This document shows positions 1-49,179 of a DNA stretch of 49,179 nucleotides, in pieces; within the stretch, counting starts at the first letter, position 1; the number at the start of each line of letters is the position of its first letter. The position numbers were made by a program, and so were the translations under genes. Below the pieces are notes generated by a model. That model searched no databases. It was not told the DNA's origin and saw only the letters and a list, made by a program, of their open reading frames with translations. Origin of the DNA: a virus (Duplodnaviria; Heunggongvirae; Uroviricota; Caudoviricetes); the IMG/VR virus record IMGVR_UViG_3300021600_000004. The stretch is one strand, 5' to 3'.

Positions 1-2
1 GT

Positions 3-200
3 GATAGACAGATATTGAGTTTCGATAGTGATGTTACAGGTGTACAGAATAGTCAACAGATTACAAAACTGTTTGATTTTGGCTATTGTAATGTTCCTAA
101 GAAATATCTAACAGAAGGTATTAAAGACTGGGCTGATCTTGCAAAGATTTATGGTATGAAAACAGTTGAGCAAATATTAAAACAAAAAGGTATTTTATGA
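3..200 (+). CDS. C-terminal part of a TOPRIM DNA primase (truncated by window start)
   Basis: Frame is open from the window edge (DRQILSFDSDVTG...). It has a hydrophobic strand plus DxD motif (FDSD) and a C-terminal KDWAD motif typical of TOPRIM primases. Confidence 0.65.
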   Translation, partial: DRQILSFDSDVTGVQNSQQITKLFDFGYCNVPKKYLTEGIKDWADLAKIYGMKTVEQILKQKGIL

Positions 201-463
201 CAGTAGAATTAAACTATTGGAATCCACTTAGCAGGACGAATCCACGTTCAGTAATTACAAGCCAAAAAACTATATCAGGAGAATCTGATATAGAAATATT
301 TGAAAAGTTTTATAAAGAAAATAATAGTCTTAGATATTGTAACGGAAGTCATTACACTTTTGTTTCTCAAGAATGGGATACTAAGTATAATGAATGGTTA
401 AAGACTCCTGACTATAAACAAAAATCATTTAACTTATACTACGGTAACGGTGTAGTAGATTAA
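197..463 (+). CDS. hypothetical protein
   Basis: 88 aa ORF with ATGA overlap with the upstream stop. Confidence 0.7.
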   Translation: MTVELNYWNPLSRTNPRSVITSQKTISGESDIEIFEKFYKENNSLRYCNGSHYTFVSQEWDTKYNEWLKTPDYKQKSFNLYYGNGVVD

Positions 464-473
464 AAAAATATAT

Positions 474-647
474 ATGATAATCTATTGTCAAATTTGTGAG
501 AGTGCTTGGATTGAAACAAGCGAGGTAATACTAGAACCAGTTTACCGATGTACCATGTGTAATGATCACTTAGAACAGTATGAACCAAATCGTAAACTGT
601 TGGATGAGAATATCAATTATGATTTGGTGGAAGACTATGGAAGTTAA
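474..647 (+). CDS. small putative Zn-ribbon protein (57 aa)
   Basis: Read manually (below the ORF track cutoff): MIIYCQICESAW...YRCTMCNDH..., with two CxxC motifs and an A-rich leader. Confidence 0.6.
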   Translation: MIIYCQICESAWIETSEVILEPVYRCTMCNDHLEQYEPNRKLLDENINYDLVEDYGS

Positions 648-692
648 ATTTAATGATTTTAAATAAATTTTAAATAAAATAATACAAAAATT

Positions 693-872
693 ATGATACA
701 AAGAGAAAACAATTTAGATGATTTGATAGAAGCTATTCAAGATAATATAGAATGGCTATCTACAACAGAAGAAGATGGTGATGTAGAATGCATAGGTATA
801 GAAAATTTAGAAGGAATTTTAGGTTTATTTTTTAACAAAAGAATTAAATTAACAATCGATGAGTCAGAGTAA
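693..872 (+). CDS. small acidic hypothetical protein (59 aa)
   Basis: Read manually: MIQRENNLDDLIEAIQDNIEW...DESE*. A-rich leader; overlaps the next start. Confidence 0.6.
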   Translation: MIQRENNLDDLIEAIQDNIEWLSTTEEDGDVECIGIENLEGILGLFFNKRIKLTIDESE

Positions 873-1650
873 AACAACTTACACAACAACAAAGGGTGTA
901 TTGCTTAATGCTACACTTCCTGCACAGACAAGGACATATAAGCCTGTTACACATGGTCAATTAATAGACCTAACATTAAATGGTATTGAGAAAGCTGGTT
1001 TCAAATTAGATAAGGAAACATATTCAGCTGCTATTGATGGACAAATTGCTAATGGTAAATTTAGTATTAGTAATGTTGCTGATAGTGAAATGCAATTAGA
1101 GATTGGCTGGCAGAACAGCTATAATAAAACGCTTACATTAAAGTTTGCTATTGGTACACGTATATTCATTTGTCAAAATGGTTGTGTATCAGGAGATTAT
1201 GGAGCTTTTAAGAAAAAGCATCAAGGAGGAATTCAAGAATTTACACCACAGGCTATTACAGATTATATAAAGCAAGCAGGTGATTCTTTCCAATTGATGC
1301 AAACACAGAGACAAGATATGAAGCAAATAGAACTTACACGTAGAACTAAGGCTGAATTGATTGGTAGAATGATGATTGAAGAACAATTCATCACATCTAC
1401 ACAATTGAACATCATCACTAGAGAGTTAAAAGCTCCTACGTATAACTATGGTGCTCCAGATAGTCTTTGGGAACTATATCAATTTACAACACAATCAATG
1501 AGAGAGGTACATCCTACATTATGGATGGACAGTCACATTGATGCTCATAAGTTCTTCACTGATTACACAATGGTACCCACTGGTACACTTGCACCAATAC
1601 CAGAAGTGAACTTTGAAGAATTAATGCATAGTCAAATTTCATTATTTTAA
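859..1650 (+). CDS. DUF932-like phage protein
   Basis: YKPVTH...WQNSYNKTLTLKFAIGTRIFICQNG...H pattern, resembling the DUF932 (NS.D/Y...G..R.vC.NG) family. Confidence 0.65.
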   Translation: MSQSKTTYTTTKGVLLNATLPAQTRTYKPVTHGQLIDLTLNGIEKAGFKLDKETYSAAIDGQIANGKFSISNVADSEMQLEIGWQNSYNKTLTLKFAIGTRIFICQNGCVSGDYGAFKKKHQGGIQEFTPQAITDYIKQAGDSFQLMQTQRQDMKQIELTRRTKAELIGRMMIEEQFITSTQLNIITRELKAPTYNYGAPDSLWELYQFTTQSMREVHPTLWMDSHIDAHKFFTDYTMVPTGTLAPIPEVNFEELMHSQISLF

Positions 1651-1651
1651 T

Positions 1652-2371
1652 ATGACTTGGGAAAAATTTAAAGACTTCTTTCACCCATCTTGGCATGTGA
1701 AGATGCAACCGTTTATTGAGAGCAAAGAATGTGATGAAATCTATAAATTCCTAAAAAAAGAGAGTGGGAGGGGCAAGACTATTGTTCCTCTCTCCTCTAA
1801 TGTTTATAGATGTTTTAAAGAAACTTCATTAGATGATTTAAAAGTGGTGATGTTAGGCATGTGCCCCTATCACACATTAAAGAATGGTGAACCCATTGCT
1901 GATGGTTTATTAATGGGCTGCTCTAATACAAACTATCTACAACCTTCTCTTCAACAGTTTTATGATGCTATTGAAAGAGAAATGCATGGAGGATTGAACT
2001 TAAAAGCATATAAATTCCCTGATGTAAGTTATTTAGCTAAACAGGGTGTATTAATGCTTAACGCTGCTCTCACTACAGAGATTAATAAAGCAGGTAGTCA
2101 TATGGCATTATGGGAACCATTTACCAAATATGTGTTTGAAGAGATATTAGCTGTTACAGGTGTACCTATTATATATCTAGGTAAGGAAGCAGCTAAATAT
2201 GAAAAATATGCTTCACCATTCTCTTGGTCATTTCCTATAAGTCATCCAGCTAGTGCTGCATATAAACAAGATGAGTGGAAAACAGAAGGTGTGTTCACAA
2301 AGGTGAACAAGATATTAAAAGACAATAACAATTTTAAAATCAATTGGATGCTAGAAGATGCTCCATTTTAA
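1652..2371 (+). CDS. ung: family-1 uracil-DNA glycosylase homolog with altered catalytic motif
   Basis: KVVMLGMCPYH (cf. GQDPYH), ADGL, GVLMLNAALT (cf. GVLLLNTVLT), SH...WEPFT and SHPAS (cf. HPSP). Confidence 0.85.
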   Translation: MTWEKFKDFFHPSWHVKMQPFIESKECDEIYKFLKKESGRGKTIVPLSSNVYRCFKETSLDDLKVVMLGMCPYHTLKNGEPIADGLLMGCSNTNYLQPSLQQFYDAIEREMHGGLNLKAYKFPDVSYLAKQGVLMLNAALTTEINKAGSHMALWEPFTKYVFEEILAVTGVPIIYLGKEAAKYEKYASPFSWSFPISHPASAAYKQDEWKTEGVFTKVNKILKDNNNFKINWMLEDAPF

Positions 2372-2380
2372 AACAAGTTT

Positions 2381-2689
2381 ATGAAAATAGTAAAAGTTGA
2401 AGAATTAGAAAAAGGTGATGAGATACTGATTGGTTCAGGATCAAAATTTAAATACTTACGAGTGTTAACTGAACCAAAAGTTAGCAGTAAGAAACATTGG
2501 GGTGATCCAACTAGAGTGTTATACAAATCTGTAAAATGTTCTACAGCAGAAGAAACTTATAAAGTGGTTTATCGTAGTAATGCATATGATCGTAAGCGTT
2601 GGGTACTTAGAGCAGAAGATCATAATAGGATTATCTATCAAAATTTAAATGACAATGATATATTATTAATTAAAAAAACATCATTATGA
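2381..2689 (+). CDS. hypothetical protein
   Basis: 102 aa ORF in a tightly packed operon. Confidence 0.7.
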   Translation: MKIVKVEELEKGDEILIGSGSKFKYLRVLTEPKVSSKKHWGDPTRVLYKSVKCSTAEETYKVVYRSNAYDRKRWVLRAEDHNRIIYQNLNDNDILLIKKTSL

Positions 2690-3003
2690 GAAATTTACAA
2701 GTTTGGGTAAACAATGATTCTAATCATCCAGATCATTTAGAACATGATTACAACGTAACAACAAATGGTTTTAACAATGAGATTGAATTATATTATTCAA
2801 CATCAAGTGGATGGGCTGATCCAGATTCACTTATAGGATCATTGTCAGACCATGGTAATGGTATTGAGATAGTCTTATCAGGAAGAAAGAAGATGTTAAA
2901 ATTAGACTATGCACAAGCACAAGAGCTATTAGTATTATTAACTATGATTCAAGATGCTAAAATAGAAATAAGAGAATCTACAACAATTAAAACTATAGAC
3001 TAA
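2686..3003 (+). CDS. hypothetical protein
   Basis: 105 aa ORF with ATGA overlap. Confidence 0.7.
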   Translation: MRNLQVWVNNDSNHPDHLEHDYNVTTNGFNNEIELYYSTSSGWADPDSLIGSLSDHGNGIEIVLSGRKKMLKLDYAQAQELLVLLTMIQDAKIEIRESTTIKTID

Positions 3004-3362
3004 TGTACACAGTAAGAAATGGAGAAGATTTACAAAGAGGTGATTTAATTGCTGTTGCTGGTGAACGTCAGATTGAAATTGGTATATACTTTGGGAGAGG
3101 AACAGGAGGCACAGTTCAATATTATAATATAAGTTCAGCTCCTGGTTTTGAATATAGACATAATGAAAGAACAAAAAGCTTAGGTGCAGAAAAAGTAGGA
3201 CCTTTCAAACTTAACCATATATGGAAAAGTTATGTTAACAGTCCATCTGCATGGAGATTTATGAAATTATATAAGAACAACATAACAAATATAGAAGACT
3301 TAACACAAATAGAAGAATCAAAGAGAATATTAGAACAATTTGGAATCACAGTAAATTATTAA
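3003..3362 (+). CDS. hypothetical protein
   Basis: 119 aa ORF with TAATG overlap. Confidence 0.7.
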   Translation: MYTVRNGEDLQRGDLIAVAGERQIEIGIYFGRGTGGTVQYYNISSAPGFEYRHNERTKSLGAEKVGPFKLNHIWKSYVNSPSAWRFMKLYKNNITNIEDLTQIEESKRILEQFGITVNY

Positions 3363-3365
3363 AAC

Positions 3366-5729
3366 ATGATCTTAGAAAAACAAACAGAAGCACACATTTT
3401 ACAAGAAGGAAATTCCCAAGACACAATTGGGATGTCACTAGACTTAGATTCTGCACAAGTTTTGATGCAGATGTTAAGTAAGAATTTATATTCTGATGCA
3501 ATAGGATCTACTATTCGTGAGTGTGCAAGTAATGCATTGGATAGTCATAGAAGATCTGGATGTGATAAACCTATCATTGTTTCTTTTAAGAGAAACATAA
3601 AAGCAGACACCTATGAGTTTGCTGTTGAGGATTTTGGTATTGGTCTTGATGCTGATGATGTAAAGAACATTATTAGCAAATATGGTAAATCTACTAAGCG
3701 TAATAGTAATACAGAGCTTGGTATGATGGGCTTAGGTTTTAAAGCACCTTTGGCTTATAGTTCTAGCTTCTATTTCGTATGTAGAAAGGATGGTATGGAA
3801 CGTAAGTATATGATGTATGAGGGAGAAGATACAAATAGTATTGACCTTTTGTATGAAGCAAAGACACATGAGTGTAATGGTGTAAAAGTGATTGTTCCTG
3901 TAGAATATTATGACAGACATTCATTCACTAAAAAGATCAAAGAGCAATTAGCTTATTTTGAGAGTGTATATTTTGATGTAGACCAATCTATTGGTTATGC
4001 TGTTCCTAATGATTTTGTTATCCATAGAGCTGAACATTTTCAATTCTCTGGATTAGCACAGAATGATTATATGCATTTATGCTTAGACAATGTTAGCTAT
4101 CCTATTGATTGGGAAAAGCTTGGTATTGATAGAATAGATATTCCTGTAGCATTGAGATTTACATTGAGTGATGGTTTATTTCCTACACCAAATAGAGAGG
4201 CTATCAGATATACACAAGAGGCTAAGAAAACAATATTAGCTAAAATAGCTAAGGTGGCAGATATATTCATGGAGAAATTCAATGAATCTATTTCTGTAAA
4301 AGCTGATGCAAAATCTGTTTTAGAATTCTATGGTAGTAGAAAAAGAAGTGTTGATAGTTTCTTTAATAGTGGTAAAGATAGAGTGGATATCAAGGAGCTT
4401 ATGAAATATGCAACTATTCCTATGATACAACCTAAACTAGAAGGAATTGACTTATTAAACCTAGAAAGACTTGCTACCACCACTAAAGATTATACATTAG
4501 GTGAATATAAACTTAAGTTTAAATTTAATAGTGGAAGATTTACAACTGTTAAGAACTATTATTATGACTGTATTAGAACAGAAGATCTTACAAGCTATAA
4601 TGCAGGAAATGTTTATTTGTTTTCTGATAAGCTTACTAAAGGTAAGCAAGACTATCTAAGAACTCAAATAGCAAGTGATAATAAAAATCACTGGTTTTGT
4701 AAGAAAGAAACTTTCAAATTAGGTAAAGCTAGTAAGACTGATTACAAAACTTACTATTCTATTTTAGATCTTGGTCTTTATCCAAAAGCTCAATGGAGAC
4801 AAGTGATTAAGGAATTTAAGCTTATTGTAAGCATGATTGCTAAAGATTTCATTGATTTAGATGCTATTGATATTCCACAAACATGGATAGATCAACAAAA
4901 GGCTAAAAGAATGAAGGTGCTATCTTCTACCACCACCGCTAGTGGTCAAAGGAAGGTGAGACTTAAAGGTGAGTTCTCTGGTAAATTAGGTTCAAGGTTA
5001 GAAAAGTCTGTAAATGACCAAAATTGTAAGTTTGTTCCTACAACATTTAAATTAGAAGAAGCTCATAAACTAAAGAAGTTGCATGTATATGCTAAAGAAG
5101 AAGACAAAAAGAAGATGGATTGTCTCTGGTCTGCTTTTAATGAGCAAGCTAATTTAGTTCTTGTTGCAGAAAATACATTTAAAAACTTAAAGGAGGCAGA
5201 TTTACATAACTGGATAACTATGGAAAAATTTATGGAAGGTAAGAACAGACCATTTAGAACAATGGCTACAGAGTTTCTTATTGAGGAATTTGTAGGAAAA
5301 TATAAAGCTACATTTAACAGAAGAATAAGACTTTCTTCTATATCTAAAGACTTAAGTGATAAATTAACTCTTTTACAAAACTATCATAGTAAATATCAAC
5401 AAAGATATGCAGATGATAGTACAAAGAAAGAAATCATAGATTTAGCTACAGAGCACAACCTATTCGATCAAGAAATATACACCATATATAAGGGTGCGAA
5501 AGAAGTGTTTATAAAACTTCCTTTCTTGAATGCAATAATGGATCAACTACCATATAGTAGTGGTAATGATGTTGATTATAAGGATGTATTGAATCTTGCT
5601 ATTGCTGATTTGTTTAAGTATCACAAACACAGAGTGAATCTTGAACATTACACAATTAAGCTTAATGAAGATGCTTCCTTGGAAGAAACTCTGACAGATG
5701 AATCTATTGAACAATTACAAACAATTTAA
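3366..5729 (+). CDS. rIIA: rIIA-like protein with N-terminal GHKL ATPase domain
   Basis: LYS...IRECASNALDSH, VEDFGIGL, GMMGLGFKAPLAYS (GHKL boxes in T4 rIIA style); 787 aa; followed by an rIIB-like gene. Confidence 0.85.
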   Translation: MILEKQTEAHILQEGNSQDTIGMSLDLDSAQVLMQMLSKNLYSDAIGSTIRECASNALDSHRRSGCDKPIIVSFKRNIKADTYEFAVEDFGIGLDADDVKNIISKYGKSTKRNSNTELGMMGLGFKAPLAYSSSFYFVCRKDGMERKYMMYEGEDTNSIDLLYEAKTHECNGVKVIVPVEYYDRHSFTKKIKEQLAYFESVYFDVDQSIGYAVPNDFVIHRAEHFQFSGLAQNDYMHLCLDNVSYPIDWEKLGIDRIDIPVALRFTLSDGLFPTPNREAIRYTQEAKKTILAKIAKVADIFMEKFNESISVKADAKSVLEFYGSRKRSVDSFFNSGKDRVDIKELMKYATIPMIQPKLEGIDLLNLERLATTTKDYTLGEYKLKFKFNSGRFTTVKNYYYDCIRTEDLTSYNAGNVYLFSDKLTKGKQDYLRTQIASDNKNHWFCKKETFKLGKASKTDYKTYYSILDLGLYPKAQWRQVIKEFKLIVSMIAKDFIDLDAIDIPQTWIDQQKAKRMKVLSSTTTASGQRKVRLKGEFSGKLGSRLEKSVNDQNCKFVPTTFKLEEAHKLKKLHVYAKEEDKKKMDCLWSAFNEQANLVLVAENTFKNLKEADLHNWITMEKFMEGKNRPFRTMATEFLIEEFVGKYKATFNRRIRLSSISKDLSDKLTLLQNYHSKYQQRYADDSTKKEIIDLATEHNLFDQEIYTIYKGAKEVFIKLPFLNAIMDQLPYSSGNDVDYKDVLNLAIADLFKYHKHRVNLEHYTIKLNEDASLEETLTDESIEQLQTI

Positions 5730-5741
5730 AAAAACAAAAAC

Positions 5742-7274
5742 ATGCTAAGTTTAAAGTGGTTTAAAAGTGCTATTGAACGCACAATCGAAAAAGTAGTAGA
5801 GAACAAAATTGAACAAGCGTTCGATGAATTAGGTAAAGAAGAGGGAGCAGAAGCTCCTTCTTTCACTCCTGCAGGTGGTAAGCCTTATGCTAACATCAAA
5901 ATGGTAAATGACAATTTAACTATTGTGTTAAATGATGGTAGTATTCTTACCAAGTCTAGTGCAACATCAGCAGATTTTCATAAAGCTAGGGAGTGTAAAA
6001 CAGAACTTTGCTTATTGAATATTGTAGGTGCAGCAGAAGTGGTAGAAGAAAGAGTGAAAGCAGAGGCTGAATATAAGAAAGCTAAAGCTGTTCAACAAGG
6101 TGCTGAATATCTAGCTAAGTTTGATGATTTTGAAATGATTGGTGGTTCTTTGTATATAAAAGGAATCAACAGAAGTCTTCCTACAATTATGGTAGAAGAG
6201 TTCTTATCAATCATCGGTAGTTATCCATTTAGCAGTACATTAGATGAACGTGAGTTAAATGATTTAATCAAACAAGATGAAGAGTATGTAGCTTTAAAAC
6301 GCTTCTTTATGTGGTGTTGCTTGAATCCAAGAGCTGAGGTTGCTAATGAGTTGTATAGATTCTTAAAAGACAACAGCTTCAGAATCACTAAACAAGGTTT
6401 CTTTGTAGCTCTTCGTAATGTTGTTACATTACATGGATCTCCTGAGCTTGTACATTTCATAAGCAATGCTTATAATAAAGTGAAAGCTGTATGGAAGAAG
6501 AAGCCTAATGAGTATTTTGTCTTCTTACAGAATGGTGAATATAAACTAGTTCACACAGAAGCTATGTATGAAGGTGGAATGATTGATTGTGAGAATTGTG
6601 ATGGAACAGGAACTGTTTCTTGTGATGATTATGATCAAGATTATGCAGATGATAACGATGATAGCTGTGATTGTCCAGAATGTGATGGTGAAGGTAGATA
6701 TGAGGATATTGTTACTGTTAATCATGGTGAGAAAATTGGTAACCTAACAGAACTCTATCTAGATTTGCCTAATAGAGCAGAGAATAGATTTACAGATGAT
6801 TGGACCAAAACATTTGATATTCGTATTGGTAGACCTGTAAGTATGCCAATGGGTGATTGTAACTGGAGTACACAAGATTGTGCTGCTGCAGGATTACATT
6901 TCACTAGTGACCAAATTCATTATGTAGGATGTGGTGATACAAGCGTACTTGTTCTCATTAATCCAATGAAGGTGGTAGGTATTGGTACTGCTAAAGGTAG
7001 ATGTTATGAGTATTTACCAATCATGACTGTTCCTCGTGATGAAGCAACAGATATTTTACATGACCTTGAATTTGATACATTAGAACTTGATGAAGCTTAT
7101 GCTGTGCGTGAATTAGATAATTTAGCTGAGAAAGCTAAAGAAGGTTTCACTGCAGAGGCTAAGAAACATGATTTCAATCTACCTGCTTTATCTGCTGTAG
7201 AGATGTACACTATTGTAAAGAGTCTTGATGAAATTAAGCATGAAATTTCTAAAAGAATCGTAGAAATAGATTAA
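5742..7274 (+). CDS. rIIB: rIIB-like protein with inserted DnaJ-type Zn-finger
   Basis: LNP.....ELYRFL....F.IT..G.F.A, FDIRIG..V.MP and C.AGLH motifs; CENCDGTG and CPECDGEG insert. Confidence 0.8.
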   Translation: MLSLKWFKSAIERTIEKVVENKIEQAFDELGKEEGAEAPSFTPAGGKPYANIKMVNDNLTIVLNDGSILTKSSATSADFHKARECKTELCLLNIVGAAEVVEERVKAEAEYKKAKAVQQGAEYLAKFDDFEMIGGSLYIKGINRSLPTIMVEEFLSIIGSYPFSSTLDERELNDLIKQDEEYVALKRFFMWCCLNPRAEVANELYRFLKDNSFRITKQGFFVALRNVVTLHGSPELVHFISNAYNKVKAVWKKKPNEYFVFLQNGEYKLVHTEAMYEGGMIDCENCDGTGTVSCDDYDQDYADDNDDSCDCPECDGEGRYEDIVTVNHGEKIGNLTELYLDLPNRAENRFTDDWTKTFDIRIGRPVSMPMGDCNWSTQDCAAAGLHFTSDQIHYVGCGDTSVLVLINPMKVVGIGTAKGRCYEYLPIMTVPRDEATDILHDLEFDTLELDEAYAVRELDNLAEKAKEGFTAEAKKHDFNLPALSAVEMYTIVKSLDEIKHEISKRIVEID

Positions 7275-7279
7275 ATTTG

Positions 7280-7313
7280 TAGCCCTAGGGATTAATTTCT
7301 CTAGGGCTATTTA
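7280..7313 (+). terminator. putative intrinsic terminator hairpin after rIIB
   Basis: TAGCCCTAGGGA-ttaattt-cTCTAGGGCTA followed by TTT. Confidence 0.7.
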
Positions 7314-7323
7314 ATTATTAACT

Positions 7324-7728
7324 ATGATAAAGAAAAACGCTACAAAAAGAAGAGCAAAGATTCCTAGAGCTAAAACTCCCAAGGCTAGAAATGCTGGTAC
7401 AATGACTGAATCAGCCTTCTGGAGCTTCATTAGAAGTGCCCTTAGACAGAAATCTCGTTGGTGGAAACCTATTACAGAATGTAAGCTTAAAGCTAAACGT
7501 GCATATAAAGGACCAAACAAGAGACAGAAGTTTGAATACAAATGTGCCTCATGTCAAAATTGGTTTGCAGAAAAGAACATTAATGTGGATCATATTTCTC
7601 CAGCAGGAAGTCTTAATTGTGCACAAGACCTACCAGGATTTGTAGAAAGACTGTTCTGTGAACAGGACAACTTACAAGTTCTTTGTACAGCATGTCATGA
7701 TGTAAAAACAAAATTAGATAAAAAATGA
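7324..7728 (+). CDS. HNH endonuclease
   Basis: CASC...VDHISP...NLQVLCTACH: canonical HNH with Zn ligands. Confidence 0.85.
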   Translation: MIKKNATKRRAKIPRAKTPKARNAGTMTESAFWSFIRSALRQKSRWWKPITECKLKAKRAYKGPNKRQKFEYKCASCQNWFAEKNINVDHISPAGSLNCAQDLPGFVERLFCEQDNLQVLCTACHDVKTKLDKK

Positions 7729-7979
7729 GTGATCAAGTAAAGATTGAAATCAACAAAACACCTTCATTTACAGAAGTTTGGTATGAAGGATCTGTTACAC
7801 TGGGTGAAGAAACACATCAGTTCTGGTTAATACATCCACAAGGAGTTGATCCTCATGGAAATGAGTATGAAGTGGATGTTAGATGGTTCTTTGCTAGGGT
7901 ACCAAGAGAAATAAGGGCTATGAATCCTTTTATTATTGACGCATTTAAACAGAAACAGAATGATACAAGGACAAGTTAA
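7725..7979 (+). CDS. hypothetical protein
   Basis: 84 aa ORF with ATGA overlap. Confidence 0.65.
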   Translation: MSDQVKIEINKTPSFTEVWYEGSVTLGEETHQFWLIHPQGVDPHGNEYEVDVRWFFARVPREIRAMNPFIIDAFKQKQNDTRTS

Positions 7980-9000
7980 GACAGAAGCTCAATATAGAGC
8001 TGTAATAATGGATAGTTCCTCAAGTTTGAAGGAATTCTCTACAAACCGTAAGAAATACTATAAGAAGTATGTTCTTAATGAAAGAGTGGAAGAAGAGGAT
8101 AATAAAGCTGCTACAACAGGAAGGGTAGTAGAAACACTACTTTTAGAACCTGAGTTATTTGATGATAAGTTCCATCTATCTGTATGTTTAACAGCTCCTA
8201 CAGGGTTAATGTTAGCTTTTGTAGAAGCATTGTATAAACACACAGCAGAAGCTACAGATGATGATGGTAATGTTACCAGAAACTTTGAAGAAATAGCCAA
8301 AGATGCACACGTTGATAGTGGATTTAAAATCAAATTAGATGCTGTTCTTGCTAAGTTTATAGGAAGTGATGCAGAAGTGTATTACAAAGAAATAAGAGAA
8401 GTTAGAGCTAAAGGTCTTACAGTGGTAACAACACAAGAGATTGATAATGCTACAAAGATTGTAGAAGAACTAAAGACTAATCCTATCACTGCAGAAATTG
8501 TAAACTTAGTTAATAGTTCACGATATTCAGTGTATAATCAATTGCAGGTTGAAGGATATAGTGTCAATGGACATTTGTTCAAATCTATGATGGATAAAGT
8601 GGTGGTAGATCGTATAGAGGAAACAGTTCAGGTGTACGATCTTAAATGCACATGGTCTGTAGAAGGATTCTATGAAGAATACTATCTCTATCGTAGAGCA
8701 TATATCCAAGGCTATCTATATTTTCATGCTGCAGCATATTGGGCTAATAAAATGGGTTTTGATGAATACCAAATATTATATCCACAATTCATAGTTTGTG
8801 ATAGCACAAATTATATGAGTCCATTAATTTATACAATGAGTGCTGATTCTATGGAACTTGCAGAAGAAGGATTCTCACACAAAGGAAAAGATTATCCAGG
8901 AGTTTATTCTATCATTGATAGTCTTGATTGGGCTGTTGAATTTGATGTATGGAATATTACTAGAGATAATTATATTAATAATGGGGTTGTAAACTTGTAA
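7960..9000 (+). CDS. PD-(D/E)XK exonuclease (RecE/Exo VIII C-terminal-like)
   Basis: SSSSLKEF, G..VETLLLEP, FKSMMD...VYDLKCT, Y...Q...Y motifs. ATG at 7960 is preferred over the 7936 start. Confidence 0.75.
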   Translation: MIQGQVKTEAQYRAVIMDSSSSLKEFSTNRKKYYKKYVLNERVEEEDNKAATTGRVVETLLLEPELFDDKFHLSVCLTAPTGLMLAFVEALYKHTAEATDDDGNVTRNFEEIAKDAHVDSGFKIKLDAVLAKFIGSDAEVYYKEIREVRAKGLTVVTTQEIDNATKIVEELKTNPITAEIVNLVNSSRYSVYNQLQVEGYSVNGHLFKSMMDKVVVDRIEETVQVYDLKCTWSVEGFYEEYYLYRRAYIQGYLYFHAAAYWANKMGFDEYQILYPQFIVCDSTNYMSPLIYTMSADSMELAEEGFSHKGKDYPGVYSIIDSLDWAVEFDVWNITRDNYINNGVVNL

Positions 9001-9005
9001 GTGTA

Positions 9006-9557
9006 ATGGATATAAAAAAGACCATCACTAGTATATTTATTGTACCAACACTGAGTATCGGAAGAGAAAGGTTGTTGGACAATGGATATATTAATGGATA
9101 TATAAAAGACAATAGAAAAGATGTCCAATATGACAGTTGTGTCTATCTATTGTTCAAACCAAAAGATCTGGATAAGTTCAGAGACTTTTTGGATGAAGAA
9201 TATGAAAGAACTAAATCTATAATAGATGATTATGATTATGAAGATGGTTTTGTTGTAATTGTATACAAGCTTCATGAGAAACTTAAATCAGATATTGAGT
9301 TAATAAAACAAGGTAAATATTCTAAAACCTCTAAGAAGTTTCAAGAGATATTTCCAAAGATTGTTAAGTTGCAGAAGAATGGTTTACATAAAGATGAAAT
9401 CAGTTTACAATGGAGAGCTTTCAATAAAACTCCTGATCTGAAAGAATATTGGCAGGAAAGACTTGGTGTAAGTTTTGATGAAGATATGGAAGTCTGGGGA
9501 GGTTTTATTGAAGAGGATGAAATTCTTAACCTTGATAAACTTAAAGAACATGTATAA
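9006..9557 (+). CDS. hypothetical phage protein
   Basis: 183 aa ORF in the replication block. Confidence 0.75.
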   Translation: MDIKKTITSIFIVPTLSIGRERLLDNGYINGYIKDNRKDVQYDSCVYLLFKPKDLDKFRDFLDEEYERTKSIIDDYDYEDGFVVIVYKLHEKLKSDIELIKQGKYSKTSKKFQEIFPKIVKLQKNGLHKDEISLQWRAFNKTPDLKEYWQERLGVSFDEDMEVWGGFIEEDEILNLDKLKEHV

Positions 9558-9759
9558 CAAAGAGATATTAGCAGAGCTAGTAAGACAATTTGGTGAAGAA
9601 AACACCATTATATTCTGTCAAATGGAAAGTGTAAAGAATTCATTGTTAATGGATAGCAACAATGAGAATGAATTTGATTATGAGAGAGACTGGTGGAAAG
9701 AGAATGGTAAAAAATTAGAAGGTACAAGAGTAATTAACCTTAAAAAAGAAAAAGCATGA
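9550..9759 (+). CDS. hypothetical protein
   Basis: MYNKEILAELVRQF...; the ATG at 9550 overlaps the upstream gene end. Confidence 0.65.
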   Translation: MYNKEILAELVRQFGEENTIIFCQMESVKNSLLMDSNNENEFDYERDWWKENGKKLEGTRVINLKKEKA

Positions 9760-10133
9760 ATAGTTTAGAATTATTAGAAACGTATAGTAAAGCTGGTGCT
9801 GTTATAAAGAGACATTATTTAGAATTTATGTTAGAATCATTAAACGATGATAATCTACCAGATAATTTTAAAGATTTTGTTAGAGAGCAAGGAATTGATA
9901 ATGATAAAATAGCAGCTATTATAGATTCAGCTCCTAGAGGATTGTTTGATGTGTTTGATAATCATGGAGTGTATATAGAAATACTTTTAGATTACAAAGA
10001 GAGTGTAATATTTACATACACTGTTAGAAATCTAGATGTGATGTATACAGAACCTTTTAAATACAATACAAGAAAAGAATCTGAATTAGCAGCTGTAACA
10101 GAAGCATTTAAAATTTTAAATGATAAGTTATGA
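9756..10133 (+). CDS. hypothetical protein
   Basis: 125 aa ORF with ATGA overlap. Confidence 0.7.
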   Translation: MNSLELLETYSKAGAVIKRHYLEFMLESLNDDNLPDNFKDFVREQGIDNDKIAAIIDSAPRGLFDVFDNHGVYIEILLDYKESVIFTYTVRNLDVMYTEPFKYNTRKESELAAVTEAFKILNDKL

Positions 10134-10432
10134 TATACAATAATGATATAGATCCAAATGTAAAAATGTGGGAAAATCAAGACAGTGATCAAATAGTGTT
10201 AGAAGTGATTGAAAAATATTCTCAGAGAAGTGGTGTTGGTATTCTTAAATATGGTACCACACTAGAACAGAATAATCATGACAACTATCTTAAACATCTC
10301 CAGGAAGAATTAATGGATGCCACTCTTTATTTACAAAAGCTAATGAGCTTAAATAAAGAAATAACCAACTTGGTTAAACAGCATTCTAATAATGCAGAAC
10401 TAGGAGAAAAAATAAGAGAGTTAGTTAGTTAG
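10130..10432 (+). CDS. MazG-like / all-alpha NTP pyrophosphohydrolase-type protein
   Basis: R...G..KYGTTL......L.HLQEELMDA..Y motif (EExxD metal site). Confidence 0.55.
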   Translation: MIYNNDIDPNVKMWENQDSDQIVLEVIEKYSQRSGVGILKYGTTLEQNNHDNYLKHLQEELMDATLYLQKLMSLNKEITNLVKQHSNNAELGEKIRELVS

Positions 10433-10455
10433 AATTTTTCAATTCTCTTGGATGG

Positions 10456-10495
10456 TAAGGGGGTATGCATTACTTTTGCAACCCCCTTATTTATA
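10456..10495 (+). terminator. strong hairpin between the MazG-like gene and RNR (terminator or leader structure)
   Basis: TAAGGGGGT-a-TGCA-ttacttt-TGCA-ACCCCCTTA followed by TTTAT. Confidence 0.6.
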
Positions 10496-10513
10496 ACAAT
10501 TAAACAAAAACAC

Positions 10514-12466
10514 ATGGATTTAGGATTAGAAGCATTAAGTAAAATTACAGTGTTTAGCAAATATGCTAAATACAACCCAAAGCTTAAACGAAGAGAAACT
10601 TGGGATGAGATAGTTGACAGGTATCAAGTAATGATGATCAAGAAATATCCTAAATTAGAAGCAGCAATAATAGAAAGTGCTAAGTTTATCAGAGATAAGA
10701 AGGTGTTACCATCTATGAGAGCTCTGCAGTTTGCAGGACCAGCTATGGAAGTAAATAATGCAAGAGGTTATAACTGTGCTTATTTACCTGTTGACAGCTT
10801 GTACAGTTTCAGTGAGACTATGTTTTTGTTATTAGGTGGTTCTGGTGTAGGATTTTCTGTACAAAAGCATCATGTAGAGCAATTACCAGCTATTCAAAAA
10901 CAACACACATATAAACAGCGTAATTATTTAATTGAGGATTCTATCATGGGATGGGCTGATTCAGTTAAGATGTTAATGAAGTTTTATTTTGAAGGAGGAT
11001 TTAAGCCTAAGTTTGATTTTAGATCTATCCGTCATAAAGGAGCTAGATTAGTAACAGCTGGTGGTAAAGCACCTGGACCAGAACCATTAAAGATTGCATT
11101 AACTCATATTGATGCTATTATGGAAAGAAAGGAAGATGGTAGTAAACTATCTCCTTTAGAAGCTCATGATATTATGTGTCATATAGCTAATTCTGTTCTT
11201 GCAGGTGGCATTAGAAGAAGTGCAATGATTAGTTTGTTTAGCCATGATGATGAGGAAATGATTACATGCAAATATGGAGCATGGTGGGAACTAAATGAAC
11301 AAAGAGGTAGAAGTAATAATAGTGCTGTTTTAGAAAGAGGTTCTGTAGGAGAAGAAGAGTTTAAAGCTCTATGGAAAAGAATTGAGGCTAGTGGATCTGG
11401 AGAACCAGGAATCTATTGGACAAATGATAAAGATTGGGGAACTAATCCTTGTTGTGAAATAGGCTTAAGACCTTTTCAATTCTGTAATCTGTGCGAGCTA
11501 AATGTGTCAGATGTGGCAGATCAGGCAGATCTTAATGATAGAGTGGCTGTAGCATCATTCTTTGGTACATTACAGGCAGGTTTCTATGATTTCCACTACT
11601 TACGTCCTATATGGGCTAAGACCACTGCTAAAGACGCTTTATTGGGAATTGGTATGACAGGTATAGGTAGTGGAGAAATTCTTAAATACAACCTAGAACT
11701 AGTGGCACATACAGCTAAAACAGTTAATAGAGATGTATCTTCTATGATAGGAACTAATGAAGCAGCTAGACTTACATGTATTAAACCTTCTGGTACAACA
11801 TCATTGGTGTTAGGAACAGCAAGTGGTATTCATGCATGGCATGCTCCTTATTATTTAAGAACTATGCGTTTTAATAAGAATGAAGACATAGCTATGTATC
11901 TAGAGATAAATCATCCTGAACTATGTGAAGATGATATTCTACGTCCAAAAGATACATTGTGTGTACGTATTCCTGTTAAAGCTCCAGAAGGAAGTATATT
12001 CAGAACTGAATCAGCTATTGATACACTTGAGCGTGTTAAGAAGTTCTCTAAAGAATGGATCATTCCAGGACACACTGGTGGTGCTAATACACATAATGTA
12101 AGTGCTACAATATCTATTGATAAGAATAGAACTTATCCTTCTGTATTTAAGACTGATGTTATTATAGATAACCATTCAAATCCTATAATAGAGGAATTTT
12201 TAGAGGACTCTTTAGATGAATGGGAAGTTGTAGGAGAATGGATGTGGGAGAATAGAAATGTGTACAACGGACTAAGTGTTTTACCATTTAGTGACCATAG
12301 TTATGTACAAGCTCCTTTTGAAGATATTACTAAAGAGCAATATGAAGAAAAGATCCTATCTTTACAATCTGTAGATCTTACAAAGGTGATGGAATTAGAT
12401 GATAGTGTAGACTTTGGTGCTATTGCTGCATGCAGTGGTCCTGAAGGATGCGAAATCAATATATAA
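10514..12466 (+). CDS. nrdJ: class II (adenosylcobalamin-dependent) monomeric ribonucleoside-triphosphate reductase
   Basis: VLPSMRALQFAG, YNCAY, GSGVGFS, GTNPCCEI (thiyl Cys), FCNLCELN, TCIKPSGT and C-terminal CSGPEGC; ATG at 10514. Confidence 0.92.
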   Translation: MDLGLEALSKITVFSKYAKYNPKLKRRETWDEIVDRYQVMMIKKYPKLEAAIIESAKFIRDKKVLPSMRALQFAGPAMEVNNARGYNCAYLPVDSLYSFSETMFLLLGGSGVGFSVQKHHVEQLPAIQKQHTYKQRNYLIEDSIMGWADSVKMLMKFYFEGGFKPKFDFRSIRHKGARLVTAGGKAPGPEPLKIALTHIDAIMERKEDGSKLSPLEAHDIMCHIANSVLAGGIRRSAMISLFSHDDEEMITCKYGAWWELNEQRGRSNNSAVLERGSVGEEEFKALWKRIEASGSGEPGIYWTNDKDWGTNPCCEIGLRPFQFCNLCELNVSDVADQADLNDRVAVASFFGTLQAGFYDFHYLRPIWAKTTAKDALLGIGMTGIGSGEILKYNLELVAHTAKTVNRDVSSMIGTNEAARLTCIKPSGTTSLVLGTASGIHAWHAPYYLRTMRFNKNEDIAMYLEINHPELCEDDILRPKDTLCVRIPVKAPEGSIFRTESAIDTLERVKKFSKEWIIPGHTGGANTHNVSATISIDKNRTYPSVFKTDVIIDNHSNPIIEEFLEDSLDEWEVVGEWMWENRNVYNGLSVLPFSDHSYVQAPFEDITKEQYEEKILSLQSVDLTKVMELDDSVDFGAIAACSGPEGCEINI

Positions 12467-12512
12467 TATTTGTGTGTTCGTTTGTTTTCTTTCATTTTAA
12501 TTGTGATTTGTC

Positions 12513-12545
12513 AAAACCCTGGAATATCTATTCTAGGGTTTTTTA
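12513..12545 (+). terminator. intrinsic terminator after RNR
   Basis: AAAACCCTGGAA-tatcta-TTCTAGGGTTTT plus TT. Confidence 0.8.
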
Positions 12546-12593
12546 TTTCATAAATTAATGTAGAAAAGATGTCAATATTCACAAAAAAATTAG

Positions 12594-12601
12594 TATATTT
12601 G
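12594..12601 (+). promoter_or_regulatory. Bacteroidota-type -7 element TAnnTTTG upstream of recA
   Basis: TATATTTG 21 nt upstream of the ATG; no clear -33 TTTG. Confidence 0.5.
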
Positions 12602-12622
12602 TAAACACAAAAACAATTAAAT

Positions 12623-13660
12623 ATGGCAAAAGCAGCTAAGGCTCAAGAGGGCTCAATCTCTAAATTTCAAGATGCACTAGATAAGCTAAATAAAGCTTAT
12701 GGTGAAGGAACTGTTCTTACATTAGACAGTAAATCAAATGGTAATTATGATTTAATTTCCACTGGTAGTGTAGGCTTTGATAGTATTACACTTGGTGTTG
12801 GTGGGTTTGTTAAGGGTAAGCTCTATGAGTTGATGGGCTGGGAAGGTTCAGGTAAGTCTACAATATGTGGACATGCTGTTGCTGAATGCCAAAAGAAGGG
12901 TGGAACAGTGTTATACATTGATGGTGAGCATGCTGTAGATAAGAAGTATTTTGAGACTATTGGTGTTGATACATCTAAAATGTTAATTGCTCAACCAAGT
13001 TGTGGTGAAGAAGGTTTCCAAGTTGCTATGGATATGATTAATACAGGAAACATTGATCTTGTTATTATTGACAGTGATTCATCATTGATTCCTAAGAAGG
13101 TGTTAGATGGTGATGTAGGAGATAGCTCAATTGGTAAGAAAGCATTGTTAAATAGTAATGCCTATCCAAAATTAAAGAGTGCTCTATCAGAACACAATGT
13201 TTGTGTTATTGTTGTTAGTCAATATCGTGAGAAAATAGGAATGATGTTTGGTAATCCAACCACTACACAGGGAGGACATGCTCTTAAGTTTTATAGTGAT
13301 GCAAGAATTGAGGTGAGTAAATCTGCAGCTAAAGAAGGAGATGTTCAATATGGTAATATCACTAAGGTGAAATGTACTAAGAATAAAATGTCTGCTCCTT
13401 ATAGACTATCTAATTTTGAAATTGTTTATGGTGTAGGTATTGATAAACTAAAGGAAATCATGGATCTTTTAAATGATTTTGAACTTGGTAGAAAGTATGG
13501 TAAAACATTCACTTTTAATGAGATTAAATATGATCTTGAAGAGTTCAAAGCAATGTTAATGGATAATGAAGAATTCTATGCTTCTGTTAAAGACCAAATT
13601 ATAAACAAAATTAATAAAACTGAAATCAAAATTGAAGAAGATGTTATTAGTGAAATTTAA
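12623..13660 (+). CDS. recA: RecA/UvsX recombinase
   Basis: GWEGSGKST Walker A, YIDGEHA, LVIIDS Walker B, TTQGGHALKFYSDARI and KNK motifs. Confidence 0.95.
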   Translation: MAKAAKAQEGSISKFQDALDKLNKAYGEGTVLTLDSKSNGNYDLISTGSVGFDSITLGVGGFVKGKLYELMGWEGSGKSTICGHAVAECQKKGGTVLYIDGEHAVDKKYFETIGVDTSKMLIAQPSCGEEGFQVAMDMINTGNIDLVIIDSDSSLIPKKVLDGDVGDSSIGKKALLNSNAYPKLKSALSEHNVCVIVVSQYREKIGMMFGNPTTTQGGHALKFYSDARIEVSKSAAKEGDVQYGNITKVKCTKNKMSAPYRLSNFEIVYGVGIDKLKEIMDLLNDFELGRKYGKTFTFNEIKYDLEEFKAMLMDNEEFYASVKDQIINKINKTEIKIEEDVISEI

Positions 13661-14081
13661 GAAGAAGGAATATAATACATTAATGCCTGTAAAAGGTTCT
13701 GAAAATGCAGCATGTTATGATGTATATGCTCATAGTATAACATTCCCTAGTCCTAACAAAATTTGTATAGGACTGGGATTCTCTACAGAAATCCCTGAAG
13801 GATATAAAGGAATCATTGTTCCTAGAAGTAATCTAACAAAACATGAATGGGTTATGAATAATAGCTTTGGTGTTATTGATAGTGACTATCGTGGTGAATG
13901 GATGATGATACTATCATCTTTAAAAGAAGATATGACTAGTAATCCTCTTCCTTATGGTGTAGGTGATAGAGTGGCACAGATATATTTTGAAGAAGTGTTA
14001 AGTGTTAAATTTATAGAAACAGATGAACTATCAGATAGCACTAGAGGAACTGGTGGGTTTGGTAGTACAGGAATCAAATAA
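13641..14081 (+). CDS. dut: trimeric dUTPase
   Basis: AACYDV, PRSNL, GVIDSDYRGE, GDRVAQ and RGTGGFGSTG (motifs I-V); likely ATG at 13641. Confidence 0.95.
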   Translation: MLLVKFKKKEYNTLMPVKGSENAACYDVYAHSITFPSPNKICIGLGFSTEIPEGYKGIIVPRSNLTKHEWVMNNSFGVIDSDYRGEWMMILSSLKEDMTSNPLPYGVGDRVAQIYFEEVLSVKFIETDELSDSTRGTGGFGSTGIK

Positions 14082-14084
14082 ACT

Positions 14085-14303
14085 ATGAGTATAATATCAA
14101 CTGTTACAGAAGCTGACATGAAGCTTTTTAAAAAACAATATGTTAACCTTCCTGATGTAAGAGAAGAAATCAAGCGACTTGATTCAATAACTCCTACAAA
14201 CAAACGTACTAAAGAGTATAAGGAATGGAAGAAAGACATTAATTTCCTAATTGATATGTATAACACTAGAGTGGGATATACATATTATGAAAAAATCAAA
14301 TAA
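14085..14303 (+). CDS. hypothetical protein
   Basis: 72 aa ORF in the operon. Confidence 0.65.
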   Translation: MSIISTVTEADMKLFKKQYVNLPDVREEIKRLDSITPTNKRTKEYKEWKKDINFLIDMYNTRVGYTYYEKIK

Positions 14304-14683
14304 TGGATTCAGTAGAATTAACAAAGATTAAAGAATACCAGCGTGAGTTTTTAACTATGTATGATAAGAAGTTACACATTGATTGGATGGCTATGAAGGG
14401 CCTACCTAGGTTTGAGAGAGGTATCATAGTGAGAGGTGAAGATGATAGAAGACCTTTAGATCCACAACAGTTGCTTGATGAGTGTTTAACAAAGCATGAT
14501 GCTGATATTAATATAATACGAGATAGAAAACACAGATTACAATACAGTGAGTATGATAAAGAGAAAAGAGCTGTAATGGAATATTCATCTTTAGTATTAT
14601 ATAATAAAATTAATATTCGCAAAGCAGCTAAGTTGATTAACAGAGACAGAACTTGCTTATATCACTATTCAGGAGTTAAATAA
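14303..14683 (+). CDS. putative HTH protein, C-terminus resembling DnaA domain IV
   Basis: C-terminal AAKLINRDRTCLYHY resembles the IG..F.RDHTTV.H recognition helix. Confidence 0.45.
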   Translation: MDSVELTKIKEYQREFLTMYDKKLHIDWMAMKGLPRFERGIIVRGEDDRRPLDPQQLLDECLTKHDADINIIRDRKHRLQYSEYDKEKRAVMEYSSLVLYNKINIRKAAKLINRDRTCLYHYSGVK

Positions 14684-15084
14684 TGGCTAAAAGTAAATGT
14701 TTAACCTGTGGTAAAAATTGTGAAGGAACCCATTGTTTTATCCATAAAACCAGGAAACCACTAGCTCAGACTAAAATGTTGATTATTCCAAATAAGTCTG
14801 CCCAAAATATTGAGAGTATTCAACAGATGCAAGATTTCTTTCTATCTATATGGAAAGAAAGAACGTATAAGTCTGAGATTAGTGGAGACCATTTAGGAAA
14901 AGAACCTCTATCTACATTCTTTCATCATATTCTAGCAAAAGAAAAATATCCTCAAGCTAAATTAGATGAGGAAAATATCATACTTTTGACACTAGATGAA
15001 CACACTAATGTAGAAAGTGATATATACAAGTATGAAGAAGTTAATAGAAGACGTGAATATTTAAAAACTAAATACAATGTATAA
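14683..15084 (+). CDS. HNH-fold nuclease-like protein with N-terminal Zn finger
   Basis: CLTC...C..H at the N-terminus; FHHILAKEKYP...DEENIILL....H core. Confidence 0.6.
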   Translation: MAKSKCLTCGKNCEGTHCFIHKTRKPLAQTKMLIIPNKSAQNIESIQQMQDFFLSIWKERTYKSEISGDHLGKEPLSTFFHHILAKEKYPQAKLDEENIILLTLDEHTNVESDIYKYEEVNRRREYLKTKYNV

Positions 15085-15490
15085 ATTATTATTGCTTTTA
15101 TTACTTGTAGGATGTGATTCTGGATTAGGTGTTAAGTATCGAATAGTTACAATCAGTAGTGGTACATTTGATTTAGATGTAAATGTGATTATTACAGATG
15201 ATACAGCATTTGCTCTTAAATATGTTAAAGAGAATCTAGATAGTACAATTATATCAGAAGCATTTGATTCTAGAGCCACTACATTCACTACAATAGATGG
15301 TAAACCTCCTATTATATGGATACCTTACAACACTCCTATATCAGTGATTAATCATGAGCTTTTACATGCTACATTTAATATCATGCATTGGGCTAATGTA
15401 CCATTTAATGACACTACAGAAGAAGTGTATGCATATGAAATGCAATACCTTTCAGAAGAATTTTATAACCAAATAAACAAAATAAAATGA
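15077..15490 (+). CDS. putative lipoprotein with zincin HExxH motif
   Basis: MYKLLLLLLLVG-C lipobox; INHELLHAT...EEVYAY. Confidence 0.6.
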   Translation: MYKLLLLLLLVGCDSGLGVKYRIVTISSGTFDLDVNVIITDDTAFALKYVKENLDSTIISEAFDSRATTFTTIDGKPPIIWIPYNTPISVINHELLHATFNIMHWANVPFNDTTEEVYAYEMQYLSEEFYNQINKIK

Positions 15491-15750
15491 GCCAATTCTT
15501 TTACACAAGAAAGACAGATGACAAAAGCTATACAGATAGCTTTAATCTAAACAAAGTGATTAGGTCTGTAGAAATGGAAGACAACAGTCTTTTGATTCTA
15601 TTAGATGATATGCATGAGCGTAGTGAAAATGTTCCAGAAATTGATCCTAAGACTAATAAGATGAAGGGATATAAGAGAGAACGTAAGGTGTATCAATCAG
15701 AGATTACACTAGAGGGTGATGACATTATTAAATTTAGAGCAATCAATTAA
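15487..15750 (+). CDS. hypothetical protein
   Basis: 87 aa ORF with ATGA overlap. Confidence 0.7.
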   Translation: MSQFFYTRKTDDKSYTDSFNLNKVIRSVEMEDNSLLILLDDMHERSENVPEIDPKTNKMKGYKRERKVYQSEITLEGDDIIKFRAIN

Positions 15751-15751
15751 T

Positions 15752-16495
15752 ATGTATCCATTTATATCATGTAAATGTATAACCTATGGTAGAATAGTTA
15801 CGCTTGAGGAGAGTGTTGAATCTTTCCTCAAGCAAGACTATCCTGCAGATAGATGTGAGCTTATAATAGTTAATGACTATCCTTTACAAACTCTTGTATT
15901 TGATCATCCTCAAATTAAGATAGTTAACCTAGACAAAACATTTGATACTATAGGTGAAAAGGAAAACTATGCAACAGAATTATGTCAAGGAGATATAATA
16001 TGTCAATGGGATGATGATGATGTAGCTCTACCACACCATTTAAAGAATGTAGCTAAATACATGACTGATAAGGTGAATATTATTCACTGGGAAACAGGAG
16101 TGTTATGTCATGTTACAGGTATTGAACAGGTTGGTTGGATAGGTAACTCTGGTATTGTATTTAGAAAGTCAGCTTGGAAAGCTATAGGAGGACATCCTCT
16201 TGAGAATGCTGGATATGATATGACATTTATTGAACGTATTAATGCACATGGAGGAAGACTATTTGTTAAACTTCCTAAAGAAGAAGCAAGTTGGTTCTAT
16301 ATGTGGGGAGGTAGAGGTTATCATATGAGTGGTGAAGGTACAGATCATTCTGGAAAACTCAATGCTATACAAAGACACAGTGCTCATATTGAAAGAGAAA
16401 GAAGTAAAGGAAATATTCCTACAGGAGATGTTCAATTAAATCCTTGTTGGAAGATAGACTATGTAGATTTATTAAAGACATATTTAAACTTATAA
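15752..16495 (+). CDS. GT-A fold glycosyltransferase (GT2-like)
   Basis: ISCKCITYGR...LEESVESFLKQDYP...ELIIVND, G...N...G DIICQWDDDD (DxD), GYD..F; ATG at 15752. Confidence 0.85.
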   Translation: MYPFISCKCITYGRIVTLEESVESFLKQDYPADRCELIIVNDYPLQTLVFDHPQIKIVNLDKTFDTIGEKENYATELCQGDIICQWDDDDVALPHHLKNVAKYMTDKVNIIHWETGVLCHVTGIEQVGWIGNSGIVFRKSAWKAIGGHPLENAGYDMTFIERINAHGGRLFVKLPKEEASWFYMWGGRGYHMSGEGTDHSGKLNAIQRHSAHIERERSKGNIPTGDVQLNPCWKIDYVDLLKTYLNL

Positions 16496-16496
16496 A

Positions 16497-17033
16497 ATGG
16501 CACATCCAGAACAAAGAACATTCATGACATATGTAAAAGATAAGTTTCCTAAAAAGTTTGTTAATTGTAGAGTGCTAGATATTGGTTCATTAGATATTAA
16601 TGGAAACAATAGATATTTATTTACAGATTATAAATACATTGGTGTAGATATTGGTGCAGGAAAGAATGTAGATATTGTATGTAGAGGACATGAATTCAAA
16701 GACTCTGAAGGATTTGATATTGTTATATCAGCTGAATGTTTTGAACATGATGAGTTCTGGAAGGATACAATTAAAAACTGTATTGCTTTAACTAAACCAG
16801 GGGGAGTGTTTTTGTTTAGCTGTGCTACAACAGGAAGACCTGAACATGGTACACGTAGAACAAGTCCTCAAGACTCTCCATTTACATCCTTAATAGAAAA
16901 TGATTATTACATGAATCTCACAGAACAAGATGTTCGTGAAGAGATAGATATGGAAAACCATTTCTCTGAGCATGAATTTATTGCTAGAGAAACATGGCCT
17001 CAAGATTTATATTTTTGGGGAATAAAGAAATAG
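16497..17033 (+). CDS. class I SAM-dependent methyltransferase
   Basis: VLDIGS, GVDI, FDIVISAECFEHD and KPGG motifs. Confidence 0.88.
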   Translation: MAHPEQRTFMTYVKDKFPKKFVNCRVLDIGSLDINGNNRYLFTDYKYIGVDIGAGKNVDIVCRGHEFKDSEGFDIVISAECFEHDEFWKDTIKNCIALTKPGGVFLFSCATTGRPEHGTRRTSPQDSPFTSLIENDYYMNLTEQDVREEIDMENHFSEHEFIARETWPQDLYFWGIKK

Positions 17034-17063
17034 AAAAAGCCCCTAATTTATAGGGGCCTTTTT
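17034..17063. terminator. bidirectional intrinsic terminator at the junction of the convergent blocks
   Basis: AAAAA-GCCCCTA-attta-TAGGGGC-cTTTTT. Confidence 0.8.
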
Positions 17064-17141
17064 ATTACTACTTTCTAAGCACATAGGACAAGTGTCTCCC
17101 TGCTCATGTTCATAATGTATTTCATGTATAGGACAGATCAT
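17043..17141 (-). CDS. tiny Zn-finger-like peptide (32 aa)
   Basis: Read manually: MICPIHEIHYEHEQGDTCPMCLESSNKKAPIN*; ATGA coupling to the upstream ORF. Confidence 0.45.
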   Translation of the reverse strand: MICPIHEIHYEHEQGDTCPMCLESSNKKAPIN

Positions 17142-17308
17142 TTTGATAACTTTTTACCAGTCATAGGAGCCATAGGAGATTTTCCTTTGCTCTTAGGGCT
17201 ATCACTCTCTTTCATATAATTACCGTTAATAGGTTTAGGAGGAGCTACCTTTGGTGCTTTTCTTGGTGCACCAGATTTCTTAGCTTTACCAGATGTCATT
17301 CCTGCCAT
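17138..17308 (-). CDS. small basic K/P-rich protein (56 aa)
   Basis: Read manually: MAGMTSGKAKKSGAPRKAPKVAPPKP...KKLSK*. Confidence 0.65.
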   Translation of the reverse strand: MAGMTSGKAKKSGAPRKAPKVAPPKPINGNYMKESDSPKSKGKSPMAPMTGKKLSK

Positions 17309-17309
17309 A

Positions 17310-17753
17310 TTATTTCTTTTTCATTGATTTACCACAACTAGCACAAGGCATTGCTTTCTTTGCAACCTTTGCACCTTTCTTAGCAATAACACCTCTACCT
17401 TTTAATACATCAGCTTTAGTGATTTTACCATCTTTGTTTAAATCAGGAAATGAACCACCAGATTTTGCTTTTGCCATTTTACCACCGTTTTTTTGTTTTG
17501 GTTTATATTCAGGTAATTTATTGTATTCCTTTTTATCAATATCTTTCATACCCATAGGTTTGTTATTGATAGCAGGATTAGCTTTAGGAGCATATTTACC
17601 TTTGCCAGATTGTTTATCTAACATATCAGCCATACTATCTTGTCTTTTCAAGAATTCTTTTCTATCAACAAGATCACCCATTTCTGTTCTAGCTTTGTCT
17701 TTAGGAACATCTTTTCCCATTTGTGCTTTTGCAAGCTTCTTAATAGTTGCCAT
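17310..17753 (-). CDS. basic protein with KxGG motifs and an EF-hand-like loop
   Basis: MATIKK..., KNGG, KSGG, DLNKDGKITKAD. Confidence 0.75.
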   Translation of the reverse strand: MATIKKLAKAQMGKDVPKDKARTEMGDLVDRKEFLKRQDSMADMLDKQSGKGKYAPKANPAINNKPMGMKDIDKKEYNKLPEYKPKQKNGGKMAKAKSGGSFPDLNKDGKITKADVLKGRGVIAKKGAKVAKKAMPCASCGKSMKKK

Positions 17754-17755
17754 GA

Positions 17756-18199
17756 TTATTTAGATTTAATTGCTTTTTTAACAGCTTTAACAGCTTTTAC
17801 CACTTTCATAGCTTTAGCTATTTTACCACCTGCTTTATAACCTGCAGGTTTGTTCTTACTATATCCCATTGATTTCATACCTGCTTCACGAGTAGGTTCA
17901 TATGCAGCAGACATACTATCTCTAGATGCTTTATCTTTAACAGCATCATATCCTTTACTAGCAGCATTCATTTGAGACATTGCTTCATTTCTATCATATT
18001 TTGGTGTAGCAGGTGCAGCAGCTTTTCTTTTTGCTAAGAATTCTGCTATTTCCTTACCATTTTGAGCTTTTGCCATTTTACCACCTTTTTTCATCATTGG
18101 ACCACCGCCCATAGGAGGAGCTTGCATAGGTGCTTGCATTGGAGCAGCCATAGCTTTCTTAGGAGCTGCTTTTTTCATAGATTTTTTAACTGTTGCCAT
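17756..18199 (-). CDS. basic K/A/M-rich protein (histone-like composition)
   Basis: MATVKKSMKKAAPKK..., KKGG, KAGG, KAVKKAIKSK. Confidence 0.75.
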   Translation of the reverse strand: MATVKKSMKKAAPKKAMAAPMQAPMQAPPMGGGPMMKKGGKMAKAQNGKEIAEFLAKRKAAAPATPKYDRNEAMSQMNAASKGYDAVKDKASRDSMSAAYEPTREAGMKSMGYSKNKPAGYKAGGKIAKAMKVVKAVKAVKKAIKSK

Positions 18200-18204
18200 T
18201 TTAT

Positions 18205-18810
18205 TTAATTTTTAAATTTTGGTATAATTGTTCCCACTGAATATGTTGCACCTACTGGTGCTTGAGTTACAGATGTTTGACCTTTGTGAGCTCTTAATGC
18301 TCTACGCATTGGAAAAGCTAATTCATTAAGTGGACCATAACATTTTGCTAATGTTACTCCATTAACCTTCTTTGGTAATAATGTACAAGGCATACACCAC
18401 ATATTACTCATGCTACTATCTGGTGCATCTGTAATTGTAAATGTACGATTAACTGTAGGTAAGTTTTCCCAAGTTGGTGCTTGAGCAACTGAATCATAAT
18501 ACCAAAAGAATGACCATACAGTTTTATCTGTACTATCTGGTGTGATTGAAGGATTAGGTACAAGAATTGTATTTGCAATAGAAGGACCATCCATTACAGG
18601 ACATACAGCACATCCTTCTAAGAACTTTTTACCTTCTACAATTATTGTGTCACCTGTGGGTGTTGCCCCTGATGCTCCACAAAATGCAAACTTACCAACA
18701 ACAACAGTTAATGCTGTATCATGAGCAACTTCTGAATTCTTTAACTTTTGTATCATAACTATAGCAACTATTGCTACAATTAATAATAACACTACTAATA
18801 TTTTTTTCAT
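18205..18810 (-). CDS. Cys-rich secreted or membrane-anchored protein of unknown function
   Basis: N-terminal MKK plus hydrophobic helix; six Cys (FC, GCAVC, WCMPC, KC). Confidence 0.7.
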   Translation of the reverse strand: MKKILVVLLLIVAIVAIVMIQKLKNSEVAHDTALTVVVGKFAFCGASGATPTGDTIIVEGKKFLEGCAVCPVMDGPSIANTILVPNPSITPDSTDKTVWSFFWYYDSVAQAPTWENLPTVNRTFTITDAPDSSMSNMWCMPCTLLPKKVNGVTLAKCYGPLNELAFPMRRALRAHKGQTSVTQAPVGATYSVGTIIPKFKN

Positions 18811-18956
18811 TATTTAGTTTTAGCTTTGATTTTCTTTTCTTGCTTAAGCATTTGTGGTGTAGGTTTCTTACCAGAACCTTTATTCTCACGAATTGAATCC
18901 CAAAGTCCTCTTTGAGAGGTAGAACCATCAGCACGTTTAATCATTTGTTTTGCCAT
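18810..18956 (-). CDS. small basic protein (48 aa)
   Basis: Read manually: MAKQMIKRADGSTSQRGLWDSIRENKGSGKKPTPQMLKQEKKIKAKTK*. Confidence 0.65.
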   Translation of the reverse strand: MAKQMIKRADGSTSQRGLWDSIRENKGSGKKPTPQMLKQEKKIKAKTK

Positions 18957-18968
18957 GATATTATTATT

Positions 18969-19364
18969 TTAACATTTCCATTTACGTAAAGCTAATGTTT
19001 TCCTTGTTGGTTCACCATTAGGTTTCTTTGCAGGTCCTTTAACTCCTGACATCCTAGCACAAAATGATCTTTTTCTAGGACCACCTTCTGGTTGTGGGGC
19101 TTTTAAATGTCCACCAGTTTCTCTATTATATGAAGCTCTTCCTTTAGCATTCAATCCACCTTTTGGATTTTTACCTTCTTTTCTAGTCCAAGCAGGTGTA
19201 GATCCACCATTTTTTAATGTACTTCCTTTAAACTCTCCTTTCTTTTTAACTAAAGGACCATTAGGAACAGGAGTGATACCACCACCATTCTTAAGAACAC
19301 CTTTGCCAACATAAGCTGTTGCTTTCTGTGGATTATAAGGTCCAGGTTTCTTAATACTAGCCAT
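18969..19364 (-). CDS. basic phage protein, C-terminal domain probably DUF6321
   Basis: AWTRKEGKNPKGGLNAKGRASY...RKRSFCARM...ALRKWKC. Confidence 0.7.
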   Translation of the reverse strand: MASIKKPGPYNPQKATAYVGKGVLKNGGGITPVPNGPLVKKKGEFKGSTLKNGGSTPAWTRKEGKNPKGGLNAKGRASYNRETGGHLKAPQPEGGPRKRSFCARMSGVKGPAKKPNGEPTRKTLALRKWKC

Positions 19365-20328
19365 TTACAAAATTTAAAAAGTCTGTTGTAAGAGATGTCC
19401 AAGTTGATCCAGCTCTTACTTCTAATGAATTAATATTAATAAATGCAGAATAACCATCATCAGCATTAATAAATGTACCACTGAATAAATATAAATTAGT
19501 TGCAGATCCTAATGCAGGAATAATTGTATTATGTAATATATTATAACTTGCAACTCTTATAAGTTCTGTAGCTTGAATCATATTCTGTGAATATGTATGT
19601 GTATTATAATAAGTATAAGAAGCATAAACAATTAATGCAAGTTGATATCTTTGATAATTGTTTACAAAAGGAGCATTTGTAGCCACTGGTGCAACACCAT
19701 TTAATGTAATTGCATCAGCAATAGCTGTAGCAACAGCTCCACATGTATTATCAGCTGTAGCAGAACTCTTACCTCTTCTTAACATTCTACCTACATTATC
19801 ATTAGCTGCAATAAGGTCAGCTTGTTGTGTAATTCCTATATGAGGCATGTTAATTAATAATAATGGTCCATTTGCATTATCATCTGATGTAGTGTGACTT
19901 TGCCAAGCTTGTGCTCCTAATATACCTGTGTGAGGATATCCAGCAAGTCCACCACCCATAAATGGTCCAAGATAGTTATTTAATGCTGGAGGATTTTGAC
20001 CTATGTTAAATATATTAGCAAACTCAGAAGCATTAACATCATCTGAACAAACTGTAGAATTCAAAACAGTATTATATGCATCAGCACCTAAACCATCAAG
20101 AAAACTTACTAATTTATAAGCAACATTGTTAGCTAATAAAGCATTTGGATATGTAGCATTAACTACCTCACTATAATGTTTAGTAGTTTTATTAAAATAT
20201 TCAATTGGTTGAACTTCCTTCCAAATACCAACAGTAGGAGCATGAGTGTATAAACCAAGACTTCCTGATACTATTTCATTATTTTTTAAAAATCTTGCAT
20301 AAGGTTTTAACTTTGGATTTCTACTCAT
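19357..20328 (-). CDS. LCIB/LCIC-type beta-carbonic anhydrase with N-terminal module shared with the poly-Thr proteins
   Basis: VCSDDVN (Cys, Asp), GGLAGYPHTG, AWQSH, PHIGI (His), GR..R.G, TCGAV (Cys) and G.FIN motifs. Confidence 0.78.
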   Translation of the reverse strand: MSRNPKLKPYARFLKNNEIVSGSLGLYTHAPTVGIWKEVQPIEYFNKTTKHYSEVVNATYPNALLANNVAYKLVSFLDGLGADAYNTVLNSTVCSDDVNASEFANIFNIGQNPPALNNYLGPFMGGGLAGYPHTGILGAQAWQSHTTSDDNANGPLLLINMPHIGITQQADLIAANDNVGRMLRRGKSSATADNTCGAVATAIADAITLNGVAPVATNAPFVNNYQRYQLALIVYASYTYYNTHTYSQNMIQATELIRVASYNILHNTIIPALGSATNLYLFSGTFINADDGYSAFININSLEVRAGSTWTSLTTDFLNFVNG

Positions 20329-20516
20329 TTTCTATTAAATGTTATATTTTTTTTAGCTCTAATATCTTTATGTGTAAACTGCCAGAACTTACCTGTAGAA
20401 TCAATAATCACTGTATAGATAGTATCAGTTTCATGACCATAGTCTGTAACTAATATTATAATCCCATCACCTTTAGGTGTACTAACTTCTATTCTATTCT
20501 TAGGTTCAAATATCAT
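20325..20516 (-). CDS. hypothetical protein
   Basis: 63 aa ORF with overlapping start/stop coupling. Confidence 0.65.
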   Translation of the reverse strand: MIFEPKNRIEVSTPKGDGIIILVTDYGHETDTIYTVIIDSTGKFWQFTHKDIRAKKNITFNRK

Positions 20517-20674
20517 TAGCTTGCTTTTCTAGCTCTACCCATTGCTTTGAATGTCTTAGCTAATGCTTTCCTCTTAGGAGTGCATGTAGCTTTGGTCATA
20601 GGTGTGCAAAATCCCTTATGTGCAGGATTTACAGCCTTTTGAATCCATTTTTTATCTTTCTTAGCAGTAGCCAT
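20516..20674 (-). CDS. small basic protein (52 aa)
   Basis: Read manually: MATAKKDKKWIQKAVNPAHKGFCTPMTKATCTPKRKALAKTFKAMGRARKAS*. Confidence 0.7.
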   Translation of the reverse strand: MATAKKDKKWIQKAVNPAHKGFCTPMTKATCTPKRKALAKTFKAMGRARKAS

Positions 20675-20677
20675 GAT

Positions 20678-20863
20678 TTATTTCTTTTTCATCTTTGTAG
20701 CACCTAATTCTTTATCAGGTGTAAGTTTTGCTTTACCCTTAGCCTTAGCTAATGTTTTTTCTTGAACCTTAGTCCAAGCACCTTTAGGATCTACAGGACC
20801 TACACGCTTATTAGAAGCTTTTAATCCTGAAAGACTGCCTCCAGACTTTTTAACTGTTGCCAT
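20678..20863 (-). CDS. small basic protein
   Basis: MATVKKSGG...KMKKK; Lys-rich. Confidence 0.7.
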   Translation of the reverse strand: MATVKKSGGSLSGLKASNKRVGPVDPKGAWTKVQEKTLAKAKGKAKLTPDKELGATKMKKK

Positions 20864-20881
20864 ATTAATGTTTTTAATTTT

Positions 20882-21136
20882 TTATAAACTTGCTTTGTTT
20901 TCAATCACTTCTTGAACACTACCATCTTCAATTGCTTTTCCAAGAGTGTTTTCAATCATATCTACAGCTTTATTAGCTAAGAAGATAGACTGAGCTTCTG
21001 GTGTACTAACTATGCTACGTAAAGCATTTAAAACAAGACCAAACTCACTACCTTTTAATACAAAGTCTGTATCCATTGACCATGTGTATTTCTTAGTTGG
21101 ATCAAATGCTGGTTGTTCATTTACTATTTCTGACAT
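20882..21136 (-). CDS. hypothetical protein
   Basis: 84 aa ORF directly downstream of a consensus promoter. Confidence 0.7.
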   Translation of the reverse strand: MSEIVNEQPAFDPTKKYTWSMDTDFVLKGSEFGLVLNALRSIVSTPEAQSIFLANKAVDMIENTLGKAIEDGSVQEVIENKASL

Positions 21137-21162
21137 ATAATTTATTTTTTTTGGTTTAATTA

Positions 21163-21195
21163 CAAAGATAGGAAATAATATTTTAATTTTCCAAA
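21163..21195 (-). promoter_or_regulatory. Bacteroidota sigma-A-type promoter
   Basis: TTTG-N21-TATCTTTG on the minus strand. Confidence 0.75.
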
Positions 21196-21470
21196 TCTAT
21201 TTCAAATACTATTGTAGCAGAGCTTTTAATACTCTTACTCATATCAATACGTATTTGGAAAATGTTGTGAAGTTTTAATATTTCTTCTAATAACATCTCA
21301 TTATATTTTGGAAGAGATGCTGCTAACCTAAAGTGATAAGCTGAAGGATTTTTAGTTATTTCTAATGTAGAAAGTTCATCAATGGAATCTATAATTCCAA
21401 AAAGGTGAGCAAAATAAGTTGTTTCATTATCTTGCATCACCTCTGGAAAAAACTTTTTACTTAATTGCAT
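21183..21470 (-). CDS. hypothetical protein
   Basis: 95 aa ORF with TAATG coupling. Confidence 0.7.
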   Translation of the reverse strand: MQLSKKFFPEVMQDNETTYFAHLFGIIDSIDELSTLEITKNPSAYHFRLAASLPKYNEMLLEEILKLHNIFQIRIDMSKSIKSSATIVFEIDLEN

Positions 21471-21892
21471 TAAGACAATGTTAGACGATATAAAGTTTGA
21501 GCAGCTTCTCCAGATAGAGATTGTGCTACATTTTCAATATCAGGCATTTTATTAGCCTCTCCAAATTCTTCTAGTTGTTTAGCAAAAGAAACTAATTCTT
21601 TTACCACTTGATTAGGCATACCTGAAGAATAATCTTTTAAAACATCAATTTTGTAGGCTTTAATTCTTCTTCCTGAATAACCCATAATCTTTTCTACAAT
21701 CTCATCTTGAAAATCCCCTACCCTGTCATATATTTTACCTAAAGCTTCGTGCTCAGCAAATGATGTAGTTTGAAAATGTAATAGATGTAGTTGCTCATAG
21801 AAATATGACAGCTTACCAGCAATTGTTTCTAATGTAAGTGCGTTTCCTATTGCATTTTCCATCATCTCATCAGGAAATAATGATTTTACCAT
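21470..21892 (-). CDS. ferritin/Dps-like four-helix bundle protein (DUF5856-like)
   Basis: QLHLLHFQTTSFAEHEALGKIYD....FQDEIVE motif and C-terminal IENVAQSL.GE....LYRL. Confidence 0.7.
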   Translation of the reverse strand: MVKSLFPDEMMENAIGNALTLETIAGKLSYFYEQLHLLHFQTTSFAEHEALGKIYDRVGDFQDEIVEKIMGYSGRRIKAYKIDVLKDYSSGMPNQVVKELVSFAKQLEEFGEANKMPDIENVAQSLSGEAAQTLYRLTLS

Positions 21893-21904
21893 GTTGTTTT
21901 AGTT

Positions 21905-22108
21905 TTATATAGGCTGTGTAGTAGTTGTTGTAGTTGTGCTTGTACTAGTAGTTGTAGTTGTTGTGTAATTACAACACTCATTTGCATCTATCTCATGCCA
22001 GTTACCAACCTTTGGTTTAAATCTTTGTAGAATTAAACTACCTGCTATGACACGTCCACTACCATCATAACGTACATATGCTTTTAATCTATTATTGCTA
22101 TTTGCCAT
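21905..22108 (-). CDS. small putative virion protein with C-terminal poly-Thr tail
   Basis: LKAYVRYDGSGRVIAGSLIL...PKVGNWHEI..ECCNY followed by a T/S homopolymer tail. Confidence 0.75.
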   Translation of the reverse strand: MANSNNRLKAYVRYDGSGRVIAGSLILQRFKPKVGNWHEIDANECCNYTTTTTTSTSTTTTTTTQPI

Positions 22109-22120
22109 TTTTATTTAATT

Positions 22121-22369
22121 TTAAAGTACAGTTGTTGTTGTTGTAGTGGTAGGAGTAGCAGTTGTGGTAGTGGTTGTTGTTGTACTACTTGTACTACTAG
22201 TTGTAGTGGTTGTTGTAGGAACATAATTGCAGCATTCATAAGCTGGAATTTCTACCCATTTACCCACCTTTGGTTTCTTTCTCCGTAAAATTAGGCTGCT
22301 TGGAACTATTCTTCCAGTACCATCAAAGCGTACATAAGCTTTGAGAGGGCGATTATTATTTTGGGCCAT
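22121..22369 (-). CDS. small putative virion protein with C-terminal poly-Thr tail (paralog of 21905..22108)
   Basis: LKAYVRFDGTGRIVPSSLIL...PKVGKWVEI..ECCNY followed by about 30 T/S residues. Confidence 0.75.
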   Translation of the reverse strand: MAQNNNRPLKAYVRFDGTGRIVPSSLILRRKKPKVGKWVEIPAYECCNYVPTTTTTTSSTSSTTTTTTTTATPTTTTTTTVL

Positions 22370-22371
22370 AA

Positions 22372-23391
22372 TTAGTAATTTAAATTATATTTGTTTTTTA
22401 ATTCAATAAGTTTTGTGACATAGTAATGTGTTCCTCTACCTTTAGCATTTACATCATTAGCCACTGTGAGCATGTGTGTATCTTCAAATGGATCTTTACC
22501 AGTGTGGTAAGCTCCTTTGTAAAAAGCAGGATAACCATCCATATCTCTATCTGTTATACCTGCATTGTGGAACATTCCAAGCTTGTGCACTTTCTCAATA
22601 GGATCTGATGCCCAGGAAAAGTCCATTTCAGGTATATTTTTAGTTTCTTTTTCTCTCAACCAAAGGTTCCATAACACTCCCCACATATCTGCACACCAGC
22701 TTTGAAACCCTTTATTCTCATTTGCGAAATATTGTTTATTTATAGTTTGTAAATACAAACGTATTGTTATACAATCTTTCATCACCTTTTCCCAGAAAGC
22801 ACCATCTACATTCTTTACAAAGTATTGTGCTCCTCCTGAGTTGTTATTGTTAGCCTCAGCTATCTTTCTTGAAATACCAATTTTAGAAGCAAGTTGCTCT
22901 AAAACATCAATCTTTTTATATGCTTGTATCATGTCAGGAAGCACATCCTTTATCTTACTATCAAAGTATGAAGCATTTATGTAGCTATTTGTATCAGAGA
23001 GATAACATGTGTCATCATCTATATAAGCATCTACATTGAATTTATCTGTAAATAATATATCACAATCACAATAGAAGACAGCTTTTGTAGACATTTCAGG
23101 ATTATCCTGGAAGTATCTCATAAGACTGTAAGGACGCAGAACAGGAATATAAGTTCCTAAGAGCTGACTGACCTCCCCCCCATCCTTGTAATAAGCAAAT
23201 TCTGCTTCTGGATAGAGATTTTCAATCTTTTGCCATTTATCACTTTTCTGTCTAAAGCTAGGAGTGTACACAAGTACAATAGCTTTGTCTGAGTGCCCAA
23301 TGTTCTTAAGACTTTCTAACCAAGCATGTACCTGCCAAGTGTAATAAGTATCATCTGGCTGGGCAACTACAAATTTTAATTCTTTACTCAT
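22372..23391 (-). CDS. peptide O-glycosyltransferase, SGT1/HPAT (GT96/GT95)-like
   Basis: YYTWQ, LRPYS, YCDCDILF (DxD), GGAQY and SWCADMW parallel the plant Y..WQ, N(K/R)P, DxD, GGP and W..EMY motifs. Confidence 0.65.
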   Translation of the reverse strand: MSKELKFVVAQPDDTYYTWQVHAWLESLKNIGHSDKAIVLVYTPSFRQKSDKWQKIENLYPEAEFAYYKDGGEVSQLLGTYIPVLRPYSLMRYFQDNPEMSTKAVFYCDCDILFTDKFNVDAYIDDDTCYLSDTNSYINASYFDSKIKDVLPDMIQAYKKIDVLEQLASKIGISRKIAEANNNNSGGAQYFVKNVDGAFWEKVMKDCITIRLYLQTINKQYFANENKGFQSWCADMWGVLWNLWLREKETKNIPEMDFSWASDPIEKVHKLGMFHNAGITDRDMDGYPAFYKGAYHTGKDPFEDTHMLTVANDVNAKGRGTHYYVTKLIELKNKYNLNY

Positions 23392-23402
23392 ATTTAGTTG
23401 GT

Positions 23403-23987
23403 TTATGCTACTTTTTTTCTATCATCTCTTTTAATGATTTCTATAGTATTGGTCTTCCACGTACGTCCATAAATAATGTTTCTTATTATAGAAACGTTAA
23501 TATTCATTATATTAGATATATCTACAATAGTCTTTCCTGAATTATATAGCACTTTTAATTCAGTGACACTTTTGTCTGTAATTTTTGCTTTTACATTATT
23601 TTCACCTGCTCTGCTAGGCTGTAGTCCTAAAGAATAAGCATGTAATTGATTCTCAGAATTGCTCATCCATTCAAGATTACTCACTTTGTTATTTAGCTTA
23701 TTACCATCAATGTGATTAACTTGAGGTTTATTAAAATCATTTGGTATAAAAGCTTTGGCTACTAATCTGTGTATTATTTTAGTAGTGGATTTAGAGTTTT
23801 TATACAAATTTACTTCTAAGTAACCTCGTCTATTTATAAAAGGTTTGAGCAATTTACCATGTATAACTCCACGTCTATCTCCACAAAATCTATCCACACT
23901 TCTTACTTTACCTATGCTATTTACCTGATATCCTTCAAAGTTAGGAACATCTCTCCATTCTTCACAGATAAATTTTAAATCCTTCAT
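23403..23987 (-). mobile_element. free-standing NUMOD4-HNH homing endonuclease gene
   Basis: EEWRDVPNFEGYQVNSIGKVRS (NUMOD4); HRLVAKAFIPN...VNHIDGNKLNN..SNLEW...EN..HA (HNH_3). Confidence 0.9.
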
Positions 23988-24011
23988 ATGTAGTTTTGGT
24001 TTGTTTTATTC

Positions 24012-24170
24012 TTATGGAGTAGCTGTAGTGGTAGTGGTTGTAGTGGTTAATCCTGCAGTGTTTTTAACTACAGCTCCCACTTGTCCAATCAATTGCTCCA
24101 TCTGCTTTGATATATTCCACAAAAGTTGTGATTGTGGATCTTGCCCTATGGGCCTTGAAGGTATTGCCAT
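24012..24170 (-). CDS. small protein with C-terminal poly-Thr tail (52 aa)
   Basis: Read manually: MAIPSRPIGQDPQSQLLWNISKQMEQLIGQVGAVVKNTAGLTTTTTTTTATP*. Confidence 0.75.
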   Translation of the reverse strand: MAIPSRPIGQDPQSQLLWNISKQMEQLIGQVGAVVKNTAGLTTTTTTTTATP

Positions 24171-24271
24171 GATTAATAAAATTAATGCGTAAAGGTATAT
24201 GATTATTTAATAATTACAATGAGTCTAATTAATTCACTATAAGCAAATTAATTAAATCTATTATAACTAAG

Positions 24272-24478
24272 TTAGTTATACTTATTTAAGCGTTTGGATA
24301 ACAAGATATACGAGAGCCAAAATAATCCTGAAATTGAGTAGAAGGTAATGTCTGCTATCCAATAGGAGCCACTTAGATCCATTATCAGCTTGAAAAGGCA
24401 ATCGTATCCAAATGGTAGGAAGAACATTGCTAACATTAAAGATGCTTCTTTTAATCTTTTTAATTGTTTTACTGTCAC
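24272..24478 (-). CDS. small two-TM membrane protein
   Basis: SLMLAMFFLPFGY and YWIADITFYSISGLFWLSYILL hydrophobic helices; GTG start is uncertain. Confidence 0.55.
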   Translation of the reverse strand: MTVKQLKRLKEASLMLAMFFLPFGYDCLFKLIMDLSGSYWIADITFYSISGLFWLSYILLSKRLNKYN

Positions 24479-24499
24479 TTTCCATATATTTTTGTTTGG

Positions 24500-24622
24500 T
24501 TATCTACCTTGTGAACGATATTTGCTCACATTTTTCTCTTTAGGACCTTTGCTTTTCTTAGCTTTACCACCTTTTCTTTTACCAAATGTGGTTTTTCTTG
24601 AGTCACCAGTTGTTTTTGCCAT
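24500..24622 (-). CDS. small K/R/G-rich basic peptide (40 aa)
   Basis: Read manually: MAKTTGDSRKTTFGKRKGGKARKSKGPKEKNVSKYRSQGR*. Confidence 0.6.
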   Translation of the reverse strand: MAKTTGDSRKTTFGKRKGGKAKKSKGPKEKNVSKYRSQGR

Positions 24623-24625
24623 TGG

Positions 24626-25099
24626 TTATTTTTTAAAATATAAATCAGCCTCAGCCTGTCTTCTTCTTTTTAATCCTTTTAAATGAACCCCACTAGCCAT
24701 ATCCCATTTAAGAAACTCAAGTAGTATAGTTGGATCAGTTGGATCTATGTTAACCTTCTTACGTAGTGTAGAACCTTTTAAAGATCCTTCACCTAGGTTG
24801 TATGTAAAACTTACAAGAGCTCCAAACTGATTAGCTGTAAGGTCATCTCTAAGTAGTATATCCACTGCTTTGGTTTTAAGATCCACCTCCCATTTAAGAA
24901 ATGCAACTGCTTGAACCTCAGTGATTGGTACATCCCCAACCTTCACACGTTTACCTCCCATATAAGTAGGTGGATAAACTATGGTGCCATATCCAATTGT
25001 ACAAACCCCTGGAGGATCAATATCATCATGATAAGCTTTTGCAGAGAATCCTTCAAAGGATTTTATTAAGTCTATACACTCATCGTTTATTATAATCAT
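24626..25099 (-). CDS. endolysin, phage lysozyme (GH24)
   Basis: LIKSFEG...AYHD.....TIGYG, NQFGALVSFTYNLG, STL, GL.RRR..E..L motifs. Confidence 0.92.
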   Translation of the reverse strand: MIIINDECIDLIKSFEGFSAKAYHDDIDPPGVCTIGYGTIVYPPTYMGGKRVKVGDVPITEVQAVAFLKWEVDLKTKAVDILLRDDLTANQFGALVSFTYNLGEGSLKGSTLRKKVNIDPTDPTILLEFLKWDMASGVHLKGLKRRRQAEADLYFKK

Positions 25100-25299
25100 G
25101 CTGCAGAGGTGTCATCAGTGAAGAAATTTGATACTGCTTTAGCTACAAATCCTGTAGCAAATATGATGGTTCCTACAATAGGATGTCCATTAAGTGATGT
25201 AAGACCACCTGCAAATACACAAGCAGACACTATTGCATCTGCTATCTTTCTAACACCTTTAGGTGTAGATTCCCAGTAATGTGACCATCCAAATTTCAT
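25096..25299 (-). CDS. putative holin
   Basis: 67 aa with two hydrophobic segments, immediately upstream of the lysozyme. Confidence 0.6.
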   Translation of the reverse strand: MKFGWSHYWESTPKGVRKIADAIVSACVFAGGLTSLNGHPIVGTIIFATGFVAKAVSNFFTDDTSAA

Positions 25300-25301
25300 A
25301 T

Positions 25302-25730
25302 TTAACTTTTTACTATTATAAATATAAATGCTGCTAAAAGAAATATCTGTGATGTGATTGATTTAACCTTGGTGGTTTTTAATGCCCTATCTTGTTTAAG
25401 GATGTAGTCATTAAAATTAACTATTATCTTTTTATCATCAGCTATAATAGACTTATAAGCGTCTTCTTTCTTCTTAGCCATACTTAATTCTGTCACATAT
25501 TTAGCAAACATTTGCGACAAAACTGTTGTATCTTTCTCTAAAAGAACCACCTTTTGTTCTAAATAGTCTTTCTTAACTAAGTCTTTGGTTATATCAATTG
25601 CCATTCCTTTGGTAATAATAACCAAAGAATCATTTGGTTTGATAATAACTGTATCTTTTTGTCCATAGCCCAACAATACTGTCAACAGACAGGCTATTAA
25701 CAAGAGAATCTTTGGTTGTATATTCTTCAT
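25302..25730 (-). CDS. putative spanin-like protein (signal or lipobox, coiled coil, C-terminal TM)
   Basis: MKNIQPKILLLIAC-LLTVLLGYGQ N-terminus and C-terminal QIFLLAAFIFIIV; overlaps the upstream gene by 101 nt, in Rz/Rz1 style. Confidence 0.5.
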   Translation of the reverse strand: MKNIQPKILLLIACLLTVLLGYGQKDTVIIKPNDSLVIITKGMAIDITKDLVKKDYLEQKVVLLEKDTTVLSQMFAKYVTELSMAKKKEDAYKSIIADDKKIIVNFNDYILKQDRALKTTKVKSITSQIFLLAAFIFIIVKS

Positions 25731-25971
25731 ATATAGTTTTGTATTTGATTTTAATAACATTACGAAGCTTAATTAGGCTATCTATTTGCTTTGTTTGTGT
25801 TGATTGAGCAATAGTAAGACTATCTATAGTTTTAATAGAAAGAGTTATTGAATCTATTAAAGCTCTGTTCTCTTCCTGAAGAGATGATGTTGCTTTACCT
25901 GCTGAAAAGAATAAAATCTTTATTACCAATATACATATAATTGCAATAAATGCTATATCTTTTAGTTTCAT
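25630..25971 (-). CDS. putative inner-membrane spanin-like protein
   Basis: N-terminal TM followed by a coiled coil, located in the lysis cassette. Confidence 0.55.
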   Translation of the reverse strand: MKLKDIAFIAIICILVIKILFFSAGKATSSLQEENRALIDSITLSIKTIDSLTIAQSTQTKQIDSLIKLRNVIKIKYKTIYEEYTTKDSLVNSLSVDSIVGLWTKRYSYYQTK

Positions 25972-26315
25972 GGGGTTTTGATTTGTGTAGGTTCTTTTAC
26001 TTTTACACTATTAACATTTGAATAAATTGTTGTACCATATTGAATTAATGCTCCTATACCCATTATTACAGCTATAGTCCATAATGTTTTCTTTTTAAAC
26101 TCTTCATATTTGAGCTGTTTTTTCTCTAGTTCAATAATTTTTGCTTTCATTATATCAATTTCACCAACAAACCCACCTACCTTTGTCAGTGGGTTTCCTA
26201 TAATAGCATCTACAACTTGGGTTAATTTTGTGTTAATAGAGTCAATTTTCTCTTCCATCTCTGTAAGTCTAAGATCCATATTGGTTAATTCTTGTTTGAA
26301 GTTATTTGTTTCCAT
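25968..26315 (-). CDS. coiled-coil plus TM protein (holin/antiholin-like)
   Basis: Heptad-rich N-terminus; TLWTIAVIMGIGALI TM. Confidence 0.6.
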   Translation of the reverse strand: METNNFKQELTNMDLRLTEMEEKIDSINTKLTQVVDAIIGNPLTKVGGFVGEIDIMKAKIIELEKKQLKYEEFKKKTLWTIAVIMGIGALIQYGTTIYSNVNSVKVKEPTQIKTP

Positions 26316-26340
26316 AATGGATTAAGAGGGATGTATATAA

Positions 26341-26370
26341 CACAAAAATCCCCTATTAAGGAGATATGTG
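26341..26370 (-). terminator. hairpin plus U-tract between promoter and lysis cassette
   Basis: Minus strand ATCTCCT-taat-AGGGGAT-TTTTG, with a possible CACA/TGTG stem extension. Confidence 0.55.
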
Positions 26371-26402
26371 CTATTTAGTTTAGGTAATTATAGTAGTACA
26401 CG

Positions 26403-26434
26403 CAAAGCTATGTAAAACAGTTGAAATTACCAAA
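26403..26434 (-). promoter_or_regulatory. Bacteroidota sigma-A-type promoter for the lysis cassette
   Basis: TTTG-N20-TAGCTTTG on the minus strand. Confidence 0.75.
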
Positions 26435-26442
26435 TCTTTTTT

Positions 26443-26817
26443 TTAATATGTATCATATGACTTCTCTTCTACAAACTGAGAACCATAAGCTATATTAATC
26501 TTTTTCTTAATATCAGCTCTTTTATCATTCAATATGTATACAAATCTGGCTAATTCAATGAATTCATTATTAAATAGTTTATCTTTTTCATGGATTCTAA
26601 GACTATTTTCTATGTTCCATAAGTCTTTATTTACATCAAGAAGACTTGTTACTAGTTCATCTTCCAGATCTATACCAAATTCAAGAACTTTTCCTAACAG
26701 ATAACCTAGTTCTTTTGTAACATTCTTTAACTTATCCTCATCTGTTATTCTTTCACTTTTAATAGTTAAGATGGTGAACTTGTCTACTATCTCTCCTATA
26801 CTCACTTCTATTTTCAT
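26443..26817 (-). CDS. DUF6165-like protein (commonly associated with glycosyltransferase genes)
   Basis: EVSIGEIVDKFTIL.IK...I, LW..E..LR, FIELAR.VY..ND.R...K..IN...GS..VEEKSY; start at the second Met. Confidence 0.75.
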   Translation of the reverse strand: MKIEVSIGEIVDKFTILTIKSERITDEDKLKNVTKELGYLLGKVLEFGIDLEDELVTSLLDVNKDLWNIENSLRIHEKDKLFNNEFIELARFVYILNDKRADIKKKINIAYGSQFVEEKSYDTY

Positions 26818-26825
26818 AATGTTTT

Positions 26826-26863
26826 TTTGCAAATATACCTAATCTTTCTTAAATTTGTACAAA
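26826..26863. promoter_or_regulatory. overlapping divergent Bacteroidota-type promoters
   Basis: Plus strand: TTTG(26826)-N20-TAAATTTG(26850-57). Minus strand: TTTG(26860-63)-N22-TATATTTG(26830-37). Confidence 0.65.
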
Positions 26864-26871
26864 ATAATTGT

Positions 26872-29800
26872 ATGCCTACTAGTTATAAATTCTTTAAAAA
26901 TGAGGTGAAGGAATGGTTCAAGAATAATGTTCCTGCTAATACAAGGATATTAGATGTAGGTGCTGGAGAAGGTACATATGGTAAGTTGTTAGAACATCTT
27001 GAATATGACATAGATGCTCTTGAGATATGGGCTCCTTATATTGATCAATATGAATTGTGGAATTATTATGGTGTTATTCATGATGGAGACATACGTACAT
27101 TTGATTATTCTAATTATAATTTTATCATCCTGGGAGATGTGTTAGAACATTTAACAGCTGAGGAAGGACAGAAGCTTATACAAGATGTGAAGAATGCTGG
27201 GAAGCAATGTTTGGTTGCTATTCCTTATCAAATGGAACAAGGAACATATGAGGGTAATATATATGAAACTCATCTACAACCAGATTTGACAACAGAGGTG
27301 ATGAGTGAACGCTATCCCACATTAGAACTCCTCTATGGAAATATGTTTTATGGATATTACATAGAAAGAAAGATGATTGATAAAGCTTTTGTACTATATG
27401 CTACAGAGGCTTATTATGATATTGTAACAGCTTGTGTAAACTCTCTAGTTACATTTAGTAAACATCCAGTGTTTGTATACATGCTCAACTCTGATGCAAA
27501 GATACATAAAGCCACTACCATCAGATGGGATTGTAATATCAAAGAGATAGAATATAATACCAAGGATCAATTTTATATTAATAGAACAGATGATAGGATT
27601 TATAACATCCTTATAGAGCGTCCAATGATTGTTAAAGACTGTCTTAAATATGCTAATACAGTGGCTTATGTAGATAGTGATAGTGTAGCTACACCACTAG
27701 TAGATAGAATATTTGACTTCTCTATTACTGACTATCCACTATTTGTAGATAGTATATATGATGTCATGATGTTAGATGGGAAAGCCAATCTCGAGCTTCC
27801 AGCTTGTGAGTTCTTTGATGTAGAAAGAGGTTCTTACAGACAAACAGGATATTTTATAGCTAATCAGGATTGTGTACCATTTTTAGATGAGTGGTATTGG
27901 ATGTGTACTCATCCTACAATTAAAAAAGATTTTAAACTCTATGCTCCCTTTCATGAAGAAACTATTGCAAATGTTCTCTTGTGGAAAAATGGACATATAG
28001 ATTGTCTACCATATTTATATACTAATGCCAGTCTTGATATTCTTAATAACATAGATGAATATGAATTTGATAAGGAACATTGGCAGTGGTTTAAACTTCC
28101 TAAGAAAGAAAATCTATTGTTCTATCATGGAGAAAAGAGACCAGATGTTATGTACAAGATGATTGATAAGCTTAAAGACAAAAAGCTAAATATAATGTTT
28201 TTAGCTCCACATCTATCCACAGGAGGAATGCCTGCTTTCCTTCAGAAAACTGTAGAGGTGCTACAGAATTACGTACAAATAAGTGTAATTGAATATCAAT
28301 GTCATAGCTTAGACTATGTTGTACAGCGTAATGCTATTAAAGAACTAGTAGATGTATATACATTATATGAGAACAAAATGGAACTATTTGATCTCATCTA
28401 TCATATTCAACCAGACATTATTCATATACATGAGCCAGCTGAAAGATTTGATAGAGAAATGATTACAGAACTATACAATCCTAATAGAACTTATAGGATT
28501 GTAGAAACCTGTCATGATGTAAGCTTTAATCCTAATGAAAAGATATTTCATCCTGATGCATATGCTTTCTGTACACCATATCATCTAAAGACATTTGCTA
28601 ACTTACCATCATATAAAGAGGTGATTGAGTTTCCTATAGAGAACAATGTTGTATCTGATATAATTAAACATAAAGCAAAGGTTAAATTAGGATTTAGTTT
28701 AGTTAGGACTAATGTATTGAATGTAGGACTGTGGACACAAGGTAAGAATCAGGGAGAAGGACTTGAGATAGCTCGTAACTATCCTGATATGAATTTTCAT
28801 TTTGTAGGTAACCAAGCTGTTAATTTCAAATACTACTGGGAACCATTAATGAAAGACCTACCACCTAATGTAACCATATGGGGAGAAAGAGCTGATATAC
28901 AGCTATTTATGCAGGCTACTGATATATTTATGTTCAATAGCACATGGGAATGTAATCCTCTAGTTCTTAGAGAAGCTATTGGTTATGGCTTACCTATTGT
29001 AGCTAGAAACCTAGAGCAGTATGAAAATATGTTTACTGACTACATACAGCCTATAGATACAAACTTACATGATATAAAAGCTACATATAGTATCCCAAAT
29101 CAATTAGATGATTATACAAATGCCTATAAAAACTTTTATAACACTGTAATGAACATTCCTCTTCAGGAACAAAGAGTGGATATTACACAGCATTTTGTTA
29201 TTCAACCTTTTCTAGAAATAAAAGGAGTGAGTAGTAGTCTGTTTAAAATTTGTTTTTATGAAGAAAATAGTAGTCTTTCTACTGAATTTAATATAAAAAT
29301 AAACCATTGGGTTAAATTAAATAGAGAGTATTATACCAAATGGACAACAAAGGTTTGGCAAGATGATAAGCTTATATACAATTATATATTAGATTATACA
29401 GGTAAGACAGTGTTTATAAATTTTGATAGTGAGAGTCTTGGAGATACACTAGCTTGGATACCTTATTGCTTAGAGTTTAAAAAGAAACATAATTGTATAG
29501 TGATTGTGTCCACTTTTTGGAATAAAATACTGGACTATCCTGAGCTTGAATTTGTAGAACCAGGATCTACAATAAATACATATGGACAATATATTCTTGG
29601 TTGGAGATATAATAGTAATAAAGAACCAACATTACCAAATACTATTCCACTTCAACAAGCAGCTACTAACATCTTAGGTCTTGATTTTCAAGAGATTAGA
29701 CCTAATATAAAGTTTGATCGTGGTAATAATAAGTATGGTAGGTATGTTACAATAGCTACCAATTCTACCAGTGGATGTAAGTTCTGGACCAGAGAAGGTT

Positions 29801-30228
29801 GGCAGGAAGTGATTAACTATCTACATGATAAAGGATATCAAATTATCAATGTATCCAAAGAGAATAATCCATTTGATAATTGCATTAAGATAGATGATAC
29901 AAGCATTGAGAACACCATGAGTGTAATCTATCACAGTGAATTTTTTATAGGACTTAGTTCAGGGCTTAGCTGGTTAGCTTGGGCTGTAGGAACAAAGGTG
30001 GTAATGATCTCTAATTTTACCAACAAGGACCATGAGTTTCAATCTAATTGTATTAGAATTACAGATGAAAGTTTATGTCATGGATGTTGGAACAATCCTA
30101 ATTTCAAATTTGATAAAGGAGATTGGGATTGGTGTCCTATTAATAAAAATACCCCTAAACATTTTGAATGTCATAGGGGTATTAAAGCAAGTAGAGTGAT
30201 TAATGAACTATTTAAACTCGTTAGCTAA
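26872..30228 (+). CDS. four-domain enzyme: SAM methyltransferase + GT-A glycosyltransferase + GT4-like GT-B + Aah/TibC-type protein O-heptosyltransferase
   Basis: ILDVGAGEG/GDVLEH; AYVDSD, HEET; LSTGG, KNQ, STWECNPLVLREA; SLGDTLAW.PY, FIGLSSGLSWLAW, CHGCWN...CP...FEC. ATG at 26872. Confidence 0.85.
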   Translation: MPTSYKFFKNEVKEWFKNNVPANTRILDVGAGEGTYGKLLEHLEYDIDALEIWAPYIDQYELWNYYGVIHDGDIRTFDYSNYNFIILGDVLEHLTAEEGQKLIQDVKNAGKQCLVAIPYQMEQGTYEGNIYETHLQPDLTTEVMSERYPTLELLYGNMFYGYYIERKMIDKAFVLYATEAYYDIVTACVNSLVTFSKHPVFVYMLNSDAKIHKATTIRWDCNIKEIEYNTKDQFYINRTDDRIYNILIERPMIVKDCLKYANTVAYVDSDSVATPLVDRIFDFSITDYPLFVDSIYDVMMLDGKANLELPACEFFDVERGSYRQTGYFIANQDCVPFLDEWYWMCTHPTIKKDFKLYAPFHEETIANVLLWKNGHIDCLPYLYTNASLDILNNIDEYEFDKEHWQWFKLPKKENLLFYHGEKRPDVMYKMIDKLKDKKLNIMFLAPHLSTGGMPAFLQKTVEVLQNYVQISVIEYQCHSLDYVVQRNAIKELVDVYTLYENKMELFDLIYHIQPDIIHIHEPAERFDREMITELYNPNRTYRIVETCHDVSFNPNEKIFHPDAYAFCTPYHLKTFANLPSYKEVIEFPIENNVVSDIIKHKAKVKLGFSLVRTNVLNVGLWTQGKNQGEGLEIARNYPDMNFHFVGNQAVNFKYYWEPLMKDLPPNVTIWGERADIQLFMQATDIFMFNSTWECNPLVLREAIGYGLPIVARNLEQYENMFTDYIQPIDTNLHDIKATYSIPNQLDDYTNAYKNFYNTVMNIPLQEQRVDITQHFVIQPFLEIKGVSSSLFKICFYEENSSLSTEFNIKINHWVKLNREYYTKWTTKVWQDDKLIYNYILDYTGKTVFINFDSESLGDTLAWIPYCLEFKKKHNCIVIVSTFWNKILDYPELEFVEPGSTINTYGQYILGWRYNSNKEPTLPNTIPLQQAATNILGLDFQEIRPNIKFDRGNNKYGRYVTIATNSTSGCKFWTREGWQEVINYLHDKGYQIINVSKENNPFDNCIKIDDTSIENTMSVIYHSEFFIGLSSGLSWLAWAVGTKVVMISNFTNKDHEFQSNCIRITDESLCHGCWNNPNFKFDKGDWDWCPINKNTPKHFECHRGIKASRVINELFKLVS

Positions 30229-30543
30229 ATCAACAATAGCTTGAGAGATAACTCCCCATTTCATACCTTTTAAAAGCTCTTTTAAATCATTGTAATCAGC
30301 ATCTTCAAGAGAAAGTTCTGCTGTTATAGCTAAAGAGTTTTCAAGATCAGCTTCTTTTATTGAGAATGTTTCTTTATGAGCATCTAATTTCTCAAGAAGT
30401 CTTAACCTTTTAATCATTTCATCTACATTAAAACCACCCTCTTTTGGGTTGTTTATTGTTGATTTAAGTAGATCATATGTAGTTAAGATTGTATCTCTAC
30501 CACCAATGTTTTCTTTAATCACCTTTAATTTAACTGTTTTCAT
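30208..30543 (-). CDS. hypothetical protein (possible fibre chaperone)
   Basis: 111 aa ORF downstream of a consensus promoter and the fibre genes. Confidence 0.65.
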   Translation of the reverse strand: MKTVKLKVIKENIGGRDTILTTYDLLKSTINNPKEGGFNVDEMIKRLRLLEKLDAHKETFSIKEADLENSLAITAELSLEDADYNDLKELLKGMKWGVISQAIVDLANEFK

Positions 30544-30561
30544 AATGTTTTGATTTTCCTA

Positions 30562-30593
30562 CAAAGCTATTTTAAATAATTTAATTTACCAAA
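30562..30593 (-). promoter_or_regulatory. Bacteroidota sigma-A-type promoter
   Basis: TTTG-N20-TAGCTTTG on the minus strand. Confidence 0.75.
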
Positions 30594-30598
30594 TTATT

Positions 30599-30979
30599 TT
30601 AAATAGTAGTAGTAGTGGTGGTTAATGGTTCTTCAGTGGTGGTGGTAGTTGTTGTTGTTTCCACTGGAGCTTCAGTTGTTGTGGTTGTTGTACTTGGTAC
30701 TGGTGGTACATAATCTCCTGTAATAGTAAGATTTAATTGTTCTGCTACCCAATCCCAAGCATAATTATCTGTCTGCCATTGTGTATAAGCATCGCCTGTC
30801 ATTGTTAAATTTCCTTGTGCTAATGTGGTGGAAATATTACCATCTGCTGTTTCTGCTAATAAACCATACCAAAAGGTAGCTGATGTATTTAATGTTACAT
30901 TAATCGCATAAGTATTTAATACTTTAGCTTCGTCAATTTGACCATTGTTCCAAATTGATACTGTTTCGATTGTTTTCAT
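30599..30979 (-). CDS. putative virion/fibre-associated protein with mucin-like T/P/E tail
   Basis: Globular N-terminus then PPVPSTTTTTTEAPVETTTTTTTTEEPLTTTTTTI; directly follows the fibre gene. Confidence 0.75.
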   Translation of the reverse strand: MKTIETVSIWNNGQIDEAKVLNTYAINVTLNTSATFWYGLLAETADGNISTTLAQGNLTMTGDAYTQWQTDNYAWDWVAEQLNLTITGDYVPPVPSTTTTTTEAPVETTTTTTTTEEPLTTTTTTI

Positions 30980-30993
30980 AATTTTATTTTTTT

Positions 30994-33900
30994 TTATGGT
31001 GAAGTTGAAAGTAAGTTAATATAATAATCTGTTCCGTCAATATTTACTGTCCAATATCCTGCTGCCGTTACTGCTAGACCTGCTTGTCTTGCTCCAAACT
31101 TCATTGCTCCTGCTAGTGCTGTTGTAGGTGCTGCTGTTTTTATTGTACTTGAGAATGTAGCTGCTCCTGTTGAGGCTAAACTAAATCTTGTTGTTCCACC
31201 TATTGCAAAACTAAAACCAGCATATGTTCCTGAATTTGTAAATAAAATATTATTTGTTTGTACAAAAATACCTAAATCACTATCAATTCCATTACCGCAT
31301 CCAAATGCTTGTCCGTTAGTAGTCCTACCTACATAAATACCTGAAGTAGAAATATTACCTGTTGCCGTTACACTACTAGAGAATGTAGCTGCTCCTGTGG
31401 ATGCTATGGTAAGAGCACTTATTGAATTTGTACCAATAACTAATGATGAATTTTGTTCATTCATTAATGCAAAATTATCACCACCTCCATTTGGATAACC
31501 AAAATAACCCCTTCTTGTTGTACCATTTGAAGCATACCAAGTTTGAAATTGAGCATTGGTACTTAATTGTGTAGATTGTAAAAAATTACCATTAACATTA
31601 TAAATTGTTAAATTCCCACTAAACCTTCCTGTACCATTAACATCTAGCTTATAGCCTGCGTCTGTGGTAGTATTTATTCCAACATTATTTGATTGTGATA
31701 TTGATATTACTGATGTAGTTCCTCTTCTAAAATCCCATCTAATACCTCCTACATCAAAATAATTACTTATTCTTAATCCATTTGTATTATCTGAAAATTG
31801 TGCAAAGTCTGTAAAAGCATTTACTGTTTCTGCTTTTACTACACTAAAAATAGTATTTGGACTTGTTGTTCCTATACCTACGTTAGAACTATTAGTAATA
31901 TAAATAGCAGGTGTATTCCAAGTAATTGCACCTCCTGCAGTTCCTGTCGGAGCAGTTCTTAATCCTATTGTTCCTTGATTACCATCTATATATATTTGAC
32001 CTGCATAATTACTTACTTTATATGTAGATGAATACCAATCTCCATCTATGTTTGCAGACATTGCTAATTGTGGAACACCTGCCGCAATTCTTGATTGAAT
32101 ATTAACTCCATTTGGCAAACTTAATATAGTATTATTTGGAGAAGTACCAAAACTTCCACCTATACCCAAATCGCTTGTAAAAAATCCTGTACCTGATACT
32201 TGTAATTTATAGCCTGCATCGGTTGTAGTTCCTACAAGTAAATTACCACCACTTGTTAAGGTCATTGCTTGGATAAAGGTTATAGCGTTACCTGCCGTTC
32301 CTGAAGGAGCAACTGACCAACGATGAGTTGTATCCATTTCATACCTTGTAGCAGGATTAGTAGCAATATATTCATATTGACCTAATGATGAATAATAAAA
32401 ATTACTTCCAATTTTTAAAGAAGGTCCATTATTTTGAAAAGCAACAACTGAACCTTGTGGTCCTTGTATTACATTAAAAATAGTATTCCACGCACTCGGT
32501 GTAACTCCTAATCCTAAATTGCCTGTTGTTGTTAAGGTCATATTTGTACTTGCACTTGCAGAAAAGTTTAAATTTCTATATGCAGGAGTTGTTCCACCAT
32601 AACTAATAATATCAGTTGTTGTTGCGTTAGTTTGAAAAATTAATCCAGATGTTGGACCATCAAATCTTGTATTATTTCCATTTGCAGAAACTACTACATT
32701 TAATTTATCACTAGGAGTAGCATTACCTATACCAACATTAGTACCATTATCAAAGATTTGACTATTACCTATTGTACTTGCACCTGTAAATTTAGGTAGG
32801 TAGTTAGTAGTACCACTTCCTGTAATTGCACCACTACCAATTGCTTGAGTAGATAGCACCCCACTTGCATCAGCAACAACCATTCTTGTTCCTGTACCTG
32901 CAAGATTAGATAATGTAGCTGCTCCTGTGGAGGCTATGGTAAGAGCAGTTATACCTGTAATAAATTTTAAAGAACTTGTAGTATAATCCGATTGAATATA
33001 ATTAGTTCCATTAGTAGTTGTAAAAGCAATAGAAGGAGAAACCGCTCCATTAGCCTCAAGATAAAGAATAACATTTTGAGCAGCCTTAAACCTTCCTGTA
33101 CCATTTACATCTAGTTTGTAGCCTGCATCACTAGAATTTCCGTTTATGCTTACATTCTTGGTAGAACCAAAAACACGCATTGCCTCTACCCCATTAATAC
33201 CAAATAAGATATTACTTGTTCCTTGTGCTGAAATGGCAAAATCACCTGCAACTGAATTTGTTACAAAGTTATTTGAAGCTGTAGCTAAACCAAATTTTGC
33301 TTGATAAGTAGCACCTGTTAATGCATCAGCTAAAGAAACTGAAGGAGCAGGTCCTGCTATTAATAATTGGTTATCAGCAGTGGCAGAATAAATATTAAAT
33401 GCCCTAACCACTGTTGCACTTCCAACTGTTACACCACTACCATTATCAAATAATAAACTATTACCTATTGTTGTTCCACTACCTGTAAATTTAGCAACAT
33501 AATTAAGTGTGCCACTAAATTGTGCATTGGTTCCACTTGTACCTGACGTACCACTGGTGCCAGAAGTTCCACTTGTGCCTGAACTACCACTGGTTCCTGT
33601 AGTTCCTGAAGAACCACTAGAGCCTGTTGTACCAGAGGTTCCTGTAGTACCAGAGGTGCCACTTGTAGCTGATGTACCACTAGAGCCTGATGTTCCTGTG
33701 GTTCCTGATGTACCACCTGTTCCATTGGTTCCACTTGTACCACTTGTTCCTGTTGTTCCAGAAGTTCCTGTTGTTCCAGAAGTTCCAGAAGAACCACTAG
33801 TACCTGTTGTTCCAGAAGTTCCACTAGAACCACTAAGACCACTAGATCCACTTGTACCAGTGGTACCAGATGTTCCTGATGTACCACTAGTTCCATTTAT

Positions 33901-36900
33901 ACCAGAGCTACCTGATGTACCATTTATTCCTGAAGTTCCTGAAGAACCTGATGTTCCATTAATACCACTTGTGCCAGAAGTTCCTGTTGTACCAGATGTA
34001 CCATTTATTCCTGATGAACCAGAAGTACCAGATGTTCCACTTATTCCTGAAGTTCCTGAAGTTCCTGTAGAACCTGAAGTTCCTGATGTTCCATTAATAC
34101 CACTAGATCCACTTGTACCTGTAGTACCTGATGTACCACTAGTGGCAGATGTACCTGAAGATCCTGAAGTACCTGTTGTACCTGATGTTCCCCCTGTACC
34201 ATTAGTGCCACTAGTTCCAGACGTTCCTGAAGATCCAGAGGTTCCACTAGTACCTGTTGTACCAGATGTTCCATTAATACCACTTGTGCCTGATGTAGCT
34301 GAAGAACCACTAGATCCTGAAGTTCCTGATGTACCATTTATTCCTGATGAACCTGATGTTCCTGTTGTTCCACTAGTACCACTTGTTCCACCTGTACCAT
34401 TAGTACCAGATGTTCCTGATGTAGCTGATGTTCCACTAGAACCAGATGTGCCAGTTGTACCACTAGTTCCACTTGTTGCAGAAGTTCCAGAGCTACCACT
34501 TGTACCTGTTGTACCTGAAGATCCACTAGAACCTGTAGTGCCACTTGTACCTGATGTACCTCCTGTACCATTGGTAGCAGAAGTTCCACTAGATCCTGAT
34601 GAACCACTTGTACCTGTTGTTCCACTTGTGCCTGTTGTTCCACTAGAACCACTCACCCCACTACTACCGCTAGTTCCTGTAGAGCCAGATGTACCACTTG
34701 AGCCACTAGTTCCACCAACACCAGAAGTACCAGAAGTACCACTAGTACCAGAAGGAGCTGTGAATGTAGTTTGTACATAAGAATAGTAAGAACCATCTTC
34801 TGTATAGAAAGTTATTGTGTGAGATTGATTAGAAGTATTGGTTGCCCATAATTCTATATATATTCTATCTGTTGAAAGTAAAACTTGAGCTGCTATAAAT
34901 GTATCATAGAAAAATTGTTGTACAAGTGTACTATAAGACACTGGAACTAAGTTTGTTGTTCCTAATAATGTACTTACACCACCTATGCTATATTTATAAA
35001 CCTTACCATAAACATTGAATGATGAATTACTATTTTGTATTGTAAAATGAGTAGTAAATCCCCAGTTACCTCCTGAAAGACTTGTTAATCCTGGTACACC
35101 GCCATCTGTGATATATGTATTTATAATACTAGATGCACCACTTGCAATAGTTGAAGTAACAGTTTGAGTTGTTGTACTTGTTGGTGTTGGTGATAATTGC
35201 CTATCTGTATTTACTGCAGGACTTGCTGCCACTGATTCATTAATCCAATATACTTGACCTCCAGATATACCATTGATACCTGAAGTACCTGCTGTTCCGC
35301 TTGTACCACTTGTGCCTGTTGTTCCACTAGAACCAGAGGTTCCTGTAGTACCACTGCTACCACTAGTTCCTGTTGAACCACTAGTACCTGATGTAGCACT
35401 TGTTCCTGATGTACCAGCAGTACCACTTGTACCACCAGTTCCATTAGTTCCACTTGTTCCTGAGCTTCCACTAGTTCCTGTTGAGCCTGATGTTCCTGTT
35501 GTGCCACTAGTACCACTAGAGCCAGATGTACCGCTTGTTCCACTAGTTCCTGTTGTTCCACTTGAACCACTAGAGCCTGTTGTACCTGATGTGCCAGAAG
35601 TTCCTCCTGTACCATCAGTTCCACTTGTTCCACTAGTACCACTAGTTCCTGAAGAACCTGAAGTGCCAGTTGTACCACTACTACCAGATGTTCCACTAGT
35701 AGCAGAAGTTCCACTTGTACCACTTGTTCCCCCTGTTCCATTAGTTCCACTAGAACCTGATGTTCCTGTTGTTCCACTAGTTCCTCCTGTTCCATCAGTT
35801 CCTGATGTTCCACTAGTTCCTGTTGTACCACTTGTTCCACTTGAACCACTAGTACCTGAGCTTCCGCTTGTACCTGTAGTTCCACTTGTAGCACTTGTAC
35901 CACTTGTTCCTGAAGATCCACTAGTGCCACTAGTACCAGAAGTACCACCTGTACCATTTGTACCACTAGTACCTGATGTACCAGTACTTCCACTTGTTCC
36001 AGAAGAACCACTTGTTCCACTAGTACCTCCTGTACCATTAGTACCTGAACTACCACTAGAACCGCTAGTTCCAGTGGTACCAGATGTACCAGTAGTACCT
36101 GATGAACCTGATGAACCTGATGAACCTGATGTACCACCAGTTCCGTTTGTACCACTAGTACCACTTGTTCCACTAGATCCTGATGTGCCACTAGATCCTG
36201 ATGTTCCACTAGAGCCACTAGTACCAGTTGTACCAGAGGTTCCTCCTGTTCCATCAGTACCTGATGTACCTGATGTACCTGTTGTTCCTGCTGTTCCACT
36301 TGATCCTGAAGTTCCACTACTACCACTAGTACCTGTAGTACCTGAGCTTCCACTAGTACCAGATGTTCCTGATGTACCTGTAGTACCAGAAGTTCCTGAA
36401 GAACCTGATGTACCAGAGCTTCCACTTGTACCTGTAGTTCCTGATGTGCCAGTAGTTCCACTAGTTCCAGATGAACCAGTAGTTCCACTAGTTCCTGATG
36501 AACCTGAAGTACCAGAGCTTCCTGAAGTTCCTGTAGTTCCACTAGTTCCAGTTGTACCACTAGTTCCAGTTGTACCACTAGATCCACTGGTTCCATCTAT
36601 TGCACTTGTACCACTGCTTCCACTAGTTCCACTAGTTCCTGTAGTTCCAGAAGAACCACTGGTTCCTGATGTACCTGCTGTACCACTAGAACCTGCTGGG
36701 ATAACCCAACTTCTATTAGCTGCTAAGTTTTGTGTAACACCATTAATTGTTAATGTTCTAGTTGTTGGAACAGGAGTATATCCTAATGCAGATATAATAT
36801 CTAAACTGCCTACAGGAGTAGCTGATGTAACCAACCCTTTGGCATTCACTGAGAATTTTAAGAATGTATTACCACCATATATATTACTATTAACATTTGC

Positions 36901-37530
36901 TAATGTTAGTGTTGTAGGAGAACCTGTTACACCTATTCCTGTTACATCACCTACAAATATAAGTATACCTGAAGGAACTGTTATAGTTACAGGAGTGATG
37001 TTTGTTACAAGTCCTTTTGTATTCACTGTTACTATAGGAACTTGTGTTGCTGTTCCATAAGTACCAGGATTAGGATTTACACTAGCTAGTGTGAATACAC
37101 TAGAACCAGGACCTGTGGCTGTACCATCTCCTGTTAGAGCTGATATATAATTACCAGAAGGTTGATATGGACCAGGATCAAGACTACCATCTCCTTTTAC
37201 AAAATCAGAAGATGTACCACCTGTTGTTATTAATGCACCAGACTCAATAGAATCTGTAATCTTAAATGTATAACCACCACTAAGAATCACTGTGTTCTGC
37301 ATCAAGGTTCCACCTAGTTGTACAGGTAATCCTGGACCAGTTTGTATTATACCATTTTGAAATATATATCCAATGGCAGCATCACCAAACTTAGCATCTA
37401 TTTTTTGTAGAGCAGTTTGGACACTATCATTTGTATTGATACCTGTGTATACTAAGTTAGCACCTTCATAAAATACGCAGGTAGCATTTAGTATCACTGG
37501 ACATGGTTCAACGGAGCAATTAATTTCCAT
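30994..37530 (-). CDS. giant tail-fibre-like protein (2178 aa) with two G-T/S-S/T collagen-like blocks
   Basis: TV...G.VT fibre repeats; GTS blocks; C-terminal repeats DAGYKLDVNGTGRF, NVGIGTTSP and IASTGAATFS typical of Bacteroidota phage fibres. Confidence 0.85.
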   Translation of the reverse strand: MEINCSVEPCPVILNATCVFYEGANLVYTGINTNDSVQTALQKIDAKFGDAAIGYIFQNGIIQTGPGLPVQLGGTLMQNTVILSGGYTFKITDSIESGALITTGGTSSDFVKGDGSLDPGPYQPSGNYISALTGDGTATGPGSSVFTLASVNPNPGTYGTATQVPIVTVNTKGLVTNITPVTITVPSGILIFVGDVTGIGVTGSPTTLTLANVNSNIYGGNTFLKFSVNAKGLVTSATPVGSLDIISALGYTPVPTTRTLTINGVTQNLAANRSWVIPAGSSGTAGTSGTSGSSGTTGTSGTSGSSGTSAIDGTSGSSGTTGTSGTTGTSGTTGTSGSSGTSGSSGTSGTTGSSGTSGTTGTSGTTGTSGSSGTSGSSGTSGTTGTSGTSGTSGSSGTTGTSGSSGTSGSSGTAGTTGTSGTSGTDGTGGTSGTTGTSGSSGTSGSSGTSGSSGTSGTSGTNGTGGTSGSSGSSGSSGTTGTSGTTGTSGSSGSSGTNGTGGTSGTSGSSGTSGSTGTSGTSGTNGTGGTSGTSGTSGSSGTSGTSATSGTTGTSGSSGTSGSSGTSGTTGTSGTSGTDGTGGTSGTTGTSGSSGTNGTGGTSGTSGTSATSGTSGSSGTTGTSGSSGTSGTSGTSGTDGTGGTSGTSGTTGSSGSSGTTGTSGTSGTSGSSGTSGTTGTSGSTGTSGSSGTSGTNGTGGTSGTAGTSGTSATSGTSGSTGTSGSSGTTGTSGSSGTTGTSGTSGTAGTSGINGISGGQVYWINESVAASPAVNTDRQLSPTPTSTTTQTVTSTIASGASSIINTYITDGGVPGLTSLSGGNWGFTTHFTIQNSNSSFNVYGKVYKYSIGGVSTLLGTTNLVPVSYSTLVQQFFYDTFIAAQVLLSTDRIYIELWATNTSNQSHTITFYTEDGSYYSYVQTTFTAPSGTSGTSGTSGVGGTSGSSGTSGSTGTSGSSGVSGSSGTTGTSGTTGTSGSSGSSGTSATNGTGGTSGTSGTTGSSGSSGTTGTSGSSGTSATSGTSGTTGTSGSSGTSATSGTSGTNGTGGTSGTSGTTGTSGSSGINGTSGTSGSSGSSATSGTSGINGTSGTTGTSGTSGSSGTSGTSGTNGTGGTSGTTGTSGSSGTSATSGTSGTTGTSGSSGINGTSGTSGSTGTSGTSGISGTSGTSGSSGINGTSGTTGTSGTSGINGTSGSSGTSGINGTSGSSGINGTSGTSGTSGTTGTSGSSGLSGSSGTSGTTGTSGSSGTSGTTGTSGTTGTSGTSGTNGTGGTSGTTGTSGSSGTSATSGTSGTTGTSGTTGSSGSSGTTGTSGSSGTSGTSGTSGTSGTSGTNAQFSGTLNYVAKFTGSGTTIGNSLLFDNGSGVTVGSATVVRAFNIYSATADNQLLIAGPAPSVSLADALTGATYQAKFGLATASNNFVTNSVAGDFAISAQGTSNILFGINGVEAMRVFGSTKNVSINGNSSDAGYKLDVNGTGRFKAAQNVILYLEANGAVSPSIAFTTTNGTNYIQSDYTTSSLKFITGITALTIASTGAATLSNLAGTGTRMVVADASGVLSTQAIGSGAITGSGTTNYLPKFTGASTIGNSQIFDNGTNVGIGNATPSDKLNVVVSANGNNTRFDGPTSGLIFQTNATTTDIISYGGTTPAYRNLNFSASASTNMTLTTTGNLGLGVTPSAWNTIFNVIQGPQGSVVAFQNNGPSLKIGSNFYYSSLGQYEYIATNPATRYEMDTTHRWSVAPSGTAGNAITFIQAMTLTSGGNLLVGTTTDAGYKLQVSGTGFFTSDLGIGGSFGTSPNNTILSLPNGVNIQSRIAAGVPQLAMSANIDGDWYSSTYKVSNYAGQIYIDGNQGTIGLRTAPTGTAGGAITWNTPAIYITNSSNVGIGTTSPNTIFSVVKAETVNAFTDFAQFSDNTNGLRISNYFDVGGIRWDFRRGTTSVISISQSNNVGINTTTDAGYKLDVNGTGRFSGNLTIYNVNGNFLQSTQLSTNAQFQTWYASNGTTRRGYFGYPNGGGDNFALMNEQNSSLVIGTNSISALTIASTGAATFSSSVTATGNISTSGIYVGRTTNGQAFGCGNGIDSDLGIFVQTNNILFTNSGTYAGFSFAIGGTTRFSLASTGAATFSSTIKTAAPTTALAGAMKFGARQAGLAVTAAGYWTVNIDGTDYYINLLSTSP
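33526..34752 (-). repeat. Gly-X-Y coding repeat block 2 (about 410 aa; GTS/GSS/GTT/GIN/GTN)
   Basis: Direct reading of the translation: Gly every third residue with synonymous codon diversity. Confidence 0.95.
35261..36693 (-). repeat. Gly-X-Y coding repeat block 1 (about 475 aa; GTS/GSS/GTT/GTG)
   Basis: Direct reading of the translation. Confidence 0.95.
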
Positions 37531-37582
37531 ATATATTAAATAATCAAAATGTATAAATAATTAACACACAGCTATGTGGTAT

Positions 37583-37618
37583 GCAAAATAGGTGTACATC
37601 TAAACAATATACACCTAT
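37583..37618 (-). terminator. hairpin in the leader of the fibre gene
   Basis: ATAGGTGTA-N13-TACACCTAT followed by TTTG on the minus strand. Confidence 0.55.
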
Positions 37619-37623
37619 ATACG

Positions 37624-37652
37624 CAAAAGTAACGAATTTAATTTAGTTTCAA
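37624..37652 (-). promoter_or_regulatory. Bacteroidota-type promoter upstream of the fibre gene
   Basis: TTG-N18-TACTTTTG on the minus strand. Confidence 0.6.
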
Positions 37653-37686
37653 TGTATTAGATAAACTTATCCTACATAATATAGCA

Positions 37687-40600
37687 TTACCTAATGGTAT
37701 TTTCTGATTGAATTGTTACATCAAAATCTTTAGCAAAATCAGAATTAAATATAGATAGGTATGTAACAAGAGATTTAGCTAAAGGAGCAGACTTCATTGC
37801 ATACTTTATAGGTCTAGCTTTCTTTCTAACTTGATCAGCAGAAAGACTAGGGTGACTTAAATCAAGTCCTGTTGTTTCCATAAATAAATGCTGTGCAAAT
37901 TTTTGAAAATCTGTTATGATTCCAAGAGCTGGGAACATAGATCCACTTAAAACTTGTTCATAGTTTACAGGATTGTAGAAGAATGATAACTCATTTACAA
38001 ACTTATCTACCACTCTTATAGAATATTTATGAAAGTTTTTAGCTGCTTTATCTTTATCATCATCTGGAGCCATGAATCCCATACTTAACATCACTCCTAT
38101 CAAAGCTCCTAGAATAGCTAATTCCTTCACCTGATTACGTAAGTTAGTTCTAATCATGTCTATAAAATCTTCTCTGCTCATAACTAATTTTTGACCAGTG
38201 GTAGATTCATATTGTTCTCTATATTTTTCAAACATCTTATCAACTTGAGCTAGTCCTGCTTCATTCATTTTAATCAAGTTGACTAAGTGAAAAGACCTGT
38301 CAGTTATCATATCTGACATCACTTGACCAAGTAATCTTAATCTACCTACATCATACTTTTGTCCTTGTGCAACTCCTTTATCATCAATGTATACAGAAAA
38401 ATCATCACTTATTTTTCTAAATTCAGAGAAACGAGTATCTGTTAGTTTTGGAATCCAGCCCTTAAATAACATCATAGACTTAGTCCAAATAGACATAGAC
38501 ATTTTATTGATATCTCCTTCTGACATTCCTCCTGTTGCATTTCTAGAAATAGTTCTACTAAGATTAGTAAGACGTTGTAATTCATCTCTGTTATTAAGAT
38601 CAAGTCCTGGGATAACTAGTTTACCATTTTCAAGTTTTTTAATTACATCTATAGACCTAGTCTTTTTTAATTCTGCCACTTCTCTTTCTATTTTCTTATC
38701 TATTTGAGAAGTGCTAGTACCAGGAGTATATCTATTTTTATTTTGTTTTTTAACAAAGTCTCTAATGCTTACAATTTTACCATTCTCAATCATCATGTTT
38801 TGCAACAATGTTACAAATACACTTTTTTCAATTAATTGTTCTGGTTTTCTCATAAACACCATTAACAAATCTCCAACATTAACATTAGTTAATTTAGACA
38901 TACCTGCTTTTTTAAACTCTTCAATAGAAGGATCTTCTTTCATTGGCATGAATGTATTAACTAATTGAACAAACATTTCTTTATCTGCTTCACTATTAAA
39001 GTTTTGTCCAAGTAATTTTGTTTCATTTTTAATAAACTCTCTAGCTTTGAAATAATTACCAGCTTGTGTAGCAACTTGTATGTTACCACCAAACATGTTA
39101 ACAGCACCAGATATAAACTCAAATCCAAGTGTCTTCATTTGAAATCCTCTATTAGCAGCATCAATAGTTTTTACTAGAGATGTAGCTGTTGTAGCATCAC
39201 TCTCTTTCCAAACTTCCTTACCTGCTACAGCATTAACTCCTTTCTTTACAAAGTTTAACACCTTGTCCAAATGTAAAGGAATATCAGAATCATCTATTAC
39301 ATATTTTTGTTCATACAATAATGTTCTTAAAAATTGATCATACATTCTTGCATTCACTTCATTACCAGCAAGTACATCTGGATCACCATCTTCTTTTTTA
39401 ATAACACTTCCTGTTTTAGTAGTGTTAAGATGACCTTTAAAAGCTTCTATTGTTTTAACTAATTTAAGCTGACCTTCCACCTCAGACATGTATTTATACT
39501 TATTCACTTGCTGAATATATAAAATCATGTTCTTAAATAAGTCTTGACTCACTTCAGAATAATCATTAACACCATCTTTAAATGTAAAATCATAAGTGTA
39601 GTATTTAGGAATACTATTTTCTAGTTCTCCAGTCACTTCATTAATACTACCATAACCAACATCATCTGCTTTGATTTGTAAACTGTTTCCAAAGTTCTTT
39701 ACTACAGATAGGCTATTATCCCAAGCTAATTCTTCAGCCATTGATTTTCTAATAAATGGTAAGAATGTACTTGCTACAGTGTTGCTTATATATCCTAGTT
39801 CTTTAGATTTGGTATTAATTTTAGTTAAGAAGTTATATAAGTCAATAAGATCTGGATCTTTTTGAATGTCTTTATACTGTTCTGAATACCATTTTGAAAG
39901 AGGATGTCTTTTAAGTTCATAGTTACTAAAACCAGTAAAGTCATCTCTAGTTATATCCCATTGTTGTTTTGCTTGTAATATATATCTATCTTTTTGTTCT
40001 TGCTCTTCTTTAGGAGTTCCTTTATAACTGTTCCTATTTATTCTTGCTATTTGGTCATTCATGATTTTATCTGCTGCTAACTTATATGCATCAACATCTA
40101 TATTATCAAGTAACCATTGTTTGTCTCCACCTTCAGCAGCTTTTTTATCCACTGTATCATGGAACTCTCTACTATATTTATATATTATTTTATTTATAAT
40201 TCCACCTTTTTCATCTTTCTGATAGAGTCTTTGTACAAACTTTCTAACATCTCCACCCTTCTTCATTATCTTTTCTCTTATAGCCATTAGTTCTTCCACT
40301 TCAGCTAAAGATGCTTGAGCTGCTTTTCCTTGTGCAAATCTCGTAAGTTTAAATAATAAACTAAGAGCAGCAGAAGGAAGTTCAGATATTCCTCTAAACA
40401 TAGATGCTAATCCCTTAATAACCGCCTCAGCTTTAGTTAAACCAGTGGTTAAATTTCTTTCACCAATATGTCTATCAGCAAACTTTAAAGAAACATTTGA
40501 TATCTCTTTTTGAGATTTCCTAATCATCGTGGCTTCATCTTGTAATCTTCTTAAGATATCTTGTCTATCTTTAATATCTTTCTTCTGTTCTTCGGTGATA

Positions 40601-43242
40601 GCTTCTTTAGCCATCTCAGGTGTATATATTAAATGTCCAATATCATCACTAATTGAACCAAACACTGTAGAAAGTTTGATGTAATTATTCATGTTCTCTG
40701 AGAAATCAGATAGTTCTGAGTTATTAGAATCAGATGATGTAGCAGGTCTATCTTTATAAATAGCATTATAATCATTTAGAATAAGCTCACCATTCTTTCT
40801 CATCACCTCAATTACATCAATAAGTGGAGCAAGATCACCTTTACCCTGTAACAAACGTATTGCATGTTTGAGTGTATTTAATCTTTCTATTTTAAATTGC
40901 CTAGAGTTTTCATCTGTAACATCTTCTTTTCCAATCTGTTTAAGTAGAGCATTTAAACTTTTTATAACCCCATCTAATGCTTCATCTCCAGTGGATTCAC
41001 TTTCTTCTGATATAGGAATAAGTCTTATGTCTTCTATCTTTGTAGCATCAGCAGATCCTATTGCAATACCTGATAACTCTGGTTGAGCATCTTTTGCAAA
41101 ATTAAATTTAAAGGCAATAGGAATAGCTCTTATCATTCCGAACTCTTTGATACCATAAACTTCACGTAGGATGTTTTTATATGTACCAAGCTGAATATTA
41201 TAAGCTCCTTGTTTGAACCAAGCAACATCATCTCCACCTATTTGCATAAACTTCCAATCTAATATATGAGTTTTACCAGAAGGTTCTATAGCTAAGAAAT
41301 CTATTGTACCAGCTTCTTTAGCTTTAGGATCATATATAATCTTCTCAGAGAATATTAGTGTATCTTTTGGAAAACTATTAATAAGATCTACGTAATATGT
41401 TTGAAGTTTATCATACATATCTTGATTCTCAAGACTAAACTTAGTAGGTTTAGGTAAAGGAGAAGCTCTTTTAGTACCATCATCATTATAATATCTGCCA
41501 TGAATTTCTTCAAAATCAGCATGCCCAGCTACACCATATTTTCTTTTTAATTCATTAAATTCTTTTTCTTCTTTAGTAAAAGTCTTTCCTCTAAATTTTG
41601 AAGCATACCAAGCTTTCACTCTATCTGTAACTCTCTTCTTAATACCATCTTTACTGAATGTACCATCAGCTTGTTTTAACTCATAGTGATTACTAGCTTC
41701 TTCTGAATCTAATAATAAAGGATCAACAGATTCTTTACTTGTTACCTTCTTTATATCATCTTGTGTCTTCTGAATCCTATCTAGTATTTCTTTTTGTTCA
41801 TTAGTAACAGTTTGATAGAAAGTTCCTCCCATACGAATATCTGCAGCAGTTCCTCCTACATCACCAGTGGAGATTTGTTTAGCAACTTCTTCAAATACAG
41901 AAATATTAGATTTTCTATATATACCTTTTATATAATCTAGAATACTATTCCACCAACCTCTAATCAATGATTGGTTTTCATCTAGTCTTAATTCAGGAAA
42001 CTCTGTAGAACCCTCATTCTGATTAATTATAACCTCAGCTAATAGTTTACCTACAGCTTCTATTTTTATCTTACGTATATCTGGTTTACCATTAGCTAAC
42101 TGATAGTTTTTATTATCCTTATATTGCTTTAGTGTTTCATTGTATATTTTAAATCTATCAATCTTGGCTATCATTTCTGTAACCATCTTAGGATTGGTTT
42201 GTTCTAATATACCATAAGCAATGTGTACTAATTCTTCAGTGAGAGCCACTCCTTCTTTTTGTTCAGCTATAGCTATTATGCCTCTAACAAGATCAGCTAC
42301 ACCATTAATGCTAGTTGTATCTAGTCCTGTTTCTTTAGCATATGTAGTAAGGTCTTGAATATCCACACCCATCTTCTTAGCAGCTTCTTTCATCTTAGCT
42401 ACAGTCTCAGCATTTGCTGTAGAAGCAGGCATTCCTTCTAATTGAAGATTTATATTTCCTGTTTCTTTAGAGTAAGTTCCTTCATTAAATGCTGATTTAA
42501 TTTGATTAGGTTCAAAAGCTACATATACAGTATCTTCAAAACCAATACCATCATTTAATCTGTCTAATGTATTTTTCACTATTACACCATCATTCTGATC
42601 AGATACTTTTTCTTTAATATCTTTAATCTGTGAAACCAATCTTCTTCCTTTAGAATCAAAGTTTGTAGGATTTTTTATAGATAAAAAACTTGGAACCACA
42701 TCTCCTTTTTCTACTTGTTTTCTTAAATAATCTAGTCCAAATTCATATATATCAAAATAACTTTTTTCTTCTTTTGAAGCATTCTCATAAGCTTCATATA
42801 CATCTGGAAAATCTTTTTTAAGTTCTTCATCATCAACTCCTCCTTCTACCATTTTATCCCACATGTAAGCTCTTCTACCAGAATCTGGATTTATAGTGTA
42901 ATCTTCAGCAGCATATCTATCATTGAAAAAATATATACCTGGAAGATCTTTAGCCCAACCTGTTTTATTACCTGAACGAGAAGTATCAAATACATCAAAC
43001 TTTTTGTTTGTGCCATGGTAAACTAATAATGGTTCACCTATTGTATTTACTACTTTAGACACATCTTTACCACCTGGATTATTTATCCAGTCACCAAACC
43101 ATGATGTAAACTCAGGAGAAGATAATTGCCCATAAAGTTTATCAGCTTCTTCTTCTGTTCCTACAAGAGCTCTTATATCATTCCAGGTTTGTGAGGTTTC
43201 TTCTTTTCCTGTAATAGGGGATGTGATTAATCTACAACTCAT
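37687..43242 (-). CDS. large polyvalent virion (ejected) protein: ART-like + zincin-like + PD-(D/E)XK nuclease + helical region
   Basis: LLVYHGT...F..F...GIYF...AEDY...VYVAFEPNQIKS; LTEELVH; AGTIDFL...ILDWKF...QL..Y; located next to the vRNAP gene. Confidence 0.75.
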   Translation of the reverse strand: MSCRLITSPITGKEETSQTWNDIRALVGTEEEADKLYGQLSSPEFTSWFGDWINNPGGKDVSKVVNTIGEPLLVYHGTNKKFDVFDTSRSGNKTGWAKDLPGIYFFNDRYAAEDYTINPDSGRRAYMWDKMVEGGVDDEELKKDFPDVYEAYENASKEEKSYFDIYEFGLDYLRKQVEKGDVVPSFLSIKNPTNFDSKGRRLVSQIKDIKEKVSDQNDGVIVKNTLDRLNDGIGFEDTVYVAFEPNQIKSAFNEGTYSKETGNINLQLEGMPASTANAETVAKMKEAAKKMGVDIQDLTTYAKETGLDTTSINGVADLVRGIIAIAEQKEGVALTEELVHIAYGILEQTNPKMVTEMIAKIDRFKIYNETLKQYKDNKNYQLANGKPDIRKIKIEAVGKLLAEVIINQNEGSTEFPELRLDENQSLIRGWWNSILDYIKGIYRKSNISVFEEVAKQISTGDVGGTAADIRMGGTFYQTVTNEQKEILDRIQKTQDDIKKVTSKESVDPLLLDSEEASNHYELKQADGTFSKDGIKKRVTDRVKAWYASKFRGKTFTKEEKEFNELKRKYGVAGHADFEEIHGRYYNDDGTKRASPLPKPTKFSLENQDMYDKLQTYYVDLINSFPKDTLIFSEKIIYDPKAKEAGTIDFLAIEPSGKTHILDWKFMQIGGDDVAWFKQGAYNIQLGTYKNILREVYGIKEFGMIRAIPIAFKFNFAKDAQPELSGIAIGSADATKIEDIRLIPISEESESTGDEALDGVIKSLNALLKQIGKEDVTDENSRQFKIERLNTLKHAIRLLQGKGDLAPLIDVIEVMRKNGELILNDYNAIYKDRPATSSDSNNSELSDFSENMNNYIKLSTVFGSISDDIGHLIYTPEMAKEAITEEQKKDIKDRQDILRRLQDEATMIRKSQKEISNVSLKFADRHIGERNLTTGLTKAEAVIKGLASMFRGISELPSAALSLLFKLTRFAQGKAAQASLAEVEELMAIREKIMKKGGDVRKFVQRLYQKDEKGGIINKIIYKYSREFHDTVDKKAAEGGDKQWLLDNIDVDAYKLAADKIMNDQIARINRNSYKGTPKEEQEQKDRYILQAKQQWDITRDDFTGFSNYELKRHPLSKWYSEQYKDIQKDPDLIDLYNFLTKINTKSKELGYISNTVASTFLPFIRKSMAEELAWDNSLSVVKNFGNSLQIKADDVGYGSINEVTGELENSIPKYYTYDFTFKDGVNDYSEVSQDLFKNMILYIQQVNKYKYMSEVEGQLKLVKTIEAFKGHLNTTKTGSVIKKEDGDPDVLAGNEVNARMYDQFLRTLLYEQKYVIDDSDIPLHLDKVLNFVKKGVNAVAGKEVWKESDATTATSLVKTIDAANRGFQMKTLGFEFISGAVNMFGGNIQVATQAGNYFKAREFIKNETKLLGQNFNSEADKEMFVQLVNTFMPMKEDPSIEEFKKAGMSKLTNVNVGDLLMVFMRKPEQLIEKSVFVTLLQNMMIENGKIVSIRDFVKKQNKNRYTPGTSTSQIDKKIEREVAELKKTRSIDVIKKLENGKLVIPGLDLNNRDELQRLTNLSRTISRNATGGMSEGDINKMSMSIWTKSMMLFKGWIPKLTDTRFSEFRKISDDFSVYIDDKGVAQGQKYDVGRLRLLGQVMSDMITDRSFHLVNLIKMNEAGLAQVDKMFEKYREQYESTTGQKLVMSREDFIDMIRTNLRNQVKELAILGALIGVMLSMGFMAPDDDKDKAAKNFHKYSIRVVDKFVNELSFFYNPVNYEQVLSGSMFPALGIITDFQKFAQHLFMETTGLDLSHPSLSADQVRKKARPIKYAMKSAPLAKSLVTYLSIFNSDFAKDFDVTIQSENTIR

Positions 43243-43247
43243 ATATT

Positions 43248-46200
43248 TTATTTACAAGGTCCTTTTTTGAAATTTAATTTACTGTCTGCTTGTGCAGGTA
43301 TACCAATTGTAAGACCAGTAGTTTGACTATAGTCTTCTAATAGTTCTTCTGGTGCTAAATTCATATCCTGTAAAGATACACCTTTTTCTAATGTGAAATA
43401 AGGAACAATAACATCATCATCTACTTCAGCTGATGTTTTTATTATCTCTTTACCATTAGGAGTTTCTATCTCTGAATAAGACTGTTCCACCTTTAAGAAT
43501 CCATTATCTATTTTAGAAGGTCTAGCAACATCATAAAATTCATTAGCTTTATAAGAATCTCCCCAAGCATTAATCATCTTAAATACAAATTGAGGATTAC
43601 CATATTTATCATAATTTACTAATGGTTCAACACCGTTGTACACTTTTTTAAATAATCCTTTTTGTATATATGAGTAATCACCTATTCTTCTTGCTGCTTT
43701 CTTTTCAGCAGGTGTTCCTTTCTCCCAAGAGTATATAATTACATCAGAATCTGTACCCATTGATCTAGAGTCTAATTTAACTACGTCTGGAATCTTACCA
43801 TCAAGAATAGCTTTCTTTACAACATTATCACCATATGCAAATCGTAGATTTTTTATAATTTGTTCAGATCTTCCTGTTGCATAATTAAATTTATATTTAG
43901 CTTTTATACGTGGAACAATATCATTATTATTCCAATTGTTTCTTTCAAATACATTTAATGTATTGAACACATCTAATCCACCTCTTTGCTCTAATTTAGA
44001 AAGAACATCATTATATACATTTTTAAAATCTTCATAAGGAAGAAGAGATGTAAATGATATAGGAGAAGAAGTAAGTCCTGATTGTAATACACTTAATGCA
44101 ACAAGTTGCTTATATAAATCTTTATCACCATAATCTTTTAAATAAGTTTTTAACTCTTCAAATGCATATATTAGTTTATTCTGGTCATACACCTTATTAT
44201 CTTTATTCTTGATACTAATTGTATTTACACCATTGCTACTAGAAGATATATTAGTTTTTATTAATTTAATCACTTCATTATTACGTAATGCGTGACCAGG
44301 AGTAGCTTCAACTGTTCCTACAAAATTAGCTATTTGTTGAGCTGCACTAGTTACATTATTTAATAATATACTCTCTATATATTTATTTAGTCCTGTATCT
44401 ATTTGTACTGCCCAATCAAAAAGATTATTAACTGCTGTTTGAGCAATCTTTATAAAATCTCTATCAGGTTCATTTATATAGTTTTCAAGTACATTCTCTA
44501 TAACTCTTCTAACATTTGGCTTATCAGAAATAAGAACTTCAGCTAATGCGTTTCTCATCTTAACCATCGTAGATCTAAGTTTTCCTATATAGGAATTATT
44601 TAACAAACTATCTACAGATGAAATGATTGTGTTTCTAGCTTTCTTAAGCTGCTCATTCTTTTTAAATATTAAATATCCATCATTGAATGTAGCTGTATCA
44701 TAGTTAGATCCTTGTGTTACTAAAAATAACTGATTAGCCATCTTAGCATATTTCAAGAACTCATCTAACATATATTGTTGCCCAGCTTTTTCTTCTTCTG
44801 AAAATGCTATTTTTCCTATGTTCTCAAAAAGAGATGATGTTTTTGGAATAGAATCTATCTTAGACAACTGACTATCAGTTGTTTTATATTTAGGATCTGC
44901 TTTTATATCCTTAACAAAATCATTAATAAATAACCATGAATATCCAGCATTCTCAATTGAACGTAAGTAATCACGTATAATTGGTTGATTCATGAAGTAA
45001 CTTACAGTGTCAATAGGCACTCCTAATTTAACCAAAAATAAGAATGTAGAAGCTACATTTGGTGTAGCACCCAACTCCATAATCCAAGGACCTTTAGAGA
45101 TATCCACATATCCATCAATGAACTGAGAGATGATGTCAGATATATATTGACCAGCTGTATTCTTAGCCATTGATAATGTAGGAACCATTTCACCATCCAC
45201 ATCTATCATGTTGTATGCTGGCTTACCATTCTTATCTACAAAGTTAACACCAAGACCATTCTTCTCTAACCAATATGCATCATCTTTACTAACTCTATTT
45301 AGTTTACTAAAATCAAGATAGATACGCTCACGTTGATTTAAAGAGTGATTTGTTTGGTTAACAGCAGCAATACCAATAGCATATTTACCACTTATAAAAG
45401 CATGTCTAAGTCTAGACATATAATGTCTATTTAACATATTACCTACATCTGATGAATCCAAAGATTGAATTCCACGTGCTTTAGTAATCTTATCAGCTAA
45501 ATCATGTAATTGCTCAGATGAGTTTGGTTTAACTAAATTATCAAAGTTTAACTCATGAGAAACTAGATTTTGTAAAGATTGAATATATTCATTCTCAAGA
45601 GATTGTTTATACTTTCTATCTACATAGAACTCTCTAAGTTCTTTTTGTATAGTGGCATTATTTAACTTTTCTATATCAGTTCTTAAACTTTCACTTTTTT
45701 CTACTAAGAAGTCAGCAACATCATCAATGATGTCACCAAAATGCATAATTAATGTATCAAGTTTTTTGTTTTTAGAAAGTAATATATTTTCAAGAGCACT
45801 ATCCTCATCAGAAAGTAATATTGCATCAAGTACATCTATATCTTTAATAGCTTGTAATAATGCAGATTCTTTTGCAGTTTTATCCTTCTCTAGAATTTTA
45901 TCAAACACCTTTCCATAGAATTCTTTAGTAGCTGATTCTGAACCTTTACTTTCAACCATTCCAAGTTTACCATTCTCATCCTTAAATAAATTTTTAAGAT
46001 AGATTGATAATTTATCAATATCAAAGTCACTTCCTGCTTTCTTAACAAGAGCAGATGGAACTATTATAGAATCTCCAAACTCTTTAGGAAGGAATTTAGC
46101 TATTACAAAACTATCAATTGAGTTTTGTTTCTGTGTAGGAGTACGAAATCCTATACCTGATAATATCTTTCTACCTTCTTCTGTAAGAACTTTATTACCA

Positions 46201-49179
46201 TCAGCATCTTCTTTATACCATTCATTTAATAATTCCTCATCAGTTTTATCACTCTTAAACCATCTACCAATCATAATCTCACACACTCTTTCTCCATCTT
46301 TGTTTTTATAAAACTTTAATGTATCAGATGTATATGCTTGTTTACCATTGATTAATTCTGATTTTGCTTTTACTGATTCTAATAAAGCTGATGGAAGTTG
46401 CACCTTTAATCCACCAGAGATTTTAGGGCTAACCACTTCTTTATCAGCTATAGAGTATAATATATTTTTAATTTGTTGATATGCAGGTGTAGCTTCTAAT
46501 ACAACAGTACCATTTAAGAAACCATTAAGAGCAGCACTGATATTATCATTCACTTCTCTTTTTAGCACTTCCTCACGTATAGTGTCTTTTGCTTTTGTAA
46601 AATCAGTAATTGTAAACACAGACTCACCATCTTTATCAAAAGTCTCAATGATACCCATTCTTTTAAGAAGAGATTGATAACCAACTTCTGTCATTTCTTC
46701 AAGAAGTTTTTGATTATTTTTAATCTCTTTATATAAGTTATTACCTTTGTTATATGCTAATTTTTGATCTTCTGTTAAACTATACCAGCTTTTGTATCTA
46801 TCTGCATATGTACCTTTAGGATTATAATCAATAGGTACACCAGCTTCCATGAAATCTAATGTAGCAAGTTTGGTGATTTGAGATCCTCTTGTTACCTGTG
46901 CAGCATCTTTAGAAGGCACCTCAGACTGTACACTCATAATACCAAATGGTACATTAGTAAGTGATTTATAAGGAGCATCATTGAATGATCCATCTTCATT
47001 ATAAGTTTCATGTAACTCTTTTGGAGCACCAACTTTTCTAGCACTTTTAAATACTATATAATCTACATTCTCCCTATCCATTTTTTCATATAAAGCAATG
47101 ATATTTGCTTCAGGATTAAGTTCTTTCATTATACGATATGATAGAGGATATATCGCAAACTTATCTAATAGCACATCATTATATGATTTACCATCTCCTT
47201 TATTACCAGCAACAATTGGTTTGATTGGTGTATAAGCACTCTTCACTTCAGGATTACCATTGTCTAATATAACAAGTTCTTGATTAGAAAGAGATAGGTT
47301 TTTATCTCTTTTCTCCCAAGCCATATCATATCTAAATTGTTTTTCTTCATTATCATTCCAGTTACCTGCACGAATTCTAAAGTTACGATATGCTTTATAG
47401 TTTGCAATACCACTACCATCTGTATCTTCATAAGGTTTCCATTTCTTATTAGTAGGATCTTCTTTATATCCAGGAAGATCGTGGTGTGCAAATACATCAT
47501 TATGAGTAGCAGATACTAAATAATCTTTAGTGAAATCTGTATATCCTATATCTCCTTTCTTAAATCCTTTATTCCAAACAGCATTAAGTGCTGCATTCAT
47601 TTTAGGAGAACCATTAATAATAGCTTGTCTAGGAGAGTTAAAGTTCTTAATACGCTTTAACTCATCTGAATATTGGTATGGATCAGAGTACAATAGTTTA
47701 TGAAGCTCAATATTATTGATGATAAAGTTTACATTTAATGCAGACAAGTGCTGAGTTAGCACATCATTTTCTATATTCTCTCTTTCTCCTATCTTTAAAT
47801 TACTTACATTCCAACCATCCACTTCAGATTTTATTATACCATATTCAGAAAGAACTCTTTTAAAATTATCTGCTTCATCTTCAATAAAAGATTTAACAGC
47901 TGCATTTATTTTGTTTTCATATTTATCATAAATCTGTTCAGCAGTGAGAGATTTCTTTTCTTTAAGAATAGATTTTTGTAATTCTTCTCCTAAAATAGAT
48001 TTAAAGAAACGAAACTCATTACTATCTCTAGTAGGACGTTTTTCTCTAACTAGGTTCAACTCATCTATAAAATATCCTTTAAATATAGAAGGAATAGTTT
48101 TTCTCCAACCAATACCATCTTTAACAAGATCTTCTGAATTGATAGCATTTCCCATCTTTATCATCCATTCCATAGAAGCATCTCCAGGAACTAGATTTAA
48201 ATAATAACCTTCTATATTAAGATTGATTTCTTGTATCAATCTATCTTTATAAGTAAGTTTAGATGATTGTTTTTGTTTACCTTTTTCAGTGTCTATGATA
48301 CCATCTGCATATGCAGTTTTCATTAACTCTCTTGTACCACTTCTACGTTCTCCTGTATTAGTATTAAATATTTTATCTAATAATACAGAATGTTTTGAAA
48401 ATGAATCTGTAAGAAGATATGCATATCTTGTATTTGCTAATTCTGATTTGTTATCTATTTTAGATAGAATATCATAAAGATCACTAGCAGGATTTGTACC
48501 AATAAAAGATTGTGTACGTTCACCATTAACATTGAAATATGTACTACTAAATTCAGGAGTACTAATTGCTGCTCTAATTAAACCAAGAGATAATAAACGA
48601 CCATCTATATGAAGTGTTTGAGGAGTTATTGTATTCACCTTTATAACATCATATATGCTCTTAATTATACCATCAGTTGCATCATTAAATAGTTTTAATT
48701 TATCATCTTTTAGATCTTGTATTTCTTTTTTATTAAATATGATATTAAGACTTTTTAAGAACTCAATTCTTTTATCAAGGTCTGGTGATTGAAGACCTTT
48801 CATCGCATCCTTTTTCTGAATATATGCTTTTTGTTTTTCATCATAAGCATAATAACGATTCTCTTTCTTAAAAGTTTCTATAATCTTACCAATATAATCA
48901 CTCTTAACTTGTCTAGCAGCACTAGTTAAACTAGCATCACCCACTTGTACATCACCATTTTCTAATATAAATACATTCTTTACATCAGGGTTTTGTTTCT
49001 TAAATGTTTGCCATAGAGCAGTTAATAGACTAAGTTCATGTGTATTCTCTAAATTAGTAAAATCAAATGTGTCAGTTCCAGAATCAGTTAGGGTGAGACG
49101 ATAATATAATTTTTTATAAGACTTATCTTCATTAGCCATTTTTCTAATTCCTTCTATCATTTCATCAATGTTATTAGAA
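43248..49179 (-). CDS. crAss-like virion RNA polymerase (N-terminus truncated by window end)
   Basis: GSDFDIDK catalytic motif (46014-46028), GFRTPTQ and TDG motifs; over 1970 aa; frame open to the window edge. Confidence 0.85.
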   Translation of the reverse strand, partial: SNNIDEMIEGIRKMANEDKSYKKLYYRLTLTDSGTDTFDFTNLENTHELSLLTALWQTFKKQNPDVKNVFILENGDVQVGDASLTSAARQVKSDYIGKIIETFKKENRYYAYDEKQKAYIQKKDAMKGLQSPDLDKRIEFLKSLNIIFNKKEIQDLKDDKLKLFNDATDGIIKSIYDVIKVNTITPQTLHIDGRLLSLGLIRAAISTPEFSSTYFNVNGERTQSFIGTNPASDLYDILSKIDNKSELANTRYAYLLTDSFSKHSVLLDKIFNTNTGERRSGTRELMKTAYADGIIDTEKGKQKQSSKLTYKDRLIQEINLNIEGYYLNLVPGDASMEWMIKMGNAINSEDLVKDGIGWRKTIPSIFKGYFIDELNLVREKRPTRDSNEFRFFKSILGEELQKSILKEKKSLTAEQIYDKYENKINAAVKSFIEDEADNFKRVLSEYGIIKSEVDGWNVSNLKIGERENIENDVLTQHLSALNVNFIINNIELHKLLYSDPYQYSDELKRIKNFNSPRQAIINGSPKMNAALNAVWNKGFKKGDIGYTDFTKDYLVSATHNDVFAHHDLPGYKEDPTNKKWKPYEDTDGSGIANYKAYRNFRIRAGNWNDNEEKQFRYDMAWEKRDKNLSLSNQELVILDNGNPEVKSAYTPIKPIVAGNKGDGKSYNDVLLDKFAIYPLSYRIMKELNPEANIIALYEKMDRENVDYIVFKSARKVGAPKELHETYNEDGSFNDAPYKSLTNVPFGIMSVQSEVPSKDAAQVTRGSQITKLATLDFMEAGVPIDYNPKGTYADRYKSWYSLTEDQKLAYNKGNNLYKEIKNNQKLLEEMTEVGYQSLLKRMGIIETFDKDGESVFTITDFTKAKDTIREEVLKREVNDNISAALNGFLNGTVVLEATPAYQQIKNILYSIADKEVVSPKISGGLKVQLPSALLESVKAKSELINGKQAYTSDTLKFYKNKDGERVCEIMIGRWFKSDKTDEELLNEWYKEDADGNKVLTEEGRKILSGIGFRTPTQKQNSIDSFVIAKFLPKEFGDSIIVPSALVKKAGSDFDIDKLSIYLKNLFKDENGKLGMVESKGSESATKEFYGKVFDKILEKDKTAKESALLQAIKDIDVLDAILLSDEDSALENILLSKNKKLDTLIMHFGDIIDDVADFLVEKSESLRTDIEKLNNATIQKELREFYVDRKYKQSLENEYIQSLQNLVSHELNFDNLVKPNSSEQLHDLADKITKARGIQSLDSSDVGNMLNRHYMSRLRHAFISGKYAIGIAAVNQTNHSLNQRERIYLDFSKLNRVSKDDAYWLEKNGLGVNFVDKNGKPAYNMIDVDGEMVPTLSMAKNTAGQYISDIISQFIDGYVDISKGPWIMELGATPNVASTFLFLVKLGVPIDTVSYFMNQPIIRDYLRSIENAGYSWLFINDFVKDIKADPKYKTTDSQLSKIDSIPKTSSLFENIGKIAFSEEEKAGQQYMLDEFLKYAKMANQLFLVTQGSNYDTATFNDGYLIFKKNEQLKKARNTIISSVDSLLNNSYIGKLRSTMVKMRNALAEVLISDKPNVRRVIENVLENYINEPDRDFIKIAQTAVNNLFDWAVQIDTGLNKYIESILLNNVTSAAQQIANFVGTVEATPGHALRNNEVIKLIKTNISSSSNGVNTISIKNKDNKVYDQNKLIYAFEELKTYLKDYGDKDLYKQLVALSVLQSGLTSSPISFTSLLPYEDFKNVYNDVLSKLEQRGGLDVFNTLNVFERNNWNNNDIVPRIKAKYKFNYATGRSEQIIKNLRFAYGDNVVKKAILDGKIPDVVKLDSRSMGTDSDVIIYSWEKGTPAEKKAARRIGDYSYIQKGLFKKVYNGVEPLVNYDKYGNPQFVFKMINAWGDSYKANEFYDVARPSKIDNGFLKVEQSYSEIETPNGKEIIKTSAEVDDDVIVPYFTLEKGVSLQDMNLAPEELLEDYSQTTGLTIGIPAQADSKLNFKKGPCK

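Follow-up and report, generated by a model that had tools for sequence, protein, structure and literature searches.

To our knowledge, virion glycosylation has been shown experimentally only in mycobacteriophages. There the modification is attributed to phage glycosyltransferases (GTs; Freeman et al. 2023, Cell Host Microbe 31:1216, as cited in PMC12619734). Enzymes of the BAHT family, the bacterial autotransporter heptosyltransferases, form a dodecamer and transfer heptose from ADP-heptose to the passenger domain of an autotransporter encoded beside them. Two characterised members, TibC and Aah, act on proteins (PMC4358343). TibC has an iron finger formed by Cys339, Cys342, Cys358 and Cys370, a catalytic base (Asp110) and four sugar-binding residues (Thr226, Lys230, Arg286 and Trp305; PMC4358343). 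Plant SGT1, a peptidyl-Ser alpha-galactosyltransferase (GT96), and the HPAT/RDN enzymes, which are Hyp-O-arabinosyltransferases (GT95), place the first sugar onto hydroxy amino acids in repetitive, extended peptides. In the Bacillus exosporium protein BclA and in Riftia cuticle collagen, triplets of the Gly-X-Thr type carry O-glycans on Thr. Thr is galactosylated in the Riftia protein, and the sugar stabilises its hydroxyproline-poor triple helix. These are cellular or animal proteins served by other enzymes, and we know of no TibC-type enzyme involved in either case.

Genomic context of the locus

We analyzed a 49,179-nt stretch of DNA (the window) from an uncultured phage with a genome of about 113 kb, direct terminal repeats and giant proteins. 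A complete genome that is 94% identical to the source phage, G001, was used as the whole-genome reference. The TerL protein is 39% identical to that of Leptolyngbya phage Lbo-JY46, 33% to that of Cellulophaga phage phi4:1 and 26-27% to those of Crassvirales. Judged from this one protein, the term crAss-like, used in a previous sequence-only reading of the window, would be true only distantly. Assignment of the source phage to a Bacteroidota host rests only on the labels of the bins that hold its closest copies. The window also contains nucleotide-metabolism genes for a ribonucleotide reductase, a dUTPase and a UDG-like protein.

The sequence-only reading had listed at least five GT domains, two methyltransferases, a DUF6165 protein, four poly-Thr proteins and a fibre with G-T/S-S/T repeats, and each of these parts proved real, at or near the place given for it. 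That reading had joined the GTs into one five-enzyme pathway. We found instead two independent, separable enzyme-acceptor modules, both carried by one genome of a crAss-related lineage. The genes of the system are on the late/structural strand, beside fibre and lysis genes.

Three listed genes are less clearly tied to these modules. A GT2 glycosyltransferase gene (15752..16495, + strand; PF00535, E 1.5e-10) stands at the end of the replication-gene strand, next to the gene for a stand-alone SAM methyltransferase (16497..17033, + strand; phrog_32762, E 6e-55). Both are present as previously described, but no link to either module was shown. The DUF6165 gene (26443..26832, - strand; E 1.4e-10) diverges from the module 2 enzyme gene. 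It occurs in 31/80 GT-A-centred and 25/80 TibC-centred loci, and is thus a frequent but not constant neighbour. Counting against a protein substrate in general, polysaccharide synthesis, too, typically involves GT2, GT4 and GT8-like domains.

A TibC-type enzyme adjoins a proline-free collagen-like fibre

The module 2 enzyme is a protein of 1118 aa with four domains (26872-30228, + strand). A MetW-like SAM methyltransferase domain (aa 1-165, 26872..27366, + strand; match aa 17-118) is followed by a GT-A fold domain of the GT6/GT8-like, retaining type (aa 170-455, 27379..28236, + strand), which has a D-S-D motif and was modeled with a pLDDT of 90. The third domain is a GT-B of the GT4 type (Glycos_transf_1; 28237..29241, + strand; match aa ~630-725). 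The fourth is a TibC/Aah-family (BAHT) protein O-glycosyltransferase domain (29302..30210, + strand). The TIGR04414 model (hepto_Aah_TibC) matched aa 811-1113 at E 2e-72 over model positions 49-371 of 374, and the score of 244.2 bits exceeds the curated equivalog cut-off of 200 bits. The domain also aligned with the TibC structure 4RAP at E 4e-44. We observed Cys at all four iron-finger positions (CHGCW...WCP...FEC) and conservation of Asp110, Thr226, Lys230 and Trp305 (TibC numbering), whereas Thr stands in place of Arg286, and Ser, the residue that Aah also has, in place of Pro300. The TibC identity proposed earlier is upheld by the curated NCBIfam model and the iron-finger cysteines.

By sequence, the phage C-terminal domain belongs to the TibC/Aah family (BAHT; TIGR04414; PDB 4RAP/4RB4; PMC4358343): all four cysteines of the iron finger and the catalytic Asp are retained, and of the four sugar-site residues three remain. 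As in the TibC/Aah systems, the enzyme adjoins a highly repetitive, Ser-rich structural protein, and the enzyme itself has no visible export signal. The phage domain differs in being fused behind methyltransferase, GT8-like and GT4 domains, and in the replacement of Arg286 by Thr. Its neighbour is a proline-free collagen-like fibre, and no autotransporter (beta-helix passenger) is present. A search of G001 for heptose-activation genes (PF01467, PF13580) found none, a further difference from the ADP-heptose-dependent systems, and the donor sugar would thus have to come from the host. Among the homologues of the 1118-aa enzyme, the N-terminal domains are instead a pyruvyl transferase (PF04230), an FkbM methyltransferase, a GT25 or a GT2; this swapping points to glycan diversification. 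A protein search returned 3928 relatives of the TibC-type enzyme.

The fibre gene (30994..37530, - strand) is convergent, tail-to-tail, with the module 2 enzyme gene and encodes 2178 aa. The protein consists of an N-terminal domain, two proline-free collagen-like blocks (aa 280-756, nt 35263-36693, and aa 928-1335, nt 33526-34749) and a C-terminal fibre domain. Pfam Collagen (PF01391) matched it at E 3e-95, and it contains 285 Gly-X-Y triplets in 12 runs of uninterrupted periodicity. Thr makes up 73% and Ser 22% of the X positions, and Ser 71% and Thr 16% of the Y positions. X and Y hold almost only Thr, Ser and Asn and no Pro, and the collagen criterion of helix-stabilising Pro/Hyp or charged residues is not fulfilled. 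BclA triplets, in contrast, are Pro-rich (GPT). These data confirm the Ser/Thr-repeat fibre of the earlier reading and refine its repeat to a proline-free collagen type of ~885 aa in total. Between the enzyme and fibre genes lies a gene for a 111-aa protein (30208..30543, - strand), which is within the flank in 3/80 loci and whose membership in the system is uncertain.

The association of enzyme and fibre extends beyond this phage. A convergent Gly-Ser/Thr collagen ORF starts 0.4-6 kb downstream in 53 of 80 TibC-centred viral loci, and 29 of the 35 such loci with full flanks contain a collagen-like fibre. Contigs of 137-321 kb (jumbo phages) without module 1 are among the TibC/fibre loci, and the pairing is also found in Microcystis phage Mel-JY01 and a 735-kb phage. 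The closer cellular homologues, on Methylobacter, Flavobacteriales, Bacteroidetes and Nitrosotalea contigs, adjoin a collagen-like gene as well; distant homologues of the Negativicutes type have none alongside. On a tree of the TibC domain, the collagen-association label changes 8 times versus 22.6 times in shuffles, indicating that collagen-associated loci cluster. Gly-Ser/Thr collagen-like genes are far commoner than the enzyme (only 7 of 120 chunks selected by the collagen pattern contain a TibC-like domain), and the fibre type thus does not require it. In these gene neighbourhoods, the TibC-like domain travels with Gly-Ser/Thr fibres in several unrelated phage lineages and some cellular genomes.

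An SGT1/HPAT-like GT-A enzyme is encoded among small poly-Thr proteins

The module 1 enzyme is a GT-A glycosyltransferase of 339 aa (22372..23391, - strand), identified through phrog_4417 (E 1e-50) and a fold search. Profile searches gave no Pfam or NCBIfam match. The AlphaFold model (pLDDT 97) has a GT-A fold, and D109 and D111 of the DxD motif are invariant among 58 sequences. The top Swiss-Prot fold match is Arabidopsis SGT1 (E 1e-10, TM 0.62), and the other best matches are HPAT1-3/RDN/PLENTY (HPAT1, TM 0.64). The enzyme also resembles glycogenin and GT6/GT8 enzymes, with SGT1 and HPAT1 outranking the GT8 enzymes. The fold search thereby bears out the SGT1/HPAT-like identity suggested before. 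The phage and plant enzymes share the GT-A fold and DxD motif, and the plant proteins are the best fold matches, at TM 0.59-0.64 and E down to 1e-10. Identity in the fold alignments is only 11-14%, however, and without a Pfam or NCBIfam match the phage protein is not a sequence member of the plant families. It also lacks a membrane anchor, and its presumed acceptor is Thr rather than Ser or Hyp. The protein search returned 1655 relatives of this GT-A.

Two families of small proteins are encoded on either side of the GT-A gene. The family B gene (22121..22369, - strand), 2 nt downstream, encodes 82 aa with a conserved N-terminal anchor (KAYVR[FY]DG...ECC) followed by a poly-Thr tail. A second paralogue of 67 aa also has a poly-Thr tail (21905..22108, - strand). 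The family A protein (52 aa; 24012..24170, - strand) has an N-terminal helix (MAIPSR.IG...LLW.ISKQ) and then a poly-Thr tail. Its gene lies directly upstream of the GT-A gene in most relatives; in the window it is upstream with an HNH/NUMOD4 homing endonuclease gene (23403..23987, - strand) splitting the A/GT-A/B cassette. The endonuclease occurs in only 12/80 related loci and is a mobile insertion outside the system. In relatives, longer versions of these proteins have Lcl_C or DUF285/PKD domains past the poly-Thr linker (family B) or collagen repeats and a head domain (family A). The small poly-Thr proteins had no match to known virion families. With their anchor and poly-Thr sequence, and the surface-type distal domains of their relatives, they resemble whiskers that are fixed to the virion and have a mucin-like stalk; this virion location is an inference. 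The gene next to the fibre gene (30599..30979, - strand) encodes a 126-aa protein whose N-terminal domain spans 95 aa and which has three poly-Thr runs. G001 has 20 occurrences of an (ACN)7 pattern on its coding strand and none on the reverse strand, and the reversed-pattern control occurs once per strand; the poly-Thr runs are not chance. The major capsid protein encoded by G001 (33743-35296) is free of poly-Thr runs.

Poly-Thr proteins are encoded within ~2 kb of a GT-A homologue in 11 of 13 cultured-phage loci, often by a directly adjacent gene. We observed the pairing in Bacillota phages of Enterococcus, Lactococcus, Lactobacillus, Clostridium and Staphylococcus, in an Arcanobacterium phage and in a Chryseobacterium (Bacteroidota) phage. 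In the Firmicutes-type phages among the 13, annotated capsid or tail proteins bear the poly-Thr sequences as tails. The GT-A is also present in SAC12B and LP65, two cultured phages in which the 8.8 kb examined contained no poly-Thr ORF. Within the lineage of the source phage, the small partners are kept in 80/80 loci, with one lying <=700 nt downstream in 72/78. Poly-Thr ORFs were present in all 32 TibC-centred loci with the GT-A versus 11 of the 48 without it. They were also present in 39/120 collagen-pattern chunks, only one of which has the GT-A. In three related phages (95-146 kb) where both enzymes are missing, neither an (ACN)7 run nor a Gly-Ser/Thr collagen pattern occurs. In these comparisons, the GT-A travels with poly-Thr proteins across phyla. 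Since the loci share ancestry, their independence is overstated by the counts and Fisher tests for both modules. The cross-genome co-occurrence check that accompanied the sequence-only reading has thus been run, and its outcome favours protein acceptors. We found no paper describing either the GT-A/poly-Thr or the TibC-like/collagen-like-fibre pairing.

Two putative protein O-glycosylation modules

We consider it fairly probable that the phage has two cytoplasmic modules for protein O-glycosylation, whose targets are its own proteins displayed on the outside. In module 1, the 339-aa GT-A would attach a sugar straight to the Thr residues of poly-Thr tails and linkers. Its acceptors would be the two small protein families encoded around it and, probably, the further poly-Thr proteins that the structural module of G001 contains. 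In module 2, the TibC/Aah-type domain would prime Ser/Thr within the adjoining fibre's (Gly-Thr/Ser-Ser/Thr)n repeats, the fused GT4 and GT8-like domains would extend the glycan, and the fused methyltransferase would modify it. That sugar is attached at all is inferred, as are the identity of the sugar, the order of the steps and the methyl-capping. Donor sugars for both modules would come from the host. The particle is probably sugar-decorated because each of the two enzymes adjoins a likely protein target; no glycan or mass shift has been recorded, and no virion proteome is available, for the phage or its relatives. The loss of Arg286 from the sugar site, the missing heptose-activation genes and the lack of a virion-family match for the small proteins also weigh against this model. 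Overall, the tracking of poly-Thr proteins by the GT-A and of collagen-like fibres by the TibC-like domain supports the protein O-glycosylation proposed in the earlier reading, with no glycan yet observed.

The GTs might instead remodel host envelope glycans (LPS, capsule or glycoproteins), for example to block superinfection or change a receptor, leaving the Ser/Thr-rich phage proteins as unmodified flexible linkers or stalks. Weak, below-cut-off matches of the GT2, GT4 and GT8-like domains to NCBIfam HpsN, PglI, WcaA, IagA/BgsA and RfaQ are in keeping with such a role, as are the PHROGs classification of the GT4 part as moron / host takeover and the polysaccharide pyruvyl transferase domain (PF04230) of homologues. 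We judge it improbable, since it leaves unexplained why the two enzymes track poly-Thr proteins and collagen-like fibres in unrelated phages. Moreover, the genes belong to the late/structural block and not to a lysogeny or early one, the GT-A is closest in fold to peptide O-glycosyltransferases, and the BAHT members TibC and Aah act on proteins (PMC4358343). It also seems unlikely, though it deserves consideration, that only one module glycosylates its neighbour, most plausibly the TibC-like enzyme with the fibre. The other Ser/Thr tracts would then be plain linkers, or the GT-A would act on something else, for instance a host protein or, by glycogenin-like self-glucosylation, itself. The modules are separable, the GT-A does resemble glycogenin and GT6/GT8 enzymes, and poly-Thr ORFs occur without it in the 11/48 TibC-centred loci and poly-Thr ORFs are found in 39/120 collagen-pattern chunks, of which only one holds the GT-A. 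Yet the GT-A/poly-Thr pairing recurs, often by direct adjacency, in Bacillota, Arcanobacterium and Chryseobacterium phages, and poly-Thr runs are missing altogether from the three relatives without the enzyme.

We give hardly any credence to hypermodification of phage DNA with sugars, as in T4 and the 5hmC/5hmU glycosylation pathways. GT-A and GT-B enzymes that glycosylate phage DNA are widespread (bioRxiv 10.1101/2023.12.21.572611), and the ribonucleotide reductase, dUTPase and UDG-like genes of the window could fit. However, the published pathways cluster with thymidylate-synthase-type hydroxymethylase genes (bioRxiv 10.1101/2023.12.21.572611), and none is present in the complete G001 genome. 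A TET/JBP search of G001 also gave no match, but no control genome matched either, making the result uninformative. Except for the GT2, the enzymes adjoin fibre and whisker genes rather than replication genes, and the TibC-family domain keeps the hallmarks of a protein GT.

Protein O-glycosylation by the two modules would resemble the mycobacteriophage case, in which GTs encoded by the phage are taken to add sugars to C-terminal, exposed regions of its structural proteins (as cited in PMC12619734). The two cases differ in host phylum, enzyme families and acceptors. The mycobacteriophage acceptors are capsid and tail-tube subunits, whereas those proposed here are a collagen-like fibre and the poly-Thr tails of small anchor proteins. 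We infer that the latter would be dedicated acceptors and not capsid or tail-tube subunits.

Implications for phage fibres

The biological role of the proposed glycans is inferred: they might stiffen or stabilise a triple helix that has no proline, protect against proteases, or serve in adhesion or masking. A broader and more tentative idea, which we regard as possible but doubtful, is that the modules represent two orthogonal enzyme-acceptor codes. The SGT1/HPAT-like GT-A would read poly-Thr and the TibC-type iron-finger transferase would read proline-free (Gly-Thr/Ser-Ser/Thr)n, with O-glycosylation replacing hydroxyproline in fibre folding and stiffening. Swappable tailoring domains (methyl, pyruvyl and extra GTs) would then give each phage its own fibre glycan, a hidden source of host-range and anti-defence variation across thousands of aquatic phages.

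If the two-module model is true, the range of the TibC/Aah family would widen from virulence adhesins to viral collagen-like fibres, and the enzyme-tag pairs would be potential tools for site-directed protein glycosylation. It would also offer a testable answer to how proline-free Gly-Ser/Thr "collagens" make stable stalks. With 1655 GT-A and 3928 TibC-type relatives, sugar-coated fibres and whiskers would be common in environmental phages, and the stiffness of fibres and their resistance to proteases, as well as adsorption and recognition by hosts or grazers, would hinge on glycans that the genome does not directly spell out.

Glycosyltransferases and accessory genes in the phage genome

Domain searches and ORF analysis confirmed that every element assigned by the sequence-only reading to a phage-encoded system for O-glycosylation of the phage's own fibre and decoration proteins is present in the window. 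A GT2 gene (15752-16495, PF00535) and a methyltransferase gene (16497-17033, phrog_32762) end the replication-gene strand. Both had been counted as part of the glycosylation system, but we found no specific tie between them and either of the two enzyme-substrate modules proposed here. A DUF6165 protein is a frequent neighbour of the modules.

The first module is centred on a 339-aa protein (22372-23391) without a Pfam or NCBIfam match. Searching PDB sequences with its family profile returned nothing. The structural model of this protein has a GT-A fold (pLDDT 97), and residues D109 and D111 are invariant in the 58-sequence family alignment used. Compared with PDB structures, the model resembles GT6/GT8 enzymes. 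The top match among Swiss-Prot models is SGT1, the peptidyl-Ser alpha-galactosyltransferase of Arabidopsis (E 1e-10, TM 0.62). The other top fold matches include seven Hyp-O-arabinosyltransferases; galactinol synthases rank lower. The fold search thus bears out the SGT1/HPAT-like assignment that had been made from sequence alone.

The second module contains a 1118-aa enzyme (26872-30228) with four domains: a MetW-like methyltransferase, a GT6/GT8-like GT-A domain (aa 170-455, D-S-D motif, pLDDT 90), a GT4 domain, and a C-terminal TibC-like domain. TibC and Aah have been established as heptosyltransferases that act on proteins (PMC4358343). The C-terminal domain scores 244 bits against the curated cut-off of 200 for TIGR04414 (autotransporter strand-loop-strand O-heptosyltransferase) and aligns to the TibC structure 4RAP with an E value of 4e-44. 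Residues with described roles in TibC (iron finger, catalytic Asp110, sugar site; PMC4358343) are largely retained. The iron-finger cysteines, Asp110, Thr226, Lys230 and Trp305 are conserved, Arg286 is replaced by Thr, and Pro300 is replaced by Ser, as in Aah. These matches uphold the TibC-like call. We rejected the middle GT-A domain as a close paralogue of the 339-aa family, as the profile-profile probability was 15% and the alignment was confined to the region around the DxD motif. The core formed by the GT4 and TibC-like domains occurs very widely (3928 proteins at E <= 1e-5), and the N-terminal domains ahead of it vary among methyltransferases, PS_pyruv_trans, FkbM, GT25, Gly_transf_sug and GT2. 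Two relatives (P0322, 1147 aa; P0325, 924 aa) carry three tandem TibC-like domains per polypeptide.

The GT-A enzyme is encoded beside poly-Thr proteins

The window encodes four ORFs with terminal or internal poly-Thr tracts. A tblastn search with the 339-aa enzyme identified homologues in 77 cultured phages, and we retrieved and inspected 13 of the loci. Poly-Thr ORFs lie within ~2 kb of the GT-A homologue in 11 of the 13, and the annotated ones are major structural proteins. The major tail protein gp50 of Enterococcus phage phiFL1A has the C-terminus ...TTTTTSTTTTTTSSTTTTTTTQASSK, the GT-A homologue is the next gene, and a probable capsid protein of this phage is also poly-Thr-ended. In Lactococcus phage 1706, T9-10-HHD ends both the capsid/protease and the major structural protein near the homologue. 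The same poly-Thr pattern occurs near homologues in Lactobacillus phages Semele, iLp84 and R3.3, Clostridium phage phiCTP1, Staphylococcus phage DH5, Arcanobacterium phage TPWB06, Lactococcus phage bIL285, Enterococcus phage nattely and Chryseobacterium phage MA9V-3.

Within the phage's own lineage, homologues of the small poly-Thr proteins are kept in all 80 IMG/VR loci that carry the enzyme (62-98% identity), and a poly-Thr ORF lies at most 700 nt downstream of the enzyme gene on the same strand in 72/78 loci. The small proteins form two families. Family A, with the N-terminus MAIPSR.IGW...LLWQISKQLE, is encoded upstream of the GT-A enzyme; family B, with the motif KAYVRYDGSGR...ECC, is encoded downstream. 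An HNH/NUMOD4 homing endonuclease gene (23403-23987, minus strand) separates the family A gene from the GT-A gene in the window and occurs in just 12 of the 80 related loci.

The N-terminal modules of both families are conserved, and the remainder is variable, mostly a poly-Thr tail alone. In some relatives the poly-Thr tract links the N-terminal module with Lcl_C, DUF285 plus PKD, or Cys-rich domains, and in some family A relatives it is followed by collagen repeats and then a head domain. The small proteins have no PHROGs or Pfam match, and the only hits from language-model look-ups were clusters of viral hypothetical proteins. The combination of a constant anchor with an extended stalk and a variable, surface-type tip is how fibres or whiskers attached to virions are built. 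From this architecture we infer that the small poly-Thr proteins may be attached to the virion in such a form.

We used G001, a related IMG/VR genome and the nearest record available, as a stand-in for the complete genome of the window phage. It is complete (113,645 bp, with direct terminal repeats) and ~94% identical to the window across most of the region. Five further poly-Thr proteins are encoded outside the region covered by the window, in the structural module of G001 between capsid and tail genes (G001 37194-50062; loci L010/L011). One of them, 1684 aa long, has five poly-Thr linkers; in another, of 396 aa, the poly-Thr tract is N-terminal.

The TibC-like enzyme is encoded beside collagen-like fibres

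The 2178-aa fibre of the second module matches Pfam Collagen (E 3e-95) and contains 285 Gly-X-Y triplets in which X is mainly Thr, Y is mainly Ser, and proline is absent. We chose 80 viral loci solely for their TibC-like domain and scored as collagen ORFs those having 12 or more Ser/Thr-rich Gly-X-Y triplets. Such an ORF is present in 53/80 loci, and in 29/35 of those with full 10-kb flanks. It is almost always convergent with the TibC-like enzyme gene, starting 0.4-6 kb past it. Many of these loci are on contigs of 137-321 kb without the GT-A enzyme or poly-Thr ORFs. A 735-kb uncultured phage encodes a 695-aa Gly-Ser/Thr fibre 3.7 kb from its TibC-like gene, and Microcystis phage Mel-JY01 has GTS/GSS/GTR triplets spanning ~470 aa, with a 1227-aa TibC-like protein encoded 1.7 kb away. 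The Mel-JY01 locus (L108, PP395634.1) encodes at 635-3052 (+) a collagen-like Gly-Thr/Ser-Ser fibre of 805 aa whose C-terminal part is globular; GenBank annotates a Pro/Glu/Val-rich hypothetical protein at 739-2298 on the minus strand. The strand chosen in the deposited annotation is probably wrong.

The pairing extends to prokaryote contigs, where Gly-Ser/Thr collagen ORFs occur near closer TibC-like homologues (34-45% identity) on a Methylobacter chromosome and on Flavobacteriales, Bacteroidetes, Bacteroides and Nitrosotalea MAG contigs. No collagen ORF was found near distant homologues (mostly Negativicutes-type, 30-36% identity). In a FastTree phylogeny built from 129 domains, the presence of a collagen ORF nearby, treated as a label, requires 8 changes versus 22.6 in shuffles, and 0 of 500 shuffles were as low; near-copies inflate this clustering. 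In the reverse direction, we used a Gly-Thr-Ser DNA pattern to pick 120 chunks, and just 7 of them contain a TibC-like domain. This frequency is far above any background (4 of 50,697 cultured-phage records contain the domain), but most such fibres do not have this enzyme nearby, and fibres of this type therefore do not require it.

The two modules dissociate

The sequence-only reading had proposed examining co-occurrence across phages, and the outcome agrees with it in a more specific form: the GT-A enzyme tracks poly-Thr proteins, and the TibC-like domain tracks collagen-like fibres. Poly-Thr ORFs are present in 32/32 TibC-centred loci with the GT-A enzyme versus 11/48 without it. Full-flank TibC-centred loci lacking GT-A have a collagen ORF in 13/17 cases and poly-Thr in only 2/17. 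The cultured GT-A loci (210 kb in total, mostly from Firmicutes phages) contain no TibC-like domain and no Gly-Ser/Thr collagen ORF. The two modules thus dissociate. Within GT-A-centred loci, TibC presence was not associated with collagen presence (p 0.41); this comparison is uninformative because the distance from the GT-A gene to the fibre is 7.6-14 kb, at or beyond the 10-kb flank.

As negative controls we used three phages that match the large terminase (TerL) but are without the enzyme: Lbo-JY46, phi4:1 and crAssphage cr130_1 (95-146 kb). None contains an (ACN)7 run, the DNA pattern of a poly-Thr codon run, or the Gly-Ser/Thr collagen pattern. G001 has 20 (ACN)7 runs, all on the coding strand, and 53 collagen-pattern matches, every one in the fibre gene; phiFL1A has two (ACN)7 runs.

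Relatives and other genes of the phage

The window also encodes rIIA/rIIB, ribonucleotide reductase, a UvsX-like recombinase, dUTPase, a UDG-like protein, a phage lysozyme, a probable lysis cassette and two giant proteins. The TerL of G001 is 39% identical to that of Leptolyngbya phage Lbo-JY46, 33% to that of Cellulophaga phage phi4:1 and only 26-27% to those of Crassvirales, so the earlier description "crAss-like" holds only in a distant sense. A megablast search of the region against cultured phages matched HNH fragments only. The closest copies of the TibC-like domain in genome collections are on contigs from Bacteroidota bins (Sediminibacterium, 93%; Lutibacter, 70%; Chitinophaga, 64%). 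These bin labels lend weak support to a Bacteroidota host, which remains unproven.

The giant proteins (1851 aa, 37687-43242; 1970 aa, 43248-49160; both on the minus strand) are in a variable cargo region, as indicated by the absence of any blastn match >300 nt between the window past its position 37689 and the otherwise 94%-identical G001. The first contains an ART-PolyVal ADP-ribosyltransferase domain (E 1.7e-17). A 323-aa protein (19357-20328, minus strand) matches the limiting-CO2-inducible B/C beta-carbonic-anhydrase family, LCIB_C_CA (PF18599, E 1.4e-18), and lacks homologues among 50,697 records of cultured phages. Its gene is an unusual candidate auxiliary metabolic gene and might hint that the host setting is phototrophic or CO2-concentrating. 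Four Lys/Ala/Gly-rich proteins (17310-17753, 17756-18199, 18969-19364 and 20678-20863, all on the minus strand), one with DUF6321, start with MAT[VI]KK or MASIKK. They look like a very basic paralogous set, possibly of DNA-binding or internal virion proteins. DUF932 (E 2e-9), UDG-superfamily (E 1e-6) and DUF5856 (E 6e-14) matches at 859-2371 (+) and 21470-21892 (-) have no obvious tie to glycosylation.

Evidence on the proposed O-glycosylation of phage proteins

The glycosyltransferases could instead modify phage DNA. This is unlikely, as known DNA glycosylation pathways cluster with hydroxymethylase-type genes and the complete relative G001 lacks a thymidylate-synthase-type hydroxymethylase. 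A TET/JBP search of G001 gave no match either, which says little since the control genomes were not matched. Remodelling of host glycans by the GT2, GT4 and GT8-like domains cannot be excluded, but it leaves both motif-specific pairings unexplained. The donor sugar for protein glycosylation remains open because we found no heptose-activation genes in G001 and one sugar-binding residue is changed.

Virion glycosylation is established in mycobacteriophages, where the C-termini of capsid and tail tube carry the glycans (cited in PMC12619734). A full-text literature search found no description of either enzyme-motif pairing in phages; its coverage was incomplete, and absence is not proven. No biochemical evidence exists, and the proposal that this phage may O-glycosylate its own proteins is supported, with the refinements described here, by comparative evidence. 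The window brings both modules together in one crAss-related genome, in which the poly-Thr carriers are dedicated small anchor proteins.

What the first reader, a model, noticed from the sequence alone, without database searches (positions are those of the whole stretch)
29165..30228. Aah/TibC-type autotransporter heptosyltransferase domain in a phage, next to a Ser/Thr repeat fibre
The C-terminal domain keeps SLGDT.AW.PY, GLSSGLSWLAW and the four-Cys cluster CHGCWN...CP...FEC, which in TibC binds Fe3+ and supports dodecamer assembly. TibC/Aah hyperglycosylate Ser residues of repetitive adhesins using ADP-heptose. No autotransporter is present in this window; the nearest repetitive Ser/Thr target is the fibre 0.8 kb away. 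Many Bacteroidota LPS cores lack heptose, so the donor sugar may be different, implying a new specificity.
Basis: partly seen in the sequence, partly recalled or inferred. Interest (0 to 1): 0.85.

Follow-up and report, generated by a model that had tools for sequence, protein, structure and literature searches.

The report
Phage TibC-like enzyme beside collagen-like fibre
A freshwater phage carries, as the last part of a four-enzyme protein, a true structural relative of the bacterial adhesin-glycosylating enzymes TibC/Aah. It belongs to a separate branch that sits next to proline-free Gly-Thr/Ser-Ser collagen-like genes, so it most likely sugar-coats the phage's own fibre, though no experiment has tested this.

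Summary
Residues 780-1133 of the 1133-aa ORF 26827..30228(+) score 244-248 bits on TIGR04414 (cut-off 200). They match TibC at E 4.7e-44, and the AF2 model (pLDDT 96.6) superposes on TibC at TM 0.91. The catalytic Asp, Thr/Lys, Trp and all four iron-finger Cys are kept.

It is not a classical BAHT:
- The beta-hairpin thumb needed for the TibC dodecamer is deleted.
- The adenine-contacting Arg286 is Thr.
- No autotransporter is present.

A tree of 109 domains splits at 100% support. One clade holds the classical autotransporter-linked enzymes. The other holds this phage, many other phages and diverse bacteria. In unselected loci of 10 kb or more, 19 of 24 members of the second clade lie near a proline-free Gly-[ST]-[ST] collagen-like gene, against 0 of 34 in the first (p = 4.5e-11). 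Here the fibre (30994..37530, -) lies 766 bp away.

The argument that Bacteroidota lack heptose is not: the candidate host lineage (Chitinophagaceae, a weak assignment) encodes ADP-heptose synthesis and GT9 genes. The donor stays open because of the Arg286Thr change.

This scan has already reported the same pairing on other DNA, in at least 58 genomes. I found no published description. Verdict: a new variant of a known kind, untested by experiment.

The parts
26872..30228 (+). Four-domain glycosylation enzyme gene. The ORF is open from TTG 26827 (1133 aa); the likely start is ATG 26872 (1118 aa). It is predicted soluble.
   Evidence: ORF list and translation. The highest Kyte-Doolittle 19-residue mean is 1.28, so no membrane segment is predicted. 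The orthologue in the complete phage record G001 is 96% identical.
26920..27225 (+). SAM-dependent methyltransferase domain (aa 32-133)
   Evidence: Pfam MetW 23.9 bits (cut-off 21); Methyltransf_25/23/11 match weakly.
27382..28191 (+). GT-A-fold glycosyltransferase-like domain (aa about 186-455) with an invariant D-x-D (DSD) motif
   Evidence: No Pfam or PDB sequence hit. The AF2 model has pLDDT 88. Foldseek finds GT6/GT8 retaining transferases (alpha-1,3-GalT, ABO GTA/GTB, glycogenin) at E about 2e-7 and TM 0.43-0.51. D98 and D100 are invariant in 23 homologues.
28222..29136 (+). GT4 (GT-B) glycosyltransferase domain (aa about 466-770)
   Evidence: Pfam Glycos_transf_1 35.5 bits and Glyco_trans_1_4 34.9 bits over aa 647-739; phrog_2170 glycosyltransferase over aa 485-747.
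29164..30225 (+). TibC/Aah-type domain (aa 780-1133): N-terminal beta-barrel, GT-B catalytic core and Cys4 finger
   Evidence: TIGR04414 244-248 bits against a cut-off of 200; TibC E 4.7e-44; AF2 pLDDT 96.6; Foldseek TM 0.91 to 4rap.
29443..29445 (+). Codon of Asp873, the equivalent of the TibC catalytic base Asp110
   Evidence: Alignment. Invariant in 151 of 151 and 165 of 165 aligned domains. Role taken from Yao et al. 2014.
29851..29904 (+). Site of the truncated beta-hairpin thumb: 18 residues where TibC has 28; the F265/V266 tip is absent
   Evidence: Alignments. DSSP of the model shows no hairpin here.
29914..29916 (+). Codon of Thr1030, at the position of TibC Arg286 (adenine N1 contact)
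   Evidence: Arg in 46 of 46 classical BAHTs, Thr in 92 of 119 members of this clade. Role.
30076..30171 (+). Cys4 'iron-finger' ligands Cys1084, 1087, 1103 and 1115, plus Phe1113 (the Phe368 equivalent)
   Evidence: They align with TibC Cys339/342/358/370. Each is kept in 146 of 151 domains. Coordinates.
26443..26832 (-). DUF6165 gene, divergently adjacent; a conserved companion of the enzyme gene
   Evidence: Pfam PF19662, E 1.3e-10. A homologue lies in many of the 80 viral loci and next to a stand-alone homologue in L002/L003.
30994..37530 (-). 2178-aa collagen-like tail fibre, convergent with the enzyme gene; the proposed acceptor
   Evidence: PHROG tail-fibre and collagen-like minor-tail families, E 4e-85 to 7e-64. 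It has 286 Gly-X-Y triplets (GTS 141, GSS 58, GTT 40), 852 Ser+Thr and no Pro in the repeats.
35254..36693 (-). Collagen-like block 1 (fibre aa 280-759)
   Evidence: G 0.34, S 0.31, T 0.30, P 0.00.
33526..34749 (-). Collagen-like block 2 (fibre aa 928-1335)
   Evidence: G 0.33, S 0.31, T 0.29, P 0.00.
30599..30979 (-). 126-aa protein ending in three poly-Thr runs, between the fibre and enzyme genes; a second candidate acceptor
   Evidence: Sequence. Homologues, or similar 115-135-aa ORFs with poly-T/S runs, occupy the same place in many related loci.
30208..30543 (-). 111-aa ORF of unknown function whose 3' end overlaps the enzyme gene's 3' end by 21 bp
   Evidence: No family hit. Homologues are present in several related loci.

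Best explanation
The C-terminal 354 residues are an active, cytoplasmic, TibC-fold protein O-glycosyltransferase from a sister clade of the classical autotransporter heptosyltransferases.

Proposed mechanism. During late infection it transfers a first sugar from a host-made nucleotide sugar onto Ser/Thr hydroxyls of the Gly-Thr/Ser-Ser/Thr triplets of the phage's own 2178-aa collagen-like fibre, and possibly onto the neighbouring poly-Thr-tailed protein. ADP-heptose is the default guess for the donor. Asp873 acts as the base, and Thr981/Lys985 hold the beta-phosphate. The three upstream domains of the same polypeptide (GT-A, GT4 and methyltransferase) would extend and cap the glycan. The coat could stabilise or shield a proline-free triple helix.

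Shown here: fold, family, conserved catalytic and Cys4 residues, loss of the thumb, Arg286 to Thr, clade structure and gene linkage.

Inferred: the acceptor, the donor, the order of the domains, the oligomeric state (probably not a dodecamer) and the benefit to the phage.
For: - Family and fold: TIGR04414 244-248 bits against 200; TibC E 4.7e-44; model pLDDT 96.6; TM 0.91 to 4rap/4rb4 against about 0.5 for WaaC/WaaF.
- Catalytic set: the equivalents of Asp110, Thr226, Lys230 and Trp305 are kept and nearly invariant in 151 diverse domains. Their roles come from PMC4358343.
- Cys4 and Phe368 are kept.
- Linkage in phages: 35 of 42 related viral loci with 8 kb or more downstream carry a convergent collagen-like ORF whose X/Y positions are 74-97% Ser/Thr with almost no Pro.
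- Clade test: a 100%-supported split separates the autotransporter-linked clade (0 collagen neighbours) from this clade (49 of 63 rows with one, 0 autotransporter). In unselected loci of 10 kb or more the counts are 19 of 24 against 0 of 34, Fisher p = 4.5e-11, with varying gene order and strand.
- Bacterial members: a stand-alone 377-aa homologue in an Arenicellales chromosome is flanked by three small lipoprotein-like GSS/GTS-repeat proteins.
- Donor supply: the complete relative G001 has no CTP_transf_like, SIS_2, NTP_transferase or Epimerase gene, so the donor must come from the host. The candidate host lineage encodes the ADP-heptose route and GT9 enzymes.
- The protein has no predicted membrane segment.
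Against: - No biochemical data exist for any member of this clade.
- Gene linkage in related phages is largely shared ancestry. The Fisher test is not phylogenetically corrected, and the 27 phage rows in the tree were chosen by me, mostly from loci with a collagen gene.
- Arg286, whose Ala mutant abolished or largely diminished TibC activity, is Thr here, so ADP-heptose use is uncertain.
- The thumb is deleted, and thumb mutants of TibC are inactive dimers. The TibC mechanism, a ring around beta-helical substrates, cannot apply as such.
- A collagen-type chain is a very different acceptor from the strand-loop-strand motif of autotransporters.
- The host assignment rests only on phage contigs binned into a MAG.
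- 5 of 24 clade-2 loci show no collagen-like neighbour within the flank.
Confidence: 0.6

Rival explanations
1. The acceptor is not the collagen-like fibre but the small proteins with C-terminal poly-Thr/Ser tails (30599..30979, 24012..24170, 22121..22369, 21905..22108). These would become a mucin-like coat.
For: A poly-Thr-tailed ORF lies closer to the enzyme gene than the fibre does. Similar 115-135-aa ORFs with poly-T/S runs sit between the enzyme and fibre genes in many related loci. The window also holds other glycosyltransferase candidates (GT2 at 15716, phrog_4417 at 22372) that could serve different acceptors.
Against: Bacterial and distant members of the clade have Gly-[ST]-[ST] repeat neighbours without poly-Thr tails. 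Many phage loci have the collagen gene but no detected poly-T/S ORF. The two acceptors are not mutually exclusive.
Confidence: 0.15
2. The enzyme modifies a host structure, such as the LPS core, another surface glycan or a host protein, to block superinfection or remodel the cell. The linkage to the fibre gene is only synteny.
For: Phage-encoded glycosyltransferases that alter host surface glycans are well known (my own knowledge). The GT9 relatives of this fold act on the LPS core. The gene sits beside the lysis cassette as well as the fibre.
Against: The domain scores 22 bits or less on the LPS heptosyltransferase models against 244 on TIGR04414. Its TM to WaaC is only about 0.5. The link with collagen-like genes also holds in bacterial chromosomes and with changing gene order, which synteny in one phage lineage cannot explain. 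The protein has no membrane segment.
Confidence: 0.1
3. It is a classical BAHT that heptosylates a host autotransporter adhesin.
For: It passes the TIGR04414 equivalog cut-off.
Against: There is no autotransporter in the window or in any locus of its clade. It falls outside the autotransporter-linked clade with 100% support. The thumb and Arg286, invariant in that clade, are missing.
Confidence: 0.02
4. The domain, or the whole fusion protein, glycosylates phage DNA bases to evade restriction, as the T4 glucosyltransferases do.
For: The T4-type DNA glucosyltransferases are also GT-B-fold enzymes (my own knowledge), and the phage has T4-like rIIA/rIIB and UvsX genes.
Against: The closest relatives by sequence and fold are protein O-glycosyltransferases. 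Bacterial members sit beside repeat-protein genes, not DNA-modification genes. I did not look for hypermodified-base synthesis genes.
Confidence: 0.03

Closest known systems
TibC (ETEC H10407) and Aah/AAH (DAEC 2787): bacterial autotransporter heptosyltransferases, BAHT family, TIGR04414, PDB 4rap/4rb4 (Yao et al. 2014, PMC4358343)
   Same: - Same protomer fold: beta-barrel, GT-B core with a reduced N-lobe, and Cys4 finger (TM 0.91).
- The equivalents of Asp110, Thr226, Lys230, Trp305, Phe368 and Cys339/342/358/370 are kept.
- Ser at the Pro300/Ser294 stereoselectivity position, as in AAH.
- Soluble, and acts on a Ser/Thr-rich repetitive surface protein encoded next door.
   Different: - About 30-33% identity, in a separate clade at 100% support.
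- A 10-residue deletion removes the beta-hairpin thumb required for the dodecamer.
- Arg286 is Thr.
- It is fused behind three other enzyme domains.
- The neighbour is a collagen-like Gly-[ST]-[ST] protein, not an autotransporter beta-helix.
- It is encoded by a phage.
LPS core heptosyltransferases WaaC/WaaF/WaaQ (GT9; PDB 2h1h, 1psw)
   Same: GT-B fold, an ADP-heptose-type donor site and a weak Pfam PF01075 match (32 bits).
   Different: TM is only about 0.5. NCBIfam scores are 22 bits or less against cut-offs of 170-467. They have no beta-barrel and no Cys4 finger, and their acceptor is lipid A-Kdo, not a protein.
Mycobacteriophage virion glycosylation (Freeman et al. 2023, Cell Host Microbe; seen only as reference 61 of PMC12801897, content from my own knowledge)
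   Same: Phage-encoded glycosyltransferases O-glycosylate the phage's own virion proteins in the host cytoplasm.
   Different: The enzyme families differ (not TibC-like). The acceptors are C-terminal tails of capsid and tail-tube proteins, not collagen-like fibres. The hosts are Actinobacteria.
Glycosylated collagen-like proteins: Bacillus anthracis BclA (O-glycosylated GXT repeats) and Riftia cuticle collagen (galactosylated Thr stabilises the helix).
   Same: Thr in Gly-X-Y repeats carries O-glycans, which can take the place of hydroxyproline in stabilising the triple helix.
   Different: The transferases are unrelated. These proteins contain Pro, whereas the phage repeats have none.

Membership tests
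BAHT (TibC/Aah; TIGR04414) | Scores above the curated cut-off of the TIGR04414 equivalog model | tested here: met
   244.2 bits (whole protein) and 247.6 bits (domain) against a cut-off of 200; model positions 49-371 of 374.
BAHT (TibC/Aah; TIGR04414) | TibC protomer fold: N-terminal beta-barrel, GT-B core and finger insertion | tested here: met
   AF2 pLDDT 96.6. Foldseek TM 0.91 and rmsd 2.2 A to 4rap over about 369 columns.
BAHT (TibC/Aah; TIGR04414) | Catalytic base Asp110 and donor contacts Thr226, Lys230 and Trp305 | tested here: met
   Asp873, Thr981, Lys985 and Trp1049 align with them.
BAHT (TibC/Aah; TIGR04414) | Arg286 contacting adenine N1 (basis of ADP specificity) | tested here: not met
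   Thr1030 is at this position. It is Arg in 46 of 46 classical members, and Thr in 92 and Arg in 15 of 119 members of this clade.
BAHT (TibC/Aah; TIGR04414) | Four Cys of the iron finger (Cys339/342/358/370) | tested here: met
   Cys1084/1087/1103/1115 align with them. Which metal binds cannot be tested here.
BAHT (TibC/Aah; TIGR04414) | Beta-hairpin thumb with a hydrophobic tip (F265/V266) that builds the dodecamer | tested here: not met
   The region is 18 residues long against 28. The tip columns are gaps in 118 of 119 clade members, and the model has no hairpin there.
BAHT (TibC/Aah; TIGR04414) | Dodecameric ring assembly | not testable with these tools
   The homodimer prediction gave no answer (listed under Tried and rejected). 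SEC-MALS or cryo-EM is needed.
BAHT (TibC/Aah; TIGR04414) | Encoded next to its autotransporter substrate | tested here: not met
   No autotransporter passenger or beta-domain in the window or in any locus of its clade; 17 of 46 classical-clade loci have one.
BAHT (TibC/Aah; TIGR04414) | Uses ADP-heptose as donor | not testable with these tools
   Only indirect evidence. The phage has no sugar-nucleotide genes. The candidate host lineage has rfaE/gmhA homologues. Arg286 is lost.
LPS core heptosyltransferases (GT9: WaaC/WaaF/WaaQ) | Scores above the cut-offs of the NCBIfam heptosyltransferase I/II/III or RfaQ/RfaC models | tested here: not met
   12-22 bits against cut-offs of 170-467. TM is about 0.5.
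Collagen-linked TibC-like clade (proposed here; unnamed) | Falls on the non-autotransporter side of the main split and has a Gly-[ST]-[ST] collagen-like gene nearby | tested here: met
   100% SH-aLRT split. The fibre lies 766 bp downstream with 286 triplets. Clade counts are 19 of 24 against 0 of 34.

The most novel reading that the evidence does not exclude
A widespread, undescribed clade of iron-finger TibC-like transferases in phages and bacteria is dedicated to proline-free Gly-[ST]-[ST] collagen-like repeats. Its members are not dodecameric. O-glycosylation takes the place of hydroxyproline in making these triple helices stable or protease- and receptor-proof. The phage sub-branch, with Arg286 changed to Thr, has moved to a donor other than ADP-heptose.
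Probability: 0.3. Interest if true: 0.8.

Novelty: new variant of a known kind. Interest (0 to 1): 0.64.

Why it matters
TibC/Aah-type protein heptosyltransferases are known only as partners of autotransporter adhesins in Proteobacteria. If this branch glycosylates collagen-like fibres, three things follow:
- The family gains a second kind of acceptor and a viral habitat.
- It would explain how thousands of environmental phages can build long proline-free triple helices.
- Virion glycosylation, shown so far mainly in mycobacteriophages, would become a common feature of aquatic phages, with consequences for host recognition, stability and particle surface chemistry.

The domain is abundant: 1431 clusters at 50% identity (E ≤ 0.001) in the protein library, and 196 viral contigs from a scan for close relatives only. 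A cultured carrier exists (Microcystis phage Mel-JY01), so the idea can be tested directly.

Tried and rejected
- Homodimer prediction (two copies of the domain, alignment A1): no answer. It is evidence neither way.
- Sugar-nucleotide synthesis genes in the complete relative G001 (PF01467, PF13580, PF00483, PF01370): none found, so the phage itself gives no clue to the donor.
- The 'cytidylyltransferase like protein' near the homologue in Mel-JY01: no NCBIfam hit, so it is not an HldE-type enzyme.
- Host by prophage: contig C14 of the Sediminibacterium MAG is collinear with the phage genome over all of its 59 kb. It is a binned phage contig, not an integrated prophage.
- Bacteroidota-type -7 promoter motif TAnnTTTG: 81 matches against 71 +/- 7.7 expected, so not enriched. 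The two copies in the divergent intergenic region may be chance.
- Sequence search of domain 2 against PDB: nothing. Only the fold search placed it.
- Literature searches for heptosyltransferase with phage or collagen-like, and for DUF6165: no relevant paper. The Freeman et al. 2023 paper is not held.
- The collagen-like ORF counted for Mel-JY01 (L084) conflicts with that record's annotation and may be a shadow frame. I do not rely on it.
Full report
**1. What is there**

The finding lies at the 3' end of one long ORF, 26827..30228 on the + strand (1133 aa from a TTG; the probable start is ATG 26872). The quoted start, 29165, is one base out of frame; the domain starts at codon 780 (29164).

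The protein has four modules:
- A SAM methyltransferase, aa 32-133 (MetW 23.9 bits).
- A module without sequence hits, aa about 186-455. Its AF2 model (pLDDT 88) matches GT-A-fold GT6/GT8 transferases (E about 2e-7, TM 0.43-0.51). It carries an invariant D-x-D motif.
- A GT4 domain (Glycos_transf_1 35.5 bits).
- The C-terminal domain in question.

No membrane segment is predicted.

**2. The window is a phage**

It encodes rIIA/rIIB, ribonucleotide reductase, UvsX, an endolysin, an HNH endonuclease and a collagen-like tail fibre. It is 94-96% identical to G001, a complete 113,645-bp virus record with direct terminal repeats. G001 holds a 96% identical orthologue of the enzyme.

**3. Is the domain really TibC/Aah-like?**

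Yes.
- TIGR04414 gives 244.2 bits (247.6 for the domain alone) against a curated cut-off of 200. The LPS heptosyltransferase models give 22 bits or less.
- phmmer against PDB finds TibC at E 4.7e-44.
- An AF2 model built on 82 homologues has pLDDT 96.6. It superposes on TibC 4rap/4rb4 with TM 0.91 and rmsd 2.2 A over about 369 columns, including the N-terminal beta-barrel. WaaC and WaaF reach only TM about 0.5.

I mapped residues with the structural paper (PMC4358343) and an E. coli plasmid BAHT whose numbering equals TibC's.

| TibC residue | Role | In this protein |
|---|---|---|
| Asp110 | catalytic base | Asp873, kept |
| Thr226, Lys230 | beta-phosphate contacts | Thr981, Lys985, kept |
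| Trp305 | heptose O4 contact | Trp1049, kept |
| Phe368 | near the thumb tip | Phe1113, kept |
| Cys339/342/358/370 | iron ligands | Cys1084/1087/1103/1115, kept |
| Pro300 | stereoselectivity position | Ser, as in AAH |

These residues are nearly invariant across 151 diverse domains.

**4. Where it departs from TibC**

There are two departures, and both are systematic.
- Arg286 contacts adenine N1, and its Ala mutant abolished or largely diminished TibC activity. It is Arg in 46 of 46 classical BAHTs. It is Thr here, and Thr in 92 of 119 members of this protein's clade.
- The beta-hairpin thumb is cut from 28 to 18 residues. The tip columns are gaps in 118 of 119 clade members, and the model shows no hairpin there.

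**5. Distribution**

The domain is common, and usually fused to other domains.
- 2715 proteins match at E <= 1e-10 in the 90%-identity collection.
- 1431 clusters at 50% identity match at E <= 0.001, mostly 600-2000-aa multidomain proteins.
- A pattern scan of IMG/VR found 196 viral contigs.
- In the phage record collection, three huge uncultured phages and the cultured Microcystis phage Mel-JY01 carry it (317 bits on TIGR04414).

In the 80 viral loci retrieved, the gene is almost always a fusion: MT+GT-A+GT4+TibC-like, GT-A+GT4+TibC-like or GT4+TibC-like. A DUF6165 gene is often beside it, as here.

**6. The acceptor**

The 'Ser/Thr repeat fibre' is a proline-free collagen-like protein. It has two blocks, fibre aa 280-759 and 928-1335, with 286 Gly-X-Y triplets: GTS 141, GSS 58, GTT 40.

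Among related viral loci with at least 8 kb downstream, 35 of 42 carry a convergent collagen-like ORF. Its X/Y positions are 74-97% Ser/Thr, with almost no Pro.

That could be plain synteny, so I looked further out. I scanned one genome per prokaryotic species and scored neighbours in the 80 loci found. A tree of 109 domains splits with 100% SH-aLRT support into two clades.
- Clade 1 holds the E. coli plasmid BAHT and Acetobacteraceae, Burkholderiaceae and Selenomonadaceae members. It has 17 autotransporter-passenger neighbours and no collagen-like neighbour.
- Clade 2 holds the window, the phages and scattered bacteria and MAG contigs. 49 of its 63 rows have a collagen-like neighbour, and none has an autotransporter.

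In the unselected loci of 10 kb or more, the counts are 19 of 24 against 0 of 34 (Fisher p = 4.5e-11). The collagen-like gene lies upstream or downstream, on either strand.

In a 5.2-Mb Arenicellales chromosome, a stand-alone 377-aa member is flanked by three small lipoprotein-like proteins made of GSS/GTS/GTG triplets with poly-Asp tails.

This is the main support for the fibre as acceptor. Three caveats apply:
- The test is not phylogenetically corrected.
- I picked the 27 phage rows of the tree myself.
- No biochemistry exists for this clade.

A 126-aa ORF with three poly-Thr runs (30599..30979) lies even closer than the fibre. It has counterparts in many loci, so it may be a second acceptor.

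**7. The donor**

The complete relative G001 has no CTP_transf_like, SIS_2, NTP_transferase or Epimerase gene. The nucleotide sugar must therefore come from the host.

The only host lead is a MAG labelled Sediminibacterium (Chitinophagaceae). It contains an 8-kb contig 93% identical to this locus and a 59-kb contig collinear with G001. These are binned phage contigs, not a prophage, so the assignment is weak. The best cultured-phage hits are also Bacteroidota phages (Chryseobacterium, Maribacter).

The MAG encodes:
- rfaE domain II at 190 bits (cut-off 181.5);
- gmhA at 195.6 bits (cut-off 209);
- rfaE domain I at 328.9 bits (cut-off 345);
- two GT9 genes.

In its family, 27 of 41 sampled genomes pass the rfaE domain II cut-off.

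ADP-heptose is available and is the default donor. The Arg286Thr change keeps another nucleotide possible. I put ADP-heptose at about one in two.

**8. Comparison with what is known, and novelty**

The domain works like TibC/Aah: the same fold and catalytic set, a soluble enzyme, and a repetitive Ser/Thr-rich surface protein encoded next door. It fails three defining features of the classical family: the thumb, Arg286 and the autotransporter partner. It also sits in a separate clade. I file it as a new variant of a known kind.

I found no paper linking heptosyltransferases to phages or to collagen-like proteins, and none mentioning DUF6165. Phage virion glycosylation has a precedent in mycobacteriophages. 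I saw that paper only as a citation, so what I say about it is from my own knowledge.

This scan has already reported the same pairing on other DNA: 65 notes in at least 58 genomes, several with follow-ups that reached the same reading. I treat those as leads, not as support. The tests above were run here.

**9. Verdict**

- Best explanation (confidence about 0.6): a non-dodecameric TibC-like O-glycosyltransferase primes Ser/Thr of the phage's collagen-like fibre, and the fused GT-A, GT4 and methyltransferase domains elaborate the glycan.
- Rivals: poly-Thr proteins as the sole acceptor (0.15), a host surface target (0.1), DNA modification (0.03), a classical BAHT role (0.02).

Noticed in passing
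window 19357-20328 (-): A 323-aa ORF matches Pfam LCIB_C_CA (limiting-CO2-inducible B/C beta-carbonic anhydrase) at E 1.4e-18. This is an unusual gene for a phage, and it sits among late genes.
   Followed up: partly
window 22372-23391 (-): A 339-aa ORF hits phrog_4417 (unknown function, E 1.2e-50) but no Pfam family. Homologues co-occur with the TibC-like gene in about 35 of the 80 viral loci. It may be a further part of the same glycosylation set.
   Followed up: partly
window 21905-22369 and 24012-24170 (-): Three tiny ORFs (67, 82 and 52 aa) end in long poly-Thr/Ser runs. Two share the motif ECCNY just before the run. Similar ORFs recur upstream of the enzyme gene in related loci.
   Followed up: partly
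window 23403-23987 (-): An HNH homing-endonuclease gene (phrog_59, E 4e-48) sits between the phrog_4417 gene and a poly-Thr ORF.
   Followed up: no
window 33509-34780 (+), 35273-37060 (+) and several minus-strand frames: Long ORFs made of PLVPEVP- or QELVE-type repeats overlap the collagen-like blocks in other frames and on the opposite strand. They are shadow frames of the Gly-X-Y repeat, not genes.
   Followed up: yes
window 3799-3925 against G001 ends: The window runs straight across the junction of G001's two ends (G001 positions 1 and 113645 are adjacent in the window). This fits terminal repeats or circular permutation of the phage genome.
   Followed up: partly
G002 contigs C14 (59,453 bp) and C43 (8,059 bp = L087): A public MAG labelled Sediminibacterium contains at least two contigs that are phage DNA of this lineage. 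C14 is collinear with G001 positions 20.8-81 kb. This is MAG contamination, or a hint at the host.
   Followed up: yes
L104 8438-12508 (Arenicellales chromosome): A stand-alone 377-aa TibC-like gene is flanked by three 137-203-aa lipoprotein-like ORFs. Each has a signal sequence plus Cys, then GSS/GTS/GTG triplets, then a poly-Asp tail. The same layout is seen in L100-L103, L106, L108, L109 and L118.
   Followed up: partly
window 26830-26857: Two copies of the Bacteroidota -7 promoter consensus TAnnTTTG face outwards in the 55-bp gap between the DUF6165 gene and the enzyme gene. The motif is not enriched in the window as a whole, 81 matches against 71 expected.
   Followed up: partly
window 37687-49160 (-): Two giant ORFs (1851 and 1970 aa) upstream of the fibre in the same operon have almost no family hits; one weak match to phrog_21376. 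They are not Ser/Thr-rich (0.12) and have no Gly-X-Y runs.
   Followed up: no
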